Shown here: in pieces, positions 1-64,000 of the stretch | Numbering within the stretch: the stretch's first letter is position 1 | How the letters are laid out: each line of letters starts with the position of its first letter | DNA from: Thermoanaerobaculia bacterium | Lineage (GTDB): Bacteria > Acidobacteriota > Thermoanaerobaculia > UBA5066 | DNA: 64,000 nt | Direction: 5' to 3' | NCBI GenBank assembly: GCA_044229475.1 | Contig: JBGASW010000002.1 | Coordinates: 743,517 to 807,516 of the forward strand | Made by a program: the position numbers and the translations under genes | Notes under the pieces: model-generated | Told to the model about the DNA's origin: nothing | The model's database searches: none | What the model saw: only the letters and a program-made list of their open reading frames with translations

Positions 1-432
1 CGCGAGCGCGACCCGCTGCCGCGTGCCGTGGGAGAGCGTGTCGCTCCGTGCGTCCGCGACGGCCACGAGGTCGAAGGCGTCGAGCTCGGCGTCGATCCGC
101 GACTCGAGCGCGGCGCCGCGCGCGCCGAAGACGGCGCCGACGAAGCGGAGGGTCTCGCGCGGCGTCCACTTCGGCCAGAGGTAGGGCCGGTCCGGCACGA
201 ACCCGAGCTTCGCCTTGGCGGCGACGGGGTCGCGGGCGACGTCGATGCCCGCGAGGAAGGTCCGGCCCGAGGTCGGGGACAGGAGGCCCGTGAGAAGGCC
301 GATCGCAGTCGTCTTTCCCGCCCCGTTGGGGCCCACGAGCGCGAAGAGCGCGCCGGCGGGAATCTCCAGGGTGAAGTCCGAGAGGGCCGTCCTGTCGCCG
401 TAGCGTTTGACGGCCCTCTCGAACCGGATCAC
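1..432 (-). CDS. ABC transporter ATP-binding protein, N-terminal part (gene runs off window start)
   Basis: Minus-strand translation from GTG (rc of 430-432) reads MIRFERAVKRYGDRTALSDFTLEIPAGALFALVGPNGAGKTT... (Walker A GPNGAGKT). The + ORF 28..468 is its antisense shadow. Confidence 0.75.
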   Translation of the reverse strand, partial: MIRFERAVKRYGDRTALSDFTLEIPAGALFALVGPNGAGKTTAIGLLTGLLSPTSGRTFLAGIDVARDPVAAKAKLGFVPDRPYLWPKWTPRETLRFVGAVFGARGAALESRIDAELDAFDLVAVADARSDTLSHGTRQRVALA

Positions 433-507
433 GCCCGGATCTTAAACGGAGCGGCTTTCGGGGCCTGATTCACCCGCCTCATGGCCGGGTCCGCGGGCGC
501 CTCCCTA

Positions 508-638
508 CACTTCCTTTGAATGCGTCCCACGTCTGCGACGTCTCTTCGGGGACGGCCGCCGATCCCTCAGGATACGCAGAAACAGGAAGGAAGACAGGGG
601 AGAACCAGATGACAGGCTCGTTCAACGCCTTCGAAATG
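508..638. repeat. Convergent pair of AT-rich family motifs (cacTTCCTTTGAATG 508-522 and CCTTCGAAATG 628-638) bracketing the gdh RBS and start codon
   Basis: Forward and reverse-complement copies 120 bp apart. AT-rich islands in GC-rich context. Confidence 0.6.
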
Positions 639-1892
639 GCCCAGACCCAGTTCGACAAGAGCGCCGACATTCTCGCGCTCGACGCACCGACCCGCGACCT
701 CCTCCGGTGGCCGCTCCGCGAATACTGGTTCGCGATCCCGGTCCGCATGGACGACGGGAAGGTCAAGGTGTTCCGCGGCTTCCGCGTTCAGCACAACGAC
801 GCCCGCGGCCCCAGCAAGGGCGGCATCCGCTTCCACCCGCAGGAGACGATCGACACGGTGCGCGCTCTCTCCATGTGGATGACGTGGAAGTGCGCGGTCG
901 TCGACATCCCGCTCGGCGGCGCCAAGGGCGGCGTCATCTGCGACCCCCACAACCTCTCCGCGCGCGAGCAGGAAGGCATCTGCCGCGGCTGGGTCCGCCA
1001 GGTCGCGAAGAACGTCGGCCCCGCGATCGACGTGCCGGCTCCGGACGTCATGACGACTCCGCAGCACATGCTCTGGATGCTCGACGAGTGGGAGACGATC
1101 CACGGCCACCGCGGCCCCGGCTTCATCACGGGCAAGCCGGTCGGCATGGGCGGCTCGCTCGGCCGCACCGAGGCGACGGGCTACGGGGCGGTCTTCACGC
1201 TGCGCGAGGCGCTCAGGAAGATGGGGATCGACGTCGCGAAGACGAAGGCGTCCGTTCAGGGGTTCGGCAACGTCTCGCAGTACGCGATCCAGCTCTACAC
1301 GAAGATGGGCGGCACGGTCGTCGCGGTCTCGTCGTGGGACCAGGCCGACCAGACGTCCTACACGTTCCGCAAGGAGTCGGGCGTGGACGGTGCCCAGCTC
1401 ATGGGGATCACGGACCACTTCGGCGGGATCGACAAGGCCAAGGCGAAGGCGCTGGGCTACGAGGTCAAGCCGGGCGGCGACTGGATCGCCGAGGACGTCG
1501 ACATCCTGATCCCGGCAGCCATCGAGAACCAGGTCACCGGCGAGACCGCGAAGAAGATCGCGAAGCGCGTGAAGGTCGTCGTCGAGGGCGCGAACGGCCC
1601 GACGACGCCCGAGGCGGACGCGATCCTCAAGGAACGCGGCATCTTCGTGATCCCGGACTTCCTCGCGAACGCCGGCGGCGTCACGTGCAGCTACTTCGAG
1701 CAGGTCCAGAGCAACATGAACCACTACTGGACGCAGGAAGAGGTCCTCAAGAAGCTCGACGACAAGATGACGCGCGCGTTTCACGACGTCGCGGACCTTG
1801 CGGCGTCGCGCAAGCTCTACATGCGGGACGCCGCGTACGTGATCGCGGTCAGCAGGGTCGCGAAGGCCTGCCGCGACCGCGGCTGGGTCTAG
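609..1892 (+). CDS. gdhA: Glutamate dehydrogenase (Glu/Leu/Phe/Val dehydrogenase family)
   Basis: ORF 516..1892. Probable start ATG 609 after a GGAAGGAAG/AGGGGAG RBS. Motif GGIRFHPQET...KCAVVDIPLGGAKGG and a C-terminal NAD(P)-binding region. Confidence 0.9.
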   Translation: MTGSFNAFEMAQTQFDKSADILALDAPTRDLLRWPLREYWFAIPVRMDDGKVKVFRGFRVQHNDARGPSKGGIRFHPQETIDTVRALSMWMTWKCAVVDIPLGGAKGGVICDPHNLSAREQEGICRGWVRQVAKNVGPAIDVPAPDVMTTPQHMLWMLDEWETIHGHRGPGFITGKPVGMGGSLGRTEATGYGAVFTLREALRKMGIDVAKTKASVQGFGNVSQYAIQLYTKMGGTVVAVSSWDQADQTSYTFRKESGVDGAQLMGITDHFGGIDKAKAKALGYEVKPGGDWIAEDVDILIPAAIENQVTGETAKKIAKRVKVVVEGANGPTTPEADAILKERGIFVIPDFLANAGGVTCSYFEQVQSNMNHYWTQEEVLKKLDDKMTRAFHDVADLAASRKLYMRDAAYVIAVSRVAKACRDRGWV

Positions 1893-1934
1893 GGTCCTTC
1901 CGTCCAGCGTCGTCCCGGTAAACTGGGGCCTGAC

Positions 1935-4700
1935 GTGACGACGCCGGGCGATCATCTCCTCGAGGCGCTCCAGGAGCGGGCCAAAGAGCTCAGCACGATT
2001 TACCGCGTCAACGAGGCGTGCCGGGCGCCGCAGTCCTCGCTGGACGAGGTGTTCCGGAACGTCGTCCGGATCCTCCCGGCCGGGTGGCAGTTTCCCGAGG
2101 CGTGCGTCGCGCGTCTCACGGTGGACGGAACGGTCTACGGCCCGCCGGGAGCGGTCGCCTCTCCGTGGCGGCAGGCCGCGACGATACGCGTCCAGGGCGA
2201 ACCCGCGGGCACGCTCGAGGTCTTCTACGAGGAGGAGCGCCCGGCGGCGGACGAGGGGCCGTTCCTCAAGGAAGAGCGCCGTCTCCTCGACGCGGTCGCC
2301 GAGCGGCTCGGGCAGCTCCTCCTCGAGCGGCGCCTTCTCGACGCGCTCCACGGGCGCCGCGAAGACGACGCCTCGGACGCTCCGGACGCCGAGTGGCGGG
2401 TCATCGTCGACTTCCTTCGCCAGACGGATCCGCGCCACCTGATCCGGCTCTCGCGCCGGATGATCAATTACCTTTGCTGGAACGGCGTCGCGGCCGCGCA
2501 GGACCTCCTCCCTCACTTCGCGGGCGGGCGCGAGCCGCTCGAGTCCGACGAGAACCGGCCCTCGCCGCGCCGGAGCGCCGAGCACCTGCTCGGCGTCGCC
2601 GACGCCGCGTTCCGCCTCGCGTCCTTGCACCTCTCGTCCGCGGAGATCCGCTCGTGCATCCAGAAGTGGATCCGGGACGACAAAGCCGACTTCCTTCTCC
2701 GCGCCGCGGAGAACCCGGGCACGTCCACCGCGGAGCTCGCGCAGGCGCTCGCCCGCTTCCACGACTCCCATCTCGACGACCGCCAGCTTTCGCGCACGGT
2801 CCAGGTCGAGCTCCGCGTGTCGCTCGCGCGCCGGTTCCTGACCGACGACCTCGGGTTCGTGGACGTCGCGAAGGACTTCATCGACACGGCGGACTTCTTC
2901 GACCTCGTGCGCCACGTGATCTCGCCGCCGAGAAGCTACGGCCGCGTGGGCGGGAAGGCCTCCGGCCTCTTCCTTGCGTCCCAGATCGTCAAGAAGTCGA
3001 CCGAGTTCGCGGACGCGCTCGGCGAGATCCGGATCCCGAAGACCTGGTACGTCTCGTCGGACGCGATCCTCGACTTCATCGAGTTCAACCAGCTCGACGA
3101 CCTCTACGACCGCAAGTACCTCGAGATCGACCAGGTCCGGCGCGAGTACCCGCACGTCATCCAGGTCTTCAAGAACTCCCACTTCTCCCCCGAGATCGTC
3201 AAGGGCCTCTCGGTCGCCCTCGACGACTTCGGCGACCGGCCGCTCATCGTGCGCAGCTCGAGCCTTCTCGAGGACCGCGTGGGGGCCGCCTTCTCGGGCA
3301 AGTACAAGAGCCTCTTCCTCGCGAACCAGGGCCCGAAGGCCGAGCGTCTCACGGCGCTTCTCGACGCGATCGCCGAGGTGTACGCCTCGGTCTTCGGTCC
3401 CGACCCCCTCGAGTACCGCGCCGAGCGCGGGCTCCTCGACGTCCACGAGGAGATGGGCATCCTGCTGCAGGAGGTCGTCGGGAGTCGCGTCGGGCGCTAC
3501 TTCCTTCCGACGTTCGCGGGCGTCGCGTTCTCGAACAACGAGTTCCGGTGGTCGCCGCGGATCGCGCGCGAGGACGGGCTCGTGCGGCTCGTGGCGGGGC
3601 TCGGGACCCGCGCCGTGGACCGCGTCGCGGACGACTACCCGATCCTCGTCGCGCCCGGGAAGCCCGGCCTGCGCGTGAACGTCACGCCCGAGGAGGTCGT
3701 CCGCTACGCGCCCCGGAAGGTGGACGTCATCGACCTTCAGTCCGGGACGTTCGAGACGCTGGATCTCGAACGCCTCCTCGACGAGTGCGGAGCGGACATT
3801 CCGGGCGTCGAGCAGGTCCTCTCCGTGTCCGACGAGACCGGTGTCCACCGGCCGTACTTCCTGGACTGGACGTCGAAGAAGGGCCGGTTCATCGCGACGT
3901 TCGAGACTCTTCTCGAGTCGACGCCGTTCCTCTCCCGCATGCGCGCCCTGCTCCGCGTCCTGCGCGAGAAGACGCATGGCCCCGTCGACATCGAATTCGC
4001 GTCCGACGGGAAGGACCTCTACCTCCTGCAGTGTCGGCCGCAGAGCTTCGCGGAGGAGTCCGCGGCCTCCGTGATCCCCTCCGACCTCTCCGGCGATCGC
4101 GTGATCTTCGAGGCGAAGCGGTTCGTCTCGAACGGCCGCGTGCCGGACATTACCCACGTCGTCTACGTCGATCCCGAAGGCTACGCGGCTCTGCCCGACG
4201 CGGCCTCGCTCCGGCGCGTGGGTCAGGCCGTGGGACGCATGAACAAGCTGCTTCCGAAGCGCGAATTCATCCTCATGGGACCGGGGCGGTGGGGGAGCCG
4301 CGGCGACCTCCGGCTCGGGGTCCCCGTCGGGTACTCGGACATCCACAACGCCGCCGCGCTCATCGAGATCGCGCGCCGGCGCGGGGGTTACGTCCCCGAT
4401 CTCTCGTTCGGGACGCACTTCTTCCAGGACCTCGTCGAAGCGTCCATCCGCTACCTGCCGCTCTTCCCGGACGATCCCGACGTTCGGTTCCGCGAGGCCT
4501 TCCTCAAGGACTCGCCGAGCGTCCTCCTCGAGCTCGCGCCGGAGTTCCGCGACCTCGAGGCGGTCGTCCGCGTGATCGACGTTCCGAAGGTCACGGGCGG
4601 GTTCGTCCTGAAGCTGCTCCTGAACGCGGACGAGGACCACGCCGTCGCGATCCTCTCGGCGCCCGGGCCGGGCGCCCGGACGCGGGTCTCCCGTTCGTGA
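1935..4700 (+). CDS. PEP/pyruvate-binding (PPDK_N-like ATP-grasp) domain protein with N-terminal sensory region, 921 aa
   Basis: GTG-start ORF. Central GKASGLF...PLIVRSSSLLEDRVGAAFSGKYKS motif typical of the PEP synthase/PPDK N-terminal domain. No GGxxSHAAI swivel motif seen. High GC3. Confidence 0.7.
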   Translation: MTTPGDHLLEALQERAKELSTIYRVNEACRAPQSSLDEVFRNVVRILPAGWQFPEACVARLTVDGTVYGPPGAVASPWRQAATIRVQGEPAGTLEVFYEEERPAADEGPFLKEERRLLDAVAERLGQLLLERRLLDALHGRREDDASDAPDAEWRVIVDFLRQTDPRHLIRLSRRMINYLCWNGVAAAQDLLPHFAGGREPLESDENRPSPRRSAEHLLGVADAAFRLASLHLSSAEIRSCIQKWIRDDKADFLLRAAENPGTSTAELAQALARFHDSHLDDRQLSRTVQVELRVSLARRFLTDDLGFVDVAKDFIDTADFFDLVRHVISPPRSYGRVGGKASGLFLASQIVKKSTEFADALGEIRIPKTWYVSSDAILDFIEFNQLDDLYDRKYLEIDQVRREYPHVIQVFKNSHFSPEIVKGLSVALDDFGDRPLIVRSSSLLEDRVGAAFSGKYKSLFLANQGPKAERLTALLDAIAEVYASVFGPDPLEYRAERGLLDVHEEMGILLQEVVGSRVGRYFLPTFAGVAFSNNEFRWSPRIAREDGLVRLVAGLGTRAVDRVADDYPILVAPGKPGLRVNVTPEEVVRYAPRKVDVIDLQSGTFETLDLERLLDECGADIPGVEQVLSVSDETGVHRPYFLDWTSKKGRFIATFETLLESTPFLSRMRALLRVLREKTHGPVDIEFASDGKDLYLLQCRPQSFAEESAASVIPSDLSGDRVIFEAKRFVSNGRVPDITHVVYVDPEGYAALPDAASLRRVGQAVGRMNKLLPKREFILMGPGRWGSRGDLRLGVPVGYSDIHNAAALIEIARRRGGYVPDLSFGTHFFQDLVEASIRYLPLFPDDPDVRFREAFLKDSPSVLLELAPEFRDLEAVVRVIDVPKVTGGFVLKLLLNADEDHAVAILSAPGPGARTRVSRS

Positions 4701-5278
4701 AGGCCGCGCCGGAACGCGACGACGCCGAGCTCGTCCGCGCCGCCCTCGAGAGCGACGCCGACGCGTTCGGAATCCTCGTGGAACGCTACCGCGTCCGGCT
4801 CTACCGCTTCGTCGGGCGGTACACGAACGACGCCGAGGACGCCCGGGACGTCACGCAGGAGGTCTTCCTGAAGGTCCACGCGGCCCTGGATTCGTACGAC
4901 CCGAAGTACAAGTTCTCGACCTGGCTCTTCCGGATCGCCGGCAACGCCGCGATCGACCACCTGAGGCGCCGCAAGGTCCGGCCGCTCCCGCTCGAGATCC
5001 CGGTGGGAGAGGACGGAGAGTCGCGCGTCGCCGAGCCGCGCGAGAGCCGTCCCGACCCTCTCGAGGACCTCACGCGCAGACGCCTGCGCGAGGCCCTCGC
5101 CGCGGCGATCGACCGCCTGCCGGACGACTACCGCGAGCTCATCAGCCTCCGGCACTACGGCGAGATGCCGTACGAGGAGATCGCCGAGCTCAAGGGCATG
5201 CCGCTCGGAACGGTCAAGAACAAGCTCTTCCGGGCGAGGCAGGCTCTTCGAGATCTTTTGCCGAAGGACATCGTATAG
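4697..5278 (+). CDS. RNA polymerase ECF-type sigma-70 factor
   Basis: GTG 4697 overlaps the upstream stop (GTGA). Sigma2/sigma4 regions: DAFGILVERYRVRLYRFV...DVTQEVFLKVH...ISLRHYGEMPYEEIAELKGMPLGTVKNKLFRARQAL. It is the 3' part of spurious long ORF 2018..5278. Confidence 0.85.
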   Translation: MKAAPERDDAELVRAALESDADAFGILVERYRVRLYRFVGRYTNDAEDARDVTQEVFLKVHAALDSYDPKYKFSTWLFRIAGNAAIDHLRRRKVRPLPLEIPVGEDGESRVAEPRESRPDPLEDLTRRRLREALAAAIDRLPDDYRELISLRHYGEMPYEEIAELKGMPLGTVKNKLFRARQALRDLLPKDIV

Positions 5279-5287
5279 AGAGGCGGG

Positions 5288-5800
5288 ATGATGGAGATTC
5301 GGGACGATCAGCGGGCCGTCGAGGCCCTCACCCCTGAGGAGATGGAGCGGGACCGCCGCATCGAACTCCTTGTGGATGAGTGTGTTAGATCGTCGCCGGC
5401 CCCCGGGCCCGAGTTCACGGCTGCCATCCTGGCAGCCCGGCCGTTCGCCCCGTGGGAGGTCCGGAAGGCCCGGGCCTGGCGCGTTCCGGCACTGGCCGCG
5501 TCCGGCCTCCTGGCGGCCAGCCTGGCCGTGTTTCTGGCCCCTCTGTGGTCGCTCGGCCCCGCCGCCGCGATGGAGTTGTGGGCCCGGGTGGTCGTCGCGT
5601 CGGCCTCGGGGGCGCTCGGCGCCGCGCTGGCCGCCGCTCCGGCCCTCGCGGACGCCACGGGCCGCGCGCTCGCCGGCGCCGACGGGCTCAGGCCCGCGCT
5701 CGGCGGCCTGCTGCTCCTGTCGGGCGGATCGCTCGCGCTGATCGCCCGGCGCCTCGCGAAGCGCCCGGTCCGCGCCGCGGCGCCCGCCGCGCGCGGCTGA
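5288..5800 (+). CDS. Putative anti-sigma factor (single-pass membrane protein)
   Basis: Immediately downstream of the ECF sigma. 170 aa with a cytoplasmic N-terminus and a hydrophobic Ala/Leu-rich segment. Operon position only. Confidence 0.5.
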   Translation: MMEIRDDQRAVEALTPEEMERDRRIELLVDECVRSSPAPGPEFTAAILAARPFAPWEVRKARAWRVPALAASGLLAASLAVFLAPLWSLGPAAAMELWARVVVASASGALGAALAAAPALADATGRALAGADGLRPALGGLLLLSGGSLALIARRLAKRPVRAAAPAARG

Positions 5801-5809
5801 CGCGGCGCC

Positions 5810-6778
5810 ATGCGCCGCAAGCCGCGCGCCCTTCTCTTTCTCGTCGCCGCACTGCTCATCGCGTCGTCTCCGGCACGGCCGGAGGAGATTTCTGCTTCGG
5901 AAATCCGCGTGTCGGCCGGGACGACCCGCTCCGGCGACCTCGTGGCTCTCGGAAGGAGGATTCTCTTAGAAGGTGAATTGGAAGGAAGCGTGGTGCTCGT
6001 CGGAGGCGGTGAGGCCGTGGTGACGGGTCGCATTCGTCGTGACCTCGTTCTCCTCGGTGCGAACGCCACGATTCGCCGCGGAGCCCGCATCGACGGCGAC
6101 GTCCTCTCCCTCGGCGGCTCTCTCACCTTCGAAGAAAATCCCCCGGTCTCTTCGGACGTCTCGCCTTTTCGCGGGCCGTCCCATCCGCAGGTCGGCGGGC
6201 GCGTTCGCACGGTCTCCGCCCTCGAGGCCGCCGTCGCCACGGAGCTGCAGACGTCCCCCGCCGCATCGCTCGCGCAGTGGCCGTTCCTCCTCTCGTTCCG
6301 CCTCGCGCTCCTCTTCGCGTGGCTCGTCGTCTCGCTCCTCCTCCTCGTTCTCGCGCCGCGGGCGATCGGCGAGTCCGCAGCGGGAGTCGCCGGGCGGAGT
6401 GCGTTCCTCGGCGCGCTCGGTGCAACCGCCGTCCTGACCGCCGCGCTCGCCGGCGCGCTCGCGCTGTCGCTCCTGCCGTCGCGCGTTTCGCTCGCGGCCG
6501 GCGCGGTCGTCCTCCTGGCGCTCGTCGCGGCGAAGGTCTGGGGGCTCACGGCGCTCTTCCTCGCCCTGGGCCGCCGCCTGAACGCGAGCGCCCGGCGCGG
6601 CAGCGCGCTCTTCGGCGATCCGGCCGCGGCTGCACTCGGCCTCCTCGCTCTCGGCGCCGCATCGCTCGTTCCGGTCGTGGGTCCCCTCGTCTGGGGCGCG
6701 GCGTCGCTCGTCGGGATCGGCGTTTCCCTCGCCGACGCCGCCTCCCGGGCCCCGCGGGTCGCGCTCGCGCCCTCCTGA
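5810..6778 (+). CDS. Bactofilin-like (polymer-forming beta-helix repeat) domain fused to a multi-pass membrane region
   Basis: Signal/TM N-terminus. Repeats [64 protein letters not shown] resemble bactofilin/CcmA repeats. C-terminal half is hydrophobic. Confidence 0.5.
5958..6140. repeat. Convergent motif pair inside the bactofilin-like gene (GGATTCTCTTAGAAGGTG 5958-5975; CCTTCGAAGAAAATC 6126-6140). Nearby 5885-5905 holds palindrome GATTTC-N7-GAAATC
   Basis: Read in-frame as [10 protein letters not shown] and LTFEENPP. Confidence 0.6.
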
Positions 6779-6824
6779 TAGGCTCGGCGCCGGGTCGCCG
6801 GGCGGCCCCACAGGAGTCCAGCGG

Positions 6825-7706
6825 ATGAGTCTCGAAAAGATCGGCGTCGTCGGCGCCGGCCAGATGGGAGCGGGAATCGCGCACGTCGCGGCGCTCGCCG
6901 GCAAGAGCGTGGTCCTCCTCGACGTCTCCGACGACGCCGTGCAGAAGGGCCTGAAGGCGATCGGGAAGAACCTCGGCCGGCAGGTCGAGAAGGGCAAGGT
7001 CACGGCGGACACCCGCGACGCCGCGCTCGCGCGCATCTCTCCCACGACGGACCTGGGGCGTTTCGCCGACGCGGACCTCGTCGTCGAGGCCGTCGTCGAG
7101 AACGAGGACGTCAAGAAGGACCTCTTCGGGAAGCTCGACGTCCTCGTGAAGGCCGGCGGCATCCTCGCCTCCAACACCTCGTCGATCTCGATCACGCGTC
7201 TCGCGGCCTCGACGAAGCGGCCGGAGCGCTTCATCGGAATGCACTTCATGAACCCGGTGCCCGTCATGACGCTCGTCGAGGTCATCCGGGGGATCGCGAC
7301 GTCCGACGAGACGACGGCCTCCGTGGTCGCCCTCGCCGAGGCGATGGGGAAGACACCTCTCCTCTGCCGCGACTTCCCGGGCTTCGTCTCGAACCGCGTC
7401 CTGATGCCGATGCTCAACGAGGCGTTCTTCGTCCTCCACGAGGGCATCGCGACGCCCGAGGCCGTGGACGGGATCATGAAGCTCGGCATGAACCACCCGA
7501 TGGGCCCGCTCACGCTCGCCGACTTCATCGGCCTCGACACGTGCCTCGCGATCCTCCGCGTCCTGCACGGCGGCCTCGGCGACGACAAGTACCGCCCGTG
7601 CCCGCTCCTCGTGCAGATGGTCGACGCGGGCTGGCTCGGGAAGAAGGCCGGCCGAGGCTTCTATCGTTACGACGCCCCCGGTGGGAATCGGATTGAGATT
7701 TCTTAG
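6825..7706 (+). CDS. 3-hydroxybutyryl-CoA / 3-hydroxyacyl-CoA dehydrogenase
   Basis: N-terminal [13 protein letters not shown] Rossmann fold. Conserved NTSSISIT and [14 protein letters not shown] motifs. RBS AGGAG upstream. The TAG stop lies inside an AT-rich motif copy. Confidence 0.9.
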
Positions 7707-7751
7707 AAGGGAAGAGGGGCGAGCGGCGGGAGCTCCTCGGGTGGTCGTCCC

Positions 7752-9605
7752 GTGATCTGTCAGGTGTGTGGAACGGGCAACGAGCTCGACCGCGAGTTCT
7801 GCGCGAAGTGCCAGAGCAAGCTCCTCGTCGTCTCGGGCGCGGCAGAGACCTACGACGAGGGCACGCCCGAGGAAGGCGTCTCGCTGGACGAGCACCTCCT
7901 CGAGCGCGTCTCGGTCCTCGAGGAGATCGTCAAGCGCAGCGCCGAGACGCTCAAGATGCTGCTCGAGGCGCTGAACCGGCAGGAGAAGAACGGTTTCGTT
8001 TCGCAGACGGGCCTCCTCGCCCTCAAGGACCTTCTCGAGCGCAAGGGCCTCCTCGTCGAGGAGGAGCTCCTCGACCTCTGGGAGACGCGCGTCGACCTCC
8101 ACATGGCCGCGATGGAGAAGCGCGAGCGCTTCCTCGAGCGCAAGGAGCGGATGCTCGGCAGCTTCTCGGGCGAGCGGCGCGAGCGGTTCAAGGGGCTCCT
8201 CGCGGACGCCGAGTTCGCCTTCTACGCACTCGACCCCGAGAAGGCCGTGCGTTCGCTCGAGGACGCGTTCCGCCTCGACAAGACGAACGCGGAGCTCGCG
8301 TTCTACCTCGGCGAAACCGCGTTCAACGAGGGCGAGACCGAGCGCGCCGCGCAGCTCCTCCACACGGTCCTCGCGCGCGAGCCGCGCCACTTCGAGGCGC
8401 TCGTCTATACGGGGGTCCTCGAGAACGAGGCCGGCCGGACGGACCGCGCGCTCGAGGCGCTCAAGGAAGCCGTCGCGGTCAAGCCGGACGCGTTTCTCCC
8501 GTACTTCGCGCTCGGTGCGCTCTTTGCGCTCCGCGGGCAGCTCGCGCGCGCCGAGACGTTCCTCCGGAAGGCCGTCGAGATCGACGAGAACCCGCAGGCG
8601 TACTCCCTGCTCGGCACGATCGCGTACGAGCGCGGCCGCCTCGCGGAGGCGACGGAGGCGTTCCAGAAGGCCGTGCGTCTCGACCCGGACGACGAGGACG
8701 CGCTGTACCAGCTCGGGCTCTGCTACCTCGACCGCGGGTGGACGCAGAAGGCCGCCGAGCGCTTCCAGTCCGCGCTCGAGCTGAACCCGAACCGCATCGA
8801 GTACCAGGAGGCCTGCAAGCTCCTCGCACCGTCGGGCGCGCGGGCGCTTCCGAAGGTGACCGGCGAGGCTGCGCAGCTCGCGCGCCGGGCGGAGGCCGCG
8901 GCTCCGCGCGACCCGCAGAAGGCGCTCGCGATCTACCGGCGCGCGCTGAAGATCGACGCGGAGAACCCGACGCTCCTGATCGCGTTCGCGCTCCTCTGCT
9001 CGGCCGTGGGCCGGACGTCGGAGGCCGTCGCGACGACGCGCCGCGTCCTCTCGCGCGAGCCCGGGGAGATGGTGGCGGCGGCCGCGTACGCGACGCTCCT
9101 CGAGGCGCTCAAGGCCGAAGGGAAGTTCCGCGAGGGGAGCCGAGTCGCCGAGGAGATGCTCGGGGCGGTGCGCTCCAACTACGCGCGCTCGATCGCGTAC
9201 TTCCAGCGCGCGACGGCGCTCGCGGAGATGGGGGAGGACCTGGACGCCGCCCTCGAGCTCGCGGACCTCTCGCTGAAGCTCTCGCCGAAGGAAATGCGGC
9301 AGTTCCCGCTCGCGGCCAAGGGCTGGGTGCACTACAAGCGGCGTGAGTTCGACCGGGCCGTGGAGTGCCTGAGGCGCGCGACGGACCTCGGCGAAACGCC
9401 GACGGGCCTCACGCACCTCGGCCTCGCGTACCTCGCGCTCGGCGACGCCCGTGCGGCGCGGCAGGCCTTCGGGCGCGCCAAGCGTCGTGACGTGCGCGTC
9501 TCGGGCGGACGCGGCGGGCTCGAGGCAAAGATGCTCGAGCAGATCCGCCGGAACCTCCAGCTCACCGAGAAGCTCGCGAACCGGAAGAAGACGCGCCTGG
9601 CCTGA
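7752..9605 (+). CDS. TPR-repeat protein with N-terminal zinc-ribbon (CxxC...CxxC)
   Basis: GTG start. MICQVCGTGNELDREFCAKCQ followed by many TPR-like helices (AYSLLGTIAYERGRLAEATEAFQKAVRLDP etc.). Confidence 0.8.
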   Translation: MICQVCGTGNELDREFCAKCQSKLLVVSGAAETYDEGTPEEGVSLDEHLLERVSVLEEIVKRSAETLKMLLEALNRQEKNGFVSQTGLLALKDLLERKGLLVEEELLDLWETRVDLHMAAMEKRERFLERKERMLGSFSGERRERFKGLLADAEFAFYALDPEKAVRSLEDAFRLDKTNAELAFYLGETAFNEGETERAAQLLHTVLAREPRHFEALVYTGVLENEAGRTDRALEALKEAVAVKPDAFLPYFALGALFALRGQLARAETFLRKAVEIDENPQAYSLLGTIAYERGRLAEATEAFQKAVRLDPDDEDALYQLGLCYLDRGWTQKAAERFQSALELNPNRIEYQEACKLLAPSGARALPKVTGEAAQLARRAEAAAPRDPQKALAIYRRALKIDAENPTLLIAFALLCSAVGRTSEAVATTRRVLSREPGEMVAAAAYATLLEALKAEGKFREGSRVAEEMLGAVRSNYARSIAYFQRATALAEMGEDLDAALELADLSLKLSPKEMRQFPLAAKGWVHYKRREFDRAVECLRRATDLGETPTGLTHLGLAYLALGDARAARQAFGRAKRRDVRVSGGRGGLEAKMLEQIRRNLQLTEKLANRKKTRLA

Positions 9606-9610
9606 GACTC

Positions 9611-9628
9611 ACTTGCGTTAACGCAAGT
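9611..9628. promoter_or_regulatory. 18-bp perfect palindrome ACTTGCGTTAACGCAAGT just 3' of the TPR gene and 5' of the receptor promoter (operator or hairpin terminator candidate)
   Basis: Sequence is its own reverse complement. No downstream U-tract. Confidence 0.4.
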
Positions 9629-9652
9629 CGTTCTTGGCATGCGTTTCCGTTG

Positions 9653-9680
9653 TTGACACGGAGTTTTCTTTGAATATAGA
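9653..9680 (+). promoter_or_regulatory. Sigma70-like promoter TTGACA-N16-TATAGA for the downstream TonB-dependent receptor
   Basis: TTGACA 9653-9658 and TATAGA 9675-9680 in an AT-rich intergenic island. An AT-rich motif copy (gagttttctttgaatat) occupies the spacer. Confidence 0.55.
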
Positions 9681-9735
9681 GTTCATAAAACAAACCGATT
9701 GTCCGGTTTTGCGGCGGGTGCCGCAGGAGGAAACG

Positions 9736-12519
9736 ATGCCCAGAGGCCGCCGCCCCTTCCTGCTTTCGAAGAATCTTCTTCCTCTCCTTGTTCCGGTCCT
9801 CCTCCTCGCGGCGCCGCGCGTCTCGGCGCAGACGGCCGCCGCGACACTCGAGGTCGTCGCGACGGACGCCGCGGGCGCGCCGGTGCCGGGCGCCAGCGTC
9901 GAGGCGAAGAGCTCCGGCACGGGGCTCACCCGAACCGGCGTCACGGGCGTGACGGGCATCGCGAAGTTCGCCGCGCTGCCCACGGGCACGTACGACGTGA
10001 CCGTGAAGCTGCAGGGATTCGAGACCGTCGCGCAGAAGGGCGTCGTCCTTCGCGTCGGGCAGACGGGACGCGTGAACGTCACGCTCGCCCAGCGGAAGGC
10101 CGCCGAGGTGAGCGTCGTCGCCTCGGCGCCGCTCGTCGACGTTTACAAGATCGACTCCTCGACGAACGTCTCGCCGGAGCAGATCCGGGATCTCCCGACG
10201 CCCGACCGCGACTTCCAGAACCTCGCGTTCATCGCGCCGACCGTCGAGCGCGAGCGCGGCGCCTTCCGGTTCGTGACGGGCGGCCCCGTCATCGGCGGAG
10301 GCGGGAACGCGAGTCAGTCGACGATCCTCGTGGACGGCGTCGACTTCACGGACCCCGCCCTCGGGCTCGCGAAGACGAAGTTCTCGCAGGACGCGATCTC
10401 CGAGTTCCGCGTCATCAGCAACCGTTTCGACGCCGAGGTCGGCGGATCCGCGGGCGGCGCGCTCTCGGTTCTGACGAAGAGCGGCACGAACACGCTCTCG
10501 GGAACCGCCTTCGGCTTCTACCGCGGCCCGAACCTGCGCGCCAGGGGCGCCTTCGAGCAGGACTCCACCGTCGACTACGAGCGCAACCAGTTCGGCGCGA
10601 CCGTCGGCGGCCCGATCGTGAAGGACCGGACGTTCTTCTTCGGCTCGATCGAGCAGGTCAACGCGACGACGCCCACGCTCTTCCGCCCGAAGGGAGCGTT
10701 CACGTCCCAGGCGGCCGACTACAAGGTCCCCATCCACCAGACGCTCGGGTACCTCGGCCTCGACCAGACGCTTTCCGAGAACAACCACCTCATCGCGAAG
10801 CTCGACTACGAGCGCTTCCGCCAGGACAACTTCCGCGTCGGCGGCGTCGCCGCCATTGATTACGGCCAGGAGCTGAACCGCGACAACCTGACGTTCGCCG
10901 TCGGCGACACGTGGAACCTCGGCAACGGCTCCGTGAACGAGGCGCGCGCCCAGTACGGCTCGCGCAAGTACGAGGAACCCACGAACACCGCGAGGATGGC
11001 CGAGTGGTACTCGAGCGGCAACACGCTCCAGACCGGCGGCAACATTCTCGGCAACCTCCTCGGCGACGGCACGCAGTTCGAGTTCCGCGACACGCTTTAC
11101 CTCCATTTCACGGGCGCGGGCTCGCACGACGTGAAGGTCGGCGCGGGCGTCCAGCGCGTGATCGACCGCTCGCGGATCACGACCTACGAGTACGGCCTCA
11201 TGCTCTACCTCACGGACTCGAAGGCCCTCCCGCTCGCGTACGCTTACGGCATCGGCTCGGCCGACGTGAAGGCGAACACGACGCGTCTCGCCGCCTACGT
11301 GCAGGACGACTGGCGCCCCGTCTCGAACCTCACGGTGAGCCTCGGCGTGCGCTACGACTACGACTCGGGCGGCAACAACCCGAACATCTACCAGCCGAAC
11401 CTCGGCCTCGACGGCCGCCCGATCGACACGAACAACTTCCAGCCCCGCCTCGGCATCTCGTGGGACATCACGGGGAAGGGCCAGTACGTCGCCCGCGGCG
11501 GCGTCGGGATGTTCACGGGACGCTACCTCCTCGTCCCGGCGTTCACCGAGATGCAGCAGAACGGCTACACGGGCCGCGTGACCTACACGAACATCAACGG
11601 CGCGCTCCTCGGGTTCCCGGCCTTCGCCCTCGACCCGAACAACCCGCAGAACACGGGCATCAAGTCCAAGCCCGCCGTCACGGTCATCGACAAGACGCTC
11701 GATGCGCCCGAGTCCACGCAGGCGACGCTCGGCTTCACGGCGAAGCTCGGGCAGACGGGCCTCTACGCGGACGTCGAGGGCATCTACATGAAGGGACGCA
11801 AGGAGATCACGGTCACCGACCGCAACTGGAGCGGCAACGCGTCGCACACCCGGCCGAACACGGCGTTCGACCAGATCAACACGTACACGAACGACGGCCG
11901 CTCCGAGTACATGGCCGCCGTGTTCTCCCTGAACGGCAACATCAAGGGCGGGCACGTCGTGACGGCGTCGCTCACGCTCGCGTCCAAGCACAACATCTCC
12001 GACGACTTCAGCCCCGAGTTCCCGACGGGCTACCCGAACGACCCGGCCAATCTGGAGGCCGAGTACGGCCGCGCCCGCTCCTGGGAGCGGTACCGCGTCG
12101 TCATCTCGGGCATCGCGCGGCTGCCGTGGGGCATCAACGTCGCCCCGGTCTTCGAGTACGGCGCCGGCCAGCCGTGGACGCAGCGTCTCGGCTACGACTA
12201 CAACGGTGACGGAAAGAACTCGGACCGCCCGGCGGGCGTCTCGCGCTTCGCCGAGGACGGCCCGGCCTACCGCAACGTGAACATCCGCATCTCGAAGATG
12301 TTCAACGTCAGCGGCATCGGCGTCGAGCTGATCGCCGAGTGCTTCAACCTCTTCAACACGGTCAACTACGACGTGACCTCGATCGACGGCGCCCGGTACC
12401 TGTCGGGACCGACGATCGCGAACCCCAATGCCCCCGCGAACCCGAATCCGAACTACGGCGCGGCCTCCGCGACGCTGTCGCCGCGCGAGGGCCAGATCGG
12501 CCTGAGGGTGTCGTTCTGA
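9736..12519 (+). CDS. TonB-dependent receptor-like outer membrane protein with N-terminal carboxypeptidase-regulatory-like domain
   Basis: RBS AGGAGG then ATG 9736. Signal peptide. N-terminal domain VVATDAAGAPVPGASVEAKSSGTGLTRTGVTGVTGIAKFAALPTGTYDVTVKLQGFE. Long beta-barrel-type sequence ending ...GLRVSF (terminal Phe). Confidence 0.8.
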   Translation: MPRGRRPFLLSKNLLPLLVPVLLLAAPRVSAQTAAATLEVVATDAAGAPVPGASVEAKSSGTGLTRTGVTGVTGIAKFAALPTGTYDVTVKLQGFETVAQKGVVLRVGQTGRVNVTLAQRKAAEVSVVASAPLVDVYKIDSSTNVSPEQIRDLPTPDRDFQNLAFIAPTVERERGAFRFVTGGPVIGGGGNASQSTILVDGVDFTDPALGLAKTKFSQDAISEFRVISNRFDAEVGGSAGGALSVLTKSGTNTLSGTAFGFYRGPNLRARGAFEQDSTVDYERNQFGATVGGPIVKDRTFFFGSIEQVNATTPTLFRPKGAFTSQAADYKVPIHQTLGYLGLDQTLSENNHLIAKLDYERFRQDNFRVGGVAAIDYGQELNRDNLTFAVGDTWNLGNGSVNEARAQYGSRKYEEPTNTARMAEWYSSGNTLQTGGNILGNLLGDGTQFEFRDTLYLHFTGAGSHDVKVGAGVQRVIDRSRITTYEYGLMLYLTDSKALPLAYAYGIGSADVKANTTRLAAYVQDDWRPVSNLTVSLGVRYDYDSGGNNPNIYQPNLGLDGRPIDTNNFQPRLGISWDITGKGQYVARGGVGMFTGRYLLVPAFTEMQQNGYTGRVTYTNINGALLGFPAFALDPNNPQNTGIKSKPAVTVIDKTLDAPESTQATLGFTAKLGQTGLYADVEGIYMKGRKEITVTDRNWSGNASHTRPNTAFDQINTYTNDGRSEYMAAVFSLNGNIKGGHVVTASLTLASKHNISDDFSPEFPTGYPNDPANLEAEYGRARSWERYRVVISGIARLPWGINVAPVFEYGAGQPWTQRLGYDYNGDGKNSDRPAGVSRFAEDGPAYRNVNIRISKMFNVSGIGVELIAECFNLFNTVNYDVTSIDGARYLSGPTIANPNAPANPNPNYGAASATLSPREGQIGLRVSF

Positions 12520-12521
12520 AC

Positions 12522-13286
12522 ATGCGCGTCGCGATCGTGACGGGAGGCGCCGCCGGCATCGGCCGCGCCACGGCCGTGCGGTTCGCCCAGGGCGGCTGCG
12601 CCGTGTCCGCATGGGACGTGGACGAGGCGAAAGCCGCGGCTCTCGTTCCCGAGCTCCAGGCGGCGGGCGCGCCCGCCGCCGAGGCCCGGAAGGTGGACGT
12701 CGCGGATCCTGCGGGCGTCGCGGCGGCCGTCGGAGAGGTCCTCTCTCGCTTCGGGCGGATCGACGTTCTCGTGAACAACGCCGGGATCGTGAAGGACTCC
12801 CAGCTCGTGAAGTGGAAGGACGGCGCCGTCGTCTCGACGATGTCGGACGGCGACTTCGACAAGGTCGTCTCCGTCAACCTCAAGGGCGTCTTCAACTGCA
12901 CGCGCGCCGTGGCCCCGGCGATGATCAGGCAGGGGAGCGGCGTCGTCCTGAACGCGTCGTCCGTCGTGGGCCTCTACGGCAACTTCGGCCAGACGAACTA
13001 CGCCGCGACGAAGGCGGGGGTCATCTCGTTCACCCAGACGTGGGCCCGCGAGCTCGGCAAGTTCGGCATCCGCGTGAACGCGGTCGCGCCGGGTTTCGTC
13101 GCGACGGAGATCATCCGTGCGATGCCCGAGAAGGTCATCTCGGGCATGGTCGCGAAGACTCCCGTCGGCCGGATGGGCAGGCCCGAGGACATCGCCGAGG
13201 CGTATTTCTGGCTCGCGTCGGACGCGGCTGCGTTCGTCCACGGCGCGACGCTCTCCGTGGACGGGGGGCTGGTGCTCGGAACATGA
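12522..13286 (+). CDS. fabG: 3-oxoacyl-ACP reductase (SDR family)
   Basis: MRVAIVTGGAAGIGRA... TGxxxGxG. Catalytic YAATKAG (YxxxK). NNAG motif. Confidence 0.9.
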   Translation: MRVAIVTGGAAGIGRATAVRFAQGGCAVSAWDVDEAKAAALVPELQAAGAPAAEARKVDVADPAGVAAAVGEVLSRFGRIDVLVNNAGIVKDSQLVKWKDGAVVSTMSDGDFDKVVSVNLKGVFNCTRAVAPAMIRQGSGVVLNASSVVGLYGNFGQTNYAATKAGVISFTQTWARELGKFGIRVNAVAPGFVATEIIRAMPEKVISGMVAKTPVGRMGRPEDIAEAYFWLASDAAAFVHGATLSVDGGLVLGT

Positions 13287-14278
13287 GCCGGTCGGCCCGG
13301 ATCGTCTCGACCGGCTCCTACCTGCCGGAGATCGAGGTGTCGAACGATGCGCTCCGGGCGCGCTTCGACGCGGGCACGCCGGAGTTCGTCGACAAGATGG
13401 AGGCCGCGACCGGCATCAAGACCCGCTGGTATGCGCCGCCCGACTGGGCGACGTCCGATCTCGCCGTGCGCGCCGCCCGAAAGGCTCTCGACGCGGCCGG
13501 GAAGACGCCCGCGGACGTCGACCTGATCCTCCTCGGGACGGACTCGCCGGACTTCATCACGCCCGCGACGTCCGTCGTCATCCAGCACAAGCTCGGGGCG
13601 AAGAACGCGGGGACGTTCGACGTCGGCTGCGCGTGCGCCTCGTTCCCGACGTGTCTTGCGACCGCGGCCGGCCTCATCGCGACGAACAAGTCGCTCAAGA
13701 CGGTCGTCGCGATCGGGGCATACATGATGCACAAGCTCACCGACCCGGACGACCCGATGATCTTCTTCTTCGGGGACGGAGCGGGCGCGGCCGTGCTCGA
13801 GCCTTCCGAGACGCCCGGCTTCGTCGCGTCGGGGTTCCGCGCGGACGGGTCGTACAACCGCAACTGGGCGATCCTGTCGGGCGGCACCGACGAGCCGGCC
13901 TCGCTCGAGTCCGTGAAGGCCGGCCGCACGACGGTCAAGCTCGTCGAGCGCTACCCGCCCGAGCTCAACAACGAGGGCTGGCCGAAGCTCGTGCGCCAGA
14001 TGGCCGCGGACGGCGGGTTCGCCGTCTCCGAGATCGACATGCTCATCCTGACGCAGGTCAGGCGGCCGACGATCGAGCTCGTCATGCAGGACCTCGGCCT
14101 GCCGATGGAAAAAACCCACGTCGTGATGGACAAGTGGGGCTACACGGGCTCGGCGAGCGTCGCGATGGCGTTCGACGACGCCCGTGCGCAAGGCAAGGTC
14201 AAGACCGGCGACCTCGTCGTCTTCGTGGCGTCCGGCGTCGGCTACAACATGGCGGGCGCCGCCTTCCGCATGGTCTAG
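13283..14278 (+). CDS. KASIII (FabH)-like protein with degenerate catalytic triad (Cys retained, His->Thr, Asn->Tyr)
   Basis: ATG overlaps fabG stop (ATGA). FabH-like along its length (GSYLPE..., FDVGCACASF active-site Cys, FGDGAGAAVL). In place of HQAN and GNTSAAS it has LTQVRR and GYTGSAS. Confidence 0.8.
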   Translation: MSRSARIVSTGSYLPEIEVSNDALRARFDAGTPEFVDKMEAATGIKTRWYAPPDWATSDLAVRAARKALDAAGKTPADVDLILLGTDSPDFITPATSVVIQHKLGAKNAGTFDVGCACASFPTCLATAAGLIATNKSLKTVVAIGAYMMHKLTDPDDPMIFFFGDGAGAAVLEPSETPGFVASGFRADGSYNRNWAILSGGTDEPASLESVKAGRTTVKLVERYPPELNNEGWPKLVRQMAADGGFAVSEIDMLILTQVRRPTIELVMQDLGLPMEKTHVVMDKWGYTGSASVAMAFDDARAQGKVKTGDLVVFVASGVGYNMAGAAFRMV

Positions 14279-14291
14279 TCTGCGAGGCACC

Positions 14292-15263
14292 GTGCCGCGC
14301 GCCGCGAAGGTCCTCCTTGCCCTCGTCGCCGTCCTCCTCGTCCTCGGGGCGGCCGCGGGAGTGGTCTTCTGGAAGAGGCCCCTCGCGACGCTCGCGTGGA
14401 TCGGCCGCCGGCGCCTCCGGGCGTCCGGCTTCGAGAAGCACGTCCGGCCTTCCGCGGCCGGGCCGCAGGTCGTGTTCTCCGGCGGCGGCGGAGCGCCCGT
14501 CGTTCTCGTCCACGGCGCCGGAGACCAGGCCGGCGGCTGGTCGAAGGTGGCTCCGCGCCTCGCGAGGAGCTTCTCGGTCGTGGCCGTGGACCTCGCCGGG
14601 CACGGCGAAAGCGCGCCGGAGAGGGGTCCGCTGCCGTTCGCGACGCTCCTCGCCGGATTCGACGGCGCCATGGGGACGCTCCCGCAGGGGAAAGTCACTC
14701 TCGTCGGGAACTCCCTCGGTGCGTGGATTGCGACGGTCTGGGCGACGCGGCATCCCGACCGGGTGAGTCACCTGGTGCTCGTGAACGGCGGGCCGCTCCT
14801 CGGCGACCGCCCGGACCTCACGCTCCAGCCGAAGACGCGCGCGGAGGCGGACCGGACTCTCGCGGCTCTGCGCGACCCGTCGGCCCCGCTGGTCCCGGAC
14901 TTCGTGGTCGACGACGTCATCCGCGAGGCCGCCACGGGGCCGATCGCGCGGATCGCCGCGGAGGCGAAGGGCATGTCCGCGTACCTGCTCGACGGCAAGC
15001 TCTCGGGGCTCGACGTCCCGGTGGACCTCCTCTGGGGGGCGTCGGACAAGCTGCTGTCGGTCGACTACGCGAAGCGCCTCGCCGGCCAGCTCCCGGCCGC
15101 GCGTCTGACGACGATCGAGCGCTGCGGTCACGTGCCCGCCGTCGAGTGCCCCGACCGCTTCACGGAGGCGCTCCTGAAGATCCTCAAGGACCCTCTGCCC
15201 GAACCGACCGTCTCCTCGCCGCCGGTCGCCGCGCCCGCCGCCGCGGCGGCGCCGAAGCCGTGA
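14292..15263 (+). CDS. Alpha/beta-hydrolase fold protein (membrane-anchored)
   Basis: GTG start. N-terminal TM helix. VLVHGAGDQAGGW and nucleophile elbow GNSLGAW. C-terminal His region. Confidence 0.8.
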   Translation: MPRAAKVLLALVAVLLVLGAAAGVVFWKRPLATLAWIGRRRLRASGFEKHVRPSAAGPQVVFSGGGGAPVVLVHGAGDQAGGWSKVAPRLARSFSVVAVDLAGHGESAPERGPLPFATLLAGFDGAMGTLPQGKVTLVGNSLGAWIATVWATRHPDRVSHLVLVNGGPLLGDRPDLTLQPKTRAEADRTLAALRDPSAPLVPDFVVDDVIREAATGPIARIAAEAKGMSAYLLDGKLSGLDVPVDLLWGASDKLLSVDYAKRLAGQLPAARLTTIERCGHVPAVECPDRFTEALLKILKDPLPEPTVSSPPVAAPAAAAAPKP

Positions 15264-16891
15264 TCTCCGGCGACGTCCTCGGGGAGCGCGCGCGGCTGTC
15301 GCCGGAGAAGACCGCGCTCGTCGAGGTCGCGACGGGACGGCGCTTCACCTATGCGGAGCTGGATGCGCGCGCGAGAGGCGCGGCACGGACGCTGACCGAG
15401 GGGCTCGGCCTGAAAAAGGGCGACCGCATGGCCCTCCTCGCGGGCAATTGCGTGGAGTTCCTCGACGTCTTCTTCGCGTGCGGGAAGAACGGCGTCGTCC
15501 TCGTCCCGCTCAACACGCGCCAGACGGCGGGAGAGCTGATTGGCGTCCTCGAGGACGCAGAGCCGAAAGCGCTGATCTATGGAGCCGCGTTCGAAGAGAC
15601 CGTTGAAGATTTGCTTAGAAAGGTAAGAGGGGTAACCCCGGTTCTTCTCGACGCGCCGGCGCAGCGTGGCGCGAGGGCGGCGGGCGCGCCGAACGCCCGC
15701 ACCACCTTCAAGGAAATCTTCTCTTCTCCTCCAGCGGCGGCTCCTGCCGCCGCTGCAGAAGTCCCCTCTCCCGGCCCGGAAGATCTCTACTGCCTCCTCT
15801 ACACCTCCGGCACCACGGGCAAGCCGAAGGGCGTGATGGTGCCGCACCGGATGGTCGCGTGGAACGCGGTGAACACCGTCGTGTCGTGGCAGCTGCGCGA
15901 GGACGACGTGTCGCCGATCTACACGCCGCTGTACCACGCGGGCGGCCTCGGCGCGTTCCTGACGCCGGTCTTCGCGATCGGCGGGACGATCGTCCTCCAC
16001 GCCGGCTTCGACGCCGCGGAGGTCCTCGCGACGATCGGGAAGGAGCGCTGCACGGTGGTCCTCGGCGTGCCGACGATCTTCCGGATGCTCCAGGAGCACC
16101 CGTCGTGGGCGTCGGCCGACTTCTCCTCGGTCCGCTACTTCATCAGCGGTGGTGCGCCGCTGCCGCTCGACATCATCGAGACGTGGCACCGGCGCGGCGC
16201 GAACTTCAAGCAGGGCTACGGCCTCACCGAAGTCGGCGTGAACTGCTTCGCGATGAGCGTCGAGGAGTCCGTGCGGAAGGCCGGCTCGATCGGCAGGCCG
16301 ATGATGTTCACGGAGGCGAAGCTGACCGGCGAGGACGGGCGGGAGGTCCCGGTGGGCGAGGTCGGCGAGCTCCTCCTCAGGGGCCCGCACGTCTGCCGGG
16401 GCTACTTCCGGAATCCCGAGGCGACGGCGGCGTCGCTCGATGCCGAGGGCTGGTTCCACACGGGCGACCTCGCGAAGAAGGACGAGGACGGGTTCTTCAC
16501 GATCGCGGGCCGCAAGAAGGACATGCTGATCTCGGGCGGCGTGAACGTGTACCCGGCCGAGATCGAGGGTGTCCTCTTCCAGCATCCGCGGGTGAAGGAC
16601 GTCGCGGTCGTCGGCGTGCCCGACGAGAAGTGGGGCGAGGTCGGCGTGGCCTTCGTCGTTCGGAGGGAAGAAGGGAGAGAGGAGAAGGGAGAAGAGAAGA
16701 TTTCTTTGAAGGTAATAGGAGAGATGGCCGAACTGGCGGCCTTTGTCGAGGCGCGCCTCGCGAAGTACAAGGTTCCCCGGGAGTTCATCTTCGTCGCGAG
16801 CCTGCCCCGGACCCCCTATGGGAAAGTCGTGAAGGGTGACCTCCGCTCTCTTTACCTTTCAAAGAAATCTTCAACGAATGAAGCCCGATGA
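15260..16891 (+). CDS. Acyl-CoA synthetase / fatty-acyl-AMP ligase (AMP-binding family)
   Basis: GTG overlaps upstream stop (GTGA). AMP-binding motif YTSGTTGKPKGV, plus YGLTE and the C-terminal KYKVPREFIFVASLPRTPYGKV. Confidence 0.9.
   Translation: MISGDVLGERARLSPEKTALVEVATGRRFTYAELDARARGAARTLTEGLGLKKGDRMALLAGNCVEFLDVFFACGKNGVVLVPLNTRQTAGELIGVLEDAEPKALIYGAAFEETVEDLLRKVRGVTPVLLDAPAQRGARAAGAPNARTTFKEIFSSPPAAAPAAAAEVPSPGPEDLYCLLYTSGTTGKPKGVMVPHRMVAWNAVNTVVSWQLREDDVSPIYTPLYHAGGLGAFLTPVFAIGGTIVLHAGFDAAEVLATIGKERCTVVLGVPTIFRMLQEHPSWASADFSSVRYFISGGAPLPLDIIETWHRRGANFKQGYGLTEVGVNCFAMSVEESVRKAGSIGRPMMFTEAKLTGEDGREVPVGEVGELLLRGPHVCRGYFRNPEATAASLDAEGWFHTGDLAKKDEDGFFTIAGRKKDMLISGGVNVYPAEIEGVLFQHPRVKDVAVVGVPDEKWGEVGVAFVVRREEGREEKGEEKISLKVIGEMAELAAFVEARLAKYKVPREFIFVASLPRTPYGKVVKGDLRSLYLSKKSSTNEAR
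15605..15721. repeat. Convergent motif pair in acyl-CoA synthetase N-terminus (GAAGATTTGCTTAGAAAGG 15605-15623; CCTTCAAGGAAATCTTC 15705-15721)
   Basis: 17/19-nt near-reverse-complementary. Encodes DLLRKV and TFKEIFSS. Confidence 0.65.
16696..16882. repeat. Convergent motif pair at acyl-CoA synthetase C-terminus (GAAGATTTCTTTGAAGGTA 16696-16714; CCTTTCAAAGAAATCTTC 16865-16882), near-perfect 18-nt inverted repeat
   Basis: Arms differ by one inserted base. Encodes EKISLKVIGE and an unusual C-terminal tail LYLSKKSSTNEAR. Confidence 0.7.
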
Positions 16892-17712
16892 GCATGAGCC
16901 AGCCGCTCTTGACACATCGGGTGGACGGCGAGGGCCCCCCTCTCTTGCTCCTCAACGGCGGGATGATGTCGCTCTCGGCGTGGGAGCCGATCGCGCGGCG
17001 CTTCGCCGAGCGGCACCGCGTCATCCGCTGCGACTTCCGGGGCCAGCTCCTCTCGCCGGGCCCTCCGCGCGCGTCCATGGAAGAGCACGCGGACGACGTC
17101 GCGGCGCTCCTCGAATCCCTTTCGGTCGGACCCGTCGACGTGGTGTGCGCGTCGTACGGCGCATACGCGGGGCTCCTTCTCGCGGCGCGCCGCCCCGAAC
17201 GCGTCCGGTCGGTCGTCGCCGCGACGGTGACCGACGTCGCGAGGGAAGGAGACGCCGCGCTCGGCGAGGCCGGCGCTCGCCTGGCGGCGGCGGTTCGCGC
17301 CGCGGCTCGAGGAGGCGACCGGACGGAGGCCTACGACGCGATCGTGGAGCTCGCGTACACCCCCGAGTGGCGCGTCGCCCACGCGGACGAGCTCGCGGCG
17401 CGCCGCGGCCAGGTCGGCCTCCTGCCCGAGACGTGGTTCACGGGACTGGAGGGTCTCCTAGCGGCACTCGACAAGGTCGATCTGAGGCCGGCCCTCGGGA
17501 GGATCTCCTGTCCGGTTCTCGTCGTCGCCGCGGAACGCGACGCCGCGATGCCGCGCGAACGGACGAAAGCCGTGGCGGACGGAATCCCGGTCGCGCATTT
17601 CGTCGTCGTGCCCGGCGCGGGCCATGCTCTCGTCGTCGAACGCGAGGACGAGTTCGTCCTCCTCGTGGAGCGGTTCCTCGCGCGCGTGCACCGCTCCGGA
17701 GGAGCGGCGTGA
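16888..17712 (+). CDS. Alpha/beta-hydrolase fold protein
   Basis: ATGA overlap with the ligase gene. LLLLNGGMMS, VCASYGAYAG elbow, C-terminal PGAGHALVVE. Confidence 0.8.
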   Translation: MSMSQPLLTHRVDGEGPPLLLLNGGMMSLSAWEPIARRFAERHRVIRCDFRGQLLSPGPPRASMEEHADDVAALLESLSVGPVDVVCASYGAYAGLLLAARRPERVRSVVAATVTDVAREGDAALGEAGARLAAAVRAAARGGDRTEAYDAIVELAYTPEWRVAHADELAARRGQVGLLPETWFTGLEGLLAALDKVDLRPALGRISCPVLVVAAERDAAMPRERTKAVADGIPVAHFVVVPGAGHALVVEREDEFVLLVERFLARVHRSGGAA

Positions 17713-18575
17713 GCGCGGCCCCCCCCCCAGCGCCTCTCCGCGAGGGCCGGCTCGTCCACGGCGGGCACGGCTACCACTGGGAGCTCTACGGGGCCGGCGG
17801 CCGCGAGACCGTCTGCCTCTTCAACGGGCTCGCGATGTCCACGAAGAGCTGGCTGTCCTTCCTGCCCGAGCTGACGGGGGAGCGCGACGTCCTCCTGTAC
17901 GACTACCTCGGGCAGGGCGCGTCGGACGACGCGGAGCTGCCGGGCGCGCCGATCTCGTCCTTCGGAGACGCGCTCGCGGCGATCCTGGACGCCGAGGGGA
18001 TCTCCCGGATCCACGCGATCGGTGTTTCTTACGGCGGGTTCGTCGCCGCGGAGTTCGCGCGGCGCCACCCGGCGCGCGCGGCGTCGTTGACGCTCTCCGG
18101 CATCCTCCTGACGCAGGAGACGCTCTTCGCGATGTACCAGGACGTCTCCCTGCGGTTCTACGCGGGCGGGCCGCCCCTCTTCGACCTCTACACCCGGTAC
18201 CTCTACGAGAAGATCTTCGCGGAGGCGTTCGTCGCGCGCGCCGGACCGAAGCTCGAGTCCATGCGCCAGGGCTTCCACGACCGGTACGCGGGGCGCATCG
18301 ACGCGCTCGTGCGGCTCACGAAGGCGCAGGACCCGTTCTTCGCCGCGCTCGGGGAGAACGCGGAGTCCTACGCGGCCATCCCGTGCCGGGTCCTCGTCCT
18401 CGCGGGCGCCGAGGACCGTGCGATTCCGCCGCCCCAACAGCGGAGAATCCCGACCGTGATCCCGCATGCCGTCTACGAGGAGATTCCGGGCGCCGGGCAC
18501 GTCGTGTACCTCGAGAAGCCCGAGGTGTTCTGGCCGCGCGTGCGGCGGTTCCTGACGGGGACCGAGGCGGTCTAG
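17709..18575 (+). CDS. Alpha/beta-hydrolase fold protein. A C10 tract lies 8 nt after the start codon
   Basis: GTG overlaps upstream stop (GTGA). VCLFNGLAMS, GVSYGGFVAA elbow, PGAGHVVYLE. Confidence 0.75.
   Translation: MSAAPPPAPLREGRLVHGGHGYHWELYGAGGRETVCLFNGLAMSTKSWLSFLPELTGERDVLLYDYLGQGASDDAELPGAPISSFGDALAAILDAEGISRIHAIGVSYGGFVAAEFARRHPARAASLTLSGILLTQETLFAMYQDVSLRFYAGGPPLFDLYTRYLYEKIFAEAFVARAGPKLESMRQGFHDRYAGRIDALVRLTKAQDPFFAALGENAESYAAIPCRVLVLAGAEDRAIPPPQQRRIPTVIPHAVYEEIPGAGHVVYLEKPEVFWPRVRRFLTGTEAV
17719..17728 (+). repeat. Homopolymeric C10 tract inside the 5' end of a hydrolase CDS (potential slipped-strand phase-variation site)
   Basis: gcc ccc ccc cca read as AAPPPAP. A +/-1 change would frameshift the gene. 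Confidence 0.6.
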
Positions 18576-19228
18576 CGGCGCGCGCGGGAGAGAGGGACGG
18601 GGGCGGACGCCGCGAGCCGTTCCTCTTTCAGGACCCCGTGCCGCAGGATCTCGGCGATCTCGCGGATCACGAGGTCGCTGTCCTTGCCGAACTGCACCGG
18701 GACGCCGAAGAGGATCTCGACCGCGTAGTACTGGAGGAAGACGCGGCTCGCGAGCATGACCGCGGTCGGGACCGGCACCCCCGGCCGGATCTCGCCGGAG
18801 ACGGAGTCGCCGTGCGACACGAGGAACCGCTCGAAGCGCACGGCCATCTCGGAGTAGAACTTGCGGATGTGGTTTCCGGAGAGCTCCACGACGTCGACGT
18901 AGATGAGCGCGACGTGGCGTCTCCAGACGCGGACGCTCTCCTTGGCGGCTGCGGCCAGCTCCTCGAGGTTGTCGGGGAACGTTCCGGACGCGAGCGCCTT
19001 GTTGAACGGGAAGTCCGGGCTCTCGATCGCCTTCCAGTACTGGCCGAGGACCGTCTGGAAGATCGTCTCCTTGTCGGCGAAGTGGTGGTAGACGTTCCCC
19101 GTGGAGACTCCCGCGCGCTCCGCGATGTCGCGAATGCTCGTCCCGCGGTACCCCTGGCTCGAGAAGAGGTCCAGCGCGGCCTCGAGGATGGCCTTGCGGC
19201 TCCTCTCGGACTTCTTGTCCTGCTCCAC
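18572..19228 (-). CDS. TetR-family transcriptional regulator
   Basis: N-terminal HTH: RSRKAILEAALDLFSSQGYRGTSIRDIAERAGVSTGNVYHHFADKE. Confidence 0.9.
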   Translation of the reverse strand: MEQDKKSERSRKAILEAALDLFSSQGYRGTSIRDIAERAGVSTGNVYHHFADKETIFQTVLGQYWKAIESPDFPFNKALASGTFPDNLEELAAAAKESVRVWRRHVALIYVDVVELSGNHIRKFYSEMAVRFERFLVSHGDSVSGEIRPGVPVPTAVMLASRVFLQYYAVEILFGVPVQFGKDSDLVIREIAEILRHGVLKEERLAASAPVPLSRARR

Positions 19229-19263
19229 GCTTCGAGTCTAGACGAATGCCGCGGCGGATCCCG

Positions 19264-20574
19264 TCAGACGGCGGCGGGCGCTTCCGCGAGCATCGCCCGG
19301 AGGCGCGGGAACGCGGCCGCGATCTCGTCCATGGAGACCGCGCCCACGGACAGCCGGAACCAGCCCGTGTCGCCCTCGAAATCGAAGGCCTGGAACGGCA
19401 CGACGCCGAGGCCGGCCTCTTCGAGGAGGAGGCGCCGCACGTCGTCGTTCGTCTTCACGGGGACTCCCCTCACCGTGCGCCCGAAGAGGTCGAAGCGCAC
19501 GGAGAGGTAGATCGCCCCCTGGGGCTCGATCGCGTCGACGGGGAAGCCCTCCTTCTTCATGGACATCACGCCGTCGTACAGGGCCTCCAGCCGCTCGGCG
19601 AGCTTCTTCCGCACGCCGTCGCGATACGCGCGGACGGCCTCCGGCTGCGCGAGGAACTTCGCGACGCCGACCTGCTCAGCCTTCGGCGCCCAGGCGCCGA
19701 CGTGGCCGAGGATGTCGGACATCCGGCGGCGGATCGGCGGGGGCATGACGCCCCACCCGACGCGCATGCCGGTCGCGCAGAACGCCTTCGAGATCGCGTC
19801 GAGGAAGATGACGTACGGCGCGCTCTCGGGAACGAGCCCGACGGGCGTGTGATGCTCGGTCTTCCCGAAGACGAGGGTCCAGTAGACCTGGTCGTACACG
19901 AGGTAGAGCGGCCGCCTCCGGCCCTCCGAGTCGCGCCGGCGATTCTCCTCGACCACCATCTCCGTGAGGTCCGTCAGGGCCTGCTTCGAGATCGCCGTGC
20001 CCGTGGGGTTGAGCGGGGAGTTCAGGATCAGCAGCCGTGCGCCGGGGACGTGAGGGCGGACCTGGTCCGGCGTCGGAAAGAAGTTCGACTTCGCCTCGAC
20101 GCGGATCGGGATCCCGCGGGCGCCGGACAGGTACGCGTAGTGGTTGTTGTTCCACGACGGCACGGGATAGATCGCGCCGTCGCCCGGCTCGAGGAGCGTG
20201 CGGTAGGTGCCGTAGAGGAGCGGCCGGGCGCCGGCCGCGATCACGACGGACTCGACGGGGTACGAGAGCCCGAGGTCGCGGGCGTAGAGCTTCACGACCT
20301 CCTCGCGCAGCGGCAGGATGCCTTCCGCAGGCGGGTAGTTCGTCTGGCCCGTCTCGAGGGCGTCCTTCGTTGCGGCGAGGAGCCCGTCCGGGATGGGGAA
20401 CTGGCGCGAGTCGAAGTCGCCGATCGTGAGGTTGCAGACCGGGCGGCCCGTGGCCTGGAGCGCGCGGATCTCGCCCGCGATGCGGAGGATCTCGGAGCCG
20501 ACGACGCCGCGGGCGAGAGGGGAGAGGCCCGCGTCGGCCTTTTCCGGCGTCTGAAAGAAGGAGGTGACGTCCAT
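19264..20574 (-). CDS. PLP-dependent aminotransferase (class I/II, aspartate aminotransferase-like)
   Basis: 436 aa. SPLNPTGT motif and lysine region FLDAISKAF. Confidence 0.85.
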   Translation of the reverse strand: MDVTSFFQTPEKADAGLSPLARGVVGSEILRIAGEIRALQATGRPVCNLTIGDFDSRQFPIPDGLLAATKDALETGQTNYPPAEGILPLREEVVKLYARDLGLSYPVESVVIAAGARPLLYGTYRTLLEPGDGAIYPVPSWNNNHYAYLSGARGIPIRVEAKSNFFPTPDQVRPHVPGARLLILNSPLNPTGTAISKQALTDLTEMVVEENRRRDSEGRRRPLYLVYDQVYWTLVFGKTEHHTPVGLVPESAPYVIFLDAISKAFCATGMRVGWGVMPPPIRRRMSDILGHVGAWAPKAEQVGVAKFLAQPEAVRAYRDGVRKKLAERLEALYDGVMSMKKEGFPVDAIEPQGAIYLSVRFDLFGRTVRGVPVKTNDDVRRLLLEEAGLGVVPFQAFDFEGDTGWFRLSVGAVSMDEIAAAFPRLRAMLAEAPAAV

Positions 20575-20663
20575 CGCGTCGAGTGTATGCGATTGCGCGC
20601 CGGTGCCGCTTCGCCCTGTAAAGCACTTGACGGTCCGCGGAGACCGCGCGCAGACTCCTGGCC

Positions 20664-21251
20664 ATGGCGGCGGAAGAGACCCCGACCCTCGGCGGCCGCG
20701 CGGAGGAGGACCTCCGCTTCATCCGCGACGCGATGGGCCGGGCCGCGGCGTTCACGTGCGTCCCCGGGAAGGGCGGCGTCGCCATGGGCGCCGTCGGCGT
20801 CGCCGCCGCGGCCTGGGCGGCCCGGGCGTCGTCGACGCGTGAGTGGCTCGCGATCTGGACCGGCGCCGCCGTCCTCGCGTTCGGGATCGGAGCGTTCGGC
20901 CTCCTTCGCAAGGCCGCGCGATTCGACCATCGGCCTTCGGTCTCGGCCGCCCGTCGCTTCGTGCTCGCGCTCCTGCCGCCCCTCGTCGCGGGCGCCGCCC
21001 TCACGGCCGCGCTCGCGTCCTCGGCCGCCGTCGCCTTCCTTCCGGGGATCTGGCTGCTTCTCTACGGGTGCGCCGTCGTCGCCGCGGGACTTCTCTCGGT
21101 GCCGGTCGTTCCTCTCTTCGGAGGAGCGCTGCTCGCCCTCGGCCTCCTGGCCCTCGTCTTCCCCGCCCACGGCGACCTCCTCCTCGGGAGCGGTTTCGGC
21201 CTGGGCCACGTTGTCTGCGGCGTCATCGTCGCGCGGAGGCACGGTGGGTAG
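20664..21251 (+). CDS. Hypothetical multi-pass membrane protein
   Basis: High GC3. Four or more hydrophobic helices. Divergent from the aminotransferase. Confidence 0.5.
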   Translation: MAAEETPTLGGRAEEDLRFIRDAMGRAAAFTCVPGKGGVAMGAVGVAAAAWAARASSTREWLAIWTGAAVLAFGIGAFGLLRKAARFDHRPSVSAARRFVLALLPPLVAGAALTAALASSAAVAFLPGIWLLLYGCAVVAAGLLSVPVVPLFGGALLALGLLALVFPAHGDLLLGSGFGLGHVVCGVIVARRHGG

Positions 21252-21318
21252 CGCCGCGCGCCCGCGGGCGGCGGGGAAGGAGCGGCCGAGGAAGGCGGCG
21301 CCGGCGTCCTCCGAGGCG

Positions 21319-21606
21319 ATGCGCCTCGACCGCGTGATCCACGAGCGCCTGCGCCTCGGAATCGTGAGCGCGCTCGCGGGTGCGCCGTCCCTCACATTCA
21401 ACGAGCTGAAGGGAATCCTCGGAGCGACCGACGGCAACCTGTCGGTCCACGCGCGCCGGCTCGAGGAGGCGGGTTACGTCTGCTGCACGAAGGGCTACGA
21501 CGGCCGCGTGCCGAAGACCGAATTCCGCCTCACCGAGGAGGGACGCCGCGCGCTGCGCCGCTACCTCGACCATCTCCAAGCCCTGATCGAGGCGACGAAG
21601 CGCTGA
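21319..21606 (+). CDS. Small winged-helix DNA-binding transcriptional regulator
   Basis: MRLDRVIHERLRLGIVSALAG...FNELKGILGATDGNLSVHARRLEEAGYVCCTKGYDGRVPKTEFRLTEEGRRAL is wHTH-like. An in-frame GTG at 21244 is an alternative start. Confidence 0.65.
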   Translation: MRLDRVIHERLRLGIVSALAGAPSLTFNELKGILGATDGNLSVHARRLEEAGYVCCTKGYDGRVPKTEFRLTEEGRRALRRYLDHLQALIEATKR

Positions 21607-21639
21607 GGCCGCGCCTCATCCTGCTAATCTCCGCGGCCT

Positions 21640-23421
21640 ATGCGCTGGTCCCAGTCGTTTCTCGTGACCCTCCGGGAGGTCCCCGGCGACGCCGAGGTGG
21701 TCTCCCATCAGCTCCTCTACCGCGCGGGCTTCATCCAGAAGCTCGCCGCCGGCATCTACTCGTACACGCCGTTCGGCTTTCGCTCGCTCAGGAAGATGAT
21801 CGAGATCGTGCGCGAGGAGATGGACGCCACGGGCGCCCAGGAAGTGGACCTCCCGATCCTCCAGCCGAAGGAGCTGTGGGTCGAGTCGGGCCGCTGGGAC
21901 CGCTACCAGGCCGAGGGAATCCTCTTCCACCTCAAGGACCGCAAGGACGGCGAGTTCGCGCTCGCGCCGACCGCCGAGGAGGCCGTGACGGACATGGTCC
22001 GGCGCTCCGTGACGTCCTGGCGGCAGCTCCCGTTCAACCTGTACCAGATCCGCACGAAGTTCCGCGACGAGATCCGGCCGCGCTTCGGCCTCCTGCGCGG
22101 CCGCGAGTTCCTCATGAAGGACGCGTATTCCTTCGACCTCGACCAGAAGGGCCTCGACGCGCACTACGAGAAGATGGACGCGGCGTACCGGAAGATCTTC
22201 GACCGCTGCGGCCTCGAGTTCGCGGTCGTGCAGGCGGACTCGGGCGCGATCGGCGGCTCGGCTTCGGAAGAGTTCATGGTCGTCGCCGACACCGGCGAGG
22301 ACGCGCTCGTGTTCGCGGAAGCCGGCGATTACGGCGCGAACATCGAGAAGGCCGTGACAGCGCCGCTCCCCGAGCCGTGGGCGGGGGAGGACGCGAAGCC
22401 GTTCCAGAAGGCGGGCGCCACGACCCCGGGCATTACGACTACGGACGGCCAGGCCAAACATCTCGCGACCGAACCGGCGCGCATCGTGAACACGATGCTC
22501 TACGAAGCCGTTGGACCGGACGGCAAGGCACGGCTCGTCGCGGTTCTCATCCGCGGCGATCTCGCCATCAACGAGGTCAAGCTTCCCAAGGCGCTCGGCG
22601 CGCTTCACGTGAAGCTCGCTTCGGAGGAGATTCTTCGAAAGGTCACAGGGACGCGCCCCGGATTCGTCGGGCCGCTCGGTCTTCAACCATTCGAAGAAAA
22701 TCCGATCTCCCTCTTCGTCGACCGGTCCCTGGAGCACGGAGTCAACGTATGGTGCGGGGCAAACCTCGACGACCATCATCATGCTCAGGTGTCCATCAAG
22801 CGTGACGTCATGTCCGATCCGGCTTTTGCCGGCGTCGTCGAGGTCGCGACCGCCCGCGACGGCGATCCCTCGCCGGCGCCGAAGGGCGGCGCGCTGCGCA
22901 TCAAGCGCGGCATCGAGGTCGGGCACATCTTCAAGCTCGGCACGAAGTACTCCGAGGCCATGAAGTGCGAGGTCGCCGACCAGGCGCAGAAGATGGTGCC
23001 GCTCGCGATGGGCTGCTACGGGCTCGGCCTCGGCCGCACGATCGCGGCCGCCATCGAGCAGCACCACGACGAGCACGGCATCGTGTGGCCCGTCCCGCTC
23101 GCGCCGTACGCGTGCGTCGTCGCGGCCCTCCAGCGCGACGCCGACGTCCTCGCCGCCGCCGACAAGCTCTACGGGGACCTGAAGGCCGCCGGCGTCGAGG
23201 TGTTTTACGACGACCGCGACGAGCGGCCGGGCGTGAAGTTCAAGGACATCGACCTCATCGGCTTCCCCGTGCGGGTCGTCGTCGGCGGGAAGTCGCTCGC
23301 GAAGGGCGTCGTCGAGGTCTCGACGCGGCGCGAGAAGCAGGCGCAGGGGATCGCCCTCGCGGACGTCGTCGGCGTCGTGAAGAAGACGCTCGCCGCGGGC
23401 GCGAAGACTCTGGCCGTGTAG
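21640..23421 (+). CDS. proS: Proline--tRNA ligase (bacterial type with editing domain)
   Basis: 593 aa. Class II aaRS motifs (FRDEIRPRFGLLRGREFLMKDAYSF; GIEVGHIFKLGTKYSE; MGCYGLGLGR). C-terminal anticodon-binding domain. Confidence 0.95.
   Translation: MRWSQSFLVTLREVPGDAEVVSHQLLYRAGFIQKLAAGIYSYTPFGFRSLRKMIEIVREEMDATGAQEVDLPILQPKELWVESGRWDRYQAEGILFHLKDRKDGEFALAPTAEEAVTDMVRRSVTSWRQLPFNLYQIRTKFRDEIRPRFGLLRGREFLMKDAYSFDLDQKGLDAHYEKMDAAYRKIFDRCGLEFAVVQADSGAIGGSASEEFMVVADTGEDALVFAEAGDYGANIEKAVTAPLPEPWAGEDAKPFQKAGATTPGITTTDGQAKHLATEPARIVNTMLYEAVGPDGKARLVAVLIRGDLAINEVKLPKALGALHVKLASEEILRKVTGTRPGFVGPLGLQPFEENPISLFVDRSLEHGVNVWCGANLDDHHHAQVSIKRDVMSDPAFAGVVEVATARDGDPSPAPKGGALRIKRGIEVGHIFKLGTKYSEAMKCEVADQAQKMVPLAMGCYGLGLGRTIAAAIEQHHDEHGIVWPVPLAPYACVVAALQRDADVLAAADKLYGDLKAAGVEVFYDDRDERPGVKFKDIDLIGFPVRVVVGGKSLAKGVVEVSTRREKQAQGIALADVVGVVKKTLAAGAKTLAV
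22627..22702. repeat. Convergent motif pair inside proS (GAGATTCTTCGAAAGGTC 22627-22644; CCATTCGAAGAAAATC 22687-22702)
   Basis: Encodes EEILRKVTG and QPFEENPIS. The intervening sequence is native-looking ProS (GPGxxGPL). Confidence 0.65.
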
Positions 23422-23437
23422 GAGCGCGGGCACCGCC

Positions 23438-24259
23438 GTGGCGCTGGACGAAACCCGCCTTACCGAGCACGTTTCGGTCTTCACGCACGGCGGCGAGACG
23501 CTCGCCGAGAGCTACGGCTCGAACGCGACGGTTTTCTTCGGGAAGGGCGCGGTCGTCGTCGTGGACCCGTTCGTCGCGCCCCGGCAGGCGGCGGCGCTCG
23601 GCGCGCGGATCGCGGACCGCACGCCCGACCCGGTCACGCACGTCATTCTCACGCACCACCACACGGACCACGCGCTCGGGGCGTCTTTCTTCGCGGCGCT
23701 CGGCGCGGACGTGATCGCGCACGAAGCCGCCGCGCGGCGCATGGCCGCCGAGCACGCCGGGCTGATCGCCGCGAGGCGCCGCGACCCGTCGCTCGCCGGC
23801 CTCTTCGACGGCGCCGAACCGCACGCGCCGAGGCGCCTGGTCCGGGACTCGCTCGCATTCGAGGCCGGGGGAATCCGGTTCGACGTCTTCCACCCGGGCC
23901 ACGCCCATACGCCCGGCGACCTCTGCGTGTACGTGCCGGCGCTCGGAGTCCTCGTGTCGGGCGACCTCGTGTCGACCGCGTACCACCCGAACCTGGAGGA
24001 TGCGGACGTCGCCCGCTGGCGCGCGGCTCTCGTCGGGCTCCGCGGGATTCCGTTCTGGTCGCTCGTCCCGGGCCACGGACCCTCCGGCGGGCGCGAAGCG
24101 GTCGAGGACCAGATCGCGTACTTCGACACGGCCGAGCGGACCGTCAGGGAGGCGGCGGCGTTCGGGCTGGACCCCGTCGCCGCCCTCAAGGCCGCCTTCC
24201 CCGAGCGGCTGCTCGCCGTCGTCCTCCCGGACACCGTCCGTCGCCTCGCGGCGGCCTGA
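23438..24259 (+). CDS. MBL-fold metallo-hydrolase
   Basis: GTG start. HxHxDH motif ILTHHHTDHALG. Downstream His/Asp ligands. Confidence 0.85.
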   Translation: MALDETRLTEHVSVFTHGGETLAESYGSNATVFFGKGAVVVVDPFVAPRQAAALGARIADRTPDPVTHVILTHHHTDHALGASFFAALGADVIAHEAAARRMAAEHAGLIAARRRDPSLAGLFDGAEPHAPRRLVRDSLAFEAGGIRFDVFHPGHAHTPGDLCVYVPALGVLVSGDLVSTAYHPNLEDADVARWRAALVGLRGIPFWSLVPGHGPSGGREAVEDQIAYFDTAERTVREAAAFGLDPVAALKAAFPERLLAVVLPDTVRRLAAA

Positions 24260-24262
24260 GCG

Positions 24263-26426
24263 TCAGCGGTAGGGCACGTCCATCGCGACGTACGCCCCGT
24301 CGCCGGTGCGTTCGCCCGGGTTCCCGCCGTCGTTCACGACGAGGTACGACGTGAATCTGTTCACCCCCCCCGTGCGCGTGACCTTCACGTAGCCGCTCGA
24401 GATCCCCGGCGCAAACGCCGCGAGGAACCCGTTGATCTGGACGAATCCGCCGGCCGCGATTCCCGCGAGGCGCGGGTCGTCCACGGTGGCCGCGAGGGCG
24501 CCCGTCGTCCCGTCGTAGACGTCGAGATGGAGCGTGATCGGCGCGGCGTCGAGGTCGCCGAGGTTCACGAACGCGAGGTTCGACCGGTTCGTCGCGTCCT
24601 GCCGCGCCGCGTAGATCCACGTCGCGTAGGGAGCGCCTTCCGCGGCGCGCACGGACGGGTACGCGACGCCGAACTTGCCCTGCCCCGCAACCGCGGACGA
24701 CGTGCGCGCGACGACGACGAGATCCTGCACGTTCATCGACGCGTCGAGCTCGTTCAGCGTGACGACGGCGACGCCGAGAGGGTTCGCGAGGGAGCCGCCG
24801 AACGAGGAGGCGCGGCAGAAGGCGATGAAGTCCTGGAAGTAGACCTCGCCCTTCGCCGGCACGGCGAAGCCGATCCCCGCGGGAATCGGGCAGGACGGGC
24901 AGAGGAGGGACGCGACGATGTTCCGCGTGACGTCCCCGACGTTGTAGATCGTGAGCTCCGTCCGGTAGGTGCCTGCCTCGACGACGGACGGGATCGTGAC
25001 CGTCGAGCGGGTCGCGGTGGCGGGGTCGACGGGCAGGACGAAGGAGCCGTCGCTGTTGACCTGGTCGTTCTGGACGGCGTACGCGTAGAAACGCGCGGTC
25101 CCGCCGACGACTTCGACCTTGGCCCCGCCGGAGTAGTTCTCCGGCAACCCCATCTCGGCGGAGGAGAACTGGCGGAAGCCGCCGGGAGGCAGCGTGACGT
25201 CGGGCAGGATCCCGAACGTCCCGCCGGTCGTGTTGTAGAGCGTCACCCGGAGCGTGACGTTCCCGTCCGCCGGCGCGCCGGCATTCTGGAGCGCGAGATT
25301 CGTCCTGACGCCCGAGGTGCTGAAGGCGAGGGAGGGGAGATAGACGGTTCCCGTGAACGTCCTCTCGACCGGCACGCCCGCGTAGGAAAGGCCGGCGCGG
25401 CCCACCGGGTTCGTCGTGTCCGTGGCCGTGCGCACCGTGACGGCGGCCGCGTCGTTCGAGGAGAGCCCGGTGAACGTGACGCGGAGCGTCCCGAGGCGCG
25501 TACCCGTCGCGTCGATCGGAAGGCCCTGGAGGCCGAGAAACGCGATCGCGTCCGCCTCGACGCGCTGGCGGCCGGGGGCGAGCGTGAAGGCCGCGGCCGT
25601 CCCGGAGCCGCCTCCGGAACTCGCCGTGTACTGCATCGTGACGGTCGCGGTCGTCGTCCCGCGGTTCGTGAACGTGATCTCGGACGAATACTGGTTCTTG
25701 AGGACGACGGGGACGAAGAGAGTCCGCGTGCCCGTGTTCGTCGTGCCGAAGGCCGTCGCGCCGACGCCGGTCAGGTTCGCCGCGCCCGTGCCGTCGGTCG
25801 CGTCGCCGTCGAAGTGCCAGACGTCGAGGAGCCCCGTCGCACTCGACGCGACGGGCGCCCACATCGTGCTCTTGATCTCGTTCGCGGTCCGGGCCACGTT
25901 CCAGATCCGCACCTCGTCCACGAGGACGGGCGACTGGAAGTTCCAGTTCGCGTCGCTCCCGATCCGGAGCGGGTTCGTGCTGGGCGTCGGGGCGCCGCCG
26001 TCGGCCTGCGAGCCGGCGAGGACGCCGTTCAGGTAGTGTCGGCGCGTCGCGCCGTCGGTCGTGACGGCGATGTGAGTCCACGTCCCCACGGGGATCTGAC
26101 CGGACGTGAACGCACTGGCGGTGCCGCGCGTGTACGAACGCAGAGTGGGCGGCGTCCCCTCCGAGCAGATCCCGATCCAGTAGGACGTGACGTAGCCCTT
26201 GCCGATGAGGCTTCCGCAGTCGGAGGCCGACGGCGTCGCCGTCAGCTTCACCCACGCCTCCCAGGTCCCGGCCGACGCGGGCTGGCCGGACCCGGCGGAC
26301 GGGGCCTGGAAGTACATGCCGCCGTTGCGCGTGAACGTGGCGAAGCCGTCGAACGGCTGGGAGGCCGCAGGCGCGACAACCGCGAGCAGGGTGGTCAGGA
26401 CCGCTCCGAAAAAAGCTCTCTTCATG
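24263..26426 (-). CDS. Secreted LamG/concanavalin-A-like lectin domain protein with long Thr/Gly-rich beta-rich C-terminal region
   Basis: ATG rc 26424-26426 with GGAGG RBS. Signal peptide [22 protein letters not shown]. LamG-like segment WEAWVKLT...HIAVTTDG...LRIGSD...[11 protein letters not shown]. Remainder of minus ORF 24263..28717 is shadow. Confidence 0.8.
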
Positions 26427-26545
26427 GAGCCTCCGTTGAGACATTGTCTCACCCTTTTGGGGCCCTGATGCGCCCGCATCATCGGGAGGCGCGGAATGCC
26501 GGGACTAAGATTCATCGCCCGGTTCAGGAAGAAAGGAAGACACGC

Positions 26546-28801
26546 GTGAGCTTCACCAAACAGGACGCCCTCGACTACCACTCGACGGGCCGCAAGGGAA
26601 AGCTGGAAGTCGTCCCCTCCAAACCCTGCGCAACCGCCCGCGACCTTTCGCTCGCCTACACGCCCGGCGTCGCCGAGCCGTGTCTCGAAATTGCCCGGGA
26701 CCCCGAGCTCGTCTACGAGTACACCGGCAAGGGGAATCTCGTGGCCGTCATCTCGAACGGCACCGCCGTCCTCGGTCTCGGCGACATCGGCGCGGCCGCC
26801 GGCAAGCCGGTCATGGAAGGCAAGGGAGTCCTGTTCAAGAGGTTCGCGGACGTCGACGTGTTCGACATCGAGGTCGCCGAACACGACCCCGACAAGCTCA
26901 TCGAGTGCGTCGCCCGCCTCGAGCCCACGTTCGGGGGCATCAACCTCGAGGACATCAAGGCGCCCGAGTGCTTCTACATCGAGGAGCAGCTCAAGAAGCG
27001 CATGGGGATCCCGGTCTTCCACGACGACCAGCACGGGACCGCGATCATCTCGGCCGCGGCGTTCCTGAACGCGCTCGAGATCGCGGGCAAGAAGATCGAG
27101 GACGTGAAGGTCGTGTTCGCGGGCGCGGGCGCGGCCGCCGTCGCCTGCGCGAACCTCTACATCACGTACGGCGTGAAGCTCGAGAACATCCTCATGGTCG
27201 ACCGCACCGGCGTCATCTGGAAGGGCCGGACGGAGAACATGAACGAGTACAAGGAGCGATTCGCGCGCGACACGAAGAAGCGCACGGTCGCCGAGGCCCT
27301 CGAGGGAGCGGACGCGTTCATCGGCGTTTCGGCCGCGAAGCTCATCAACGGCGACATGATCAAGAAGATGGCGAAGGACCCGATCGTCTTCGCCATGGCG
27401 AACCCGGTGCCCGAGATCCTCCCGGAGGAGGCAAAGGCCGCGCGGCCCGACGTGATCATGGCGACCGGCCGCTCCGACTACCCGAACCAGGTCAACAACG
27501 TGCTCGGCTTCCCGTTCATCTTCCGCGGCGCCCTCGACTGCCGCGCCACGCAGATCAACGAGGCGATGAAGCTCGCCGCCTCCAAGGCCCTCGCGAACCT
27601 CGCGAAGGAGGACGTCCCGGACTCCGTCGCCCGCGCGTACGGCGTGGACGGCTTCAGGTTCGGCCGGGAGTACCTGATCCCCAAGCCCTTCGACTGGCGC
27701 GTGCTCCTGCACGTTCCGCCGGCCGTCGCGCAGGCCGCCGCCGACACCGGCGTCGCCAAGAAGCCGATCAAGGACATGGAGGCGTACAAGCGGAAGCTCG
27801 AGGGCATGCTCTCGCGCTCGCGCTCGTTCATGCAGGTCATCCACGGCAAGGCCAAGGGCGATCCGAAGCGCGTCGTCCTCGCCGAGGGCGACCACCCGAA
27901 GATCCAGCGTGCGGCCAAGATGCTCGCCGAGGAGGGGCTCGCAAAGCCGATCCTCCTCTCGCGCGGGAAGAAGGCCGAGGCGGCCCTCAAGGCCATGGAC
28001 GTCAAGGTGCCGATCGAGGTCATCGACCCGGAGACGCACCCGAACTACGCGAAGTACGTCAAGGCCTTCCACGAAAAGCGCCGGCGCAGCGGCGTGACCC
28101 TCGAGGACGCCGAGCACACGCTGCGGTCGCGGAACTACTTCGCCGGGATGATGGTCGACCAGGGCGACGCGGACGTCACTCTCTCGGGCCTCACGGCGTC
28201 GTATCCGGACACGATCAAGCCGGCCCTCCAGACGATCGGCGTCGCGGCGGGCGTCAAGAAGGTCTCGGGCCTCTACGTCCTCATCCTCCAGGATCGCACG
28301 TTCTTCTTCGCGGACACGACCGTGAACATCGATCCCACGGCCGAGGACCTCGCCGAGATCGCGCTCCTCTCGGCCGACACGGCGAAGCTGTTCGGGATCC
28401 TGCCGCGCGTCGCCATGATCGCGTTCTCGAACTTCGGCTCGACGGTGCACCCGGAGACGAACAAGGTGCGCGAGGCGGTCAAGCTCGTCAAGCAGCGCCG
28501 CCCGGATCTCGAGTGCGACGGCGAGATGCAGGCGGACACGGCCGTCCTTCCGGAGTTCCTCAAGGAGCACTACCCCTGGACGGACCTCAAGGGCCCGGCA
28601 AACGTCCTCGTCTTCCCCGAGCTCCAGAGCGCGAACGCGGCCTACAAGCTGGTCTGGCGCCTCGCGAAGGCCGACGCCATCGGGCCGATCCTCATGGGGA
28701 TGAGCAAGCCCGCGCACGTCCTCCAGCGGGGCGTCGAGGTCGCCGACATCGTGAACATGGCGGCCTTCGGCGTCGTGGACGCCCAGGCGCGCAAGAAGTA
28801 G
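26546..28801 (+). CDS. maeB: NADP-dependent malic enzyme (malic enzyme domain fused to phosphotransacetylase-like domain)
   Basis: GTG 26546 after GAAAGGAAG. Malic enzyme motifs ([29 protein letters not shown]) and a C-terminal PTA-like domain. 3' part of ORF 24527..28801. Confidence 0.9.
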
Positions 28802-28808
28802 CTCCCGG

Positions 28809-28848
28809 CCACGCGGCCCGCCCGTCCGTTACGATGCGGGCCGCGTGG
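28809..28848 (+). terminator. Perfect 13-bp GC-rich inverted repeat (CCACGCGGCCCGC ... GCGGGCCGCGTGG, 14-nt loop) just after maeB stop. Putative terminator hairpin
   Basis: Arms are exact reverse complements. No U-tract. Confidence 0.5.
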
Positions 28849-28941
28849 ACATCCTCACGACCGGCTGCGGGCTCCTCGCCGCGTACTCGGCGATCCCGGC
28901 CCTCGACGCATTCCTCCGCTGGCGGCGCCTGATGGCGCCGC

Positions 28942-28953
28942 GGGGGGGGGGGG
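28942..28953. repeat. Homopolymeric G12 tract in the intergenic region upstream of the EPS glycosyltransferase operon
   Basis: Twelve consecutive G about 155 bp upstream of GT2 start 29108. Confidence 0.6.
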
Positions 28954-29053
28954 CGCGCGGCCGGAGGGCCGCGCGCCCGGGAAGCTCCTCATCGTCGTTC
29001 CCTCGCGGGCCGAGGGCGCGAGAGTCGGCGATCTTCCGGGCGATGTTCGAAGA

Positions 29054-29211
29054 GAGATTTCTTTGAAGGAGAATACGGCAGCCGCTGCCAGCGGCGCCGC
29101 GCCTGTGATGCCTCGGGTGCACGTCGACGTTCTCGTCGTTCTGGACGGCCCCGACGCCGATGCCGAGGCCCGTCTCAAAGCGGACGGCGTGGATTACCTT
29201 TCTAAGAAATC
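29054..29211. repeat. Convergent motif pair bracketing the GT2 start codon (GAGATTTCTTTGAAGG 29054-29069 upstream; CCTTTCTAAGAAATC 29197-29211 inside the CDS)
   Basis: 14/15-nt reverse complementary, about 150 bp apart, start codon 29108 in between. Confidence 0.65.
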
Positions 29212-30175
29212 TGCCGGTCCGGCGAAGGGAGACGCACTGGCGTTTCTCGCCGAGCAAATGGACGACCGGCTGGATGCCTACGATTTCATCCTCGTCTTCG
29301 ACGCCGACATGCGTTTGCCCGAGGGCTTCTTCCGCGACCTCCGCGTGCCCGGGGGGACGGAGGCGTTCCAGCTGCCGGTCCGTCCTTCGGGCGTCCCGGC
29401 GCCGGGCGCGCCGCGCGTCGAGGCGCTGTCGCTGGCCGAGGCTCGCCTCGACGACCTCGCACGCGACGCGGCGGGCCTTCCCGTGCGCCTGCGCGGCAAG
29501 GCGATGGGCTTTTCGCCGCGGGCGTTCCGCCTCGGCCCGGCGGCCGCGACGCGCACGACCGCCGAGGACTCCGAGGCGACGCTCGCGCTCCTCGCCAAGG
29601 GAATCGTCGTGCGCGCGCTGGACGGGCCAATGGCCTTCGACGAGCCGTCGTCCGACGCGGGCGCGATGGGGCGCTCCCGGGCGCGCTGGTTCGGCGGGCA
29701 CATGAAGCTGCTTTTCTCGGGTCTTGGAGATCTCGTTCGGAGCTTCGTGAGGCGGCCGGTCGGGACTCTCGTGCTGGCGGCGGATCTCTGGCTCCGTCCG
29801 AGGATCTTTCTGCTTGGGACCCTCGCGTTTCTTGCAGGCGCCTCGGATCTGGCGATGGTGGTTTTTTCTTCGAGTGGCGCGTGGTCTGCCTCGGCGCATG
29901 CAGCCGGCGGCGCCGCGGCGGCCGGGGGCGCGACTGGGGCGGCCATGCCCGTCGCGCTCCTGGTCTGCCTCCTGCTCCTTTCACTCGAAGGGAAGGCGGC
30001 CTTGCTCTTCGAGTGGCTTTCTCTCGCCGCGGTTCGCCATCGCATCGGATTCCCGGCGGAATGTCCCCCTGTTGCTCTCGCCGATCTCTCCGACTCTCTT
30101 CTCGTGTGGGCGGGCGCCGTCGTCCGCGGCGTGCTCGCACCGTCGCGGTGGCATCGCGCGAGGCCCGAGGCATGA
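29108..30175 (+). CDS. Putative family-2 glycosyltransferase with C-terminal membrane helices
   Basis: ATG 29108. VDVLVVLDG...DFILVFDADMRLPEGFF (DxD-like). Hydrophobic C-terminus. Several AT-rich motif copies inside. Confidence 0.55.
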   Translation: MPRVHVDVLVVLDGPDADAEARLKADGVDYLSKKSAGPAKGDALAFLAEQMDDRLDAYDFILVFDADMRLPEGFFRDLRVPGGTEAFQLPVRPSGVPAPGAPRVEALSLAEARLDDLARDAAGLPVRLRGKAMGFSPRAFRLGPAAATRTTAEDSEATLALLAKGIVVRALDGPMAFDEPSSDAGAMGRSRARWFGGHMKLLFSGLGDLVRSFVRRPVGTLVLAADLWLRPRIFLLGTLAFLAGASDLAMVVFSSSGAWSASAHAAGGAAAAGGATGAAMPVALLVCLLLLSLEGKAALLFEWLSLAAVRHRIGFPAECPPVALADLSDSLLVWAGAVVRGVLAPSRWHRARPEA

Positions 30176-31320
30176 AGGCCGTCCTCCTCGTCCCGCGCCT
30201 GCCGGGCACGGGCCACACGGGCGACCGCCTGCGCGCCGAGCTGCACCTCGCGGCGCTCGCGTCGGCGGGCTTCGAGACGGCCGTCGTCGGGGGAACGGAG
30301 ACGGGGGATTTCCTTCGAATGAAGAACGCGGCGGCCGTTCATCCCGTGCGGCTCCGTCGGGCCCTGATTCCTGCGGGGCTCGCGTCGGCGGTGCTTTCCG
30401 GCGAGCCGCTGCAGTCCGCGCTCTTCGCAGGACCTTTCGGCGTCGCCCTGCGCGAAGCGGCCCGTGACGCGGACCTCCTCGTCTGCGTCCTCCTCCCGCG
30501 TCTTCTCGCGCACGTGGGCCCGCTGCCGGCGATTCCGCGCGTCGTGGACTACGTCGACGCGCTCGCCGCGGCCGCGCGCCAGGCGGCGAACGACGACCCG
30601 GCTCCCTGGCGCCGCGCCTACTGGGAAGCCGAGGCGCCGCGCCTCGCACGCGCCGAGGCGCGCGCAGCCGAGGGCGCCGCCGTGCTCTTCGCGACGACGC
30701 CGTTCGACGCGGCGCATCTCCCGCGCGGAACGCGCGCCGTGGCGAACGGCGTTTCGCTCGGGCCGCTCGCGCCCGGGCCGCGAGGCCCCGTCGTGGCATT
30801 CTCGGGCCGGCTCCGGTACCGTCCGAACGTCCTCGCCGTGAAACGCCTCCTCGACGTCTGGCCCCGCGTGAGACGGGAGGAACCGGCGGCGCGCCTCGTC
30901 CTCGGAGGCGCCGACGCCCCGGCATGGCTCCTCGCGCGTTCGGGAAAGGACGGCGTCGAGGTCGTGAGCCCCGTCGCGGACATGGCCGCGTTTCTCCGGA
31001 CGGCGCGCGTGGCCGCGGCGCCCGTCGCCATGGGGACCGGCACGCCGAACAAGATCTTCGAGGCGTTCGAAGCGGGTGCCGCCGTGGTCGCGTCCCCCGA
31101 GGTCGCCGAGCGGGCCTCGGCGGGCGGCGAGGCGCCGCCGGTGAAGGTCGCGCGCACGGACGACGAGTTCGCCGAGGCTCTCGTCGCGCTTCTGACGGAC
31201 GCCGACGCCGCCTCCCGGGAGGGAGCGCGCGGCCGGGCGTGGGTCGAAGCGCACGCGGACCGCCGCGCCTCGGTGGATGCGCTCGCCGCCGGGTATCGTG
31301 ACGCGCGGGGGCACGCGTGA
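30172..31320 (+). CDS. Glycosyltransferase family 1/4 (GT-B fold)
   Basis: ATGA overlap with the GT2 gene. C-terminal ...TPNKIFEAFEAGAAVVAS is typical of GT1 donor-binding region. Confidence 0.7.
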   Translation: MKAVLLVPRLPGTGHTGDRLRAELHLAALASAGFETAVVGGTETGDFLRMKNAAAVHPVRLRRALIPAGLASAVLSGEPLQSALFAGPFGVALREAARDADLLVCVLLPRLLAHVGPLPAIPRVVDYVDALAAAARQAANDDPAPWRRAYWEAEAPRLARAEARAAEGAAVLFATTPFDAAHLPRGTRAVANGVSLGPLAPGPRGPVVAFSGRLRYRPNVLAVKRLLDVWPRVRREEPAARLVLGGADAPAWLLARSGKDGVEVVSPVADMAAFLRTARVAAAPVAMGTGTPNKIFEAFEAGAAVVASPEVAERASAGGEAPPVKVARTDDEFAEALVALLTDADAASREGARGRAWVEAHADRRASVDALAAGYRDARGHA

Positions 31321-32636
31321 GGCCGCGCGCGCGCTTCGCGGGCCACCGCTCGCTTCTCGCTCTCGGCGACGCCCTCGCCGCGACGGCGGTCTTCGCGCTC
31401 GTCGTCGCGGTCCGCCGCATCGTGCCCTTGCCGGGCACGCTCGGGACGCTGCCCGCCGGCAACCTGCCGCTGGACGCGACCTGGCTCGGGACGGTGGCCG
31501 CCGCGACGCTCGCGGCCCTCTGGCTCGCCGGCACGTACGACGAACCGCTCGCGTCCTTGAAGGAGCGCGGCGGCCTCCTCGTGGGAACGCTCCTCGCCGC
31601 AGGGCTTCTCCTCGCGCTCACGTTCTTCGCGGGCCGAACGGTGCCGCGCACGGTACTCCTGCCCTGGATCCCTCTTCTGTCAGTCGCGCTCGGCCTCTGG
31701 CGGCGCCTTGCCGAGGTGCTTTCGCCCATGGGAACCGTCCCGGTCCTCGTCCTGGGCGCGGGGGAGGACGCCCGGCGGGCGGCCGAGGCTCTCTCGTCCG
31801 GCCGGATCGCCGGCCACACGCTCTACGAGTGGCGTGAGGACGCGGACCGGTCCGACCCGGGTCCGGCGCGCGACGTCCTCTTCGCCTCCGACCGCCCGGA
31901 GGACAGGCGAATCCTCGTGACGCTGCTGGAGCGCAGCCTCGAGCACGACTTCGACCTCTGGATCCTGCCGGGCGTCGCGGACATCGTGGCGTCGCGCGTC
32001 GTGACGCGCAGTCTGGGCGACCTCCCGCTCGTGCCCGTCGTGACGCGCGGCGCGAGCGCGTTCGCGTTCGCGTGGCGCCGGACGCTCGACGTCGTCCTCG
32101 GCTCGGCGCTGACGCTCCTCGCGCTCCCGGTCCTTCTCGCCGTCACGGCGGCCGTGGCGCTCGAGAGTCCCGGCTCGCCGTGGATCCGGCAGCGGCGCGT
32201 CGGCCGCGGCGGCGGGACGTTCCTTCTCTGGAAGGTCCGGACGATGCGGAAGGACGCGGAGGCCCGGACGGGCCCGACGCTGTCGGCGCCGGACGACGAG
32301 CGTGTGACGCGTATCGGGGGGCTCCTCCGGAGGTCGCGGCTCGACGAGCTCCCGCAGCTGCTGCACGTCGTCGGCGGCACGATGAGCCTCATCGGCCCGC
32401 GGCCGGAGCGCCCCGAGTTCGTCGAGACGTTCGCGGCCGAGGTTCCCGCCTACCGGCTCCGACACGTCCTGAAGCCGGGCCTCACCGGCCTCGCGCAGGT
32501 CATGGGTGCGTACGCGACGCAGCCGGACGTCAAGCTCCGGTACGACCTCGGCTACCTCTTCCACTGGACCCCGGCTCTCGACCTGTTCGTCCTCCTGAGG
32601 ACCGTCGTGACGGTCCTCAGGGGCAGCGGCATCTAG
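31317..32636 (+). CDS. Polyprenyl-phosphate sugar phosphotransferase (bacterial sugar transferase, WcaJ/EpsL-like priming enzyme)
   Basis: GTGA overlap. N-terminal TM helices. C-terminal motif LLWKVRTMRKDAE...LDELPQLLHVVGGTMSLIGPRPERPEF. Confidence 0.85.
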   Translation: MRPRARFAGHRSLLALGDALAATAVFALVVAVRRIVPLPGTLGTLPAGNLPLDATWLGTVAAATLAALWLAGTYDEPLASLKERGGLLVGTLLAAGLLLALTFFAGRTVPRTVLLPWIPLLSVALGLWRRLAEVLSPMGTVPVLVLGAGEDARRAAEALSSGRIAGHTLYEWREDADRSDPGPARDVLFASDRPEDRRILVTLLERSLEHDFDLWILPGVADIVASRVVTRSLGDLPLVPVVTRGASAFAFAWRRTLDVVLGSALTLLALPVLLAVTAAVALESPGSPWIRQRRVGRGGGTFLLWKVRTMRKDAEARTGPTLSAPDDERVTRIGGLLRRSRLDELPQLLHVVGGTMSLIGPRPERPEFVETFAAEVPAYRLRHVLKPGLTGLAQVMGAYATQPDVKLRYDLGYLFHWTPALDLFVLLRTVVTVLRGSGI

Positions 32637-32637
32637 G

Positions 32638-34494
32638 TCAGCGGATCGGGGGCAGCGCCGGTGCCCGGCCGCCGTGGGCGAGGCTCGCAGCGGCCGCGTC
32701 GATGTCCGCGACGACCCGGGCGCGGTCCACGCCGGGGGGCAATGCGTCGACGAGGCGTGGGAGGATCCACACGGCGCGCCGGAAGAGCGCATCGGATTCC
32801 GCTTCCCGGCCGAGCGCGCGCTCGACGCGGCCGAGGCTGAGGTCGCTTTCGGCTCGCTCCTCGAGCGCGATCGAGCGCGCATAAAGCTCCTGCGCCCGCC
32901 GGAGGTCCTTCCCGATCCACGAAACCGAGCCGAGCGCGAGGAGAGCCGTGGCCTCGCGCGGCCGGATCGCGACGGCCCGGCTGAGACGTAACCGTGCCGC
33001 GTCGAGGAGCTCCTCGCGGACGGGGCCGGCCTCGTCCGGGACTTCGGCCGCCTCGCGCAGGTACGACTCGCCTTCGGCCTGGGACGAGACCGCGACGCCG
33101 CGCGCGACGGCGATGGCGAGAAGGACGGCTCCCGCGGCCGCGAAGAGCCCGCGTATGCCGAGGGGAAGGGGCGCCACGGCCGCGCGGCCCGGAGCCGTCC
33201 GCCGCCACGCGAGACCGAGCAGGAACGCGATCGGCCCGGATGCGACCGGAAGCCGCAGCGGGAACCCTCCGAGCGAGAGAACGAGCGCCGCGGCGCTGCA
33301 TGCGAGCAGGGCGTCGGTCGTCGGACTCGCTTCCGCTCCGGGGCCGTGGCGCATCCGCACGAGGCCGGCCACGAGGGCGAGGAGCGCGAGGAGGGCGGCC
33401 CCGGCGGCAGGGACGCCGCACTCGGCGGCAAGCGTCAGCGGCTCGCTGTGGGCGTTGTCGAAGTGCGCGGATTCGGACCGGTGGACGAGGCGGCGGCCGG
33501 ACCTCTCCTCGGCCGCGATGCGCGCCGGGACGAAGGCATTCGAGAACGCGCCGGGCCCGACGCCGAGGAGGGGCCTCCCGCGGATCATCTCGGCGGCGGC
33601 GAGAACGCCGATGTCGCGCTGCGTCGTCGCGGCCGCGACATCGCCCCGCCGGAGCTGGGCGGCCTTCTCGAGCGCGCGCTTCGCGGCGCCCGAGAACGCG
33701 AGAAGCGCCGCGAGGGCGAGGAGCGCGGCGAGCGCGGGCGCGCGCCGGCGCGGCGAAAGGAGAACGTAAAGCAGGGCGCCCGCGGCGAACGCGAGCGTCG
33801 GAGCGACCGATTCCGTCGCGAGGATCCCGAGCAGGGTCGCCGCGAGCCCGGCGACCGCGATCGCGCGCAGGCGGGGCGGGCGCAGGTGGTCCGCCGCCGT
33901 CGCGAAGAGGAGCACGCCCGGCACGACGAGCGCCATCGCGAGGTCCCCGGGATTCCCGACGAAGCCGGCGGCGAAGAACCGCGGTTCCGGCGCCTGGAGA
34001 GGCATCCGGAAGATGCCGAGCCAGCGCTGCGCGGCGGCGAGCAGCCCCGAAAGCGCGCCCGCGAGGCACACGGCGGTGGCCGCGCGGGCCGCGACGCGCG
34101 CGCCGGCGTGCGACGCTCCCGCGGCGGCGAGCGCGAGCGGCGAGAGAAGGGCGCCGAGGACGAGCGGGTCCACGACGTGGGCATTGGCGGCCGCCGACGC
34201 GCACGCGAAAGCCAGAGCCGCGGCGAGCGCGAGAGGCGGGACGCGGGCCGTCCGACTGCTCGCCTCGCCCCGCAGGAAGCCCCATGCCCCGGGCGCCGCG
34301 AGTCCGAAGAGGACGAGGCCCGAGCCGAGCGCTTGCGCGAGAAGCTTGCTTTCGCGCAGTGCGCCGCTCGAGGCCGTCGAGAAGGAAATGAACGGGAGAA
34401 CCAGCGCGAGCACGACGCCCGCGGAGACGAGCCGTGACTCGGCCCCGTCTTCCGTGGGCGGCGCCGCGGGCTCCCGGGAAGCGAGGCGCGCCAT
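32638..34494 (-). CDS. O-antigen ligase/polymerase-like membrane protein (Wzy_C) with C-terminal TPR region
   Basis: 618 aa. About 10 TM helices. Periplasmic loop ...LGVGPGAFSNAF. C-terminal TPR-like helices. Convergent with the sugar transferase. Confidence 0.75.
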   Translation of the reverse strand: MARLASREPAAPPTEDGAESRLVSAGVVLALVLPFISFSTASSGALRESKLLAQALGSGLVLFGLAAPGAWGFLRGEASSRTARVPPLALAAALAFACASAAANAHVVDPLVLGALLSPLALAAAGASHAGARVAARAATAVCLAGALSGLLAAAQRWLGIFRMPLQAPEPRFFAAGFVGNPGDLAMALVVPGVLLFATAADHLRPPRLRAIAVAGLAATLLGILATESVAPTLAFAAGALLYVLLSPRRRAPALAALLALAALLAFSGAAKRALEKAAQLRRGDVAAATTQRDIGVLAAAEMIRGRPLLGVGPGAFSNAFVPARIAAEERSGRRLVHRSESAHFDNAHSEPLTLAAECGVPAAGAALLALLALVAGLVRMRHGPGAEASPTTDALLACSAAALVLSLGGFPLRLPVASGPIAFLLGLAWRRTAPGRAAVAPLPLGIRGLFAAAGAVLLAIAVARGVAVSSQAEGESYLREAAEVPDEAGPVREELLDAARLRLSRAVAIRPREATALLALGSVSWIGKDLRRAQELYARSIALEERAESDLSLGRVERALGREAESDALFRRAVWILPRLVDALPPGVDRARVVADIDAAAASLAHGGRAPALPPIR

Positions 34495-34553
34495 CGCGCC
34501 GCAGGATAACGAAACGGCGCGCGGCCCGTGGGATAAGCTGCCCAGGCGTCTCC

Positions 34554-35207
34554 GTGAAAGCGAGTCACCGTCTCCCGATCCCGGGCCTCGACGCGCTGCG
34601 CCGATCGCTCAGGCGCCGCCTGCTCGGCCGCGGCAAGCCGAGGTCGGCCGAGGTGTGGAACGACCAGTACCGGGCCGGCACGTGGGACGGGCTCGTCGCC
34701 GAGACCGAGCGGCACGCTTGCGTCGCGGAGCTCATTCGTCGGTACGCTCCGCCCGCGCCTCTGGTCCTGGACGTCGGGTGCGGGCACGGCGCGCTTGCCC
34801 GCCAGCTGAGAACCGGCGCGGGAGGACGCTACGTGGGGATCGACATTTCGGAGGAGGCGGTCCGGCGCGCGGAAGAGGGCGCCGTTCCGGAGGAGTCGTT
34901 CCGTGCGTTCGACGTCGAAGGGGGGCCGCCCGACTTCCTCGCGCCCGGATCGGTCGACGCGGCGGTCTTCGCCGAAGTCCTCTACTACCTCGACGACCCG
35001 CTTGCGACGCTCCGCCGCTTTCTGCCGCTCCTGTCGCCGCGCGGCATCTTCGTCTTCTCCCTCTGGAAGCCGGCCCGCCACCGGGTCCTTCGCCGGCGCC
35101 TCGCCAGGGAGTACGACGAAGCCTGCGCCCGGGAAGTCGGGCGCGGCGAGACGTGGCGGATCAGCTTCTGCGTTCCGCGGGGACGCTCTCTTCCGGTTCC
35201 CGCCTGA
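34554..35207 (+). CDS. Class I SAM-dependent methyltransferase
   Basis: GTG start. Motif I LVLDVGCGHGALA. Acidic motif II, then FVFSLW. Overlaps mutY 3' end convergently. Confidence 0.7.
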   Translation: MKASHRLPIPGLDALRRSLRRRLLGRGKPRSAEVWNDQYRAGTWDGLVAETERHACVAELIRRYAPPAPLVLDVGCGHGALARQLRTGAGGRYVGIDISEEAVRRAEEGAVPEESFRAFDVEGGPPDFLAPGSVDAAVFAEVLYYLDDPLATLRRFLPLLSPRGIFVFSLWKPARHRVLRRRLAREYDEACAREVGRGETWRISFCVPRGRSLPVPA

Positions 35208-36354
35208 GCCGGGCGCGGTGCGCGCGCCACGCGGCGAGCACCTTCAGGAGCAGGCCGCCGTGGGCGACACGGGAGATCTGGCTCGGGGAGAGAGCACAGA
35301 GACGGGACGCTGCGCGGCGCCCGCGACGCGGACGAGAGATGGAGGACGGGGGAAGAAGACTTTCTTTGAAGGTGAAGAGGGAAATCCGATAGCGCCTCTC
35401 GAGTACGGAATGGCGAAGCACCGCCACCGGCTCGATTGCGCTGACGTCACGCCCGGCGAGACGCTTCCACCACCTTCTAAGAGAATTTGCAGACCCGTCC
35501 CCGGCGCGCACGCGCAGCATCGGAGGGACGAGGTGGCCGGCGACCATCTCCTGATCTTCAACCAGCAGAATCTTCTTTCCTCTCTCCACGATCGCGCCGA
35601 CGAGATGAATCGTCCTGGGCGAAACGCGGGCGGCCGCCCGCGGAAACGCCTCCGGCGTCCCGCCCGCGGCCGCGCGGCAGGAGGAGCGGAGCGGGCACGC
35701 GCCGCAGCGCGGCGCGCGCGGCGTGCAGACGAGCGCTCCAATCTCCATGAGGGCCTGGTTGAAGTCGCCCGGATTCCGCGCCGGCACGAGAGGCCGGGCG
35801 ACCGCCCGGACCCTCGCGAGCGTCGCGGACGTCTTCGGGTCGAGCTTGAGCGCCTTGAGACGGCAGAGGACGCGCACGACGTTGCCGTCCACCACGGGCT
35901 CGGGGATGCCGTATGCGATCGACGCGACCGCGGCGGCCGTGTACGCGCCCACGCCGGGGAGCGCACGCCAGCCTTCGAGCGTGCGCGGAAACGCGCCCGC
36001 CGCGGCGACGGCCCTCGCGGCGCGGTGGAGGTTCCGGGCGCGCGCGTAGTACCCGAGGCCGCTCCACTCGGCGAGGACGTCGCACTCCTTCGCGCGGGCG
36101 AGCGCCTCGACGGTCGGGAAGCGCGCGCGGAAGCGTTCCCAGCGGGGCACGACGACGTCGAGCGTCGTCTGCTGCGCCATGATCTCGGAGAGCCAGATCG
36201 CGTACGGGTCGCGCGTGGAGCGCCACGGCAGGCTGCGCCGCGCCCGGCGATACCAGCGCGCGAGCCGGCGCGTCAGGTCGGCCGGGTCGTCGATCACGGG
36301 CGGGAGTCTAGACTCGGTGCGTGGACGTCGACTGGGAAGGCCTGACGGTCGCAT
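35161..36354 (-). CDS. mutY: A/G-specific adenine DNA glycosylase
   Basis: HhH-GPD region WSGLGYYARARNL. 4Fe-4S Cys cluster CTPRAPRCGACPLRSSC. C-terminal NUDIX-like domain. Alternative GTG start at 36297. Confidence 0.85.
   Translation of the reverse strand: MRPSGLPSRRPRTESRLPPVIDDPADLTRRLARWYRRARRSLPWRSTRDPYAIWLSEIMAQQTTLDVVVPRWERFRARFPTVEALARAKECDVLAEWSGLGYYARARNLHRAARAVAAAGAFPRTLEGWRALPGVGAYTAAAVASIAYGIPEPVVDGNVVRVLCRLKALKLDPKTSATLARVRAVARPLVPARNPGDFNQALMEIGALVCTPRAPRCGACPLRSSCRAAAGGTPEAFPRAAARVSPRTIHLVGAIVERGKKILLVEDQEMVAGHLVPPMLRVRAGDGSANSLRRWWKRLAGRDVSAIEPVAVLRHSVLERRYRISLFTFKESLLPPSSISRPRRGRRAASRLCALSPSQISRVAHGGLLLKVLAAWRAHRARLRREPEESVPAERRS
35355..35488. repeat. Convergent motif pair in mutY 3' region (GAAGACTTTCTTTGAAGGTG 35355-35374; CCTTCTAAGAGAATTT 35474-35488). 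A further related copy lies at 35568-35595
   Basis: On the mutY coding strand they read FTFKESLL and ANSLRRWW. Confidence 0.6.
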
Positions 36355-36731
36355 TCGCGGCGCGTTCGAAGCTCATGAACCACTTCCTCGACCGCGCGTC
36401 CGGGGACGTGCACGCGCACCTGAACGGCTCGCCGGAGCTGCGCGAGGCGCTCCTCCACGAGCGGTCGGGGCAGTACCTCCGGATTCCGAAGTCCACGCCG
36501 GAAGTCGACGCGGCGCGCTGCCGCGCGTTCGCGCCCGGAATGAAGAGCGACGCCGTGCGCGAGACGGCGCTTCAGGCGCTCGACGCGGGCGGCCCCGGCG
36601 CGTTTCGCGAGGCGCTGATCGCGTCGCCCGAGGACGAAGCGGCCTGGTTCGTGTTCCGCGACCGGCGCGTGCGCGAGGAGCTGCGCGCGTGGCTCGCGGC
36701 TCAGGGCGTGCGCGCGGAGCCGCCGCGCTGA
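36321..36731 (+). CDS. Hypothetical protein (136 aa)
   Basis: GTG-start ORF with strong GC3 bias. No recognisable motif. Slight overlap with the longest mutY start option. Confidence 0.45.
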   Translation: MDVDWEGLTVAFAARSKLMNHFLDRASGDVHAHLNGSPELREALLHERSGQYLRIPKSTPEVDAARCRAFAPGMKSDAVRETALQALDAGGPGAFREALIASPEDEAAWFVFRDRRVREELRAWLAAQGVRAEPPR

Positions 36732-36734
36732 CCG

Positions 36735-37382
36735 TCAGGAGGACCGCGGCCCGAACCTGAGCCGGGCGAACCGGCTCGGGACGTGGAAGTCGGGTGGACG
36801 ATCGCGCTGCGTCGGCGAGAGCGCGAGAAACCGGGTCGTCCGGCCGCGCGCGATCCGGTACGCATTGCCCCGCCGCTCCTCCCGGTCCCGGGGCGGCCGG
36901 CCACCGGGCAGGGAGCTCCACGGAACCCGGATCGTGCAGCGCCACCGCGACCACTCCCGGGGAGGCCGGCCGGCGGGCTCTCCCGAGGCGGCCACGCGGA
37001 TGCCGGCGAGTCCTTCGCCCGGGGCGAGCTGCCAGGTCGCGCGGCTGTCGTCCGGATTCCTCACGCGGGCGCCGTAAAGCGCGCCCGACGGGTTCACGAC
37101 GATCTCCTGGTAAAGCGAGGGGGTTTGCGGCCCTGCGACGAAGAGCTCCACGCATTCGTCGCGGAACACGTCTCCGCCGGCCGGCTGCCCCACGAGGAGC
37201 GGCGGCTCGGCCGCGGCCTCGAAGAGCGCGAGGAACGCGTCCGCCGTGAAGCCGAGCCGCACCGTCGTCGCGGCCGCGGGCCCGGGCCCGCCTCCGACGT
37301 CGAGCAGGGTGTGCGCCGGGGCGTTCGCGATCGCGTCCTCGGCCACGAGGCGCGGGACGTGGACGACGGGCGGTGGAGTCAC
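36735..37382 (-). CDS. Hypothetical protein with carbohydrate-binding family 9-like C-terminal signature
   Basis: GTG start. Strong GC3 bias. C-terminal WS..LPGG..GNAYRIARG resembles the CBM9-like (DOMON-like) fold. Confidence 0.5.
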   Translation of the reverse strand: MTPPPVVHVPRLVAEDAIANAPAHTLLDVGGGPGPAAATTVRLGFTADAFLALFEAAAEPPLLVGQPAGGDVFRDECVELFVAGPQTPSLYQEIVVNPSGALYGARVRNPDDSRATWQLAPGEGLAGIRVAASGEPAGRPPREWSRWRCTIRVPWSSLPGGRPPRDREERRGNAYRIARGRTTRFLALSPTQRDRPPDFHVPSRFARLRFGPRSS

Positions 37383-38245
37383 CAGCGTCCCACCGCGGTC
37401 TTCAAGGCGGCGAGCAGCGTGCGCGAAGCCGTCTGCGCCCGGGCGAGGGCGCGCTCGGCGTCGGCGAAGAGCGGCGGCAGGAGCCGCAGGGCCTCGCGGC
37501 GCCGCGGCGCCGGGAGCGTGCCCGCCGTGACGCGCACGAGGGCGATCAGCTCCGCGCGGTCGTGGGCGCGGCCCGCTTCTTCCTGGAACCTCTCGAGGAG
37601 CGGCAGGAGCCGGAGCGACCCGGAGAGCCGGGCGAACTCGAGCCCGTAACGCAGGTCGCGCGCGTCGATCCGCGCCTCATGCAGGTTTCCCTCCTCGGGG
37701 ACTCCCCGCGCGAGGAGGCGGCGCGCGCGGCGGACGAGGCGCCGCCGGATGTCCTTCTCGAGGCGGCGCTCGAGCCGCCCGCCGTCGAAGTCGGCGAGGG
37801 GCGACGCGAGCGCCGCGAGGGTGGCGTCGCGCGTGGCGAACTCCCGGCGCAAGACCCCGAGAAGGGCGTCGAGGCGGCCGGCAGGCGCGGCGGTCCGGGC
37901 GTCCCGCTCGAGACGCTCCGCGAGGCGCTCGGCCGATGCGCGCCGCCGCGCGTCGCGCCGGAACCGCGCCCGGAGGAGTTTCGCGGCCACGTCGTGCGTT
38001 CGCCGCACCCCGAGAGCCCTCCGGAGATCCCGCGCGGCCGTCTTGAGGCCGGCCCCCGAGCCCTTCGCGGGGACATCCTGCGTGAGGCGGGCCAGCGAGA
38101 CGGTTCGCCGGAGGGCGACGCGGACGGCGTGCAGCCGCTCGCCGGTGGGGGCGCCGGCGCCTCCCGCGAGAAGCGTTTCGAGCGCGGCGCGGCGCTTCGA
38201 GAGGGCCGCCGTCAGGGCGTGAACGCGGCGGACGGTGCCTTCCAC
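37379..38245 (-). CDS. CHAD domain protein
   Basis: Arg/Ala-rich alpha-helical sequence with LHEARIDARDLRYGLEF-type motifs. Start set at GTG 38245 (ORF track uses TTG 38287, which would overlap the ABC ATPase stop). Confidence 0.65.
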   Translation of the reverse strand: MEGTVRRVHALTAALSKRRAALETLLAGGAGAPTGERLHAVRVALRRTVSLARLTQDVPAKGSGAGLKTAARDLRRALGVRRTHDVAAKLLRARFRRDARRRASAERLAERLERDARTAAPAGRLDALLGVLRREFATRDATLAALASPLADFDGGRLERRLEKDIRRRLVRRARRLLARGVPEEGNLHEARIDARDLRYGLEFARLSGSLRLLPLLERFQEEAGRAHDRAELIALVRVTAGTLPAPRRREALRLLPPLFADAERALARAQTASRTLLAALKTAVGRW

Positions 38246-38246
38246 G

Positions 38247-39587
38247 TCATCCCTCGGCCGCGGCGACGCGGCCCGAAAAGAGCGCAAGCTGGTCCGTGTT
38301 CGCGTCGTACTCGAAGACCTGGATCGCGCGGCCCCAGTTCACCATCGTCTCGAAGAGCTCGGAAGCGCTGACGGTCGGGAGGCTCGCCGCGAGCGTGTCG
38401 CGCAGGGTTTCGCCCGGCACCGGGGTGTCCGGATCGCGGGCGAGCTCGCGCACGAGGAGGCAGAAAGTGCCCAGGGACAGGATCTGCGGCCTGAGGAGCG
38501 GAATCTTCGCGTCGAGCGGCGCCGCGACGACCCTCCTTCCCAGATCGGTGAGAAGAACGTCGTTCTTCGGGGTGTCGACGAGGTCGAGCAGCTCGGCGGC
38601 CTTCACGACCGTGAGCGTCCGGCCGAAGTCGTATTCCGTGAGCGCGTCCACGGCGAAGATGTTCATCGTTCCGCCGTTGTCCGCGAGGATCTCGAGAAGG
38701 CCGAGGATCTCGCCCATGCGGGCAGGCGGCAACGGGATGAGCGGCGTCTCGACCCGGCGGCCCGGGATCCGGGCGGCGGCCTCCTCCTCCTCGGGAAGGT
38801 GGACGCCCGTCACGACGTCGTGGATGCGCTCGACCATCCGGAGGAACTCGGGGTGCCGGTACTCGCGCGGGTGCGGGAGCGTGTTGACGATCTCGCGGCG
38901 CACGGTGCCGGGATTCGTGCCGAGGACGACGATGCGATCCCCGAGGAACACGGCCTCCTCGATGAGATGCGTGATGAGAAGGACCGACGACAGGCCCGTG
39001 AGGCGCTCCGTGAAAAGCCGGTAGACCTCGGTGCGCAGGAGCTCCGCCGTCAGCACGTCGAGCGCCGAGAACGGCTCGTCCATGCAGAGGAGCTCGGGGC
39101 GGCCCACGAGGGCGCGCGCGATCCCGACGCGCTGCTTCATCCCGCCCGAGAGCTCCTTCGGAAACGCGCGCGCGTGCCCGGCGAGGCCCACCGCCGAAAG
39201 CGCCGTCTTCACGCGCTCGTCCGCGTCCCGGGCGTCCGTGGCGCGTCCCGCGACGCCGACGCGTACGTTCTCCTCGACCGTGAGCCATGGAAAGAGCGCG
39301 AAGTTCTGGAAGACCACGGCGGCGCCCGGGTGGATGCCGACGAGCGGCTTCCCGTGCTGCTCGACCGCTCCGGCCGACGGCGGGATCAGGCCGATGAGGA
39401 TGCGCAGGAGCGTCGACTTCCCGCAGCCGGACGGCCCGAGGACGGCGACGACCTCGTTCGGTCGGACCTCGAAGTCGATGGCCTTGAGGATCACGCGCGC
39501 GCGTCCCCCCTCGTCCTCGAAGATCTTGTCGACGCCCCGGGCCGAGGCGATCGGAGCTGCGGGGGCGGGGAGCGGGTTCGCGCTCAT
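38247..39587 (-). CDS. ABC transporter ATP-binding protein (NitT/TauT-like) with extra C-terminal domain
   Basis: ATG rc 39585-39587. Walker A GPSGCGKST, LSGGMKQRVGIARAL, Walker B LLCMDEPFSALD. About 190 aa C-terminal extension. Upstream part of minus ORF 38247..40910 is not coding for this gene. Confidence 0.85.
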   Translation of the reverse strand: MSANPLPAPAAPIASARGVDKIFEDEGGRARVILKAIDFEVRPNEVVAVLGPSGCGKSTLLRILIGLIPPSAGAVEQHGKPLVGIHPGAAVVFQNFALFPWLTVEENVRVGVAGRATDARDADERVKTALSAVGLAGHARAFPKELSGGMKQRVGIARALVGRPELLCMDEPFSALDVLTAELLRTEVYRLFTERLTGLSSVLLITHLIEEAVFLGDRIVVLGTNPGTVRREIVNTLPHPREYRHPEFLRMVERIHDVVTGVHLPEEEEAAARIPGRRVETPLIPLPPARMGEILGLLEILADNGGTMNIFAVDALTEYDFGRTLTVVKAAELLDLVDTPKNDVLLTDLGRRVVAAPLDAKIPLLRPQILSLGTFCLLVRELARDPDTPVPGETLRDTLAASLPTVSASELFETMVNWGRAIQVFEYDANTDQLALFSGRVAAAEG

Positions 39588-41257
39588 CGGTTGAGAGCGT
39601 ACTTCGTCTCGGCCAGGCGCGAGAGGCGGCGCCAGACCGTTCGGTTGATGAGGACGAGCGCGAAGGACATCGTGAGCACTCCGGCCGCGAGGAGCGGGAA
39701 GTTCGCCTCCCGGGTGGCCTTCGTGATGAGGGACCCGAGGCCGAACGTCTCGAGCGTCCGGCCGCCCGAGACCAGCGTCTCCGCGACGATGGACGCGTTC
39801 CAGGCGCCTCCGGCCGCGGTCACGAGGCCCGTCACGAGGTACGGGAAGACGGCCGGAAGGAACAGCGTCCTCCACCGGGCGCCTCCGGCCACGCCGAAGA
39901 CGTCGGCCGCCTCGACGAGGTCCGGCGGCACCGCGCTCGCGCCCGCGAGGACGTTGAAGAGGACGTACCACTGCGCGCCGAGGAACATGAGAACGGCCGC
40001 GATCACGGCGAACGGCACGTGGAGCGCGAGAAGCGCGCCCGTGACGATCGGGAACAGCATGGGCGCCGGGAACGAGGCGACGATCTGGACGATCGGCTGG
40101 AGGCGCCGCGACCAGGCCGGCGAACGGCCGACGAGGATCCCGACCGGGAGGGTCCAGGCGACGGCGAGGGCGAGCGCGCCGAGCGTCCTCAGGAACGTCG
40201 CGCCGAGAGCGGCCACGAGGAGGAGCCAGTCGTGCGGCGTCACGGCGGAGAGGAGGCGCACGAGCTTCCACGCGCCCAGGAGGGCCGCGGCGGCCGCGCC
40301 GACCCCGAGGACGAAGAGGAGCGCGGCGCGCAGGCGCGCCCCCGCATCGGCGATTCCGGGGACGCTTTCCGGCGGCCGGGCGAGCGGGGCAGCGGGCGCC
40401 TTCGGGCGCCGCCGGCGCCTGAGGCGCATGCGGCGGAGGACGGCGGAGCGCCGGAGGAGATCGAGCACCCAGGAGCGGGCCTCGGAAGCGCCCGACACCT
40501 CCGCCGCGCGGAAGCGCTGGGACCACGCGACGAGAGGGCGCCAGAGCAGCTGGTCCACCGCGACGATCATGACGACCATCGCGAGGACGGCCCAGGCCAT
40601 CGCGGCCTTGTCGCCCTTCTCGATCGCGACGGCCATGTAAGAGCCCACACCGGGCAGCCGGAAGTCGCGGTCGCCCAGCGTGAACGCCTCGTTCACCGTG
40701 AGGAAGAACCATCCGCCCGCCATCGACATCATCGAGTTCCACACCAGGCCGATGACGGACGACGAGACCTCGACCGTCCGGAAGCGCTTCCAGAAGGAGA
40801 AGCGGTTCAGGCGCGCGACCTCGTTGAGCTCGTTCGGGATCGAGCGCAGCGACGCGATGTAGGAGAAGGTCATGTTCCAGACCTGCCCCGTGAAGATCAT
40901 GACGATGCACGCGAGCTCGAGGCCCACGTTCGTCCGCGGGAAGAGGGCGACCATCCCGAGGACGAGCCCCGGCAGGAAGCCGAGAACGGGGATGCCCTGT
41001 CCGATGTCGAGCAGCGGGATGAGGACTCTCTCGGCGCGTTTCCCGTGGGCCGCGATGGTCCCGTAGACGAGGGTGAAGACGAGGGAGAGCAGGTACGCCG
41101 CGAAGCCGCGCGAGAGCGAGAGCAGCGTGTACCCGGGCAGGGCCGACGGCGAGAGGTCGATCTCGACCGTCGGCCGGATCGGGGCCTCCCAGCGCTGGGC
41201 GAGCGCGACGATGCCGGCGACGAGCGCTCCGACGGCAATGAGGATCAGGACGTCCAC
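39584..41257 (-). CDS. ABC transporter permease, duplicated/fused transmembrane domains
   Basis: 557 aa. Two binding-protein-dependent permease-like halves. ATGA overlap with the ATPase gene. Confidence 0.8.
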   Translation of the reverse strand: MDVLILIAVGALVAGIVALAQRWEAPIRPTVEIDLSPSALPGYTLLSLSRGFAAYLLSLVFTLVYGTIAAHGKRAERVLIPLLDIGQGIPVLGFLPGLVLGMVALFPRTNVGLELACIVMIFTGQVWNMTFSYIASLRSIPNELNEVARLNRFSFWKRFRTVEVSSSVIGLVWNSMMSMAGGWFFLTVNEAFTLGDRDFRLPGVGSYMAVAIEKGDKAAMAWAVLAMVVMIVAVDQLLWRPLVAWSQRFRAAEVSGASEARSWVLDLLRRSAVLRRMRLRRRRRPKAPAAPLARPPESVPGIADAGARLRAALLFVLGVGAAAAALLGAWKLVRLLSAVTPHDWLLLVAALGATFLRTLGALALAVAWTLPVGILVGRSPAWSRRLQPIVQIVASFPAPMLFPIVTGALLALHVPFAVIAAVLMFLGAQWYVLFNVLAGASAVPPDLVEAADVFGVAGGARWRTLFLPAVFPYLVTGLVTAAGGAWNASIVAETLVSGGRTLETFGLGSLITKATREANFPLLAAGVLTMSFALVLINRTVWRRLSRLAETKYALNR

Positions 41258-41301
41258 GGCCGCGCCCGGGGTTCGGGCGGCAGGCTTGCGGACCCTGAAG
41301 G

Positions 41302-43080
41302 TCAGGAGCGCGGTCTCCGCGTGAGCGTCAGGCTGCGGCCTCCGGTTTCACCCAGCGGGTCCGCCATCGGGAGCTCCGGCTCCGGGAATCCGATGTGCCA
41401 GCCCTGCGCCCGGTCCACGCCGAGCTCGGGCAGGATCTCCATGACGTCTTCGGACTCGACGCCCTCGGCGACGGTCTTGACGCCGAGGCCGCGGCAGATG
41501 CCCGCCATTCCGCGGACGAACACGCGGTTCGCCTTTTCCCGCGGGAGGTCCCGAACGTAGCTGATGTCGAGCTTGAGGGAGGAGACGGGCAGCTCGCGGA
41601 GATAGCGGAACGACGAGAAGCCCATCCCGAAATCGTCCAGCGCGAAGTGGAAGCCCTCGGACGTGAGCGCGTGGGTGAAGTCCCGCACGCGGTCGAAGTC
41701 GCGCAGCGCGGCCGTCTCCGTGATCTCGAACGTGACCCGCTCGGGCCGGATACCCTTGGCGCGCGCGAGGCGCGAGATGTCCGCGACGAGCGTGTCGTCG
41801 TCGAAGTCGAGGCCCGAGAGGTTGATGCCGATCTCGAGCTCGGGGCTGATCCGCTTGCGCGCGGTCGCGAGGGCGTCGAAGGCGGCCGCGATCACGGCTC
41901 GGTCGATCGCCGTGATGATCCCGAACCGCTCGGCGGCGCCGAGGAACTCTCCGGGCAGGGCGATCCGGCCGTCCGGCTCGCGCATCCTGACGAGCGTTTC
42001 GACGGCGACGATGCGGCCGGTGCCGACCTCGGCGACGGGCTGGAAGTAGGGGACGAAACGGGACTCGGCGAGCGCGGCGCGGATGCGGTTCGACTGCTCG
42101 CGCAGGCGGCCCGTGCGGTCGCGCTCGCGGTCCGAGGGGTCGTGGAGCCGCACGCGCGCGCCGCCACGGCGCTTGGCCTGGTGCATAGCGAGGTCGGCCG
42201 CGAGGAAGAGGTCGGCCGCGCCCCCGGCGTGGTCGGGGAACACGGCGACGCCCGCGCTCGCCGTGAGCGACAGCGCGTTGCCCTCCCAGTCGGGCGTGAG
42301 CTTACGGATGATGGAGACGACCGCTTCGGCGCGCACGGTCGCCTCCGACGCGCCCGTTCCCGGCATGAGCATTGCGACCTCGTCGCCTCCGACGCGCCCG
42401 CACATCTCGCCGGGCAGCAGCGACGGCCGGAGCGTGTTCGCCATCGCGCGCAGGTACTCGTCCCCCGCGAGGAGCCCGTGGGTGTCGTTCAGCGTCTTGA
42501 AGTTGTCGAGGCCCAGGATGATGAGCGCGAGCGGGCGGGCGAAGAGGTCGGCGCGCGCGATCTCGCGCTCGAGCTCGAAGTGGAACTGCTCGCGGTTCGC
42601 GAATCCCGTGAGGGCGTCGGCGGGCTCCGCGACGGTCTCGGCGGCATCGCCCCGGGTCCCGGCCGCCGCGCCCGTGACGTCCCGCGCCGACGCGATGAAG
42701 CCGCCCTCGCCCGCCTGCGGGGCGAAGCACGTGGAGATCCAGTACACGCGTTCGCCGACGTCGATGCCGGCCGGGAGGCGCACCTCGAAGTTCTTCACGC
42801 TGCCCGAGGCCGCGGCCTCGAGGAACCTCGTACGGCCTTCCGGGTCCCTCCAGAACGGACCCGCGGACTCGGGCGGGCCGTCGACGCTGCCGGGGCTCGG
42901 CACGCCCTCCGCCAGGGCCACGACGTTCGCGAGCAGGACCTGCCCGTCGCGGTCGATTAGGACGGTCGCGTCGGGGGAGTCGACGAGGAGAGTCGCCGGC
43001 CGTCGGATCACGCCGGAGGCCTTGCGCCCTTCGCGCAACTTGATCGGCTGCGTGTCGGTCTGCGACTTCGGTTTCTGCAA
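41302..43080 (-). CDS. PAS-GGDEF-EAL signalling protein (c-di-GMP turnover)
   Basis: TTG start with GGGAAGGA RBS. GGDEF-type core RVGGDEVAML. EAL core FQPV...EITE...DDFGMGFSS...KLD. Confidence 0.9.
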   Translation of the reverse strand: MQKPKSQTDTQPIKLREGRKASGVIRRPATLLVDSPDATVLIDRDGQVLLANVVALAEGVPSPGSVDGPPESAGPFWRDPEGRTRFLEAAASGSVKNFEVRLPAGIDVGERVYWISTCFAPQAGEGGFIASARDVTGAAAGTRGDAAETVAEPADALTGFANREQFHFELEREIARADLFARPLALIILGLDNFKTLNDTHGLLAGDEYLRAMANTLRPSLLPGEMCGRVGGDEVAMLMPGTGASEATVRAEAVVSIIRKLTPDWEGNALSLTASAGVAVFPDHAGGAADLFLAADLAMHQAKRRGGARVRLHDPSDRERDRTGRLREQSNRIRAALAESRFVPYFQPVAEVGTGRIVAVETLVRMREPDGRIALPGEFLGAAERFGIITAIDRAVIAAAFDALATARKRISPELEIGINLSGLDFDDDTLVADISRLARAKGIRPERVTFEITETAALRDFDRVRDFTHALTSEGFHFALDDFGMGFSSFRYLRELPVSSLKLDISYVRDLPREKANRVFVRGMAGICRGLGVKTVAEGVESEDVMEILPELGVDRAQGWHIGFPEPELPMADPLGETGGRSLTLTRRPRS

Positions 43081-43115
43081 CGGGGTCCTTCCCGAGGGCT
43101 GGCCTTGACTCCCGA

Positions 43116-43628
43116 TTATCGCCCCAGAGCCTCCAGGGCGTCACCCGTGAGGCGGTACGTTCGCCATCCGTCCATCGAAACGGCCCCCAGAGCCTTGTAG
43201 AAGCCGATCGCGGGCTCGTTCCATGTCAGGACGCTCCACTCCATTCGCCCGCATCCCCGCTCGACGGCGATCCGCGCGAGGCGCTCGAGAAGGGCCTTGC
43301 CGGCGCCGAGCCCCCGGCGCTCGGGTTTCACGTAGAGGTCCTCGAGGTAGAGGCCGGGGCGCGTGAGCCACGTCGAGTAGTTGTGGAAGAAAAGCGCGAA
43401 GCCGATGAGCTCGCCTCCGGTCTCGGCGACGATCGCCTCGGCGTAGGGCCTGGGACCGAACAGGTGCTTCTCGAGAAGCGCCGGGTCCGCGTGGCAGTCC
43501 TCCGGCTGGCGCTCGTAGAGGGCGAGGTCCTGGATGAGTCCGACGATCGCGGGAACGTCCTCTCGGAGCGCCTCGCGCAGGATGAAAGCCGGTGCGTTCA
43601 TGCGATCCCCCGTGTGCATTCCGCTCAT
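43116..43628 (-). CDS. GNAT-family N-acetyltransferase
   Basis: Acetyl-CoA motif RRGLGAGKALLERLARIA. 35 bp upstream of the GGDEF-EAL gene on the same strand. Confidence 0.85.
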   Translation of the reverse strand: MSGMHTGDRMNAPAFILREALREDVPAIVGLIQDLALYERQPEDCHADPALLEKHLFGPRPYAEAIVAETGGELIGFALFFHNYSTWLTRPGLYLEDLYVKPERRGLGAGKALLERLARIAVERGCGRMEWSVLTWNEPAIGFYKALGAVSMDGWRTYRLTGDALEALGR

Positions 43629-43656
43629 GTTACGAGGGAGGTGCTAAAACCGCTGC

Positions 43657-44241
43657 GTGGCGGCGAGCGGTTCCTTCTACGGGCTCCTGACGCGGCGGGT
43701 GGGCGAGGCCCGCCTTGCGGCCGCGCTCCCGCACCTGCCGAGGGGCGGCGGCGGCAGAGTCCTGGACGTGGGCTGCGGCCTGACGGATCTCGCGGCGCGG
43801 ATCCCCGACTACACCGGCGCAGACCGCAATCCCGACGTGCTCGCCGAACAGAGAGGGAGATTTCCGAAGAGAGATTTCTATGAATGGGACATCGTTCGGG
43901 GCGCGGCTCCGGCGGCGCTCTCGGCGAAAGCACCATTCGGGGGAATTCTTCTTCTGGCCGTCCTCGAACACGTTCAGGAACCCGCTTCGGTGCTCGGACG
44001 TCTCGCGCCGCTTCTCGCGCCCGGAGGCCGGTTGATCGCGACGACGCCTCATCCGAGCGGCCGCTGGCCGCTGGAGGCGGGCGCGGCGCTCGGCCTGCTC
44101 TCCTCCCACGCCCATGACGAGCACGAGACGCTCCTCGGCCGCGAGTCCCTGGAATCGGCGGGCCGCGCTTCGGGGCTGTCTCTCGTTCTCTACCGGAGGT
44201 TCCTCCTCGGCATGAACCAGCTCGCGGTCTACACACGGTGA
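43657..44241 (+). CDS. Class I SAM-dependent methyltransferase
   Basis: GTG start. Motif I VLDVGCGLTDLA. Post-I acidic region. LLLAVLEHV. Confidence 0.7.
   Translation: MAASGSFYGLLTRRVGEARLAAALPHLPRGGGGRVLDVGCGLTDLAARIPDYTGADRNPDVLAEQRGRFPKRDFYEWDIVRGAAPAALSAKAPFGGILLLAVLEHVQEPASVLGRLAPLLAPGGRLIATTPHPSGRWPLEAGAALGLLSSHAHDEHETLLGRESLESAGRASGLSLVLYRRFLLGMNQLAVYTR
43855..43951. repeat. Tandem forward copies (GGGAGATTTCCGAAGAG 43855-43871; GAGATTTCTATGAATGG 43871-43887) plus reverse copy CCATTCGGGGGAATTCTTC 43933-43951 in methyltransferase gene
   Basis: Encodes RGRFPKRDFYEWD and KAPFGGILL. Confidence 0.55.
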
Positions 44242-47200
44242 CGGCCGGCCCCCGCCTCGTCCGCCGCGGCGCGGACGCGATCCATGTCGTGAACGCCCGC
44301 ACGCACAACCTCAGGGACGTCACGTGCACGATCCCCGTGGGGGCGCTCACCGTCGTGACGGGCCCTTCGGGTTCCGGCAAGTCTTCGCTCGCGTTCGACA
44401 CGCTCTACGCCGAGGGCCAGCGTCGCTTCGTCGAGTCCATGTCCACGTACGCGCGCCAGTACCTCGAGCGGCTCGAACGTCCGGACGTGGACGAGATCAC
44501 GCACGTCCTCCCGGCGATCGCGATCGAGCAGAGGGCGCCCGCGCGCTCGGCGCGCTCGACGATCGGGTCGGCCACCGAGATCCACGACGTCCTGCGCCTC
44601 CTCTTCTCGGCCGCGGGCACGCTGCGCTGCCCGGACGACGGCAGCCCCGTGCGCCGCGAGACGGCCGAGAGCGTCCGGGCGGCTCTTCTCGAAGAGTTCG
44701 GCGAGGGCGCGCGCCTCCTCGTCGTCGCGCCTCGCAGAGTGACGTCGTTCGCGGCGGAGAGCGCGGAGTGGAGGAGGCTTGGCTTCTACCGGTACGTCGG
44801 AGCTGCGGGCGACGTTCTGGAAATAGAAGAGAAGATTTCTTCGAGTGAAAGAGAGAGGGAGAGCAGCTCGCCGCCCCGCAGGGCCGTAGCGCGTTCGAGC
44901 GCGGCGCGTCGTCCCTCTTCACCCTTCAAAGAGATCCCCTCTTCCTCCCTCTTCCCTCTGCTCATCGGCCGCCACGTACTGCGGGCTGACGATCCGGAAA
45001 TCCTCTCTTCACTTTCAACGGCCTTCGACGCCGCAGACGGATCGCTTCTCGTCTTGAAGTCCGGAGAGGGTCTTTCCTCCGCCCGCACGTTCCGCCGCGG
45101 CCTGTCGTGCAACGCGTGCGGCCGGGCGTTCGCGGACCCGGTGCCCGCGCTCTTCTCGTTCAACTCGCCGCGCGGGGCCTGCGAGACGTGCCAGGGGTTC
45201 GGGCGGATCGTCGGCATCGACGCGGCGCGCGTCATTCCCGACCCGCGCAAGACGCTGCGCGAGCGTCCGATCGCACCGTTCAACTCGCCCTCGTACGAGA
45301 GCGCGTACGACGACCTCAAGGCGGCGTCGCGCCGCCTCAAGCTGCGGTGGGACGTTCCCTGGAACGAGCTGACGCAGCGGGAGAGGGACGCCGTCTGGAC
45401 GCGCTCCGGAGATTGGTACGGCGTCGAGGGCCTCTTCGAGTACCTCGAGAAGAAGCGCTACAAGGTTCAGGTTCGCGTCATGCTCGCGCGCTACCGCGGC
45501 TACTCGACGTGCCCCGAGTGCCGCGGCGCGCGGCTGAGGCCCGAGGCGCTCGCCGTGACGGTCGGCGGAAAGACGATCGCCGAGGTCTGCGACCTGACGC
45601 TCGACGGATTCGTGGCGTTTCTCGGGGCGCTCCCGCTGCGCGAAGCCGAGCGCGAGCGGGCAGCTTCCCTCGTCGAGGAGCTGGCGCGGCGCGCGGGGAC
45701 GCTCGTCGAGATCGGCCTCGGCTACCTGACGCTCGCGCGCACGATGCGCACGCTGTCGGGCGGTGAGGCTCAGCGCGTCCAGCTCGGCTCCGCGATCGGC
45801 AACGCGCTGACCGGAACGCTCTACGTCCTCGACGAGCCGACGGTGGGCCTGCATCCGCGGGACACGCGGCGGCTCCTCGCGGTCCTCGAGAGGCTCGCGG
45901 CCGCGGGCAACGCGGTCGTGGCCGTCGAGCACGACACGGACGTCATCCGTGCGGCCGACCACGTCATCGACCTCGGCCCGGGGGCCGGCGCGCTCGGCGG
46001 GCGGCTCGTCTTCGAAGGAACGCCGGAGGAGCTGACCGAGGCGGACACCGCGACGGGAAGGTCGTTGAAGAAGGAGAAAGAGATACTTCTTGCTTCGGAC
46101 GCGGCGGGATACGGGCCGACTGTGGCGACGGACGCCGTGGCTGCGGAGACGGTGGGAGCCTTCGGCACTTTCTTTGAAGGTGGAGTGAGTGCAGGCGCGC
46201 CCGAGAGGCCGGAGGGCCGCATTCGCCCCGCCGCCCATTCACCTTCTAAGGAAAACCATCGTGACGATTCGATTCGCGTGCCACTCGAATCGATACAGGT
46301 CGTGGGTGCGCGAGCAAATAATCTCCAGAACCTCTCGGTCTCGTTTCCCTTGCGGCGGCTGGTGGCGGTGTCCGGGGTGTCGGGGTCGGGGAAATCCTCC
46401 CTCGTCGTCGACGTTCTCGCCGCGGGCGCGCGGCAGCGCATGGGCAAGGGCCTCCTGCCGGGCATCGACGCGGTGGGGGAGCACGATGGCATCTTCGGGC
46501 TCGAGCACGTTTCGGACGTCATCCTCGTCGACCAGTCGCCGCCCGGGCGCTCCTCGCGCTCGAACCCGGCGACCGTGACGAAGGCTTGGGACGAGATCCG
46601 GACGCTCCTCGCCCGGACGCCCGCCGCGAAGGCGCGCGGCCTCGAGAAGGGCGCCTTCAGCTTCAACGCGGCGGGCGGGCGGTGCGAGAGGTGCGAGGGC
46701 GCCGGCGTCGTGACCGTGGACATGCAGTTCCTCGCGGACGTGACGATCGTCTGCGACGTCTGCGACGGGCGCCGCTTCAAACCGGAGGTCCTCGAGGTGC
46801 GCCTGAGGGGCCGGAACGTCGACGAACTCCTCGCGACGACCGTCGACGAGGCGCGCCTCCTCTTCGCGGACGCGCCCGCCATCGCGAGCCGCCTCCAGCC
46901 GCTCGCCGACGCGGGGCTCGGGTACCTCACGCTCGGCCAGTCGACGGCGACGCTCTCGGGCGGAGAGGCGCAGCGGCTGAAGATCGCGACGTTCCTCCGG
47001 GGGGCCGAGGCCCCGAAGGCGCCGGTCCTGTTCGTTTTCGACGAGCCGACGACCGGCCTGGCGCCGTCCGACGTCGACGTCCTCCTCGCCGTGTTCCGCC
47101 GGCTCCTCGCGGCCGGCCATTCGATCGTCGCGGTCGAGCACAACACGGCCTTTCTCGCGCGCGCCGACCACCTGATCGAGCTGGGCCCGGACGGCGGCCC

Positions 47201-47309
47201 GGACGGCGGCCGAGTCGTCTTCGAGGGCGAGCCGGCGGCGCTCGCGGCTCGCGGCGGGACGCCGACCGCCCGAGCGCTGAAAGGACGGGTACAATTTCCG
47301 CCACGGTGA
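44238..47309 (+). CDS. uvrA: Excinuclease ABC subunit A (UvrA family) with expanded low-complexity loop and inter-domain linker
   Basis: Two ABC ATPase modules ([33 protein letters not shown]; [11 protein letters not shown]), zinc modules (CNACG...CETCQG; CERCEG...CDVCDG) and signature LSGGEAQR x2. Linker about 90 aa versus about 25 aa in E. coli UvrA. Confidence 0.85.
44820..44960. repeat. TIR-like element in uvrA: left arm GAAATAGAAGAGAAGATTTCTTCGAGTGAAAGAGAGAGGGAGAG, right arm CCTCTTCACCCTTCAAAGAGATCCCCTCTTCCTCCCTCTTCC, flanking a GC-rich core
   Basis: Arms are imperfect inverted repeats of roughly 35 nt. The segment encodes Ser/Arg/Pro-rich low-complexity peptide [40 protein letters not shown]. 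Confidence 0.6.
46074..46256. repeat. Three motif copies in the expanded uvrA inter-domain linker (GAGAAAGAGATACTTCTTGCTTCGG 46074-46098; CACTTTCTTTGAAGGTGG 46166-46183; CCTTCTAAGGAAAAC 46243-46256)
   Basis: Encode [19 protein letters not shown] and SPSKENHRD. The linker is about 65 aa longer than in E. coli UvrA. Confidence 0.6.
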
Positions 47310-48496
47310 CGGAAGAGAAGTGGAGATACGTTCTCTCGGCCGAAGGCCGCGAGATCGAGCTTTCGGACGGAGAGGTGACGCTGGGGCGCAGCCGGACGTC
47401 CACCGTGCGGCTCGAGCACGAATCGGTTTCGCGCTCGCACGCGCTCCTGACGTTCGACCGCGGCGAGGCGGTCGTGAAGGATCTCGCGTCCTCGAACGGC
47501 ACGTTCGTGGGCGGCAAGCGGATCGCGCGCGAGACGCGCCTCGTGAACGGCGACCGCCTCCAGCTCGGCGCCGCGGTGATCGAAGTCCGGCTTCTCGCGC
47601 CGGACGCCGCGTCCGAGCGCACGGCCCTCATGGCGCCCGACCAGCTGCCCGACGCGCTTCCTCCGCGCCCGCCCTCGGGCATCACGTACGAGCCGGTCCC
47701 CGGGCTCACGAACCCGGGACTGGGGCCCGCGACGCCGCTCGGGCCGGACCCGATCTCGGCATCGGACCTTTTCCGGGCCGTGGACCGTCCGCCCGTGGCC
47801 GAGCCTTCCCTCGTCGTGGACGTCTTCCCGCCGGCGGGGGGCGCGCCCGACGAGGTCTCCACGATCGCGCCGCCAGCGATCGCGCCGAGCGCGGTCGCGC
47901 CGCCCGCGGTTGCGCCGCCGCCTCGCGAGCTGGCCGACTACTCGATTCGCGTCCACGAGGCCGAGAAGGCGGCTCGCCTTCCGCTCGGCGACAGAGCCGC
48001 GACCTTCCGGGATCGCCGCGCGCCCTCCCGGAACGAGACGGCGCGGAGCGTGGCGAACCCGTTCGCCCGCCTTCTCGCGGCGCTCGTCGACGCCGTGATT
48101 CTCGCCGCGATCAACGTGCTGCTCTTCGCGCCGGTGTTCCTGATCGACTACTTCCGCTCCGAGCTCCAGACGCACGACGCCGCACCTGACTGGGCGTTTC
48201 GCGCGATCACGGGCCTCTCGATCCTCCTCGCGCTCCTCGCGAACGTCCTCTACGTGGTCGGCGGCTGGGCGTGGCGCGGCCGCACCCCCGGCAAGTCCCT
48301 TCTCGGCCTCGCCGTCGTCAAGCGCGGCGCGCCCTCGGGCCAGGGCATCGGCTGGCCGTCCGCGTTCGTTCGCGCGATCGTCTGCCTCCTCGCGGGCCTC
48401 CCGCTGGGGCTCGGGTGGGCTTGGGCCTTCTTCGAGAAGGAGAGGCGGGCTTTCCAGGATCTCGCGGCCGGAACCTGGGTGATCAGGGTCCGTTGA
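47306..48496 (+). CDS. FHA-domain protein fused to RDD-family membrane domain
   Basis: GTGA overlap with uvrA. N-terminal FHA ([25 protein letters not shown]...[12 protein letters not shown]). C-terminal RDD-like TM region with conserved R..D..D. Confidence 0.8.
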
Positions 48497-49319
48497 GCGC
48501 CGCGAGGAGCGCGGGAGACAGGAGCGCCTCCTCCACCTTCCTCGGGCCGCCTCGCTCGCGCCAGGCGCCGAGCGAGCGGCGCGCCCGGGTGAGGAGGATC
48601 GGGTCGGACTCGCCCTCCAGAACGTAGCGCGTCCCGAGCACGAGACACTGCAGGAGGTCGGCCTCCCGCGCGTCAGGCCGCGCGGCCCGGAGCCCCGCGA
48701 GAGCCGCCTCGGCGCCCTCGAAGTCGCCCGCCGAGAACAGGACGAGGACTCTTTCGATCGTCGCCCCACCGGCGTCCGCCCGGGTCGGACGGGGCGTAGG
48801 AGCGAGCAGCGGGGGCGCGCTCGTCGGGGCCGGCGTGGGAACGGGGGGGACGGGCGTGGGCGTCGCGGCGGCCTCGAGAGCGGCCGCGGCGCGCCGGTCG
48901 AGCGTGTCGACCCGGGCGAGGAGATCTCCGTATTCCGGGAACCGCCGGATCTCCCCGGCGTCGCGTGAGCGGGCGAGATCCTCGCGGGCGCCCGCGTCGT
49001 CCCCGATCTCCATCCTTGCCGCTCCCCGCCAGTAGTACGGGTCGTACAGGTCGACGTAGTAGCGGTTGGTCCCGAAGTGCACCTTGACGTCTCGATGGCC
49101 GGTGCCGAGCGCCTCGTCCATTCGCTTCAGGACCTCGGGCCAGTCCTTCCGCGCCGCGGCCGCGACACCCGCCTGGTAGGCTTTGACCGCCGCGTCGGGG
49201 GGTAGAATCGACTGCGGCGCGGCGGGGACCGCCAGCGCCAGGAAAAGCCCGGCAAGCGCCGGGATCCGGCCGGAAACGCGTGGGGTGGGGACCGCGACGG
49301 GACACTCCCTCGGAAGCAT
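48483..49319 (-). CDS. Hypothetical secreted protein (signal peptide, Pro/Thr-rich linker, TPR-like helices)
   Basis: High GC3. N-terminal hydrophobic signal. No catalytic motif. Confidence 0.55.
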
Positions 49320-49341
49320 TCAGAAGGGATTCTAGAGAACG

Positions 49342-52300
49342 ATGGGTTTCCCCACCCGATTCACGTCCGGCCTCGCGATCGCCATGCTGCTGGCCGCCGT
49401 TTTCGGCGTCCGGCAGGCCGGGGCCCAGACGACGCCGTACCCGTGCCCGGCCGCCGCTCCCGTCCTCACAGGCCCCGCCCTGGCGCAGGCGGGCGAGACG
49501 TACGCCGTCTCGTGGACGCACGTCCTCGGGAACTTCGTGTCCTCGAACGCCGCGTACTCCTACACGATCCTCCGCGCAGCGGACAAGGACTTCACGAAGG
49601 TCACCGACTCGATCACGACCCAGCGCTCCGCGCTGACGCTGCCGGCGCCGCCGGCCGGCGCGGCGACTCTTTATCACCAGGTCGTCGTCTCGACGCCCTG
49701 CACGACGCTCGGGGCTTCGTTCTCGAACGTCCTCGCCGTCCCCGTCAAGACGACGTGCGACGTCCCGCCCTCGGTCGGCGCCCTCACGGCCTCGCCGGAG
49801 AACCCGCCCGCGTTTTCGACGTGGGTCGTCTCGTGGAGCACGCTCGGCACCGGCCCGGGCCCCGGCGTCGGCGTGGCCAACCTGAGGTTCCGCCTCCGCC
49901 GGACGAGCGCACTCGAGCCCGAAGGCAGGGAGTGGGTCGTGGACGGCGGCTCGGCTTCCTTTGCGGGGCCGCCCGGCGAATATGTGTTCGAGGTCCGCGC
50001 CGAGGCCGCCTGCGGCAGCGTGGGCCCGTGGTCGCCCCCGAAGAGGGTCACGGTCGGAACGGTGGCCAAGCCCACGCTCGTCCTCGTCTCCGAGCCCGAG
50101 CCGCTCGCGCGGATCGTGCCGGCCGCGGGCGTCAGGCCGGGCACGTCGTTCACGGTCCGCAACGGAGGAACCGAGCCCGTCACGGCGACGACGAAGTGCG
50201 CCGACGCGGGCTTCGCGATCACCCCTGCGACGTTCACGCTCCCGGCGGGAGCCGCCCAGGAGATCTCGGTCACGTCGCTGTACGTGACCGCGCTTGCCCA
50301 GCCCGTGAAGACCGCGGTCACGGTTTCCTCCGGCGCCTCGACGCTCAGCGTCCCGATCACGATCGTCTTGGCCGCCGCGGCCGCGGCCGCTCCGGTCCGG
50401 TGGAGTCAGCCGACCGCGGACGTCGACGTGAACGGCACGGCGGTGACACGGAGCGTCGTGAACGGCGGCGCGACGACCGCGGCCTTCGTCGCGTCGGTCA
50501 AGGCGCCGTGGATCACGGTCCAGTCCGTCGACGGGCAGGCGTGGGACCGCCCGCTCGCGCCGTTCGAGACACGCTCCCTGCGCCTCGTCTTCGACCGCGC
50601 GAAGCGCCGCGGCGAGACCGGGACCGAGGTGGGCGCGGTCGCGCTCACGACGGTCGGCTTCACCGCGCCCGAGACGCTCGTCGTGACCGACGACGGTCCG
50701 AGGATCCCGCCGGCCGGGACGGGTGCGGGCGCGATCCCGGTCGCCTCCGCGAAGACGCGTGTCCTCTACGCCTCGTTCCCGAACGCACTCGACGCCCGCG
50801 GCGTGGGCCGCTTCGCGGCGGACCTCTGGATCACGAACACGGACGCCGTGAATCCGATCACGCTGTCGCTCCTCTTCAGCCCGGTCGGGGCGCCCGCCGA
50901 CGGCTCGGCACTCAAGCGCTTCGACGTCCAGCTCGCGGCCGGCGAGACGCGGCGCTACCGCAACGTCGTCGCGACGCTCATGGGCTCCGAGGGCGCGTAC
51001 ACGGTCGAAATCCGCTCCTCGGCGCCCACCGTGAGCGCCACGGCCCTCGTCGCGAACACGGCGCTCCCGGCCGTCGCGGCCGCGCGCCGGGCGCAGACCG
51101 GCCTCGCCTCCGGCTCGTACGGGTTCGAGATGCGGCCAACCTCGCCGGGCGAGGGGGCGAAGCAGAACGACCCGATCCAGGTCACCTCCGGGCTCGCGCA
51201 CGACGCGAATCGCCGGTCGAATCTGCTCCTCCTCGAAACATCGGGTTACGACACGACGGTTCTCGTCGAGCTGTTCAACAACCAGGGGAAACCGGTCACG
51301 AAGAACGGCCAGCCGGTCCAGCTCCAGAAGACCGTGCCGGCGAGCGGGACGCTCCAGATCAACGACGCCGACGAGCTCTTCGACGCGGCGCCGCTCGCGG
51401 GCACGTACGCGTACGCGCGGATCACGTGGAAATCGAGCGCGACGGACGGAACGGGCGCGCAGAAGGGCTCCGTGGTCGGGATGGCGACGGTCATCGACAA
51501 CCGCACGCAGGACTCGTCGCTCCACGTGGGCGTGTCGACGAACGCGCTGGATCCCGCCTACGTGCCCACGTCGAGCCTCGAGACCTCGCGCACCGCGCTC
51601 GTCTCTCTGCCGTTCGGCGGCGCTCCGGCCCCGCTTCTTTTTCCGACGGTCCACTCGGCCGGCGCCGCGCTCGCGACGGGGGCGAAGCCGTTCTGGCGCA
51701 CCCGCGTGACGCTCACGAACACATCGGAGGCGCAGCGATCCGTCACGCTCGAGTACCTCGACGCGGTCGACCCCTCGGTCACGCGGCAGTTCGGCGTGGG
51801 CCTCTCGCCGGGAGGCATCTTCTCTTTCGAGGACGTCCTCGAGGAGAGGTTGGGCATTCTGCCGGGACAGAACGCATACGGAGCCGTCAAGATCTCGGCC
51901 GCGAAGAACAACGACGAAACGTGGGCCGGCGTGGACGTGCAGACCGAGACCTACACCGTAGACCCGGTGCAGGGAGCGGGCGACTACAAGACCGGCATGG
52001 AAGGCTACGCGTATTTCCACGGCTACTCGTCGTTCCAGTCGAACCTCGGGACGATGTCGTTCGACGGCGCCGAGAACAGCACGGGTTACCGGACGAACAT
52101 CATCCTGCACGAGGTCGGAAACGCGTACTGTGACGTCATCATCTCGGCGTACCTGCCGGGGTCGTTCGTGCCCGTCGCGTCCAAGACCCATCGCCTCGCC
52201 CCCTTCGGATACTTCTCCGACGAGCTCTTCACGAACGTCCTCGGCCTGAACCTCACGGAGGTCACGGACGTGCGCGTCGTCGTGCGGCAGATCGCGGGGG

Positions 52301-52398
52301 ACGGCGTCTTCCTCGCCTTCGCCTCGAAGATCGACCGCGCGAGCGGCGATCCCGCGAACGTCTTCCTGCGCCCCGCCGCCGCCGGCACGGGCCGCTGA
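49342..52398 (+). CDS. Large secreted protein of unknown function, 1018 aa, Thr/Ala/Val-rich beta-type repeats
   Basis: RBS then ATG. Signal peptide MGFPTRFTSGLAIAMLLAAVFGVRQAGAQT. Single uninterrupted high-GC3 ORF. Minus ORF 48673..52191 is its shadow. Confidence 0.7.
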   Translation: MGFPTRFTSGLAIAMLLAAVFGVRQAGAQTTPYPCPAAAPVLTGPALAQAGETYAVSWTHVLGNFVSSNAAYSYTILRAADKDFTKVTDSITTQRSALTLPAPPAGAATLYHQVVVSTPCTTLGASFSNVLAVPVKTTCDVPPSVGALTASPENPPAFSTWVVSWSTLGTGPGPGVGVANLRFRLRRTSALEPEGREWVVDGGSASFAGPPGEYVFEVRAEAACGSVGPWSPPKRVTVGTVAKPTLVLVSEPEPLARIVPAAGVRPGTSFTVRNGGTEPVTATTKCADAGFAITPATFTLPAGAAQEISVTSLYVTALAQPVKTAVTVSSGASTLSVPITIVLAAAAAAAPVRWSQPTADVDVNGTAVTRSVVNGGATTAAFVASVKAPWITVQSVDGQAWDRPLAPFETRSLRLVFDRAKRRGETGTEVGAVALTTVGFTAPETLVVTDDGPRIPPAGTGAGAIPVASAKTRVLYASFPNALDARGVGRFAADLWITNTDAVNPITLSLLFSPVGAPADGSALKRFDVQLAAGETRRYRNVVATLMGSEGAYTVEIRSSAPTVSATALVANTALPAVAAARRAQTGLASGSYGFEMRPTSPGEGAKQNDPIQVTSGLAHDANRRSNLLLLETSGYDTTVLVELFNNQGKPVTKNGQPVQLQKTVPASGTLQINDADELFDAAPLAGTYAYARITWKSSATDGTGAQKGSVVGMATVIDNRTQDSSLHVGVSTNALDPAYVPTSSLETSRTALVSLPFGGAPAPLLFPTVHSAGAALATGAKPFWRTRVTLTNTSEAQRSVTLEYLDAVDPSVTRQFGVGLSPGGIFSFEDVLEERLGILPGQNAYGAVKISAAKNNDETWAGVDVQTETYTVDPVQGAGDYKTGMEGYAYFHGYSSFQSNLGTMSFDGAENSTGYRTNIILHEVGNAYCDVIISAYLPGSFVPVASKTHRLAPFGYFSDELFTNVLGLNLTEVTDVRVVVRQIAGDGVFLAFASKIDRASGDPANVFLRPAAAGTGR

Positions 52399-52405
52399 CG
52401 GGTCC

Positions 52406-53848
52406 TTGGCCGGCGCCGTCGAACGGATCGCCCACTACCGGATCCTGAAGCGGATCGGCCGCGGCGGCATGGGAATCGTGTACCAGGCCGTCGACGAGCG
52501 CGACGGCCGCCTCGTCGCCCTGAAGGTCATCCGCGAGGCCGAGGCCCCCGGCGACGAGTCCGCGGTCCACCAGCACGAGGCGCGCGTACGGTTCGACCGC
52601 GAGGCCGCGATCCTCAAGAGCCTCCTCCACGTCAACGTCGTGACCTTCTACGAGATCGGCGAGGAGGACGGCACGCCCTGGCTCGCGATGGAGTACCTCG
52701 ACGGCGTGCCGCTGACGTCCTACGCGGGCAAGCCGTGGACGGAGACGCTCCCGCTCCTCGTCCAGGCCGCGCACGGGATGGAGTACCTCGCCTCGCGCGG
52801 GATCGTCCACCGCGACCTCTCTCCCGACAACATCCTCGTGATCGAGCGCGGCGGCGACCTCATCGTCAAGCTCCTCGACTTCGGAATCGCGAAGCTGTTC
52901 GAGCACGCGACCGGCCTCGAGTCGCTCACGGCGACGGGTTTCTTCCTCGGGAAGGTCGCCTACGGCTCGCCCGAGCAGCTCGGCTCGCTCGGCCATGGCG
53001 CGACGCTCGACTGGCGGAGCGACGTCTACAGCCTCGGCGTCATCTTCTACCAGGTCCTCGCGGGCCAGCGCCCGTTCGACGGCAAGGCGCCGGTCGAGTA
53101 CATCGCGGCTCATCTGAACGCGACGGCGCCTCCCGTCGCCGCGCCGCACGACGCGCCCGCCCTTCCCGTGCCGCTCGTCCGGCTCATCGGGCAGATGCTG
53201 GAGAAGCGGCGCGAGGACCGGCCCGGCGGCTGGCGCGAGATCGTGGACCGGCTCGTCGGAGTTCTCCGCTCCTCCGGGAGCACGGCGCGGCTCCCGGAGT
53301 CCGTCGACCACCCGCTGCCGCCGCCGACGGCCACCGACCGTACGGCCCTCGTGGGCCAGACGCCGGCGCCGCCGCCGCCGCGCCGGGGACGCGGGGTCGA
53401 GGCGCGCATGCTCGCGAGCGTCGCCGCCGCGGCCGTCGTCCTCGTCGCCGCGGCCACGTGGTACGCGCGCCGGCCGCACGAGCCGGCCGATCCGCCCGCG
53501 CCCCGGCCGAGGCCAGCCCCTTCGGCGCGCGCAACGCCGGGAGGGACGCCCGCGCCGGCCGCTCTCGCGGGCCGCTTGAAGATCCTCGCGCTGCCGTACG
53601 CGCGCGTTCTCGCCGTCGTGGACGCCGCCGGAAAGGCGGTCGCGCTCCCGAAGGACGCGACGACGCCTCTCCTCCTGCGCGACCTCGCGCCCGGCACGTA
53701 CCGGGTGGCGCTCGCCGGCCCGGACGGGTCGCGCCGGGTGGAGCGGCGCGTCGACGTCGCTGCGGGAGCGGCCGAGCTCCTCTCGGAGCCGTTCGAGACG
53801 CCTTCCTCGCTCGCCCAGCTTCTCGGGACCGGAGGTTCGAAGCCATGA
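52406..53848 (+). CDS. Hanks-type Ser/Thr protein kinase with C-terminal TM segment and extracytoplasmic domain
   Basis: GRGGMGIVYQA...ALK (VAIK-like), HRDLSPDNILV, DFGIAK, SPEQL, then Pro-rich linker and hydrophobic helix. Confidence 0.9.
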   Translation: MAGAVERIAHYRILKRIGRGGMGIVYQAVDERDGRLVALKVIREAEAPGDESAVHQHEARVRFDREAAILKSLLHVNVVTFYEIGEEDGTPWLAMEYLDGVPLTSYAGKPWTETLPLLVQAAHGMEYLASRGIVHRDLSPDNILVIERGGDLIVKLLDFGIAKLFEHATGLESLTATGFFLGKVAYGSPEQLGSLGHGATLDWRSDVYSLGVIFYQVLAGQRPFDGKAPVEYIAAHLNATAPPVAAPHDAPALPVPLVRLIGQMLEKRREDRPGGWREIVDRLVGVLRSSGSTARLPESVDHPLPPPTATDRTALVGQTPAPPPPRRGRGVEARMLASVAAAAVVLVAAATWYARRPHEPADPPAPRPRPAPSARATPGGTPAPAALAGRLKILALPYARVLAVVDAAGKAVALPKDATTPLLLRDLAPGTYRVALAGPDGSRRVERRVDVAAGAAELLSEPFETPSSLAQLLGTGGSKP

Positions 53849-55290
53849 CGAAGCCGTTCTTCCGGGGGATTCCGGCCCTCGCGGTCCTTCTCGCCGCGTG
53901 GGCGCCGCCGGCGGCCGCCCAGCTCGATTCGGCCCTCCTCTCGAAGCTGCGCTTCAACCTCACGAACCCCGGCGGAAAGTCGCTCGCGATGGGCGGCGCC
54001 TTCTCCGCGATCGCCGACGACGCGACGGCGGCGCTCGCGAATCCGGCGGGCCTCGGCCTGATCTCGTCGATCGAGATCGCAGTCTCCGGCAAGCGCGTGA
54101 ACGAGACGCTCGCCCTGTCGACGGCCCGTTCGGTGGCGACGGGCAGTCTCGTGACGCCCTACCCGCCGGTCACGACGTCGTCCGTGGGCCTCGACGCGAG
54201 CTCGACGGGTGTCGAGTTCGCCGGCGTCGTCGTCCCGATCTCGCGCCGCCTCGTGGCCGCGCTCACGTACGCCGAAAACCTCCGTTTCGAGGGCGACGCG
54301 GGACCCGGCGGCTATCAGTACCTCGAGCTGCGCGACAACAGGTCCGGGGGGACCACGCGCCGGGACTTTCTCTTCGGGTACCGCGAGTACGGGTCGGCAA
54401 AGCTCTCGAACCGGCTCCTCGCGGCCTCCCTGGCGTATCGCGTCACGGAGAGCCTGCGGCTCGGCGGCGGCGTCACGCTGAACCGTTCCACGTTCGACCT
54501 CGAGGGCGACGCCGGCGGGCCGCACCGGATCGTCAGCCAGACGTACCTCTCGCCGACCGCGCAGGAGACCCGGACGGTCACCCTGGGGGTGGAGGGCCTG
54601 TCCGGCACGCAGGTCGGCTTCGTCGCGGGCGTCCACGCGGACCTCCTGTCCGACGGGCGGCTCACGTTCGGCGCGGACTACCGATGGACCCCCGCCGCCG
54701 ACGCGGCGCTCGTGATCGCCGGCGACGTGCCGCCCGCGCTCGCGTCCCAGACGTCGCGCGCGTTCAAGTTCCGGGTGCCGAGCGACGCGTCCGTCGGGCT
54801 GGCGGCGCACCCGATGCCGGGGCTGACGATCGCCGCGGAGGTCCAGTGGGTGCGCTACGGCGACATCTTCGACCGGGCGCTGCCCGTCGTTTCGTACGCC
54901 GGCCTCGCGGGGCCGTTCCCGGGCGTGCCCGTTACCGGCGTCCTCGCGGACCTCTCGCCCGCCCCGAACGTCTTCGTCCCGCGGCTCGGCTTCGAGTACG
55001 TCGCCGGTGGAAAGGACGTCCGGATGGCGCTTCGCGCCGGCTGGCACCGCGAGCCCGCGCACGGCGTCACGGCGAACCTCGCCGCGCGCGACGGCTCCGG
55101 CCAGCCCTACCCGATCACGGACCCGCCCTACTCCGAGAGCGTGGCCGCGGTTTTCGACGGCGGAAAGGCGGACGACCGGTTCACGGGAGGGCTCGGCCTC
55201 ACGGTGTCCCGCGCGCTCTCCGTGGACTTCGGGTTCGACGTGGGGCGCGACTCGCAGCAGTTCGCCGTGAGCCTCTTCTACCGCTTCTAG
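53845..55290 (+). CDS. FadL/TodX-family outer membrane transport protein
   Basis: ATGA overlap with the kinase. Signal peptide. N-terminal LAMGGAFSAIADDATAALANPAGLG hatch motif. C-terminal ...FAVSLFYRF. Confidence 0.7.
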   Translation: MTKPFFRGIPALAVLLAAWAPPAAAQLDSALLSKLRFNLTNPGGKSLAMGGAFSAIADDATAALANPAGLGLISSIEIAVSGKRVNETLALSTARSVATGSLVTPYPPVTTSSVGLDASSTGVEFAGVVVPISRRLVAALTYAENLRFEGDAGPGGYQYLELRDNRSGGTTRRDFLFGYREYGSAKLSNRLLAASLAYRVTESLRLGGGVTLNRSTFDLEGDAGGPHRIVSQTYLSPTAQETRTVTLGVEGLSGTQVGFVAGVHADLLSDGRLTFGADYRWTPAADAALVIAGDVPPALASQTSRAFKFRVPSDASVGLAAHPMPGLTIAAEVQWVRYGDIFDRALPVVSYAGLAGPFPGVPVTGVLADLSPAPNVFVPRLGFEYVAGGKDVRMALRAGWHREPAHGVTANLAARDGSGQPYPITDPPYSESVAAVFDGGKADDRFTGGLGLTVSRALSVDFGFDVGRDSQQFAVSLFYRF

Positions 55291-56429
55291 GCGCCCGCGG
55301 TCCCCGGGGCGCCAGGCTCGTCGCGCGTCTCCATCGCGCTCGCGTCGCGCGCGCCGTCGCGCGTCGCGTCGTCGAGCGCGGCCTCCGCGCGCCGGATGAG
55401 GTCCTCGATCGTCGTCTTCTCGAGCGGCCGCCGGGTCGCGATGCCCGCGGACGCCGTGACGCCGGCCGCCTTGGCCGCGAAAGCCCGGATGCGGTCGACG
55501 GCGGCGCGCGTGCTCGATTCCTCGGCTTCCACGAGGAGCGCGGCGAAGGAATCGGGGCCCCATCGGGCCGGTACGTCGATGCCGCGGATCGCGCGGGCGA
55601 TGCCCTGGCCGTAAGCCGCGACGATCTCGTCGACGGCCGCGGAATCCTTCTCCTTGCGGATCGCGGCGAAACCGTCCAGCTCGAGGAGGACGAGCGCGAG
55701 GGGTCGCCGCGTGCGCTCGGCGCGGAAGAGCTCGTCGCGCGAGCGGGCGAGGAACGTTCCGCGGTTGGGGAGGTTCGTGAGGGCGTCGGTCGTGGCGCGC
55801 GTGAAGAGCCGGCGCTCCTCGTCCGCCGCAGTGGGGAGAAGGAGGGCCGTGAAGGCCAGGAACGCCGTGCCGAGCAGGACACCCGAGGCGGAGGACGGTT
55901 CCGGAAGCCTGCGTGACGCGATCTCGGCGACGCCTCCGGCGAGGAGGATGCCCGTCGCCGCGAAGGCGAGGAACGTGTCCCGGCGCCGGTTCTCCTTCCG
56001 TGCGAGCACCCAGGCGACGCCGGCGCCCACGATGAGGAGCGAGGCCACCGCGAGGCTGTCGAGCCAGCCCGCGGACGCGGGCAGGGCGAGGGCGAGCGCC
56101 GTCCCGAGGACGGCCGGCGCCAGGATCGCGAGCCGCAGCCCCCGAGCGCCGAGGCCGAGGATCCGGAGCAGGAAAAGGAACCCGATCGCGGGCAGGAGGA
56201 ACGCGAGGGCGCGCACGAGCCGTCCGAGGATCTCCCGCGAGATGGGGACGGGCACGGGCGTCAGGAGCGGCGTCGCGAGCCAGAACGCGACCGCGAACGC
56301 GAGGACGGCGTAGAGGCCGAGCTCCACGCGCGCGCGGTTCCAGCGGAGCAGGAGCACGGCGAGGACGCCCAGCGACGCCGCGAGCAGCGCGCAGAACAGC
56401 ACGAGGACCTGTGGCAGCGTGAAGAGCAC
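55287..56429 (-). CDS. Membrane protein with degenerate GGDEF domain (GPDSF in place of GGDEF)
   Basis: About 6 N-terminal TM helices. GGDEF-domain context DALTNLPNRGTF...PLALVLLELDGF...ARWGPDSFAALL. Confidence 0.75.
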   Translation of the reverse strand: MLFTLPQVLVLFCALLAASLGVLAVLLLRWNRARVELGLYAVLAFAVAFWLATPLLTPVPVPISREILGRLVRALAFLLPAIGFLFLLRILGLGARGLRLAILAPAVLGTALALALPASAGWLDSLAVASLLIVGAGVAWVLARKENRRRDTFLAFAATGILLAGGVAEIASRRLPEPSSASGVLLGTAFLAFTALLLPTAADEERRLFTRATTDALTNLPNRGTFLARSRDELFRAERTRRPLALVLLELDGFAAIRKEKDSAAVDEIVAAYGQGIARAIRGIDVPARWGPDSFAALLVEAEESSTRAAVDRIRAFAAKAAGVTASAGIATRRPLEKTTIEDLIRRAEAALDDATRDGARDASAMETRDEPGAPGTAGA

Positions 56430-56467
56430 GGTTCGAGGCTAATTCTACGCGCGGGGCCGTCGCCTTG

Positions 56468-57397
56468 TCAGGCGCGCGCCTCGAAGTCCCGGATCGTGCT
56501 GCCGAGGCCTTCCTCGAGGGCGACCTTCGGCTCCCAGCCGAGCGTCGCCTTCGCGAGGGAAATGTCGGGCCGCCGCTGCCTCGGGTCGTCCACGGGAAGG
56601 GGGCGGAAGACGATCGGTGCGGGCGTTCCCGTGAGCCGCTTGATCGTCTCGGCGAACTGGAGAACCGTCATCTCCGCCGGGTTGCCGATGTTCATCGGGT
56701 CGCGGTAGCCGGACGTGAGGAGCCGGTGGATCCCCTCGATGAGGTCGGAGACGTAACAGAACGAACGGGTCTGCGAACCGTCCCCGAAGACCGTGAGCGG
56801 CTCCCGACGGAGCGCCTGGCCGATGAGCGACGGCACGATGCGCCCGTCGTTCGGCCGCATCCGGGGGCCGTACGTGTTGAAGATCCGGACGATCCGCGTG
56901 TCGACGTCGTGGAAGTTCCGGTACGCGATCGTCATCGCCTCGGCGAACCGCTTCGCCTCGTCGTAGCAGCCGCGCGGGCCGACGGGGTTCACGTTTCCCC
57001 AGTACGTCTCGGGCTGCGGGTGGACGAGCGGGTCGCCGTAGACCTCGGACGTCGAGGCGAGGAGGAAGCGGGCGCCCTTGGCGCGGGCGAGGCCGAGCGC
57101 CTTGTGCGTCCCGAGAGCGCCGACCTTGAGGGTCTGGATCGGGATCTGGAGGTAGTCGATGGGCGAGGCGGGGGACGCGAAGTGGAGGATCGCGTCCACC
57201 GGCCCGTCGAGGTAGATGTACTCCGTGACGTCGTGGAAGACGAAGCGGAACTTCCGGTTTCCCGCGAGGTGAGCGATGTTCCGCACGTCGCCCGTCACGA
57301 GGTTGTCGAGGCCGACGACGTCGTGACCCTCGGCGAGGAGGCGGTCCGTGAGGTGGCTGCCGAGGAACCCCGCGGCTCCCGTGACGACGACGCGCAT
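56468..57397 (-). CDS. UDP-glucuronate decarboxylase (UDP-xylose synthase, SDR-extended family)
   Basis: ATG rc 57395-57397. [16 protein letters not shown], catalytic YDEAK, strong similarity to UXS throughout. Upstream part of ORF 56468..59932 is not this gene. Confidence 0.85.
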
Positions 57398-58692
57398 CAG
57401 GCGCGCCCGAGCCCGACGTAGTTCCAGCCCGCCTTCTTCATCTCCTTCGGCTCGTAGAGGTTCCGGAGGTCGACGAAGTTCTTCGCCTTCATCGTCTTCT
57501 CGATCCGGGGGAGGTCGAGCTTGCGAAACTGGTTCCAGTCCGTGGCGAGGACGAGGACGTCGGCGCCCGCGATGCAGGCGTACTGGTCCTCGGCGAGCTT
57601 CAGTCCCGGCATCTCCCTGCGGGCGTTCTCCATCGCCGCGGGGTCGTAGGCGACGACGTCGGCGCCGCGGGCAAGGAGGTCGGACGCGAGCTTCAGGCTC
57701 GCGCTCTCGCGGATGTCGTCCGTCTCGGGCTTGAACGCGATGCCGAGGAGCGCGACGCGTTTGCCGTCGACGCTCCCGCACAGCCCCTCGACCTTGTCGA
57801 TCATGCGGGCCTTCACGCGGTCGTTCGCGGAGAGCGTCGCCTCCATGAGCTCGAACGTGTAGCCCACCTTGCGGGCGAGGTCCACGACGGCGGAGGAGTC
57901 CTTCGGGAAGCACGAGCCGCCGTAGCCGGGGCCCGGGTTCAGGAACTGCGGCGCGATGCGCTTGTCGAGGCCCATTCCGCGCGCGACGTCCTTGACGTCG
58001 GCGCCCATCTTCTCGCACATCATCGCGATTTCGTTGATGAACGTGATCTTCAGCGCGAGGAAGCCGTTCGAGGCGTACTTGATGAGCTCGGCCGACTCGA
58101 CGTCCGTCACGACGAACGGCACGCCCGCGATCGCGAGCGGCGAGTAGACGTCCTTCACGATCGCGATCGCTTCTTCGTCGCGCGAGCCGATCACGACGCG
58201 GTCCGGGTGCATGAAGTCCTCGATCGCCGAGCCCTCGCGCAGGAACTCGGGGTTCGAGACGACCGAGAACTTGTATTTCCCGTTCTTCTTGAGGATCTCT
58301 TCGATCTGCGCGCCGGTTCCCGTGGGGACCGTGGACTTCGTGACGACGACCTTGTAGCCGTTCATGTGCTCGGCGATCGTCTCGGCGACCTGGAAGATGA
58401 ACGAAAGGTCCGGAGAGCCGTCGTCCTTGGGCGGCGTCCCGACGGCGATGAAGATCACGAGAGAGCGTTCGATCGCCTCGGCGACGTTCGTCGAGAACCG
58501 GAGGCGGCCCGCCTTCTCGTTCTTGTGGATGAGCTCCTCGAGGCCCGGCTCGTAGATGGGGGAGACGCCCTTGTTCAGGAGCGCGATCTTGCTCTCGTCC
58601 TTGTCGATGCAGCTCACGTCCATGCCGAAATCGGACAGGCAGGCGCCCGTGACGAGGCCCACGTAGCCCGTGCCGACCATGCAGATGTTCAT
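57397..58692 (-). CDS. ugd: UDP-glucose 6-dehydrogenase
   Basis: [19 protein letters not shown], catalytic GGSCFPKD, C-terminal UDP-binding domain. GGAGG RBS. Confidence 0.95.
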
Positions 58693-58764
58693 CGGAAAGA
58701 AGCCTCCAGCGGGGGAATCCCGGGGAGGGAGATTGTACCCGCCGGAGGCCTTCGAGACCTGGTT

Positions 58765-59664
58765 TCAGGGTCTGAGAAGAACCTTCAGGACTCCCGGGCG
58801 CCCAGCCTCGCGGAGCGCGCGAACCGCCTGGCCGAGCGGGAATTCCGACGAAAGGAGGAAGAGGACGTCCGCTCTTTTCATTCGAAGGAATTCGAGCGCC
58901 GGTTCGAAGCGCCCGCAGCGTGAACCCACGACGGTGACCTCGTTCACGACGAGCGGCGCGGCGTCGAAACGGGCGGGCGCGTGATGCGTCGACTTCCAGA
59001 CGATCGTTCCGCGCGGTTTCACGAGAGCCAGGGCGCGCGGCATCCCCGCGGGCGAGCCCGTGGCCTCGACGACGAGGTCGAACGACGCGGCCTTCGCTCG
59101 CGTCGTGCGACCGAGAAGAGCGACGTCGGCGCCCGCAGTCCCCAGCACGGCCGCAGCGAGGCGCCCGAGCTTGCCGGGCCCGAGGACAGCCGCGCGCGTT
59201 CCGGACGGCACCGCGACCTGGTCGAGGATCTCGCAGGCGGCCGCGAGCGGCTCGACGAAGACGGCCTCTTCGTCGGCGACGCCCGGCGGAACCTCGAAGA
59301 GATTCGCCTCGGGAAGGGTCAGCCACTCGGCGTGCGCGCCCGCGTGGCCGCGGATGCCGAGGACCGTGCGCGTCGGGCAGTGGCGCCCAAGTCCCTGCGC
59401 GCACCATGAGCACAGTCCGCACGCGAGGTTGATCTCGCCGACGACGCGCTTGCCGAGCCACGGCGACGCCGCCGGCCCTTCGACGATGCCGACGAACTCG
59501 TGGCCGGGGATTCCCGAGAAGCCGTGGTATCCGCGCTTCAGCTCGAGATCGGTGTTGCAGATCCCGGAAAGAAGGATCCGGACGAGCGCGAAGCCCTTCC
59601 GCGGCGAGGGCCGCCGCACGTCGCGGACAGCGGCCCTGCCATTGTCGAAGACGAGAGCGCGCAT
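58765..59664 (-). CDS. Zinc-dependent alcohol dehydrogenase-like oxidoreductase (MDR family)
   Basis: Start ATG rc 59662-59664 (MRALVFDNG...). Zinc ligands GHEFVG and CGLCSWC. NAD fold [11 protein letters not shown]. Carries two AT-rich motif copies on its coding strand. Confidence 0.8.
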
Positions 59665-59672
59665 GGTGCCTC

Positions 59673-60701
59673 TCAGGAGCCGGGCTTGCGGGCGCCGCCC
59701 AGCGGGCGGCGGAACATGTCGAAGAGTTCGCGTCGCGAGACGGGCTTCGGAGGCTCGACGGGCGGCTGCGGAGCAGGCGCCTCCGCCGGCTGGTAGGCGC
59801 GGGCCGCCTCGGCGGGAAAGAGGCGGGCGCGCACCGTGTCCCAGACGATTTCGCCGAGGCCGAGCTGCGGGGAGAAGCCGAGCGTCTGCCAGGCTTTCTC
59901 CATGTCGGCGATGCGGGGCGGGCGCGCCGCATCGCCCTGCACGGTCAGCCGGCACTCGAGAGCCGCGCGCACCGCGAGTGCGCGAACGACCTCGGACGGC
60001 TTCACGGCGAGGCCGAAGCCGAGGTTCACGATCTCGCCGATCGGGCGCTTTCGCAGCGCGAAGAGGGTGCCGCGCACGACGTCCTGCGGGTGCACGAAGT
60101 CACGCGGCGCGTCGTCCGGCAGGAAGACCTCCTCGCCGGCGAGGAGAGCCTCGAGGGCGTCGATGGGGAAGCGCGAGGGCCCGGCGCCCGGTCCGGCCGC
60201 GGCGAAGACGCGCAGGATCACGAAGGGAAGCCCCGACGCGAGAAACGCTTCCTCCTCGGCGGCCTTCGCGAGGAGATCGCGGTCCTCGCCCGGTTCGATC
60301 GGCTCGTCCTCGCGCGCGCGGAGGCCCGTCGCGTCCCGGGGGCCGTAGAGCGCGGCGTCCGAGAGATGGACGACGACGCCGACGCCGGCTTGCCGGGAGG
60401 CCTCGACGAGCGGGCCGAGGCCCGCGGAGTCGAGCGGGAGGCGCATCGCGTTGACGACGGCGGCGGGGCGGTGCTCGGCGAAAACCCCCTCGAGGAGGTC
60501 CGCGTCCGTTCCGTCCCCTCGGACGACCGTCAGGCGCGGGTGGCGCCTCACGGAGGCGGCCCGTTCTTCCTTCAGCGCGCGGCCCTCGCCCGCGTCGTCG
60601 AACGTGTCGAGCAGGAAGACGTCCTCGCCCGCACCGAGAAGCTGGCGGGCGATGGCGGCGCCGAGAAATCCCGCGCCTCCGGCGACGAGGACGCGGCTCA
60701 C
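59673..60701 (-). CDS. NAD-dependent epimerase/dehydratase family protein
   Basis: [26 protein letters not shown] region. Confidence 0.8.
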
Positions 60702-61870
60702 GGCGCCGGGGTCGGGACGGGCGCCTTCTGCGCGTCCTCGTAGCGCTTCTGGATCCCCGACTTCTGCCGGTCGCGGACCAGCCAGCGCAGCGTCTTGCTC
60801 TCGTTGATCCCGACGAGGATGTCGTTGATCGCGTCCGCGACGGACGGGTCCGCGATGAGGCGGCCTGCGGTCCCGTCCGAGGAGTCGAGCTTCGCGGCGA
60901 CGTTCGCGAGGTGCGAGGAGAGCTTCCTCAGGTCGTCCGTGAACTCCTTCGCGAACGCCTCGTCCTTGACGAGCTTCGGGAGGAGCCCGCTTCCGCCGGA
61001 GAGGTCCTTCGAGAAGGACGCGAGAGAGTCCGCGGTCGTCTTGAGGGAGTCGACCATCGCGAAGAACTTCTTCTTCCCTTCCGGGTCGGAGAGGAGCGCG
61101 GGGACGAGGCCCTCGCCCGTGGCGGTGCCCTTCTCGACCGTCGCGAGGATGCGGTTGAGCGAGGCCGTCGCGCCCTTGAGTTCCGCGAGGACGTCGTCCG
61201 CCGCCTTCTCGTCGTGCAGAAGCCGCCCGACGAGGCCCCGGCCCTGACGGACGTCGACGACGAGGCCGTTCAGGTTGTCGAGCGTCTGGCGGAGCGACTT
61301 CGAGAGCTCCGCGCCGTTCTTGGTCTCCGACGTGATCTCGCCGAGGAAACCCTCGCCCTTTTCCGTGCGGCCGAGGATGTTCTTGAGCGACTTCGAGATC
61401 GCGACGACGTTGTCCACGAGATCGCCCGATCCCGCGAGGATCTTGTCGAGCTCGGCGCCGCGGAACGCGATGATCTCGTGGTCGGGATCGAGGTCGGGCT
61501 TGTCGGGCGAGCCGGGCGTCACCTCGAGGTACTTGTCGCCGAGGAGGCCGATCGTCTTGATCTCCGCGCGGCTGTCCGTCTTGACGAGGTGCTGGTACCG
61601 GCGCTCGATGTCGAAATGGACGGTCAGGTCCTGGCCGGGGGCACGCGGGACGTCGATGTCGCGCACCGCGCCCACGACGACGCCGGCGAGGCGAACCTGG
61701 TTGCCCGGCAGCAGCCCCTGGGAGTTGGGGAAGCGCGCGAAATACGACGTGCGCCTCACGAAGAACCCCTTTGTCCCGCCGATGAACAGCAGCGCCCCCG
61801 CGAGGAGGATGAACGACGCGAAGAGGATGACCCCGACGCGCGTCTTCGTCCGGATGTCGGCTCTCACCAT
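60698..61870 (-). CDS. MCE/MlaD-family protein with long helical C-terminal extension
   Basis: N-terminal TM helix. MCE domain LLPGNQVRLAGVVVGAVRDID... ATGA overlap with the epimerase. Confidence 0.85.
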   Translation of the reverse strand: MVRADIRTKTRVGVILFASFILLAGALLFIGGTKGFFVRRTSYFARFPNSQGLLPGNQVRLAGVVVGAVRDIDVPRAPGQDLTVHFDIERRYQHLVKTDSRAEIKTIGLLGDKYLEVTPGSPDKPDLDPDHEIIAFRGAELDKILAGSGDLVDNVVAISKSLKNILGRTEKGEGFLGEITSETKNGAELSKSLRQTLDNLNGLVVDVRQGRGLVGRLLHDEKAADDVLAELKGATASLNRILATVEKGTATGEGLVPALLSDPEGKKKFFAMVDSLKTTADSLASFSKDLSGGSGLLPKLVKDEAFAKEFTDDLRKLSSHLANVAAKLDSSDGTAGRLIADPSVADAINDILVGINESKTLRWLVRDRQKSGIQKRYEDAQKAPVPTPAP

Positions 61871-61892
61871 CGGGAAGGCTGCTCCGCGCCCA

Positions 61893-62669
61893 TCATGCCA
61901 AAGACTGCCCGGCCGAGAGGAATTCCCTGAGTTCGGGCACGTCCGAGGCCTTCGCCTCCTCCGGCGTGCCCGTGAAGGCGAACCGGGCGTTCTTGAGGAA
62001 GGTGATGCGGTCCGCGACGAAGAGCGCCGACACGATGTCGTGCGTCACGACGACCGACGTCGTCCCGAGGCGCGTGTTCAGGTCCTTGATGAGCCGGTTG
62101 ATCGTCATGGACGTGACGGGGTCGAGGCCGGTCGTGGGCTCGTCGTAGAGGAGCACCTCGGGCTTGAGAGCGACCGTGCGCGCGAGCGAGACGCGCTTCT
62201 TCATCCCGCCCGAGAGCGAGGAGGGAAGCAGGCGCTCGACGTCCCTTCCGAGGTTCACGAAGCCGAGGACCTCCGCGACGCGTTCGGAAATGCGGTCTTC
62301 GGGCCAGCTCGTGTGCTCGCGCAGGGCGAAGGCGATGTTCTCGAAGACCGTCATCGAGTCGAAGAGCGCGCCGCTCTGGAAGAGCATGCCGACCTTCTTG
62401 CGGACGGGGACGAGGGATTCCTCGGGCAGGTGCGCGATCTCCTCGCCGTCCACCCACACCTCTCCCGCGTCGGGCTGCTCGAGGCCGTTCATGTGCCGGA
62501 GGGACACGGACTTGCCGGTGCCCGAGCCCCCGAGGATCACGAGCACCTCGCCGCGCCTGACCTCGAGGTCCACCTCGTCGAGGACCTTCTTCTGGCCGTA
62601 GGCCTTGGACACGCCCTTGAACTCGATGATCGGCGCCCCCGCGGGCATCCCCGTCCGGAGGATGCGCAT
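61893..62669 (-). CDS. ABC transporter ATP-binding protein, MlaF-like
   Basis: Start ATG rc 62667-62669. Walker A GGSGTGKS, signature LSGGMKKRVSLAR, Walker B LLYDEPTTGLD. Confidence 0.9.
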   Translation of the reverse strand: MRILRTGMPAGAPIIEFKGVSKAYGQKKVLDEVDLEVRRGEVLVILGGSGTGKSVSLRHMNGLEQPDAGEVWVDGEEIAHLPEESLVPVRKKVGMLFQSGALFDSMTVFENIAFALREHTSWPEDRISERVAEVLGFVNLGRDVERLLPSSLSGGMKKRVSLARTVALKPEVLLYDEPTTGLDPVTSMTINRLIKDLNTRLGTTSVVVTHDIVSALFVADRITFLKNARFAFTGTPEEAKASDVPELREFLSAGQSLA

Positions 62670-62692
62670 GACGCCGGTCTCGGAGAGCGGTC

Positions 62693-63535
62693 TCACTTGA
62701 GGCCCAGGGGGAGCAGGAGGAAGAGCTTCGTCAGGAAGAAGTCCGACATGAGGACGACGATCGCCGCGATGACGACGGCGACCGTCGTCGCGCGCCCGAC
62801 GCCGTCGGCGCCGCCCGTCGCGTTCAGGCCGTTGTAGCAGCCGATGATGCCGATCTCGAATCCGAAGAACGGCGTCTTGAAGAGGCCGTGGAGGATGTCG
62901 TTCACGTGCACGGACTGCGAGACCGTGGAGAGGTAGAACGAGGCGCCGATCTTCAGGTCGACGACGGCGATGAAGAGGCCGCCGACCATCCCGATGAAGT
63001 CCGCGAGGAGGGTCAGGATGGGCAGCATGAGCGTCACGGCGAGGACGCGGGGGAGGACGAGCTTTCGCGCCGGGGAGGCGCCGAGGGCGCGCAGGGCGTC
63101 CACCTGCTCGGTGACGGCCATCGTCCCGAGCTCCGCCGTGATGCCGGCGCCCACGCGCGCCGCGACCATGAGCGCCGTGAGCGAGGGGCCGAGCTCGCGC
63201 GTGATCGAGAGGACGACGACGCGGCCCACGAAGAGCTTGCCGCCGAACTGCGAGAGCGCGGAGGCCGTCTGGAGCGCGAGGACCATGCCCGTGAAGAGAG
63301 CCGTGAGGTTCGTGATCGAGATGGACTGAACGCCGAGGGCGTCCATCTGGCGGAGGATCTCGGACGTCTCCCACTTCTCCCGTGACGCGCGCACGAGGTC
63401 CCGGACCAGCCAGGCGACGCCGCCGAGATGGAAGGAGACGTTCCCGAACCAGCGCCTGAGACGCGCCATCTTCCAGAGCGGCTCCTTGAGGACGGCGATG
63501 TACTGGGTCGTCGAGTCGTACTGGGGCTGGGCCAC
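62693..63535 (-). CDS. ABC transporter permease, MlaE-like
   Basis: 280 aa. Five or more TM helices. Conserved ...ELGPSLTALMVAARVGAGITAELGTM. Confidence 0.85.
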   Translation of the reverse strand: MAQPQYDSTTQYIAVLKEPLWKMARLRRWFGNVSFHLGGVAWLVRDLVRASREKWETSEILRQMDALGVQSISITNLTALFTGMVLALQTASALSQFGGKLFVGRVVVLSITRELGPSLTALMVAARVGAGITAELGTMAVTEQVDALRALGASPARKLVLPRVLAVTLMLPILTLLADFIGMVGGLFIAVVDLKIGASFYLSTVSQSVHVNDILHGLFKTPFFGFEIGIIGCYNGLNATGGADGVGRATTVAVVIAAIVVLMSDFFLTKLFLLLPLGLK

Positions 63536-63579
63536 GGGAGGATTCTACGGGGCGGGCCCCGGCTCGTTACACTCGCGGC

Positions 63580-64000
63580 GTGCCGGCCGGCCTTCGTGAC
63601 GCCCTCGTGACGACCTGGGGATGGGCGAACATCGCCGTCTCGACGGCGCTCTTCGGCACGCTCGCCATCCTGACCTCGTGGGTGCCGCCCCGCGGCCGGC
63701 TCTACCTCTTCTGGGCGCGCCACTGGGCGAAGAGCCTCCTCTGGCTCAACCGCATTCCCGCCCGGATCGAGATCGCCGAGGAAGCCGCCGCCCTCCCGCA
63801 GGCGATCTACATGTCGAACCACGAGTCCGGGATCGACATCCTGCTCCTCCTCCTCGCGATCCGGCAGGACGTGCGGTTCCTCGCCAAGCGCGAGCTCTTC
63901 TTCGTGCCGTTCATGGGCTGGTCCATGTGGCTCGCGGGCTTCGTGCCCGTGGACCGCCGCCGGACGGACAAGGCCCGGGACGTCCTTTCGAGCCTGGACC
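63580..64000 (+). CDS. 1-acyl-sn-glycerol-3-phosphate acyltransferase (PlsC family), N-terminal part, runs off window end
   Basis: GTG start. Acyltransferase HX4D motif NHESGID plus FVPFMGW and PVDR. Confidence 0.7.
   Translation, partial: MPAGLRDALVTTWGWANIAVSTALFGTLAILTSWVPPRGRLYLFWARHWAKSLLWLNRIPARIEIAEEAAALPQAIYMSNHESGIDILLLLLAIRQDVRFLAKRELFFVPFMGWSMWLAGFVPVDRRRTDKARDVLSSLD

Follow-up and report, generated by a model that had tools for sequence, protein, structure and literature searches.

Convergent pairs of an AT-rich motif in the GC-rich genomes of one Thermoanaerobaculia clade

Why should one AT-rich sequence recur, within and between unrelated genes and mostly as inverted pairs, in DNA of 70% GC? 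The question is raised by a 64,000-nucleotide stretch of a Thermoanaerobaculia genome (contig JBGASW010000002.1), which we refer to as the window. A preliminary description of it was correct about the GC background, and about motif copies being read in several frames and lying in either orientation with respect to their hosts. Its claim that the motif is commoner than composition predicts is confirmed, and the family is genuine. TTTCTTNGAAGG has six exact matches in the window against 0.01 expected from dinucleotide shuffles, and 32 with at most two mismatches against 5.8 in shuffles, where the maximum was 10. In an unbiased scan of 10-mers, TTTCTTTGAA is the most enriched of the window (~415-fold). 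A 42-nt PWM built from motif copies finds 22 arms of at least 16 bits, and none in 20 shuffles; an arm here is a single motif copy, two of which make up the family's unit. The arms are listed below, with PWM scores in brackets.

5952-6147: convergent pair, cores 5962-5973 forward and 6126-6137 reverse (34.7, 33.1), in a hypothetical membrane protein gene (5810-6778, plus strand) that has no Pfam match; reads RILLEGE ... LTFEENP.
7689-7720: solo forward arm, plus strand, core 7699-7710 (36.2); its TAG is the stop codon of a 3-hydroxyacyl-CoA dehydrogenase gene (6825-7706; Pfam; peptide ending GGNRIEIS), and a TPR gene starts 42 nt downstream (7752).
9655-9784: convergent pair, cores 9665-9676 and 9763-9774 (34.0, 29.7), one on each side of the start codon, at 9736, of a gene for a TonB-dependent-receptor-like outer membrane protein (Pfam).
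15601-15726: convergent pair, cores 15611-15622 and 15705-15716 (33.5, 33.1), in an acyl-CoA synthetase (15263-16891, plus strand), within its AMP-binding domain; reads EDLLRKV ... TFKEIF.
16660-16880: convergent pair, cores 16701-16712 and 16856-16867 (46.9, 37.4), in the same acyl-CoA synthetase gene.
22620-22709: convergent pair, cores 22630-22641 and 22688-22699 (19.4, 32.5), in prolyl-tRNA synthetase, ProRS (21640-23421, plus strand); reads EEILRKV ... PFEENP.
29040-29220: convergent pair, cores 29058-29069 and 29198-29209 (40.9, 22.2); the forward arm lies between the malic enzyme and GT2 genes, the reverse arm in the 5′ end of GT2 (DYLSKKS; Pfam), and the GT2 start codon (~29105) between them.
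30300-30331: solo arm, plus strand, core 30310-30321 (TTCCTTCGAATG; 25.3), in a GT4-type glycosyltransferase ORF (Pfam Glyco_trans_1_4).
35345-35495: convergent pair, cores 35361-35372 and 35473-35484 (40.5, 27.9), in the C-terminal part of an HhH-GPD (MutY/EndoIII-like) glycosylase gene (35161-36354, minus strand; Pfam).
43850-43960: pair in a SAM methyltransferase gene (43657-44241, plus strand), forward core 43875-43886 (RDFYEWD; 29.9), degenerate reverse arm at about 43931-43957 (PFGGILLL).
44815-44960: convergent pair, UvrA site 1, cores 44836-44847 and 44923-44934 (37.6, 37.3).
46155-46320: convergent pair, UvrA site 2, cores 46169-46180 and 46242-46253 (26.5, 32.1); both sites lie in the UvrA gene (44238-47309, plus strand).
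58840-58893: compact pair, forward-like core 58843-58854 and reverse core 58879-58890 (12.5, 16.1), with only 36 nt between the two starts; the host is a Zn-dependent alcohol dehydrogenase gene (58765-59955, minus strand; Pfam), which carries the pair in its C-terminal tail.

Most of the copies named in the preliminary description are recovered. TTTCTTTGAAGG is present at 16701, 29058, 35361 and 46169, and near-exact reverse copies lie at 16856 and 44923; TTCCTTCGAATGAA is common to 30310 (plus) and 58879 (minus), and TTTCTTCGAGTG to 29865 and 44836. Eight of its eleven pairs are solid (5962/6126, 15611/15705, 16701/16856, 22630/22688, 29058/29198, 35361/35473, 44836/44923 and 46169/46242) and a ninth, 43875/~43933, has the degenerate reverse arm; 508/628 and 29860/29978, both below 8 bits by PWM, are unsupported, and a supposed intergenic copy at 49325 is by the same measure not a family member. 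Pairs 9665/9763 and 58843/58879 were absent from that list; the latter was also recovered as a 31-nt palindrome in a repeat search. Within the spacer of a TTGACA-N16-TATAGA sequence, promoter-like by inspection, lies the forward arm 9665-9676.

The arm is oriented and purine-rich, with the consensus RRRR(A/T)-TTTCTT-N-GAA(G)G-(T/G)GAARRGG, of which about 25 nt are informative. Two arms face each other (→ ←) around some 40-200 bp of ordinary, locus-specific DNA, at 36-191 bp within the window. The window and close relatives together give 33 convergent neighbours within 400 bp of each other, two tandem ones and no divergent ones. At 61 further loci, 99 convergent neighbours were found against 16 divergent ones, and the latter, being mostly more than 200 bp apart, represent adjacent elements. 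In the window and close relatives, strict convergent pairing holds about three quarters of the arms, with no divergent pairs. Arms occur at ~0.3 per kb, roughly one per 3 kb; about half of the pairs are within ORFs, often of essential genes, and several stand at starts or ends of genes. The sites are tolerant ones (protein linkers, loops, termini and intergenic DNA), all reading frames are used, and orthologous positions are conserved: orthologous pairs of the glycosylase one are present in three relatives (L084, L085 and L170), and the YLSKK of reverse arm 29198 is conserved in relatives. Additional arms in tandem are frequent, and some arms adjoin short repeat expansions.

At least some arms are the product of point substitution. 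Alignment of host genes with orthologues classifies ProRS and the methyltransferase as recoding, with length unchanged. Outgroup relatives have EEKLGAIAG...RSPDGKP where the window's ProRS reads EEILRKV ... QPFEENP, at identical length; two relatives (L024 and L028) have the reverse arm only, and the interior stays homologous at the DNA level and includes native conserved coding sequence (the GTRPGFVGPLGL segment). In the methyltransferase, a relative of 76% identity (L086) has GATTTCCACGAGTGG where the window has GATTTCTATGAATGG, with the same protein length and no indel, so that this arm was "improved" in situ. Two pairs, or four arms, therefore arose without any change in length, by substitution and not by insertion.

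Once present, the arms persist in spite of the genome's pressure towards high GC3. In ProRS, GC3 is 0.40 in the arms and 0.93 in the remainder of the gene, and A/T third positions are kept in 84% of nine relatives within the arms versus 33% outside (p=5e-5). Third-position diversity is 0.29 in the arms and 0.29 elsewhere, so that constraint is visible only as A/T retention against compositional bias. Maintenance is thus at the nucleotide level, and the earlier view of the conserved unit as nucleic acid rather than peptide was right.

Could the unit be a stem? The minimum-energy fold pairs the two arms in 96 of 106 elements, and fold z-scores average −2.7 for elements and 0.0 for control segments, a folding excess that follows trivially from one consensus present twice in inverted order. 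Duplex energy within pairs is not better than between pairs (permutation p=0.83), and partner arms in 95 pairs show no covariation at the variable positions 6, 10, 12 and 13; in ProRS orthologues, the forward-arm N varies between C, A and G and the reverse arm is constant. The pairs are therefore not apparently a selected RNA or DNA stem: arms are constrained to the consensus and not to each other, and pairing appears not to be what is conserved. Of the long-range RNA stems proposed before, the ability of arms to pair stands, and preferential complementarity of partners does not. It seems to us rather improbable that the pairs work at the RNA level. On that view, the transcript of a pair would form a hairpin whose 5′ arm is rich in purines and SD-like (GAAGGTGA) and whose 3′ arm is rich in pyrimidines and anti-SD-like (TCACCTTC); by recognising it, an RNA-binding protein such as RNase III would control the stability of the mRNA, its translation or the loading of Rho. 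The exclusive → ← order would suit this, since either transcribed strand would yield the same 5′-purine-arm ... 3′-pyrimidine-arm RNA, and so would the pairs at gene starts and ends. However, a stable stem or cleavage site would be costly within the ProRS and UvrA coding sequences, and the window has no match to Rfam or a known RNA family.

UvrA tells of length variation. Among 60 aligned UvrA relatives, forward arm 44836 encodes the widely conserved LEISSS, and the interior of site 1 with its reverse arm forms a low-complexity segment of variable length. Site 2, read TFFEGG ... HSPSKEN, lies in an inter-domain linker and is patchy among close relatives, occurring in full (the window and L002), as forward arm only (L085 and L084), fused, or empty (L086). 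Its insert begins at the arm core and extends ~50 nt past the reverse arm, bounds that are asymmetric, and DNA comparison of the relatives revealed no target-site duplication. In the acyl-CoA synthetase, forward arm 16701 together with a GA-rich tract that varies among orthologues makes up a ~13-aa insertion (EEGREEKGEEKISLKVIGE), and AMP-binding_C measures 89 aa against a 76-position profile (Pfam). The interior of that pair is the native C-terminal domain (KYKVPREFIFV..GKV), and its reverse arm encodes the C-terminal tail LSKKSSTNEAR and stop, 21 nt ahead of the next ATG (16888). The AMP-binding match (Pfam) spanning 15611/15705 has no net length excess over the profile.

Such differences, seen in UvrA for interior and reverse arm between relatives 85-88% identical, speak for a non-autonomous mobile element, MITE- or REPIN-like, with the arms as TIRs moved by a transposase encoded elsewhere, for example a Y1 transposase of RAYT/TIRYT type; the copies inside genes would then have inserted in frame and been tolerated, like the RPEs of Rickettsia. 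We regard this as unlikely. Convergent, inverted arms of constant sequence would fit it, as would the acyl-CoA synthetase insertion, the extra tandem arms and the end of the same organism's public contig at arm 29058; Acidobacteria are known to have TIR-associated Y1 transposases, and repair genes can contain REPs (PMC3733652). Yet interiors are alike only at orthologous loci and can be native conserved coding sequence, two pairs came without length change, and the partner covariation expected with hairpin-recognising Y1 transposases is absent. The UvrA site-2 insert overruns its reverse arm and lacks a target duplication, and no transposase was found in the window or between the few long-range arm pairs. 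A classical MITE or RPE was rejected on these grounds (locus-unique interiors, unchanged length, no target duplication or transposase), and the decayed in-frame insertion of this kind suggested earlier is mostly unsupported.

The interiors also bear on inversion. All 13 informative similarities between interiors are called orthologous because the flanks align too, and in none of the 13 is the interior flipped relative to its flanks. Invertons, in which a single global invertase would flip short segments between the arms and at times recode them, are therefore highly improbable, even if inverted repeats of one consensus surround short segments at many loci, some intragenic, and the antisense frames of this GC-rich genome are frequently open. 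Flipping would destroy essential native segments of ProRS and the acyl-CoA synthetase, spacings as short as 36-58 bp leave very little room for recombinase synapsis, and no recombinase gene is nearby or elsewhere in the window.

The family is restricted to one clade of uncultured Thermoanaerobaculia, with a sharp limit. Relatives with ProRS at least 83% identical carry 0.32 arms/kb; those at 68-80% carry 0.023, about 15-fold fewer, and other Acidobacteria 0.002 (441 kb). High-GC matches in a genome scan all came from Thermoanaerobaculia or Acidobacteriota MAGs. This "dialect" boundary, the density, the use of all frames at conserved orthologous positions and the origin by substitution, with near-matches improved at tolerant protein positions, would also be expected of an uptake-signal-like motif under "molecular drive". 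USS/DUS arise via mutation and recombination, not insertion, and form dyad pairs in intergenic DNA (PMC2817400). A biased process, such as preferential DNA uptake with subsequent recombination, or biased gene conversion between the dispersed copies, would convert near-matches to consensus, and a host function would be needless. We hold this to be doubtful: known uptake sequences act singly, their coding copies are mostly unpaired, and their dyads are immediately adjacent terminator hairpins, not arms 40-200 bp apart. A single-site uptake bias does not predict the strict convergence of three quarters of the arms. Moreover, high-GC viral contigs carry no pairs, the phages of the clade being probably poorly sampled. 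Selection or drive of the motif in situ, as proposed earlier, fits best with in-situ origin, nucleotide retention and clade limit; its uptake-signal version leaves the obligatory convergent pairing unexplained.

Our tentative preference, held with somewhat less than even confidence, is that the arms are paired, oriented recognition sites for a putative sequence-specific DNA-binding factor. The genome would build and keep the motif in place where host sequence tolerates it, much as with uptake sequences; the factor would most likely read each arm singly, as sequence, and two inward-facing copies of the factor may act jointly across the short interior. Candidates are a nucleoid or topology protein that bridges or wraps DNA, or a transposase- or recombinase-like protein that has been domesticated, and the role would be chromosomal, like that of the REP/BIME doublets that the pairs resemble. 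Against a DNA-binding factor, the 36-191 bp spacing is broader than a rigid looping complex would predict, third-position diversity in the ProRS arms is no lower than outside them, and UvrA length polymorphism, tandem arms and repeat expansions are traits of unstable or mobile DNA.

Several known systems share part of this anatomy. HIP1 of cyanobacteria (GCGATCGC) is likewise an oligonucleotide specific to a lineage, greatly enriched both within genes and between them, and kept at orthologous positions; it is a perfect palindrome of 8 nt and is found singly, whereas the present motif is asymmetric, ~25 nt long, convergently paired and AT-rich against a GC-rich background. Integron attC sites (57-141 bp overall) similarly place conserved inverted core sites around a centre that varies in length and sequence. 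They are found in arrays near intI, between promoterless cassettes and all in the same orientation, and act as folded single strands with structural conservation; here the pairs are scattered in housekeeping genes, with no integrase, array or structural covariation. Ogata et al. reportedly described in 2000 palindromic repeats (RPEs) read in frame within housekeeping genes, in surface or linker regions, which recalls UvrA here. RPEs are insertions of 100-150 bp whose whole length and encoded peptide are conserved between copies, whereas only the ~25-nt arms are common here, interiors are locus-specific, and some pairs involve no insertion.

We know of no link of the present motif to competence. 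The USS of Pasteurellaceae and DUS of Neisseriaceae form lineage "dialects", in all frames and at tolerant protein positions, with an origin by substitution and recombination (PMC2817400). Our motif shares these traits, at the same order of 0.3-1 per kb; in contrast, theirs are 9-12 nt long, single and mostly unpaired in genes, with pairs as adjacent terminator hairpins, and ours are convergent, 40-200 bp apart, with purine-rich flanks ~40 nt long.

A REP unit is a 20-40 bp imperfect palindrome with a GTAG or CGTC tag, and host proteins, gyrase and IHF among them, bind to BIMEs; to our knowledge, no RAYT is known for this clade. In Proteobacteria, REP/BIME/REPIN sequences form hundreds of short dispersed copies, with inverted doublets of 50-150 bp, vertical and lineage-specific, and occasional REP copies lie inside genes, DNA-repair genes included (PMC3733652). 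The arms described here resemble them as short, dispersed, lineage-specific copies of one consensus in inverted doublets, at times inside DNA-repair genes. They differ in that the arms are not self-complementary and bear no GTAG/CGTC tag, and some arose by substitution. REPIN spacers copy one another, whereas each interior here is unique and can consist of native coding sequence; and REPs are overwhelmingly extragenic, whereas about half of the present pairs lie in ORFs.

The window is GC-rich throughout (67-76%) and carries an AT-rich oriented motif in large excess. TTTCTTNGAAGG has 6 exact matches against 0.01 expected from dinucleotide-preserving shuffles, and 32 matches with at most two mismatches (5.8 expected); an unbiased 10-mer scan returned TTTCTTTGAA as the top enriched word of the window, at about 415-fold. 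The preliminary description had proposed a 12-mer, whose enrichment over shuffles in the window stands, but the true unit is longer. In the alignment of oriented copies, a GA-rich run leads into (A/T)TTTCTT-N-GAA(G)G, followed by (T/G)GAA and further purines. We call one such copy an arm, two arms facing inward a pair, and the DNA between them the interior. In a logo of 234 arms from many genomes, information spans positions -5 to +20, the flanks contain hardly any C or T, and the N position is A in 44%, C in 29%, T in 19% and G in 8%; the arm appears as a purine-rich strand with a TTTCTT block, its sole internal dyad being TTC-N3-GAA. As the arms are asymmetric, their orientation is defined. 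The inner part of the forward arm (AGAAGGTGA) is Shine-Dalgarno-like, and the reverse arm (TCACCTTCT) resembles the 16S rRNA 3' end (anti-SD); the resemblance may be incidental, because those positions belong to the less conserved part of the arm.

A 42-nt weight matrix trained on 20 copies finds 22 arms in the window at a threshold of at least 16 bits, and none in 20 shuffles. Nearly all positions listed in the preliminary description were confirmed, but 508/628, 29860/29978 and the supposed copy at 49325 fall below the matrix threshold, and the pairs 9665/9763 and 58843/58879 had been overlooked. The best 25 hits of a generic inverted-repeat finder included only the pairs 5955/6123 and 58840/58863, the rest being GC-rich chance repeats. 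An assembly artefact is ruled out: arms sit at orthologous sites in numerous independent MAGs, among them contigs of 3.7-3.9 Mb.

Window arms referred to by name (starts of arm cores; forward arm/reverse arm)
7699, solo arm
9665/9763, pair
16701/16856, pair in the acyl-CoA synthetase gene
22630/22688, pair in the ProRS gene
29058, arm downstream of the malic enzyme gene
30310, solo arm
43875/~43933, pair in the SAM methyltransferase gene
44836/44923, pair in uvrA (UvrA site 1)
46169/46242, pair in uvrA, inter-domain linker (UvrA site 2)
58843/58879, pair

All pairs of the window (nine clear, one with a degenerate partner and one compact) are convergent (-> <-); three arms are solo, namely 7699, 30310 and, if its degenerate partner is discounted, 43875. 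Such a pair reads alike on either strand, with a purine-rich first arm and a pyrimidine-rich second one. The window together with close relatives has 93 arms; of neighbours no more than 400 bp apart, 33 are convergent, 0 divergent and 2 tandem, and pair spacing is 36-191 bp. A further 61 clade loci (459 kb, 288 arms) gave 99 convergent, 16 divergent and 55 tandem neighbours. The divergent ones, mostly more than 200 bp apart, are the backs of adjacent elements, and the tandem ones indicate that extra arms (-> <- <-) are common. The scan supplying most independent pairs selected 90-120 nt between cores, so that its spacing statistics are biased, and a Rayleigh test for helical periodicity of arm spacing gave a weak signal confounded by the selected spacing window. 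The pair centres 9714, 16218 (two pairs), 22659, 29128 and 35417 lie at nearly equal intervals of 6.50, 6.44, 6.47 and 6.29 kb; the later intervals measure 9.6 and 13.9 kb, and the near-equal run is a post-hoc observation in one window.

The closest UvrA matches, with up to 88% identity, come from Thermoanaerobaculia/Acidobacteriota MAGs. Around ProRS genes recovered from metagenomes, arm density falls with the identity of the anchor.

Arm density at ProRS-anchored metagenome loci (ProRS identity; sequence; density)
At least 83%; 169 kb; 0.32 arms/kb
68-80%; 173 kb; 0.023 arms/kb
51-57%, other Acidobacteria; 441 kb; 0.002 arms/kb

We also scanned 596 Gb of bacterial and archaeal sequence, one genome per species, for the paired pattern. 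All high-GC matches were Thermoanaerobaculia or Acidobacteriota MAGs; the others were one conserved Streptococcus mitis-group locus and scattered low-GC chance matches. From the graded density and the scan together, the arm family is a lineage-specific trait of a Thermoanaerobaculia sub-clade. A density of 0.3/kb, extrapolated to a ~3.7-Mb genome, would give roughly a thousand arms; the clade DNA examined amounts to ~0.9 Mb in fragments, with crude gene calls outside the window. In an arm-less sister lineage, over-represented words reflect orthologous coding conservation only. We found no description of Thermoanaerobaculia repeats or of this motif in the literature searched.

The Streptococcus locus (L088, L091, L097, L098 and about 20 more mitis-group loci, from oral streptococci with 40% GC genomes) always has an overall length of 127 nt and is presumably an unrelated conserved gene or repeat. 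Viral contigs, scanned with two spacing ranges, gave low-GC matches only and none from this clade. About 50 IMG/VR contigs of 30-50% GC (L205-L258) match the paired pattern, most with an identical 138-nt span and some with 144 nt, which suggests a single conserved family of viral sequences with no relation to the Thermoanaerobaculia motif.

The region is ordinary chromosome, and Pfam detects no transposase, integrase or recombinase in the window.

Genes of the window (Pfam)
glutamate dehydrogenase
PPDK-like enzyme
hydroxyacyl-CoA dehydrogenase
TonB-dependent receptor
FabH-like enzyme
hydrolases
acyl-CoA synthetase
ProRS
malic enzyme
glycosyltransferases
MutY-like glycosylase
ABC transporter
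GGDEF-EAL protein
UvrA
Zn-ADH

Intragenic arms use all six frames (EISLKV, EEILRKV, TFFEGG, TFKEIF, LSKKSS, PFEENP), which rules out a peptide-level explanation and bears out the earlier view that the conserved unit is nucleic acid. Arms are also found at stop codons and in short spacers around start codons. By crude GC3-based gene calls covering 71% of the sequence, 47 of 107 pairs lie wholly within good ORFs and 51 outside.

Some intergenic arms have distinctive surroundings. By inspection, forward arm 9665 lies within the spacer of a sigma-70-like promoter, TTGACA-16 nt-TATAGA (9651-9690), upstream of the TonB-dependent receptor gene; here GAATAT replaces GAAGGT and thereby supplies the candidate -10 element. 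A run of 13 G (28943-28955) stands just downstream of the malic enzyme stop codon (28930-28932), and in the ~100 nt that follow, as far as arm 29058, one translated frame is conserved among relatives although no gene is called there; possible readings are a homopolymer prone to slippage, a conserved leader or small ORF, and a weak point of the assembly. An 8.3-kb public contig with identical ProRS (L083, DAOMFY010000161.1, GCA_035430045.1) terminates at the same arm (~29070), which suggests that arms cause breaks when this organism is assembled from short reads.

All-against-all blastn of 104 interiors found no similarity save in 14 cases. In all 13 testable ones the flanks align too, so the similar interiors are orthologues in different genomes. 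Invertible segments would occur in both orientations; 0 of the 13 orthologous interiors are flipped and intragenic interiors keep their native frame in all relatives, so that invertons are extremely improbable. The 16701/16856 interior is the conserved AMP-binding C-terminal domain (KYKVPREFIFV...GKV), and that of 22630/22688 is the ProRS segment GTRPGFVGPLGL, homologous at the DNA level to arm-less relatives.

Alignment with orthologues, as suggested in the preliminary description, gave substitution at equal length for ProRS and the methyltransferase, and extra length at two sites, UvrA and the acyl-CoA synthetase forward arm. In ProRS, arm-less relatives have EEKLGAIAGTRPGFVGPLGLRSPDGKPV where the clade has an equally long EEILRKVTGTRPGFVGPLGLQPFEENPI. 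Substitutions created both arms, and two intermediate lineages carry the reverse arm only (relatives' loci L024 and L028). At the methyltransferase, a 76%-identity relative (L086) reads GATTTCCACGAGTGG (DFHEW) against GATTTCTATGAATGG (DFYEW) in the clade, and GACGGG against AAGAGA upstream of the core, while the protein lengths are equal. In the ProRS locus L016 (873-1166), a 12-residue insertion, KPIPHRISEDITIPEEDKPVP, stands exactly where other relatives hold the reverse arm, so the ProRS arm site can change length too.

The preliminary description had also considered that paired sites form long-range RNA stems. Arms do pair in the minimum-energy fold of 96 of 106 elements (z -2.7, against 0.0 for controls), yet this excess is automatic, because two copies of one consensus stand in inverted order, and no compensatory change appears in 95 pairs. 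Within the window, the duplex energy of true partners is -35.6 kcal/mol, against -38.1 for arms of different loci (permutation p=0.83). Over the 95 pairs, observed and shuffled-partner identities are 0.45 and 0.45 at position 10, 0.33 and 0.38 at position 12, and 0.39 and 0.38 at position 13; the best case is position N, with 0.40 against 0.32 (p=0.04, uncorrected). In ProRS orthologues, C, A and G all occur at the forward N against a constant reverse arm, and no Rfam family matches anywhere in the window at gathering thresholds. Every arm therefore keeps to the family consensus whatever its partner, which argues against a selected RNA or single-stranded DNA stem and also against one arm having been copied recently from the other by template switching. 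An RNA-level element is accordingly improbable.

The arm sequence itself is maintained. GC3 in ProRS is 0.93 overall and 0.40 in the 15 arm codons. A/T-ending codons keep A/T in 84% of nine relatives within the arms, against 33% for 42 codons elsewhere (Mann-Whitney p=5e-5). Raw third-position diversity is not reduced in the arms, so the signal is one of resistance to compositional bias and not of slower change overall. Arms at orthologous positions are retained in relatives whose UvrA is 76-88% identical.

The two UvrA sites behave differently from ProRS and the methyltransferase. At site 1, LEISS(S/K) is found in every relative down to 65% identity, so arm-like sequence is native there; behind it lie 0-60 residues, which end in S/PF(K/E)E(I) in some relatives only. 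Site 2 occurs in full, forward-arm-only, fused and empty forms, with a scattered distribution among relatives 85-88% identical and with ragged deletion ends. DNA comparison places the start of the inserted block exactly at the forward core and its end ~50 nt past the reverse core; one insertion boundary thus lies away from the arms. The empty/filled junctions show no target duplication. An arm location in a hypervariable, expanding and contracting linker fits these data better than transposition of a bounded unit.

Slippage of purine tracts and short repeats is visible beside arms. In relatives' loci, (GGATTTC)x4 runs into a forward arm core (L159, 5480-5522) and (GGATTC)x3 directly abuts one (L163, 2530-2566); such tandem repeats suggest replication slippage seeded by arm sequence. 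A third, degenerate arm-like sequence, GAGAAAGAGATATTTCTTGCTTCGGA, lies at 46055-46090, ~85 nt upstream of UvrA site 2; it is kept in relatives (L002 11886, L084 11765, L085 11834), and in more remote relatives it is expanded into (ERER)n tracts. The site-2 insert also contains, directly following the reverse arm, a separate AT-richer inverted repeat, CGATTCGATTCG-N-CGAATCGA (46275-46310).

The insertion of a decayed RPE/MITE-like element, another of the earlier readings, is largely unsupported, given unrelated interiors, equal-length ProRS and methyltransferase homologues and the lack of target duplication at UvrA. In favour of a REPIN/MITE-like mobile element, which we consider unlikely on balance, are the polymorphism at UvrA, the tandem arms and the fact that TIR-associated Y1 transposases are known from Acidobacteria (PMC3733652). 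No autonomous IS with arm ends was found in the window or between four long-range arm pairs (250-3000 bp; ~0.8 Mb of clade DNA). These four were candidate IS ends; L114, the one examined, encloses an ordinary membrane/TPR protein.

The distribution and origin of the arms demand a force at the level of DNA sequence that creates them from near-matches at tolerant positions and maintains them; it is confined to one clade and needs two inward-facing copies 40-200 bp apart. The simplest agent would be a sequence-specific, oriented DNA-binding factor, two bound copies of which may cooperate across the interior by bridging, wrapping, or synapsis by a domesticated transposase. We tentatively favour reading the pairs as paired oriented sites for such a putative cooperating factor, the functional steps being a proposal. 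More doubtful is the broader notion that they form an undescribed genome-wide cis-element system, distinct from REP, USS, HIP and MITE: several hundred convergent, oriented sites in each chromosome, which substitutions would have written into coding and non-coding sequence, each pair a ~100-bp unit bound or wrapped by a putative clade-specific factor, which might be a topological-domain or loop anchor or a domesticated transposase. Such a system, if real, would amount to a bacterial counterpart of convergent-site architecture.

REP/BIME, uptake sequences, Chi and HIP1 have each revealed some chromosome biology, and to our knowledge the well-studied iterated motifs all come from a few cultured phyla. 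The present motif, from uncultured Acidobacteriota, combines properties not known to occur together elsewhere: an oriented AT-rich site against a genome of 70% GC, pairs that are strictly convergent and enclose unique DNA, a frequent position inside essential genes, and an origin by amino-acid-changing substitution (ProRS, methyltransferase). Together they indicate a nucleotide-level force, selection or drive, strong enough to reshape proteins. The arms create lineage-specific low-complexity protein segments that confuse alignments, and could serve as a sequence marker of the clade. Identifying what reads them would open a way into chromosome organisation or DNA traffic for a group without genetics.

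Two further candidates were ruled out, a Chi-like site for a translocating nuclease by reasoning, as it predicts neither close convergent pairs nor a 25-nt site, and intrinsic terminators by the lack of a U-tract and the position of pairs inside essential ORFs.

Each known system resembles the arm pairs in part. Convergent arms of one consensus recall the terminal inverted repeats of MITEs, but at UvrA site 2 they do not bound the inserted block on both sides; MITE copies are homologous over their whole length, whereas the 104 interiors show orthologous similarity only, and the insertion at an empty site with target-site duplication expected of MITEs is not seen at ProRS and the methyltransferase (equal length) or UvrA (no duplication). 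RPEs have a conserved 100-150 bp unit with a recognisable peptide, in contrast to six frames and unrelated interiors. The REP unit is defined as an imperfect palindrome of 20-40 bp that ends in a GTAG (or CGTC) tag (PMC3733652); the 234 arms of the logo have no such tag and are not self-palindromic, although inverted doublets are common to both (33 convergent against 0 divergent arm neighbours, and 99 against 16), and the proposed system is like REP/BIME doublets in arrangement and abundance. Uptake sequences (USS/DUS) owe their origin to mutation and recombination at tolerant sites and not to insertion (PMC2817400), and the substitution origin of the ProRS and methyltransferase arms is alike; but the uptake unit is a single copy with free neighbour orientation, whereas arms form strictly convergent pairs, and an uptake or conversion drive devoid of host function seems to us rather improbable. 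Integron attC sites form a cassette array beside intI, while arms lie in housekeeping genes (ProRS, UvrA, MutY-like, acyl-CoA synthetase) with no integrase. A selected RNA hairpin should show compensatory change, and arms show no covariation. The arm family fails the defining tests of MITE/RPE, REP, USS/DUS, attC and selected RNA hairpins, and has one or two properties in common with each.

Follow-up and report, generated by a model that had tools for sequence, protein, structure and literature searches.

The ten consecutive C's read at positions 17719-17728 of the window (the whole 64,000-nucleotide stretch of DNA analysed here, with a G+C content of 70.8%) probably represent an incidental and evolutionarily young homopolymer, which arose by synonymous drift of proline codons, is prone to slippage, and is retained as its in-frame allele. 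The run lies near the 5' end of an alpha/beta-hydrolase gene, here called hydrolase 3 (Table 1), in the genome of an uncultured acidobacterium of soil or water (Thermoanaerobaculia, Acidobacteriota). An earlier note on this DNA had placed the run at these positions, eight nucleotides into the gene, and had parsed the start as gtg agc gcg gcc ccc ccc cca gcg; both readings were correct, the first C being the eighth nucleotide past the start codon and nucleotide 11 of the open reading frame. The frame opened by the GTG at 17709 has a third-position GC of about 0.95, which confirms it as the frame of the tract, and this GTG shares bases with the stop codon TGA of hydrolase 2, the gene upstream, in the sequence GTGA (17709-17712). 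Relatives keep the GTG(A) start and an 'SA..P..' N-terminus, and homologues begin at the same site ('M/V-S-A-...'); because of this conservation the C10 is truly coding. Codons 4-9 of hydrolase 3 encode APPPAP, with the three prolines at residues 5-7. A role of the C tract in RNA structure or in sequestration of the Shine-Dalgarno sequence was rejected, as no structure beyond chance was found around the tract (z = -0.58).

Table 1. Features of the hydrolase operon and of the glycosyltransferase locus (positions in the window).
Feature	Position	Strand	Remarks
TonB-dependent-receptor-like outer-membrane barrel	9634..12519	+	961 aa; separated from the SDR gene by 2 nt
FabG-like short-chain dehydrogenase/reductase (SDR)	12522..13286	+	254 aa
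KAS III (FabH)-like condensing enzyme	13283..14278	+	331 aa
Alpha/beta-hydrolase 1	14292..15263	+	323 aa
AMP-dependent acyl-CoA ligase-like gene	15260..16891	+	543 aa
Alpha/beta-hydrolase 2	16888..17712	+	274 aa; TGA overlaps GTG of hydrolase 3
Shine-Dalgarno GGAGGAG	17698..17704	+	GTG follows after 4 nt; lies within the end of hydrolase 2
Alpha/beta-hydrolase 3	17709..18575	+	288 aa; GTG start; G-V-S-Y-G nucleophile-elbow motif; last gene of the operon
C10 homopolymer	17719..17728	+	codons 4-7 of hydrolase 3, GCC CCC CCC CCA = Ala-Pro-Pro-Pro
ATG, sole other in-frame start (Met43) of hydrolase 3	17835..17837	+	would yield a 246-aa truncated product
TetR-family regulator	18572..19228	-	convergent; 4-nt overlap with the end of hydrolase 3
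GT2 glycosyltransferase gene	28845..30175	+	split at the G tract: frame 0 before, frame 2 after
G12 tract	28942..28953	+	frameshifts the GT2 gene in the window; longer than C10

Gene coordinates and junctions bear out the description of hydrolase 3 as the last of six translationally coupled genes: four of the junctions are 4-nt overlaps (ATGA/GTGA) and one is a 13-nt gap. The gene for the outer-membrane barrel upstream may be the first gene of the unit. Gene order is retained in relatives, and homologues come from Thermoanaerobaculia/Acidobacteriota MAGs. The NCBIfam matches of the operon proteins were only generic (FabG, FabH, acyl-CoA ligase, PcaD/BioH-like), all below the equivalog level, and no operon protein reached an NCBIfam equivalog cut-off; the label 'lipid operon' given earlier is thus plausible but no more than generic. 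Because SDR, KAS III-like, alpha/beta-hydrolase and AMP-ligase genes stand together, an OleABCD-type olefin or beta-lactone cluster was also considered, and was rejected as no Ole models appeared among the NCBIfam matches of the operon proteins. The N-terminus of hydrolase 3 carries no visible signal peptide, and from its sequence the protein is predicted to be a generic cytoplasmic hydrolase, outside the surface and restriction-modification functions in which contingency loci are typically found. In the related strains P0043 and P0149, hydrolase 2 and hydrolase 3 were called as one fusion owing to a frameshift near the end of hydrolase 2, and in another locus (L035, 9001-9566) hydrolase 3 would start with CTG and is internally deleted (residues 53 to 147). 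Either long-read indel errors or genuine decay of the two genes could account for these fusion calls and changes.

Ten identical bases make the tract physically prone to slipped-strand mispairing, and the claim that a slip of one base in either direction frameshifts hydrolase 3 holds for both directions. A tract of C9 or C12 leaves a peptide of 54-55 aa from the hydrolase 3 start (54 aa for C9), while with C8 or C11 a nonsense reading frame of about 600 aa continues through the TetR gene in antisense (600 aa for C11); only C10, or length changes by three bases, encode the enzyme. The sole alternative start, Met43, falls inside the Pfam alpha/beta-hydrolase domain, which begins at residue 34, and within the conserved 'VCLFNGLAMS' strand, so that a product begun there would lack the first part of the domain. 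With no usable alternative start, frameshift mutants would be null for the hydrolase.

Classical contingency loci are poly-G/C tracts in surface and restriction-modification genes of Campylobacter, Neisseria and Haemophilus, and such tracts are kept across strains while their length differs between closely related isolates. The C10 resembles them in its length (8 or more), its 5'-proximal position in the open reading frame and the all-or-none expression that slippage would bring about; a slip-prone length (about 7-9 or more) inside a reading frame and a one-base dependence of the on and off frames are both present. It differs from them in that the tract is not kept up across strains, its length is nearly uniform among samples, and the gene encodes neither a surface nor a restriction-modification function. 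That the C10 is a genuine contingency locus, at which reversible slippage switches the terminal hydrolase and creates subpopulations with different end products of the operon, is a reading which we consider unlikely. It gains from a tract length within the hypermutable range of known systems (for high-GC bacteria, PMC10334774) and from a 5' position at which both off frames abolish hydrolase 3, and it has to contend with the lack of any obvious benefit from stochastic switching of a cytoplasmic metabolic enzyme.

Tract lengths in public assemblies bear most directly on this reading. In the assembly collection, 82 blocks index the exact 288-aa hydrolase 3, which was seen on 64 contigs, and the upstream hydrolase 2 product was on 60 contigs. 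The truncated call from Met43 (246 aa), which is the gene call expected if the tract is out of frame, is on record for one contig. This contig (L069, SRR22038625, 1191 nt) carries C11 and is otherwise identical to the window; two sister runs (SRR22038623 and SRR22038624) carry C10. Variation in tract length thus amounts to 1 of 65 contig-level calls, counts that rest on assembly consensus and are blind to minority length variants within populations. Look-ups through the neighbouring genes (hydrolase 2 and TetR, 24 contigs each), which are unbiased for tract length, gave the same picture, as all contigs shown or summarised carry C10 and the 288-aa gene. The number of indexed blocks (82 for the 288-aa product, 78 for hydrolase 2 and 169 for TetR) was also considered as evidence and set aside as not decisive, since the shorter TetR gene is more often complete on short contigs.

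The C10 itself was seen by direct reading in 14 different samples, drawn from many unrelated projects. Loci carrying it are 99.7-100% identical to the window over 3-9 kb, and C10 also persists in strains (L010-L012) that depart from the window elsewhere, by a 12-nt indel or by 3 SNPs. No contig breaks at the C10, whereas most do so at this genome's G tract. A scan of JGI metagenomes with the flanks of the tract and a variable gap (GCGTGAGCGCGG N6-14 AGCGCC...) returned no match, and the clone is therefore absent from that collection. More than 14 unrelated SRA/ENA/NCBI projects yielded assemblies of the same clone (99.7-100% identical over 3-9 kb; window 11709-33820 against loci L001-L013 and L058-L076), which points either to a very widespread and almost clonal population of Thermoanaerobaculia or to a shared source.

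Long-read assemblies are prone to error in homopolymers, and the related long-read MAGs P0043, P0149 and P0121 have frameshifted calls nearby, so we weighed whether the tract length is an assembly or sequencing artefact. Such an origin is extremely improbable: the C10 is exact in 14 independent samples and, by protein identity, on 64 contigs (Logan, ENA, NCBI). Artefact is excluded for the C10 and is possible for the single C11 contig. One short contig, probably of low coverage, cannot separate an in vivo mutant from slippage in library PCR or sequencing. It does give the contingency reading an off-frame allele in an otherwise identical contig, against which stand 64 intact calls; on and off lengths are not both common among these close strains. 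We infer that the C11 is a sporadic loss-of-function mutant or a library or sequencing slip, rather than a state of a selected switch. The uniform tract length across coverage and related strains that the earlier note had named as speaking against phase variation was nearly what was found, with 64 contigs on one side and the one C11 contig on the other.

A comparison with about 18 relatives with readable DNA (75-91% amino acid identity, and more distant ones; the nearest strains P0142, P0147 and P0148, 93-97% identical, are outside this set) bears on how the tract arose. At the tract position the longest C run among these relatives is 6, and their N-terminal segment is encoded by mixed CCG/CCT/CCC/CCA codons, so the C10 appears lineage-specific and young. 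In the closest relative with DNA (L038, 89%), the identical AAPPPA is encoded as GCC GCC CCT CCC CCC GCG, and the window differs from it there by synonymous changes only. Within the close clade the N-terminal segment is rich in Pro and Ala and varies in sequence and by whole codons, with variants such as SAAPLPAPL, SAAHPPAPL, SATAPSAPL, SAAPPAPAPL and others. Truncated calls in P0036, P0037 and P0042 (about 245 aa, 'MSTKSW' start) were considered as off alleles and rejected from the case of P0036, whose DNA (L014) has an intact GTG start and no frameshift, the truncation being the choice of the gene caller. The tract is absent from all relatives examined instead of being maintained in related lineages, which speaks against a contingency locus, as does the fact that codon drift explains the tract. 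Given 64 intact calls against one truncated call and no long run in relatives, support for an evolved phase switch is weak. The tract is real, lies in the last gene of a coupled operon and can slip, with one variant seen, but the proposal that it is a phase-variable switch is not supported.

Very GC-rich genomes make long C/G runs by chance from polyproline and polyglycine codons, and we calculated how often this is expected here. Under Markov models of order 1-5, 64 kb should hold 0.035-0.26 G/C runs of 10 or more. Shuffles that keep the proteins and permute synonymous codons, which we regard as the more relevant null, give 0.33 such runs over the 15.7k codons of the window, with at least one run in 28% of shuffles. 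Codon usage (CCC 33%, GCC 37%) is in keeping with this outcome. A G/C run of 10 or more is thus unusual for one window, yet several to tens should be expected per genome by codon chance. In these respects the C10 is like the incidental homopolymers of polyproline and polyglycine stretches: it is made of Ala-Pro-Pro-Pro codons, a run of at least its length arises in 28% of shuffles, and it is interrupted in relatives. It is unlike typical members of that class in that its ten bases make it long for the class, runs are otherwise depleted in this genome, and the other PPP motifs use CCG. For G/C runs of 7 or more, coding sequence holds 2, against 10.0 predicted by synonymous-codon shuffles of the 15.7k codons, and this depletion suggests that selection or a context-dependent choice of codons acts against homopolymers here. 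Given that general avoidance of runs, the C10 stands out as an exception, and such an exception could in principle be maintained by selection, a point in favour of the contingency reading. A further run of eight C's (G8 on the coding strand) lies at 24364-24371 near the 3' end of a minus-strand gene with a Laminin_G_3 domain, and has equal length in the NCBI MAG contig of the clone (L058).

Polyproline stalls ribosomes and needs EF-P, and the peptide rather than the DNA might be what matters. In that case, the Pro-Pro-Pro at residues 5-7 would be an EF-P-dependent stalling motif which tunes translation of the last gene just after the coupled restart, with the C run only its trace at codon level; this we regard as distinctly improbable. 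The APPPAP at codons 4-9 and the Pro-rich N-termini of the close clade (PPP, PPPP, PPAPAP) fit such a role. The three consecutive prolines appear poorly conserved, however: they are often broken in relatives (PLP, HPP, PSP or PAP), and the Pro-rich segment is entirely missing from homologues at about 55-65% identity. Furthermore, the segment is free in length and sequence, as expected for a lightly constrained linker.

The preferred explanation, incidental drift, can be put as a sequence of steps. Synonymous change of CCT to CCC in proline codons would create the C10 in a short, poorly constrained Pro/Ala-rich N-terminal segment of what looks like an ordinary cytoplasmic alpha/beta-hydrolase; in this genome, GC at the third position of codons is about 95%. 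Slips of +1 or -1 would then rarely produce mutants, null for hydrolase 3 alone, and in nature the in-frame C10 allele would be kept.

In addition to the C10, the window carries a longer G tract (G12) in a GT2 glycosyltransferase gene, which is the first gene of a GT2-GT1-Bac_transf (sugar transferase family) polysaccharide cluster. In the window, the N-terminal transmembrane helix is read in the frame from the GTG at 28845 and the catalytic part in the other frame, to 30175, whereas GT2 homologues have both parts in one protein ('...LRWRRLAAPRGGARP...ILAVIPSRAEG...'). A tract of G7, G10 or G13 would restore a single open reading frame. In the same clone, G7 with an intact 441-aa GT2 gene was found in L059 (7 samples), L060, L061 and the NCBI MAG contig L058, so that the in-frame gene is present in at least 10 samples; the 5-nt gap at the G tract is the sole difference from the window in 6.1 kb. 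The contig tip L062 (SRR23217739) fits a G tract of 12, contig tips being places that carry errors. The four possible off-state products of GT2 (73, 355, 356 and 370 aa) were not on record in the look-ups. The difference between G7 and G12 shows that tract alleles of this clone are visible to the method used.

Directly 3' of the G tract, and within the GT2 coding sequence, is a perfect 12-bp GC hairpin (28952-28977, GGCGCGCGGCC GGAG GGCCGCGCGCC, z = -2.96). Six of ten short-read contigs end inside this hairpin, and the NCBI MAG contig L058 joins unrelated sequence at it. Contig breaks at the G tract were considered as a sign of length heterogeneity and rejected, since the breaks fall in the adjacent hairpin and the tips bear errors. 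A gene for a MaeB-type malic enzyme-phosphotransacetylase fusion (26546-28801) matches only the NCBI annotation with its GTG start at 26546 (751 aa), and the form with the ATG start at 26468 (777 aa) was not on record in the look-up.

The G tract at 28942-28953 matches the classical contingency pattern much better than the C10 does, and the GT2 glycosyltransferase behaves far more like a contingency gene than hydrolase 3. It is a better candidate for phase variation than the C10, unless the G12 of the window is an assembly error. A second tract with on and off alleles in the clone also lends something to the contingency reading of the C10. A broader proposal, that the clone uses 5'-proximal G/C homopolymers as contingency loci, with GT2 as the clearest and the hydrolase C10 as a second member of lower frequency, is possible and can be advanced only tentatively.

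A closer parallel for the hydrolase tract itself is found in Mycobacterium tuberculosis, where the 7C tract of glpK and other homopolymer tracts show frameshift variation (PMC10334774; bioRxiv 10.1101/717272). The adaptive status of those tracts was argued from recurrent independent indels above the measured neutral rate, together with phenotypes, the neutral rate being about 3x10^-8 per generation for a 7G tract in high-GC mycobacteria (PMC10334774). Like those tracts, the C10 is a coding G/C run in a metabolic gene, and the genome around it is GC-rich; an indel of +1 or -1 would give a null allele that a second slip can reverse. Unlike them, it has one variant contig against 64 intact ones, with neither phylogenetic recurrence nor phenotype.

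For GC-rich genomes in general, a run at the 5' end of a gene alone does not make a switch, and counts of intact and truncated products in public assemblies, combined with look-ups via neighbouring genes, are a cheap test of such candidates. If switching at the C10 were real, only the last enzyme of a conserved Thermoanaerobaculia operon would be toggled. More useful is the G7/G12 polymorphism of a polysaccharide glycosyltransferase in the same clone, which offers a testable case of candidate phase variation for an acidobacterium from the environment. Should the tentative proposal of clone-wide contingency tracts be true, it would mean homopolymer phase variation in a free-living, uncultured acidobacterium, seen straight from public metagenomes.

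What the first reader, a model, noticed from the sequence alone, without database searches (positions are those of the whole stretch)
22627..22702. In proS the motif pair replaces native residues without changing length, which suggests selection on the DNA motif rather than insertion
Aligned from memory to E. coli ProS, the segment ASEEILRKVTGTRPGFVGPLGLQPFEENPIS matches [25 protein letters not shown] with at most a 4-aa length difference.

The intervening GPGxxGP region is native ProS. The two motif copies (gagattcttcgaaagg / ccattcgaagaaaatc) merely re-encode similar residues with rare AT-rich codons.

This fits an uptake-signal or binding-site-like motif accreted by point mutation. It could also be a very old insertion whose interior was overwritten. 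It contrasts with uvrA, where the copies come with extra low-complexity peptide
Basis: partly seen in the sequence, partly recalled or inferred. Interest (0 to 1): 0.75.

Follow-up and report, generated by a model that had tools for sequence, protein, structure and literature searches.

The report
Genome-wide paired DNA motif overwriting proS codons
Two short AT-rich DNA signals in the essential proS gene belong to a lineage-specific, genome-wide family of head-to-head motif pairs that has overwritten codons without changing protein length and has been held at the DNA level across more than 20 species, and whose reader is unknown.

Summary
The two motif copies sit at 22627-22642 (+) and 22687-22702 (-) inside proS (21640-23421).

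They are one member of a repeat family. Each "arm" reads RRRRRR-ATTTCTT-N-GAARG-KRAA. Arms occur as convergent pairs 60-300 bp apart, and only the arms are repeated, never the interior.

The family is confined to one Thermoanaerobaculia clade: 83 arms in 441 kb, against 1 in 927 kb of related genomes.

In proS the nearest arm-less relative (L035) has exactly the same length. Identity to it is 26/30 between the arms but only 10/23 and 10/29 within them, so there are two substitution patches and no indel. The interior encodes the native GxxPGxxGP segment.

Across 22 species, 11 of the 17 codon columns whose majority codon is rare lie in the 22 arm codons (Fisher p = 2e-13). The same arm is read in at least five reading frames in other genes, so the constraint is on DNA.

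There is no compensatory pairing, no G.U bias on the sense strand, and partner arms are no more alike than unrelated arms. Each arm therefore behaves as an oriented recognition site rather than half of a conserved hairpin.

The uptake-signal analogy fails on the strict pairing. What reads the motif is unknown.

The parts
21640..23421 (+). proS (bacterial-type prolyl-tRNA synthetase with INS editing domain), 593 aa
   Evidence: ORF. Precomputed Pfam PF00587, PF04073 and PF03129 on homologues. E = 1e-161 to P. aeruginosa ProRS 5UCM.
22625..22647 (+). Encodes E-I-L-R-K-V-T with rare codons ATT, CTT, CGA, ACA.
   Evidence: nhmmer arm model hit 22625-22642, 7.6 bits. Conserved in 20 of 22 species as GAGATTCTT(C/A)GAAAGGT. 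Only 10/23 identity to the arm-less L035, with no gap.
22648..22685 (+). Interior: native ProS sequence (G-T-R-P-G-F-V-G-P-L-G-L) with ordinary GC-rich codons
   Evidence: Gap-free alignment to 5UCM [9 protein letters not shown]. 26/30 identity to L035 over 22648-22677. Third positions drift freely among species.
22686..22704 (-). Encodes Q-P-F-E-E-N-P with rare codons CAA, CCA, GAA, GAA, AAT.
   Evidence: nhmmer hit 22704-22686, 11.7 bits. TTCGAAGAAAATCC is conserved across the clade. 10/29 identity to L035 over 22678-22706, no gap. Corresponds to a 6-aa loop absent from P. aeruginosa ProRS.
5954..6145 (.). Family member: convergent pair inside ORF 5810-6778 (no Pfam match)
   Evidence: Arms score 12.4 and 15.6 bits. 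Pfam result.
7694..7716 (+). Solo arm overlapping the stop codon of ORF 6825-7706
   Evidence: 13.2 bits. Sequence.
15606..15725 (.). Family member: pair in the N-terminal half of an AMP-binding (acyl-CoA ligase) gene. The arms recode native-looking peptides (DLLRKV, TFKEIF).
16693..16872 (.). Family member: pair flanking the native C-terminal motif (KYKVPREF...LPRTPYGKV) of the same AMP-binding gene
   Evidence: The left arm is absent in L036 and degenerate in L017 (both 11-13 aa shorter). It is read in another frame in L014 and L015.
29050..29215 (.). Family member: pair spanning a gene end and the next gene's start. Orthologous copies exist in at least 6 species.
30301..30326 (+). Solo arm inside a glycosyltransferase gene (29881-31320)
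   Evidence: 14.1 bits. Pfam. No partner is visible in the sequence.
35355..35489 (.). Family member: pair inside a MutY/EndoIII-like gene (35161-36354, minus strand), after the Fe-S motif
43867..43952 (.). Family member: intergenic pair between a divergent GNAT gene and uvrA
44829..44942 (.). Family member: whole-element in-frame insertion in uvrA (44238-47309)
   Evidence: The alignment to T. maritima UvrA 3PIH breaks at query residues 202-240.
46164..46261 (.). Family member: second whole-element in-frame insertion in uvrA
   Evidence: The alignment to 3PIH breaks at query residues 617-677.
58835..58896 (.). Family member, short pair with a weak left arm, intergenic
   Evidence: 5.0 and 11.6 bits. 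Reported as inverted repeat I9.

Best explanation
The proS motif pair is an orthologously fixed member of a clade-specific, genome-wide family of short DNA signals.

What the element is. Each signal ("arm") is a purine tract followed by the core ATTTCTT-N-GAARG and more purines. Arms occur head-to-head, with the GAAGG ends facing inward, 60-300 bp apart. Nothing between them is shared among copies.

What happened in proS. Two patches of about 7-10 codons in the INS editing domain were overwritten in place, with no indel. They lie on either side of the native GxxPGxxGP segment. They have been held at the nucleotide level, as rare AT-rich codons, since the clade radiated.

Shown: the family exists, it is clade-specific, its arms are convergently paired, proS has no indel, synonymous sites are constrained, and the motif is independent of reading frame.

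Inferred mechanism: each arm is an oriented recognition site on DNA for a sequence-specific factor that acts on two head-to-head sites. Candidates are a transposase- or recombinase-derived protein or a chromosome-structuring protein. New arms arise singly, either as a ~35-nt insertion in tolerant loops or as a short-patch replacement where the native peptide is compatible. They are then retained by selection or by continuing conversion drive.
For: Family and arm profile.

Clade specificity: 83 arms of at least 9 bits in 441 kb of the clade, 0 in 241 kb of the sister clade, and 1 in 686 kb of other Acidobacteriota.

Pairing: 33/33 adjacent arms are '+-' and 64/83 in metagenome contigs. Of 184 strong arms, 126 have a convergent partner, against 1 divergent and 9-16 direct.

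Only the arms are repeated: interiors are similar only between orthologous copies, 114 of 124 interior matches.

proS:
- Same length as arm-less L035. Identity is 10/23 in the left arm, 26/30 in the interior and 10/29 in the right arm.
- Mean AT3 across 22 species is 0.10. 11 of the 13 columns with AT3 of at least 0.7 lie in the arms.
- A rare codon is the majority in 11 of 22 arm columns against 6 of 546 elsewhere, p = 1.7e-13.

DNA rather than protein: the same arm is read as EKISLKV, FFEGE, LSKKS, TFKEIF or LQRNL in different genes, and in different frames in orthologues of one gene.

Recognition site rather than hairpin:
- 0 compensatory pairs, and 81.8% of cells paired against 81.9% in shuffles.
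- The central N and the GAAGG/GAAAGG variant differ between partners.
- Own-partner identity is 0.648 against 0.657 across unrelated elements.
- Sense-strand G.U against A.C discrepancies are 111 against 102.

Arms gained or lost singly: the AMP-ligase left arm is absent in L036 and degenerate in L017 while the right arm is kept. L008 proS lacks the left arm only.
Against: - No trans-acting factor was identified.
- About one third of strong arms have no detectable partner, so pairing may not be obligatory.
- Compact 61-bp copies between convergent genes (L221) look like plain hairpins or terminators.
- In isolation the arms do pair in minimum-free-energy folds, so a structural role in single-stranded DNA or RNA is not excluded. 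Invariant columns carry no covariation information either way.
- Variable spacing without helical phasing is unusual for a looping DNA-binding protein.
- The outer purine tracts vary in length like microsatellites, which a pure binding-site model does not predict.
- Selection and conversion drive cannot be separated with these data.
Confidence: 0.55

Rival explanations
1. Hairpin-forming mobile repeats of the MITE, REP/REPIN or Rickettsia-palindromic-element type. The arms are terminal inverted repeats or stem halves, the elements were inserted as units by an enzyme acting in trans, and the interiors have since diverged.
For: - Inverted-repeat architecture of 60-300 bp, with arms predicted to pair.
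- Whole-element in-frame insertions in uvrA.
- Compact 61-bp palindromic copies between convergent genes.
- Copies in both genes and spacers.
- Ancient orthologous copies, as reported for RPEs (PMC10969869, read).
Against: - In proS and in both AMP-ligase pairs the interior is native, conserved coding sequence, so the pair cannot have arrived as one insert.
- There is no indel in proS.
- Non-orthologous copies share no interior.
- Partner arms are no more alike than unrelated arms, and there are no compensatory changes.
- The outer flanks are inverted purine/pyrimidine tracts, not direct target duplications.
- Only 3 long-range '+...-' arm pairs exist in about 1.6 Mb. The two examined enclose housekeeping genes, not a transposase.
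Confidence: 0.2
2. A DNA uptake signal analogous to USS/DUS. A competence receptor prefers the motif, and biased uptake plus recombination drives its accumulation by substitution, including inside genes.
For: - Clade-specific motif with a ~12-nt core of about 19 bits at roughly one arm per 3-6 kb.
- Recoding of codons without indels, at orthologous and conserved positions.
- Half or more of copies are in ORFs, comparable to 65%, 49% and 34.5% for the three USS/DUS genomes in PMC2817400.
Against: - Strict convergent pairing at 60-300 bp is not a property of USS/DUS, where single motifs are the unit.
- Many arms come as ~35-nt insertions with expandable GA tracts.
- Arms use rare codons, whereas USS frame usage correlates with preferred codons (PMC2817400 abstract).
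- There is no evidence on competence in this uncultured clade.
Confidence: 0.13
3. An RNA-level element. The two arms form a stem in the mRNA that controls stability, processing (an RNase III-like enzyme) or termination.
For: - The arms pair in predicted RNA folds on either strand.
- Some pairs lie just after stop codons or between convergent genes.
Against: - No preference for G.U over A.C on the sense strand, 111 against 102.
- No compensatory substitutions in 22 species, and the C22-G79 pair is broken in 14 of 22.
- Both arms keep the same sequence profile instead of mere complementarity.
- Long stems inside essential ORFs would be costly.
- No Rfam family matches even at E of 1 or less.
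Confidence: 0.08
4. Chance, or a protein or translation effect. The AT-rich codons would be a rare-codon pause or a conserved peptide, unrelated to other motif copies.
For: The peptide EEILRKV...PFEEN is conserved in the clade.
Against: - The same DNA motif recurs in spacers and in at least five reading frames.
- The joint codon choice is extremely improbable.
- The motif family and the proS arms share exactly the same phyletic distribution.
Confidence: 0.02
5. Intragenic invertons. A site-specific invertase flips the segment between the arms to recode or switch off genes.
For: Inverted repeats flanking short intragenic segments, as in the intragenic invertons described in bioRxiv 10.1101/2023.03.11.532203 (listed).
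Against: - Inversion would create stop codons in proS, the AMP-ligase C-terminus and the second uvrA element.
- None of the 22 proS orthologues, nor any aligned orthologue of the other pairs, is inverted.
- Hundreds of identical sites per genome would scramble the chromosome.
Confidence: 0.02

Closest known systems
DNA uptake signal sequences (Pasteurellaceae USS, Neisseriaceae DUS)
   Same: - A short, lineage-specific motif at one copy per few kb.
- Sits inside genes by recoding codons without indels.
- Found at orthologous positions across species.
- The constraint or drive acts on DNA, not protein (PMC2817400).
   Different: - Here the unit is a convergent pair 60-300 bp apart.
- Arms carry expandable purine tracts and are often small insertions.
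- Arms use rare rather than preferred codons.
- No link to competence is known.
Rickettsia palindromic elements (RPEs) and other intragenic MITEs
   Same: - Palindromic repeats of about 100-150 bp found in frame inside housekeeping genes and also in spacers.
- Ancient, orthologously shared copies (PMC10969869).
- The two uvrA elements behave this way.
   Different: - RPE families share the whole element and a peptide. Here only the arms are shared.
- In proS and the AMP-ligase the arms flank native sequence.
- No target duplication and no parent element were seen.
REP, BIME and REPIN elements
   Same: - High-copy short repeats arranged as inverted pairs with a variable linker.
- A proposed role as protein-binding sites (for example for gyrase and IHF; recalled from the literature, not tested here).
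   Different: - REPs are individually palindromic, carry GTAG or CGTC heads and are extragenic (PMC3733652 abstract).
- These arms are not self-palindromic, and at least half lie inside ORFs.
Integron attC sites
   Same: Only the two ends are conserved, the centre is variable, the length range is similar, and the pairing is imperfect.
   Different: - No RYYYAAC / GTTRRRY core sites.
- Not arranged at cassette boundaries.
- Located inside essential genes.

Membership tests
USS/DUS-type uptake signal | Short motif strongly over-represented genome-wide in one lineage | tested here: met
   1.9 arms per 10 kb in the clade against 0.01 or fewer per 10 kb in 927 kb of relatives.
USS/DUS-type uptake signal | Copies in genes arise by substitution, without indels, at permissive residues | tested here: inconclusive
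   Met in proS and apparently in the AMP-ligase N-terminal pair. Not met in uvrA or the AMP-ligase left arm.
USS/DUS-type uptake signal | A single motif is the functional unit, and neighbouring copies have no obligatory orientation | tested here: not met
   33/33 adjacent arms are convergent. 126 proper partners against 1 divergent.
USS/DUS-type uptake signal | Preferential uptake of motif-bearing DNA by competent cells | not testable with these tools
   The clade is uncultured, so this needs an experiment.
MITE / Rickettsia palindromic element | The whole element, interior included, is shared among copies of a family | tested here: not met
   Interior similarity is found only between orthologous copies.
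MITE / Rickettsia palindromic element | Presence of the element adds length relative to the empty site | tested here: inconclusive
   Yes in uvrA. No in proS.
MITE / Rickettsia palindromic element | Direct target-site duplications, and a parent IS with the same termini | tested here: inconclusive
   The flanks are inverted purine/pyrimidine tracts. No transposase lies between the two long-range arm pairs examined. Whole genomes were not searchable.
REP / BIME / REPIN | Each unit is an imperfect palindrome with a GTAG or CGTC head | tested here: not met
   The arm profile has no such head and no internal palindrome beyond TTC...GAA.
REP / BIME / REPIN | Extragenic location | tested here: not met
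   56 of 113 pairs lie wholly inside GC3-supported ORFs.
REP / BIME / REPIN | An associated RAYT (Y1 transposase) gene | not tested
   Needs whole-genome annotation of clade members.
Integron attC | R''/R' core sites RYYYAAC...GTTRRRY at cassette ends | tested here: not met
   Absent from the arm profile. The copies lie inside housekeeping genes.
Intragenic inverton | Inversion between the repeats yields an alternative open product, and both orientations exist | tested here: not met
   Stop codons appear after in-silico inversion in proS, the AMP-ligase C-terminal pair and the second uvrA element. No inverted orthologue was seen. Read-level data are not available.
Known structured RNA (Rfam) | Match to a curated covariance model | tested here: not met
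   0 hits at gathering threshold over the whole window. 0 hits at E of 1 or less over 15500-23000.

The most novel reading that the evidence does not exclude
A family-level clade of Thermoanaerobaculia carries an undescribed genome-wide dyad DNA signal, with hundreds of head-to-head arm pairs per genome. It would be read by an unknown DNA-transaction machine and be strong enough, through selection or conversion drive, to overwrite codons in essential genes such as proS, cysS and uvrA without changing protein length. That would be a new class of genomic signal alongside USS/DUS, Chi and REP, with its own cognate protein still to be found.
Probability: 0.35. Interest if true: 0.8.

Novelty: new variant of a known kind. 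Interest (0 to 1): 0.66.

Why it matters
Very few DNA signals are known to be strong enough to reshape the coding sequence of essential genes. USS/DUS are the textbook case.

This family shows the same kind of overprinting: rare AT-rich codons held for the whole radiation of a clade in a genome with about 90% GC3. Its architecture is different, being convergent pairs with nothing shared between the arms, and it occurs in an uncultured acidobacterial lineage.

It gives a concrete and testable handle:
- The arm motif can serve as bait for an unknown DNA-binding or DNA-processing system.
- It is a marker for assigning contigs to this clade.
- It is a natural experiment on how proteins tolerate DNA-level overprinting. 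The same arm is read in five frames, and in proS the two arms flank a segment that, from memory of the E. coli literature and not tested here, is the GXXXP loop of the editing site.

Tried and rejected
- Viral-contig scan for the arm core. It returned only single chance hits in AT-rich phage contigs (mean GC 0.38), so it was uninformative.
- Rfam at gathering threshold over the whole window and at E of 1 or less over 15500-23000. No family matched.
- blastn of a compact 68-nt element against the plasmid and phage collections. No match.
- Conserved-hairpin model. No covariation, no wobble bias, and no extra similarity between partners.
- Inverton model. Inversion creates stop codons.
- Search for a parent transposon between distant '+...-' arms. 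The two pairs examined enclosed only housekeeping genes.
- Search for a cognate gene flanked by dense arms. The densest cluster is uvrA in the window itself.
- Literature searches for a description of such repeats in Acidobacteria or Thermoanaerobaculia. Nothing relevant was found.
- Similarities recalled from memory, all too weak to use: the CodY box, the Spo0A box, the IS5 terminus GGAAGGTG, and the complement of the 16S rRNA 3' tail.
- The pair at 9656-9779 may be a false positive. Its left "arm" overlaps a textbook TTGACA-N16-TATAGA promoter.
Full report
**1. The observation**

- The two copies are at 22627-22642 (GAGATTCTTCGAAAGG, + strand) and 22687-22702 (CCATTCGAAGAAAATC, which is GATTTTCTTCGAATGG on the minus strand).
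- Both lie inside a 593-aa ORF, 21640-23421, that is bacterial-type ProRS.
- The window is about 70% GC.
- The 9-mer TTCTTCGAA occurs 4 times against 0.45 expected. The 16-mer with up to 3 mismatches occurs 7 times against 0.18 expected. No shuffle reaches either count.
- The codons used are rare in the window's other genes: ATT 4%, CTT 4.7%, CGA 2.3%, AGA 0.9%, ACA 2.4%, CAA 0.5%, CCA 1%, GAA 12.5%, AAT 5.3%.

**2. The copies belong to a repeat family**

- A scan for AT-rich islands and a look at their sequences showed that the proS copies are two "arms" of a family.
- The arm profile is RRRRRR-A-TTTCTT-N-GAA-R-G-K-R-A-A. The central N is unconstrained and the flanks are purine-only. Left and right arms have the same profile.
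- An nhmmer model of the arm finds at least ten pairs and several single arms in the window.
- The pairs lie in or next to: an unannotated ORF, both ends of an AMP-binding ligase gene, proS, a gene junction near 29.1 kb, a MutY-like gene, the spacer upstream of uvrA, and twice within uvrA.

**3. The family is confined to one clade**

- ProS homologues place the window in uncultured Thermoanaerobaculia (Acidobacteriota). Eighty proS loci from different species were fetched.
- Arms of at least 9 bits number 83 in 441 kb of the clade with 76-100% ProS identity. They number 0 in 241 kb of the sister clade and 1 in 686 kb of more distant relatives.
- These are exactly the genomes whose proS carries the pair.
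- A metagenome scan for a stringent arm pattern returned 93 of 120 hits on contigs of at least 62% GC, with 222 arms in 516 kb.

**4. Architecture**

- In the related genomes all 33 adjacent arms (less than 400 bp apart) are convergent. None is in any other configuration.
- In the metagenome contigs the counts are 64 '+-', 10 '++', 6 '--' and 3 '-+'.
- Of 184 strong arms, 126 have a partner of at least 5 bits in the convergent position. Only 1 has a divergent partner and 9-16 have a direct one. 58 have no detectable partner.
- Element length runs continuously from 61 to about 370 bp.
- Interiors are alike only between orthologous copies, 114 of 124 interior matches.
- About half of the pairs lie wholly inside ORFs with coding-type GC3.
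- Compact 61-bp copies fill the gap between convergent genes in two contigs.

**5. proS in detail**

- Within the clade the peptide SEEILRKVTGTRPGFVGPLGLQPFEENPISLFVDRS is conserved.
- The sister clade has EEWLPEIAGCKPGFIGPIGLKPRAGQDEVPVYVDRS, which is one residue longer, uses GC-rich codons and has no motif. More distant relatives are 3-5 residues shorter after GP.
- In an NJ tree built without the arm region, the arm-less L035 and L017 (which has partial arms) branch at the base of the arm-bearing clade.
- L035 has exactly the same length through the region. Its identity to the window is 10/23 over the left arm, 26/30 over the interior and 10/29 over the right arm. The arms are therefore two dense substitution patches around an almost unchanged native core.
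- Against P. aeruginosa ProRS (5UCM) the left arm and interior align without gaps. The right arm coincides with a 6-aa loop, QPFEEN. That loop length therefore predates the arms.
- Across 22 species the mean AT3 of proS is 0.10. Only 13 codon columns reach AT3 of 0.7 or more, and 11 of them are residues 327-333 and 347-354.
- A rare codon is the majority in 11 of 22 arm columns against 6 of 546 elsewhere (Fisher p = 1.7e-13).
- Neighbouring third positions run through all four bases, for example the Gly codon at alignment column 48.

**6. The constraint is on DNA, not protein or RNA**

- In ORFs the same core is translated as EKIS(L/S)KV (33 cases), (D/I)F(F/L)EGE (14), (L/P)SKKS (27), (T/P)F(K/E)EI (24) and L(Q/R)RNL (7).
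- In the AMP-ligase C-terminus the orthologous arm is read as EKISLKV in most species but as EKSFFEGE in L014 and in a second alternative reading (ERNSSKVE) in L015.
- For an RNA stem one expects compensatory changes and tolerance of G.U on the transcribed strand. Neither is seen:
  - The proS alignment has 0 pairs changed on both sides.
  - 81.8% of cells are paired, against 81.9% in shuffles.
  - The C22-G79 pair is broken in 14 of 22 species.
  - Transition discrepancies between partners are G.U-compatible on the sense strand 111 times and A.C 102 times.
- Partner arms are no more alike (0.648) than arms of unrelated elements (0.657).
- The central N and the GAAGG/GAAAGG variant differ freely between partners.
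- Each arm thus tracks a family consensus, as a recognition site does. It does not track its partner.

**7. How arms arise**

- In uvrA both elements are whole in-frame insertions relative to solved UvrA structures. The alignment breaks at query residues 202-240 and 617-677.
- In the AMP-ligase C-terminus the left arm plus its GA tract is a ~35-nt insertion. It is missing in L036 and present only as a degenerate remnant in L017. Both species keep the right arm.
- The GA/CT tracts outside the core vary in length like microsatellites, and L034 has two tandem left arms.
- L008 proS has the right arm but an ancestral-looking EEKLLGIAG in place of the left arm.
- Arms are therefore gained and lost one at a time, by small insertion in tolerant loops or by in-place replacement where the native peptide is compatible. 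E. coli and Pseudomonas already have EE(E)IRA at the left-arm position.
- These data cannot tell whether the proS patches came from stepwise substitution or from one short-patch conversion from another arm.

**8. Mechanism**

- Best supported: an oriented DNA recognition site used in head-to-head pairs by an unknown, clade-specific factor, kept by selection or by conversion drive.
- What remains open is the identity of the factor and whether recognition is of duplex DNA or of a transient foldback. The arms do pair in isolated folds, and compact copies look like hairpins.
- Inversion switching is unlikely. Inverting the segment gives stop codons in proS, the AMP-ligase C-terminus and the second uvrA element, and no orthologue is inverted.
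- No transposase lies between the two distant arm pairs examined.
- No Rfam family, plasmid or phage sequence matches.

**9. Comparison with known systems**

- It works most like USS/DUS in overprinting codons without indels and in being conserved at orthologous sites (PMC2817400). It fails the defining single-motif architecture and often comes with small insertions.
- It resembles Rickettsia palindromic elements in the uvrA-type in-frame insertions (PMC10969869). It lacks a shared interior, and in proS it flanks native sequence.
- It is not REP/BIME: there is no GTAG or CGTC head, the arms are not self-palindromic, and half the copies are intragenic.
- It is not attC: there are no core sites.
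- I therefore rate it a new variant within short interspersed bacterial repeats. There is a substantial chance (about 0.35) that it marks an undescribed DNA-signal system.

**10. Limits**

- All genomes are metagenome-assembled, and some (L064, L078, L034) have frameshifts or stop codons near arms that may be assembly errors.
- Gene calls outside the window rest on a crude GC3 rule.
- Orthologous copies inflate some counts.
- The NJ tree uses a single protein.
- Whole genomes could not be scanned, so copy number per genome (roughly 700-1,100 arms, extrapolated from the densities to a genome of about 3.8 Mb) is an estimate.
- From memory of the E. coli ProRS literature, the interior GxxPGxxGP corresponds to the conserved GXXXP loop of the editing site. 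This was not tested here.

Noticed in passing
window 44238-47309 (uvrA), elements at 44829-44942 and 46164-46261, plus the pair at 43867-43952 upstream: uvrA and its upstream spacer hold three pairs within 2.4 kb, the densest cluster in all the DNA examined. Both intragenic elements are whole in-frame insertions relative to solved UvrA structures, and they add GA-rich low-complexity peptide.
   Followed up: partly
window 16693-16872 and orthologues in L001, L012, L014, L015, L030, L034, L036, L017, L064: In the AMP-ligase C-terminus the purine and pyrimidine tracts outside the arm cores vary in length between species like microsatellites. The arm is read in different frames in different species. 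L034 has two tandem left arms and an in-frame stop codon.
   Followed up: partly
L307 5479-7098 (minus-strand gene): A cysteinyl-tRNA synthetase in a metagenome contig also carries in-frame arms (EEKISLKV ... SRKSSS), so a second aminoacyl-tRNA synthetase is affected.
   Followed up: no
L221 11388-11455, and L304 3741-3801: Minimal 61-bp elements (two arms with a 7-nt loop) exactly fill the gap between the stop codons of convergent genes. They look like bidirectional terminator hairpins.
   Followed up: partly
window 9650-9700: A near-consensus sigma-70 promoter (TTGACA-N16-TATAGA) lies upstream of a TonB-dependent receptor gene (start probably ATG 9736). It overlaps a weak arm hit, so the pair at 9656-9779 may be a false positive.
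   Followed up: no
L008 2536-2635 (proS): L008 is nested within the arm-bearing clade in the ProS tree, yet it has an ancestral-looking EEKLLGIAG instead of the left arm while keeping the right arm. This means loss by replacement, recombination with an arm-less lineage, or tree error.
   Followed up: partly
L064 and L078, proS region around 10930-11150: The proS reading frame is broken just upstream of or within the arm region in two long-read-derived genome bins. This may be homopolymer assembly error at the T-runs of the arms rather than real pseudogenes.
   Followed up: no
window 35161-36354 (minus strand): A MutY/EndoIII-like gene (HhH-GPD and Fe-S motif) carries a pair (35355-35489) after the Fe-S motif. 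Together with uvrA, two DNA-repair genes in this window carry elements.
   Followed up: no
window 7694-7716 and 29050-29075: In two places the arm supplies the stop codon of the upstream gene: TAG within CTTAGAAGG, and TGA within TTTGAAGG.
   Followed up: no

Follow-up and report, generated by a model that had tools for sequence, protein, structure and literature searches.

One of the closest described parallels is the REPIN, in which two motifs of about 25 nt lie in inverted orientation around a spacer and are predicted to form a hairpin, in which doublets far exceed singlets, and which is both lineage-specific and abundant (PMC3116915). REPINs lie outside genes and contain a characteristic spacer, and they gain new copies by insertion. 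Another example is found in the uptake sequences of Pasteurellaceae (USS) and Neisseriaceae (DUS), short motifs over-represented hundreds-fold, many of whose copies lie in coding sequence at poorly conserved residues, where they skew the local peptide content, and which arise by substitution and occupy homologous positions common to relatives (Findlay & Redfield 2009, PMC2817400). Each such uptake sequence acts on its own, and the frames favoured are those read in preferred codons. In Rickettsia palindromic elements (RPEs) and in-frame MITEs, repeated palindromic DNA is translated within many proteins that are unrelated to each other, for the most part in surface segments that tolerate it (PMC10969869); RPEs are whole units of 100-150 bp whose interiors are conserved and which are insertions when compared with orthologs. 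Invertons, in turn, have consensus inverted repeats around short segments, some of them intragenic.

The motif considered here is 25-30 bp long, AT-rich and scattered over the GC-rich genome of one uncultured Thermoanaerobaculia (Acidobacteriota) lineage, from which a stretch of 64,000 nucleotides (the window) was analysed. Its copies, or arms, resemble those of REPINs in their inverted pairing and predicted folding, but they are mostly intragenic, are spaced 35-190 bp apart around native coding interiors and originated in place, and a single arm holds no palindrome beyond TTC..GAA. As with USS and DUS, many copies lie in genes, whereas here they occur as convergent pairs and use rare A/T-ending codons at 71% GC. 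Translation in unrelated proteins recalls the RPEs; unlike these, only the arms of about 28 bp are shared, the sites in alcohol dehydrogenase (ADH), a GT4-type gene and ProRS are without insertion, and an inserted interior is found only in one UvrA pair (pair G). In contrast to invertons, the interiors keep one orientation: among 31 sequences of the motif-bearing clade (the window and 30 loci) 246 matches were collinear and no genuine inversion was found, since the 12 reverse-strand interior matches all fall within a fold-back duplicate in locus L011, and inversion would need more length than the 35-57 bp of some interiors, which also encode essential conserved ProRS residues. No match was found in Rfam 15 at the gathering threshold over the whole window, nor anything relevant in the literature on repeats or uptake sequences of Thermoanaerobaculia or Acidobacteria, and the motif family appears to be undescribed so far.

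The shared 14-mer and its two host genes

The exact sequence TTCCTTCGAATGAA occurs in the window only at 30310-30323 (+) and 58877-58890 (-), in both cases in a frame that reads F-L-R-M-K. The first copy lies in a Glyco_trans_1_4 (GT4-type) open reading frame at about 30172-31320 (+), and the second in an open reading frame with ADH_N and ADH_zinc_N domains, a Zn-dependent alcohol dehydrogenase, at 58765-59667 (-). The observation of the preliminary description, that an identical 14-mer encodes FLRMK on opposite strands in two unrelated enzymes, was thus confirmed at both sites. It had placed the ADH copy at 58862-58885, a shift of a few bases from the 24-mer gaattccttcgaatgaaaagagcg, which was found at 58870-58893; a reverse-type copy that it had seen near 58838-58855 was recovered as cctttcgtcggaattcc at 58839-58855 on the - strand, and the likeness of this copy to a sequence at 43933 holds for ccattcgggggaattcttc, which starts there, both being further arms of one motif family. 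Outside the 14 bases the flanks of the two TTCCTTCGAATGAA copies diverge, with matches at 2 of 3 upstream and 5 of 8 downstream bases.

At 71% GC, 14-mers are shared within the window in 353 direct and 351 inverted pairs (704 in total). TTCCTTCGAATGAA itself holds only 5 G+C, and AT-rich repeated 14-mer pairs of this kind (at most 5 G+C) number 23, against a mean of 0.025 per window in Markov-2 simulations; nearly all of the AT-rich repeated 14-mers trace to one motif family. Long identities between arms of this family are normal, since other arm pairs have exact matches of 15-17 nt in common. A third copy of TTCCTTCGAATGAA was found at 9809-9822 of L011, in a non-orthologous arm at the 3' end of a GT2 gene, and none was found in 927 kb of DNA from outside the clade, from which it follows that TTCCTTCGAATGAA exists as a sub-variant of the motif. 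At three core positions (C at 3, T at 11 and A at 13) both window copies carry the same departure from the majority sequence.

Definition of the motif family and arrangement of its arms

A position weight matrix (PWM) of 29 columns was built from 18 seed arms, with both FLRMK sites left out. The seed copies align readily to a consensus of about AGAGAAGATTTCTT[T/A/C]GAAGGTGAAGAGGG, and in a logo of 111 distinct copies from relatives the core TTTCTTNGAARG is near-invariant and the flanks are purine-rich. The ProRS of the window was used for a genome scan, which yielded 80 loci in MAGs of Thermoanaerobaculia, Holophagales and other Acidobacteriota, and from these an in-clade set (the window and 21 loci, 396 kb, with ProRS identity of at least 84%, plus L079) and an out-clade set (sister Thermoanaerobaculia and Holophagales lineages of equal GC content, 927 kb, G+C 0.61-0.74) were drawn. 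PWM matches above 20 bits numbered 114 in-clade, which are not 114 independent sites since most in-clade loci are syntenic, and 0 out-clade, where the best score was 18.8 bits, with just one site at or above 18.5 bits and none reaching 18.9. In-clade arm density is about 0.3 per kb over both strands, and the motif is also found in other reading frames, antisense to genes and between genes. The FLRMK sites, neither of which had been used for the PWM, scored 21.1 bits (GT4) and 18.5 bits (ADH). These comparisons show that each of the two 14-mers belongs to an arm of a dispersed DNA motif specific to the lineage, approximately GAAGAGATTTCTTNGAAGGTGAAGAGGG, of which the ADH arm, with GAATTCC in place of GATTTC, is a weak member. 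In the frame xTT CTT CGA ATG AAx the core spells FLRMK, and the same frame gives EEILRK in ProRS, EDLLRK in acyl-CoA ligase and EEILRM in GT4 relatives.

Twenty-four arms were listed by a PWM scan of the window, the seed arms among them having high scores by construction. The GT4 arm (GDFLRMKN) lies at 30302-30330 (+) and the ADH arm (EFLRMKR) at 58870-58898 (-), each holding its 14-mer. While a partner in the correct orientation lies 35 bp from the ADH arm, at 58835-58863 (+, 14.8 bits), and reads SSEFPL on the coding strand, no partner of the GT4 arm was found within 300 bp, so that a pair is not obligatory. Pair A is formed by seed arms at 5954-5982 (+, 34.8 bits) and 6117-6145 (-, 33.3 bits). 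A further seed arm, for which no partner was found, lies at 7691-7719 (+, 34.7 bits), about 35 nt upstream of the start of a TPR-protein gene; a weak arm of uncertain membership covers a sigma-70-like promoter spacer at 9657-9685 (+, 17.4 bits), and the arm at 9754-9782 (-, 24.3 bits) falls in the signal-peptide region of a CarboxypepD_reg/TonB-type OMP gene. The left arm of pair B, at 15603-15631 (+, 31.7 bits), is within an AMP-binding domain whose Pfam match is unbroken across the site, and its right arm is at 15696-15724 (-, 30.3 bits). In pair C, the left arm at 16693-16721 (+, 41.3 bits) lies in AMP-binding_C and has a 17-mer in common with 44824, and the right arm at 16847-16875 (-, 38.5 bits) lies just ahead of the stop codon.

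Pair D, in ProRS, consists of arms at 22622-22650 (+, 18.4 bits; SEEILRKVTG) and 22679-22707 (-, 25.7 bits; QPFEENPIS). Pair E has its left arm in a GT2_3 gene at 29050-29078 (+, 36.7 bits) and its right arm at 29189-29217 (-, 26.3 bits; GVDYLSKKS), which has orthologous arms in L011, L012, L014 and L015. Pair F, which is kept in L012 and L014, has its left arm in the C-terminal part of an HhH-GPD glycosylase gene at 35353-35381 (+, 37.0 bits) and its right arm at 35464-35492 (-, 29.6 bits). The left arm of pair K is within a methyltransferase gene at 43867-43895 (+, 22.2 bits); its weak partner at 43925-43953 (-), which is the ccattcgggggaattcttc copy, scores only 8.0 bits and has GAATTCC..CGAATG in common with the ADH arm. 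UvrA holds pair G, at 44828-44856 (+, 31.2 bits; EEKISSSE) and 44914-44942 (-, 33.4 bits), and pair H, whose left arm at 46161-46189 (+, 26.0 bits) lies in the inter-domain linker and whose right arm at 46233-46261 (-, 29.3 bits) is a TTCCTTAGAAGG variant. The majority of arms are intragenic, in ProRS, UvrA, AMP-binding ligase, GT2_3, GT4, ADH, methyltransferase and HhH-GPD genes. A GC3-periodicity classifier tried for the frame and strand of the arms was too strict, labelling 121 of 152 arms non-coding, and showed recurrent peptides only. Readings of the arms as spliceosomal-like GT..AG boundaries, Shine-Dalgarno mimicry, type IIS/III restriction sites, sigma-70 promoters or known regulator boxes were dropped, the matching sequence features being absent.

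Among neighbouring arms scoring above 14 bits and at most 300 bp apart, 57 were convergent (+ then -), 5 were tandem and none was divergent, and about 80% of arms fall in convergent pairs. The spacing ranges over 35-190 bp with no favoured value except 57 bp, the spacing of the ProRS pair, which was sampled repeatedly, and the inter-arm sequences are unrelated between pairs. Such a fixed polarity (57:0) would not be required by a simple stem and is what protein-recognised terminal repeats and REPINs show. Minimum-energy folds were predicted for seven pairs, and in each of them the arms formed the closing stem (z-scores -0.9 to -3.3), the ADH arm at 58870-58898 pairing with 58835-58863. Similarity between arms is slightly higher within a pair (16.8 of 29 positions) than between pairs (15.4; p=0.02). 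No compensatory change was seen in 19 predicted pairs over 20 ProRS orthologs, for which the consensus energy was -4.1 kcal/mol, and one-arm changes occur there unmatched, for example CTTAGAA opposite TTCGAAG, and TTCGCAGAA.

Origin of the arms in coding sequence

Among 120 ADH orthologs (76-99% identity) no indel was found at the FLRMK site, where the alignment column is highly variable. Most orthologs read ELLR[TS]R[RK] or DLLASRR, the intermediate peptides LLRTKR, LLRMKR, FLRTKR and FLRMRR are present, and EFLRMK is limited to the closest subclade. The codons are GCA CTC CTC CGA ACG CGG AAG in L007, GAA CTC CTT CGA TTG AAA AGG in L005 and L006, and GAA TTC CTT CGA ATG AAR AGA in the window and L001-L004. 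In these last four loci the arm DNA is kept exactly at the orthologous position, and the rare codons CTT, CGA and AGA are kept in four independent assemblies while neighbouring synonymous sites vary. The partner arm (TCG GAA TTC CC) is present in all orthologs examined and is therefore older than the FLRMK arm.

The GT4 site is similarly without an element-sized indel in 120 orthologs, and its alignment column is likewise highly variable. Relatives carry GAA GAG ATT CTT CGA [A/G]TG GAG AAT (EEILR[M/V]EN), a more canonical arm (GAAGAGATTCTTCGAATGGAGAATG, 20.2 bits), and the window and L011 have an arm variant short of one codon. Orthologous arms are found in L011, L012 and L013, and a relative at 68% identity is without the arm. 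Judged from these alignments, the GT4 site is an old arm. Since ADH goes from LLRTRK to FLRMK and GT4 from EEILR[V/M]E to DFLRMK with no insertion, FLRMK is a by-product of the core being read in one frame, and at the level of sequence it is shown that both FLRMK arms arose by point substitution in existing codons, not by insertion. The possibility that FLRMK is an ancestral motif of both families, which had been raised beforehand, does not agree with these alignments, EFLRMK being limited to a subclade in ADH and [IF]LR[MV] in GT4 to the motif-bearing lineage. In a confident model of GT4 (pLDDT 90.9), FLRMK (residues 46-50) is in a loop between strands 35-41 and 52-59, which is the least confident stretch of its region; the ADH model is poor (pLDDT 59.5, below 50 around the site), and its placing of the peptide at a helix end is unreliable.

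A comparable pattern is seen in ProRS, where the left arm of pair D is conserved with rare codons in about 19 in-clade orthologs. Out-clade ProRS is equally long, with an interior that is homologous (GCKPGFIGPIGL against GTRPGFVGPLGL), and reads PEEWLPEIAG...RPRKGQDEV in GC-rich codons, as opposed to SEEILRKVTG...QPFEENPIS in-clade. In nine arm codon columns of 19 ProRS orthologs, 140 of 151 codons (93%) are A/T-ending (ATT, CTT, CGA/AGA, CCA/CCT, GAA and AAT), and gene-wide these codons make up 3-18% of their families. The arm Arg is always CGA or AGA, so that variation is confined to the free N position of the motif. Synonymous-codon entropy was uninformative (0.70 in the arms vs 0.66 in the rest); codon bias is extreme throughout ProRS, and the information therefore lies in the identity of the fixed codons and not in their variability.

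Pfam domains run uninterrupted across pairs B, C and K. An exception is pair G in UvrA, where the inter-arm loop is of 0-60 aa, low-complexity and different among close relatives; this insert is absent from out-clade orthologs, and some versions have duplicated arm-like units. Arm positions are conserved between lineages at 75-96% protein identity.

Competing explanations and a possible function

The best explanation of these results, to which a probability of roughly 0.7 is given, is that the 14-mers are arms of a dispersed lineage motif which arose in place, are usually paired and probably serve as a recognised signal. The preliminary description had argued for a mobile or copied segment and against convergent codon usage. 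Its DNA-level cause stands, the motif forcing rare codons and being found between genes as well as on both strands and in several frames, while the mobile or copied segment finds no support here, with no element-sized indel in either set of 120 orthologs and a stepwise change of codons. The stepwise ADH intermediates argue for the identity at 14 of 14 positions as convergence on one motif sub-variant (TTCCTTCGAATGAA); the three shared departures from the majority core are improbable under an independent-site model, and a sub-family or short-patch copying between arms may account for them.

That two unrelated AT-rich patches happen to agree over 14 bases, their motif resemblance being incidental, would be in keeping with the many 14-mers shared in the window, the post hoc choice of the finding, the early end of the identity and an ADH score close to the best out-clade one. 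Coincidence is nevertheless improbable given the excess of AT-rich repeats, nearly all of them family members, the place of both sites in the top tail of a PWM blind to them, the correctly oriented partner of the ADH arm, the canonical GT4 arm of relatives and the third TTCCTTCGAATGAA arm in L011. A short mobile element or copy-pasted segment, inserted or converted into both genes, is given little credence: inverted polar arm pairs do recall transposon terminal repeats or REPINs (PMC3116915), the UvrA insert is variable in length, low-complexity and missing from out-clade orthologs, arms within a pair are slightly more alike, and one-step short-patch conversion would explain the three minor-variant bases common to the 14-mers, but the ADH, GT4 and ProRS sites are unchanged in length with native coding interiors, the ADH intermediates are stepwise, interiors are unrelated between pairs with no constant spacing, and positions are kept between lineages whose proteins are 75-96% identical. 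That FLRMK is a peptide motif selected for its function or reached by convergence, for which only the in-frame reading of both copies in tolerant segments (the GT4 loop and, in a low-confidence model, the ADH helix end) would speak, is effectively refuted by the highly variable column in both families, the conserved rare codons, and the occurrence of the DNA motif in alternative frames, on antisense strands and in intergenic DNA.

The arms might instead constitute a DNA-uptake-type signal, in which they build up by mutation and biased uptake or recombination (molecular drive), each acting alone. A motif that is clade-specific, dense and on both strands, with mostly genic copies arising at poorly conserved residues by point substitution and at homologous positions in relatives, agrees with USS and DUS (PMC2817400), as does the conservation of the unpaired GT4 arm; yet exclusive convergent pairing is foreign to uptake sequences, which prefer preferred-codon frames (PMC2817400) where these arms force rare codons, and the explanation is on balance unlikely. 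At the RNA level, a long-range mRNA stem formed by the arms could be a processing, stability or translation signal, as the predicted closing stems of all seven pairs and the slightly raised within-pair similarity would allow. Such a role is quite unlikely in view of the 0 of 19 compensatory pairs with their weak consensus energy, the unmatched one-arm changes and the lack of an Rfam match, and a plain stem needs neither fixed polarity nor conserved sequence.

Under the preferred reading, that of a paired lineage motif arisen in place, we infer that the functional unit is usually two arms facing inward with fixed polarity, the GGTGAAGAGGG side inside and 35-190 bp apart, which could close a hairpin by pairing with each other. 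The arms would be recognised by a putative clade-specific protein, as duplex sites or as a stem in ssDNA or RNA, a tentative proposal with a little under an even chance of being right; the paired polar arms would give it a REPIN- or TIR-like architecture. As for DNA uptake sequences, directional substitution or short-patch conversion may generate and maintain the intragenic copies, and the arms would be held in place by selection or biased conversion, with the coding sequence bent to fit. A bolder version, which is possible but doubtful, would see in the arms the footprint of an undescribed genome-wide system, in which a putative domesticated transposase, RAYT-like enzyme or uptake receptor recognises inward pairs of a signal of about 28 bp that is written in place into essential genes. 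Biased short-patch conversion or uptake-driven fixation would write the signal, protein segments would be recoded and indel-prone loops left between the arms, and REPIN architecture would be joined to uptake-sequence dynamics.

For genomes of this lineage, short peptides or oligomers that are identical between unrelated genes should be read with caution, as by-products of the motif and not as evidence of transfer. The motif is a sharp lineage marker, with 0 false matches in 0.9 Mb of sister-lineage DNA. Its REPIN-like architecture is combined with an evolution like that of uptake sequences, with in-place origin and positional conservation, and this combination makes the family a test case for asking if such dispersed motifs are selfish, driven or selected. 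The family is best described as a lineage-specific, mostly intragenic, paired motif with a putative function. If it is as it seems, a DNA-level signal would be strong enough to prevail over both codon preference and the choice of amino acids in housekeeping genes such as ProRS and UvrA, throughout a whole uncultured lineage.

A degenerate arm pair and the FLRMK sequence

At its 3' end, the GT2 gene contains a degenerate convergent pair of arms, the ~28-bp AT-rich copies of the dispersed motif, at window 29857-30003, with TTTTTTCTTCGAGTGG on the + strand and TCCCTTCGAGTGAA on the - strand. This pair is sub-threshold in the window, and at the orthologous place in the related locus L011 the position weight matrix (PWM) gives 18.3 and 23.6 bits. 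In L011, the exact FLRMK 14-mer, the 14 bases shared by the GT4 and Zn-ADH genes, is carried by the - arm of this orthologous pair. In five GT4 orthologs (P0163, P0165, P0168, P0211 and P0215), at least two of which sit on long contigs, the called start is the Met (or Val) equivalent to the M of FLRMK, a call that removes the N-terminal 48 residues.

Length variation in UvrA and weaker AT-rich stretches

The UvrA gene occupies window 44262-47306, and its orthologs at 64-88% identity are 930 to 1056 aa long, with the length differences located in the stretch flanked by the arms of pair G (44828-44942), where 0-60 Ser/Glu/Arg/Pro-rich residues are found and where some versions contain duplicated EKISS arm-like units. 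At the same place, UvrA proteins of the out-clade, the sister lineages that lack the motif, have a short LEISSKGETEVDASGRV loop. An additional AT- and purine-rich patch (46058-46100; AAGGTCGTTGAAGAAGGAGAAAGAGATACTTCTTGCTTCGGAC, coding for 15 residues) is present in the inter-domain linker, immediately upstream of the linker arms of pair H, and scores only 8-10 bits with the PWM.

Upstream of the gene for a CarboxypepD_reg/TonB-type outer-membrane protein is a 110-bp AT-rich stretch (9602-9711) containing TTGACA-N17-TATAGA, and the promoter spacer holds a weak motif-like match of 17.4 bits (PWM).

A reversed repeat and a poly-G tract

When between-arm interiors were sought in reverse orientation among in-clade sequences, the sole reverse-strand matches came from L011 13700-21152. 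Here, fragments of ProRS, malic enzyme/PTA and Bac_transf are repeated in reverse, adjoining the intact copies and close to a contig end, in what looks like a fold-back assembly artefact.

The poly-G tract at window 28937-28949 is G12 in the window vs G7 in L009, a contig of the same strain (99.96% identical). With G7, the Glyco_trans_2_3 gene (28850-30175) is intact and encodes 441 aa, whereas with G12 its frame is shifted. Two further contigs of this strain begin directly after the tract. Either the homopolymer was misassembled, or an exopolysaccharide glycosyltransferase is subject here to phase variation by a slipped-strand mechanism.
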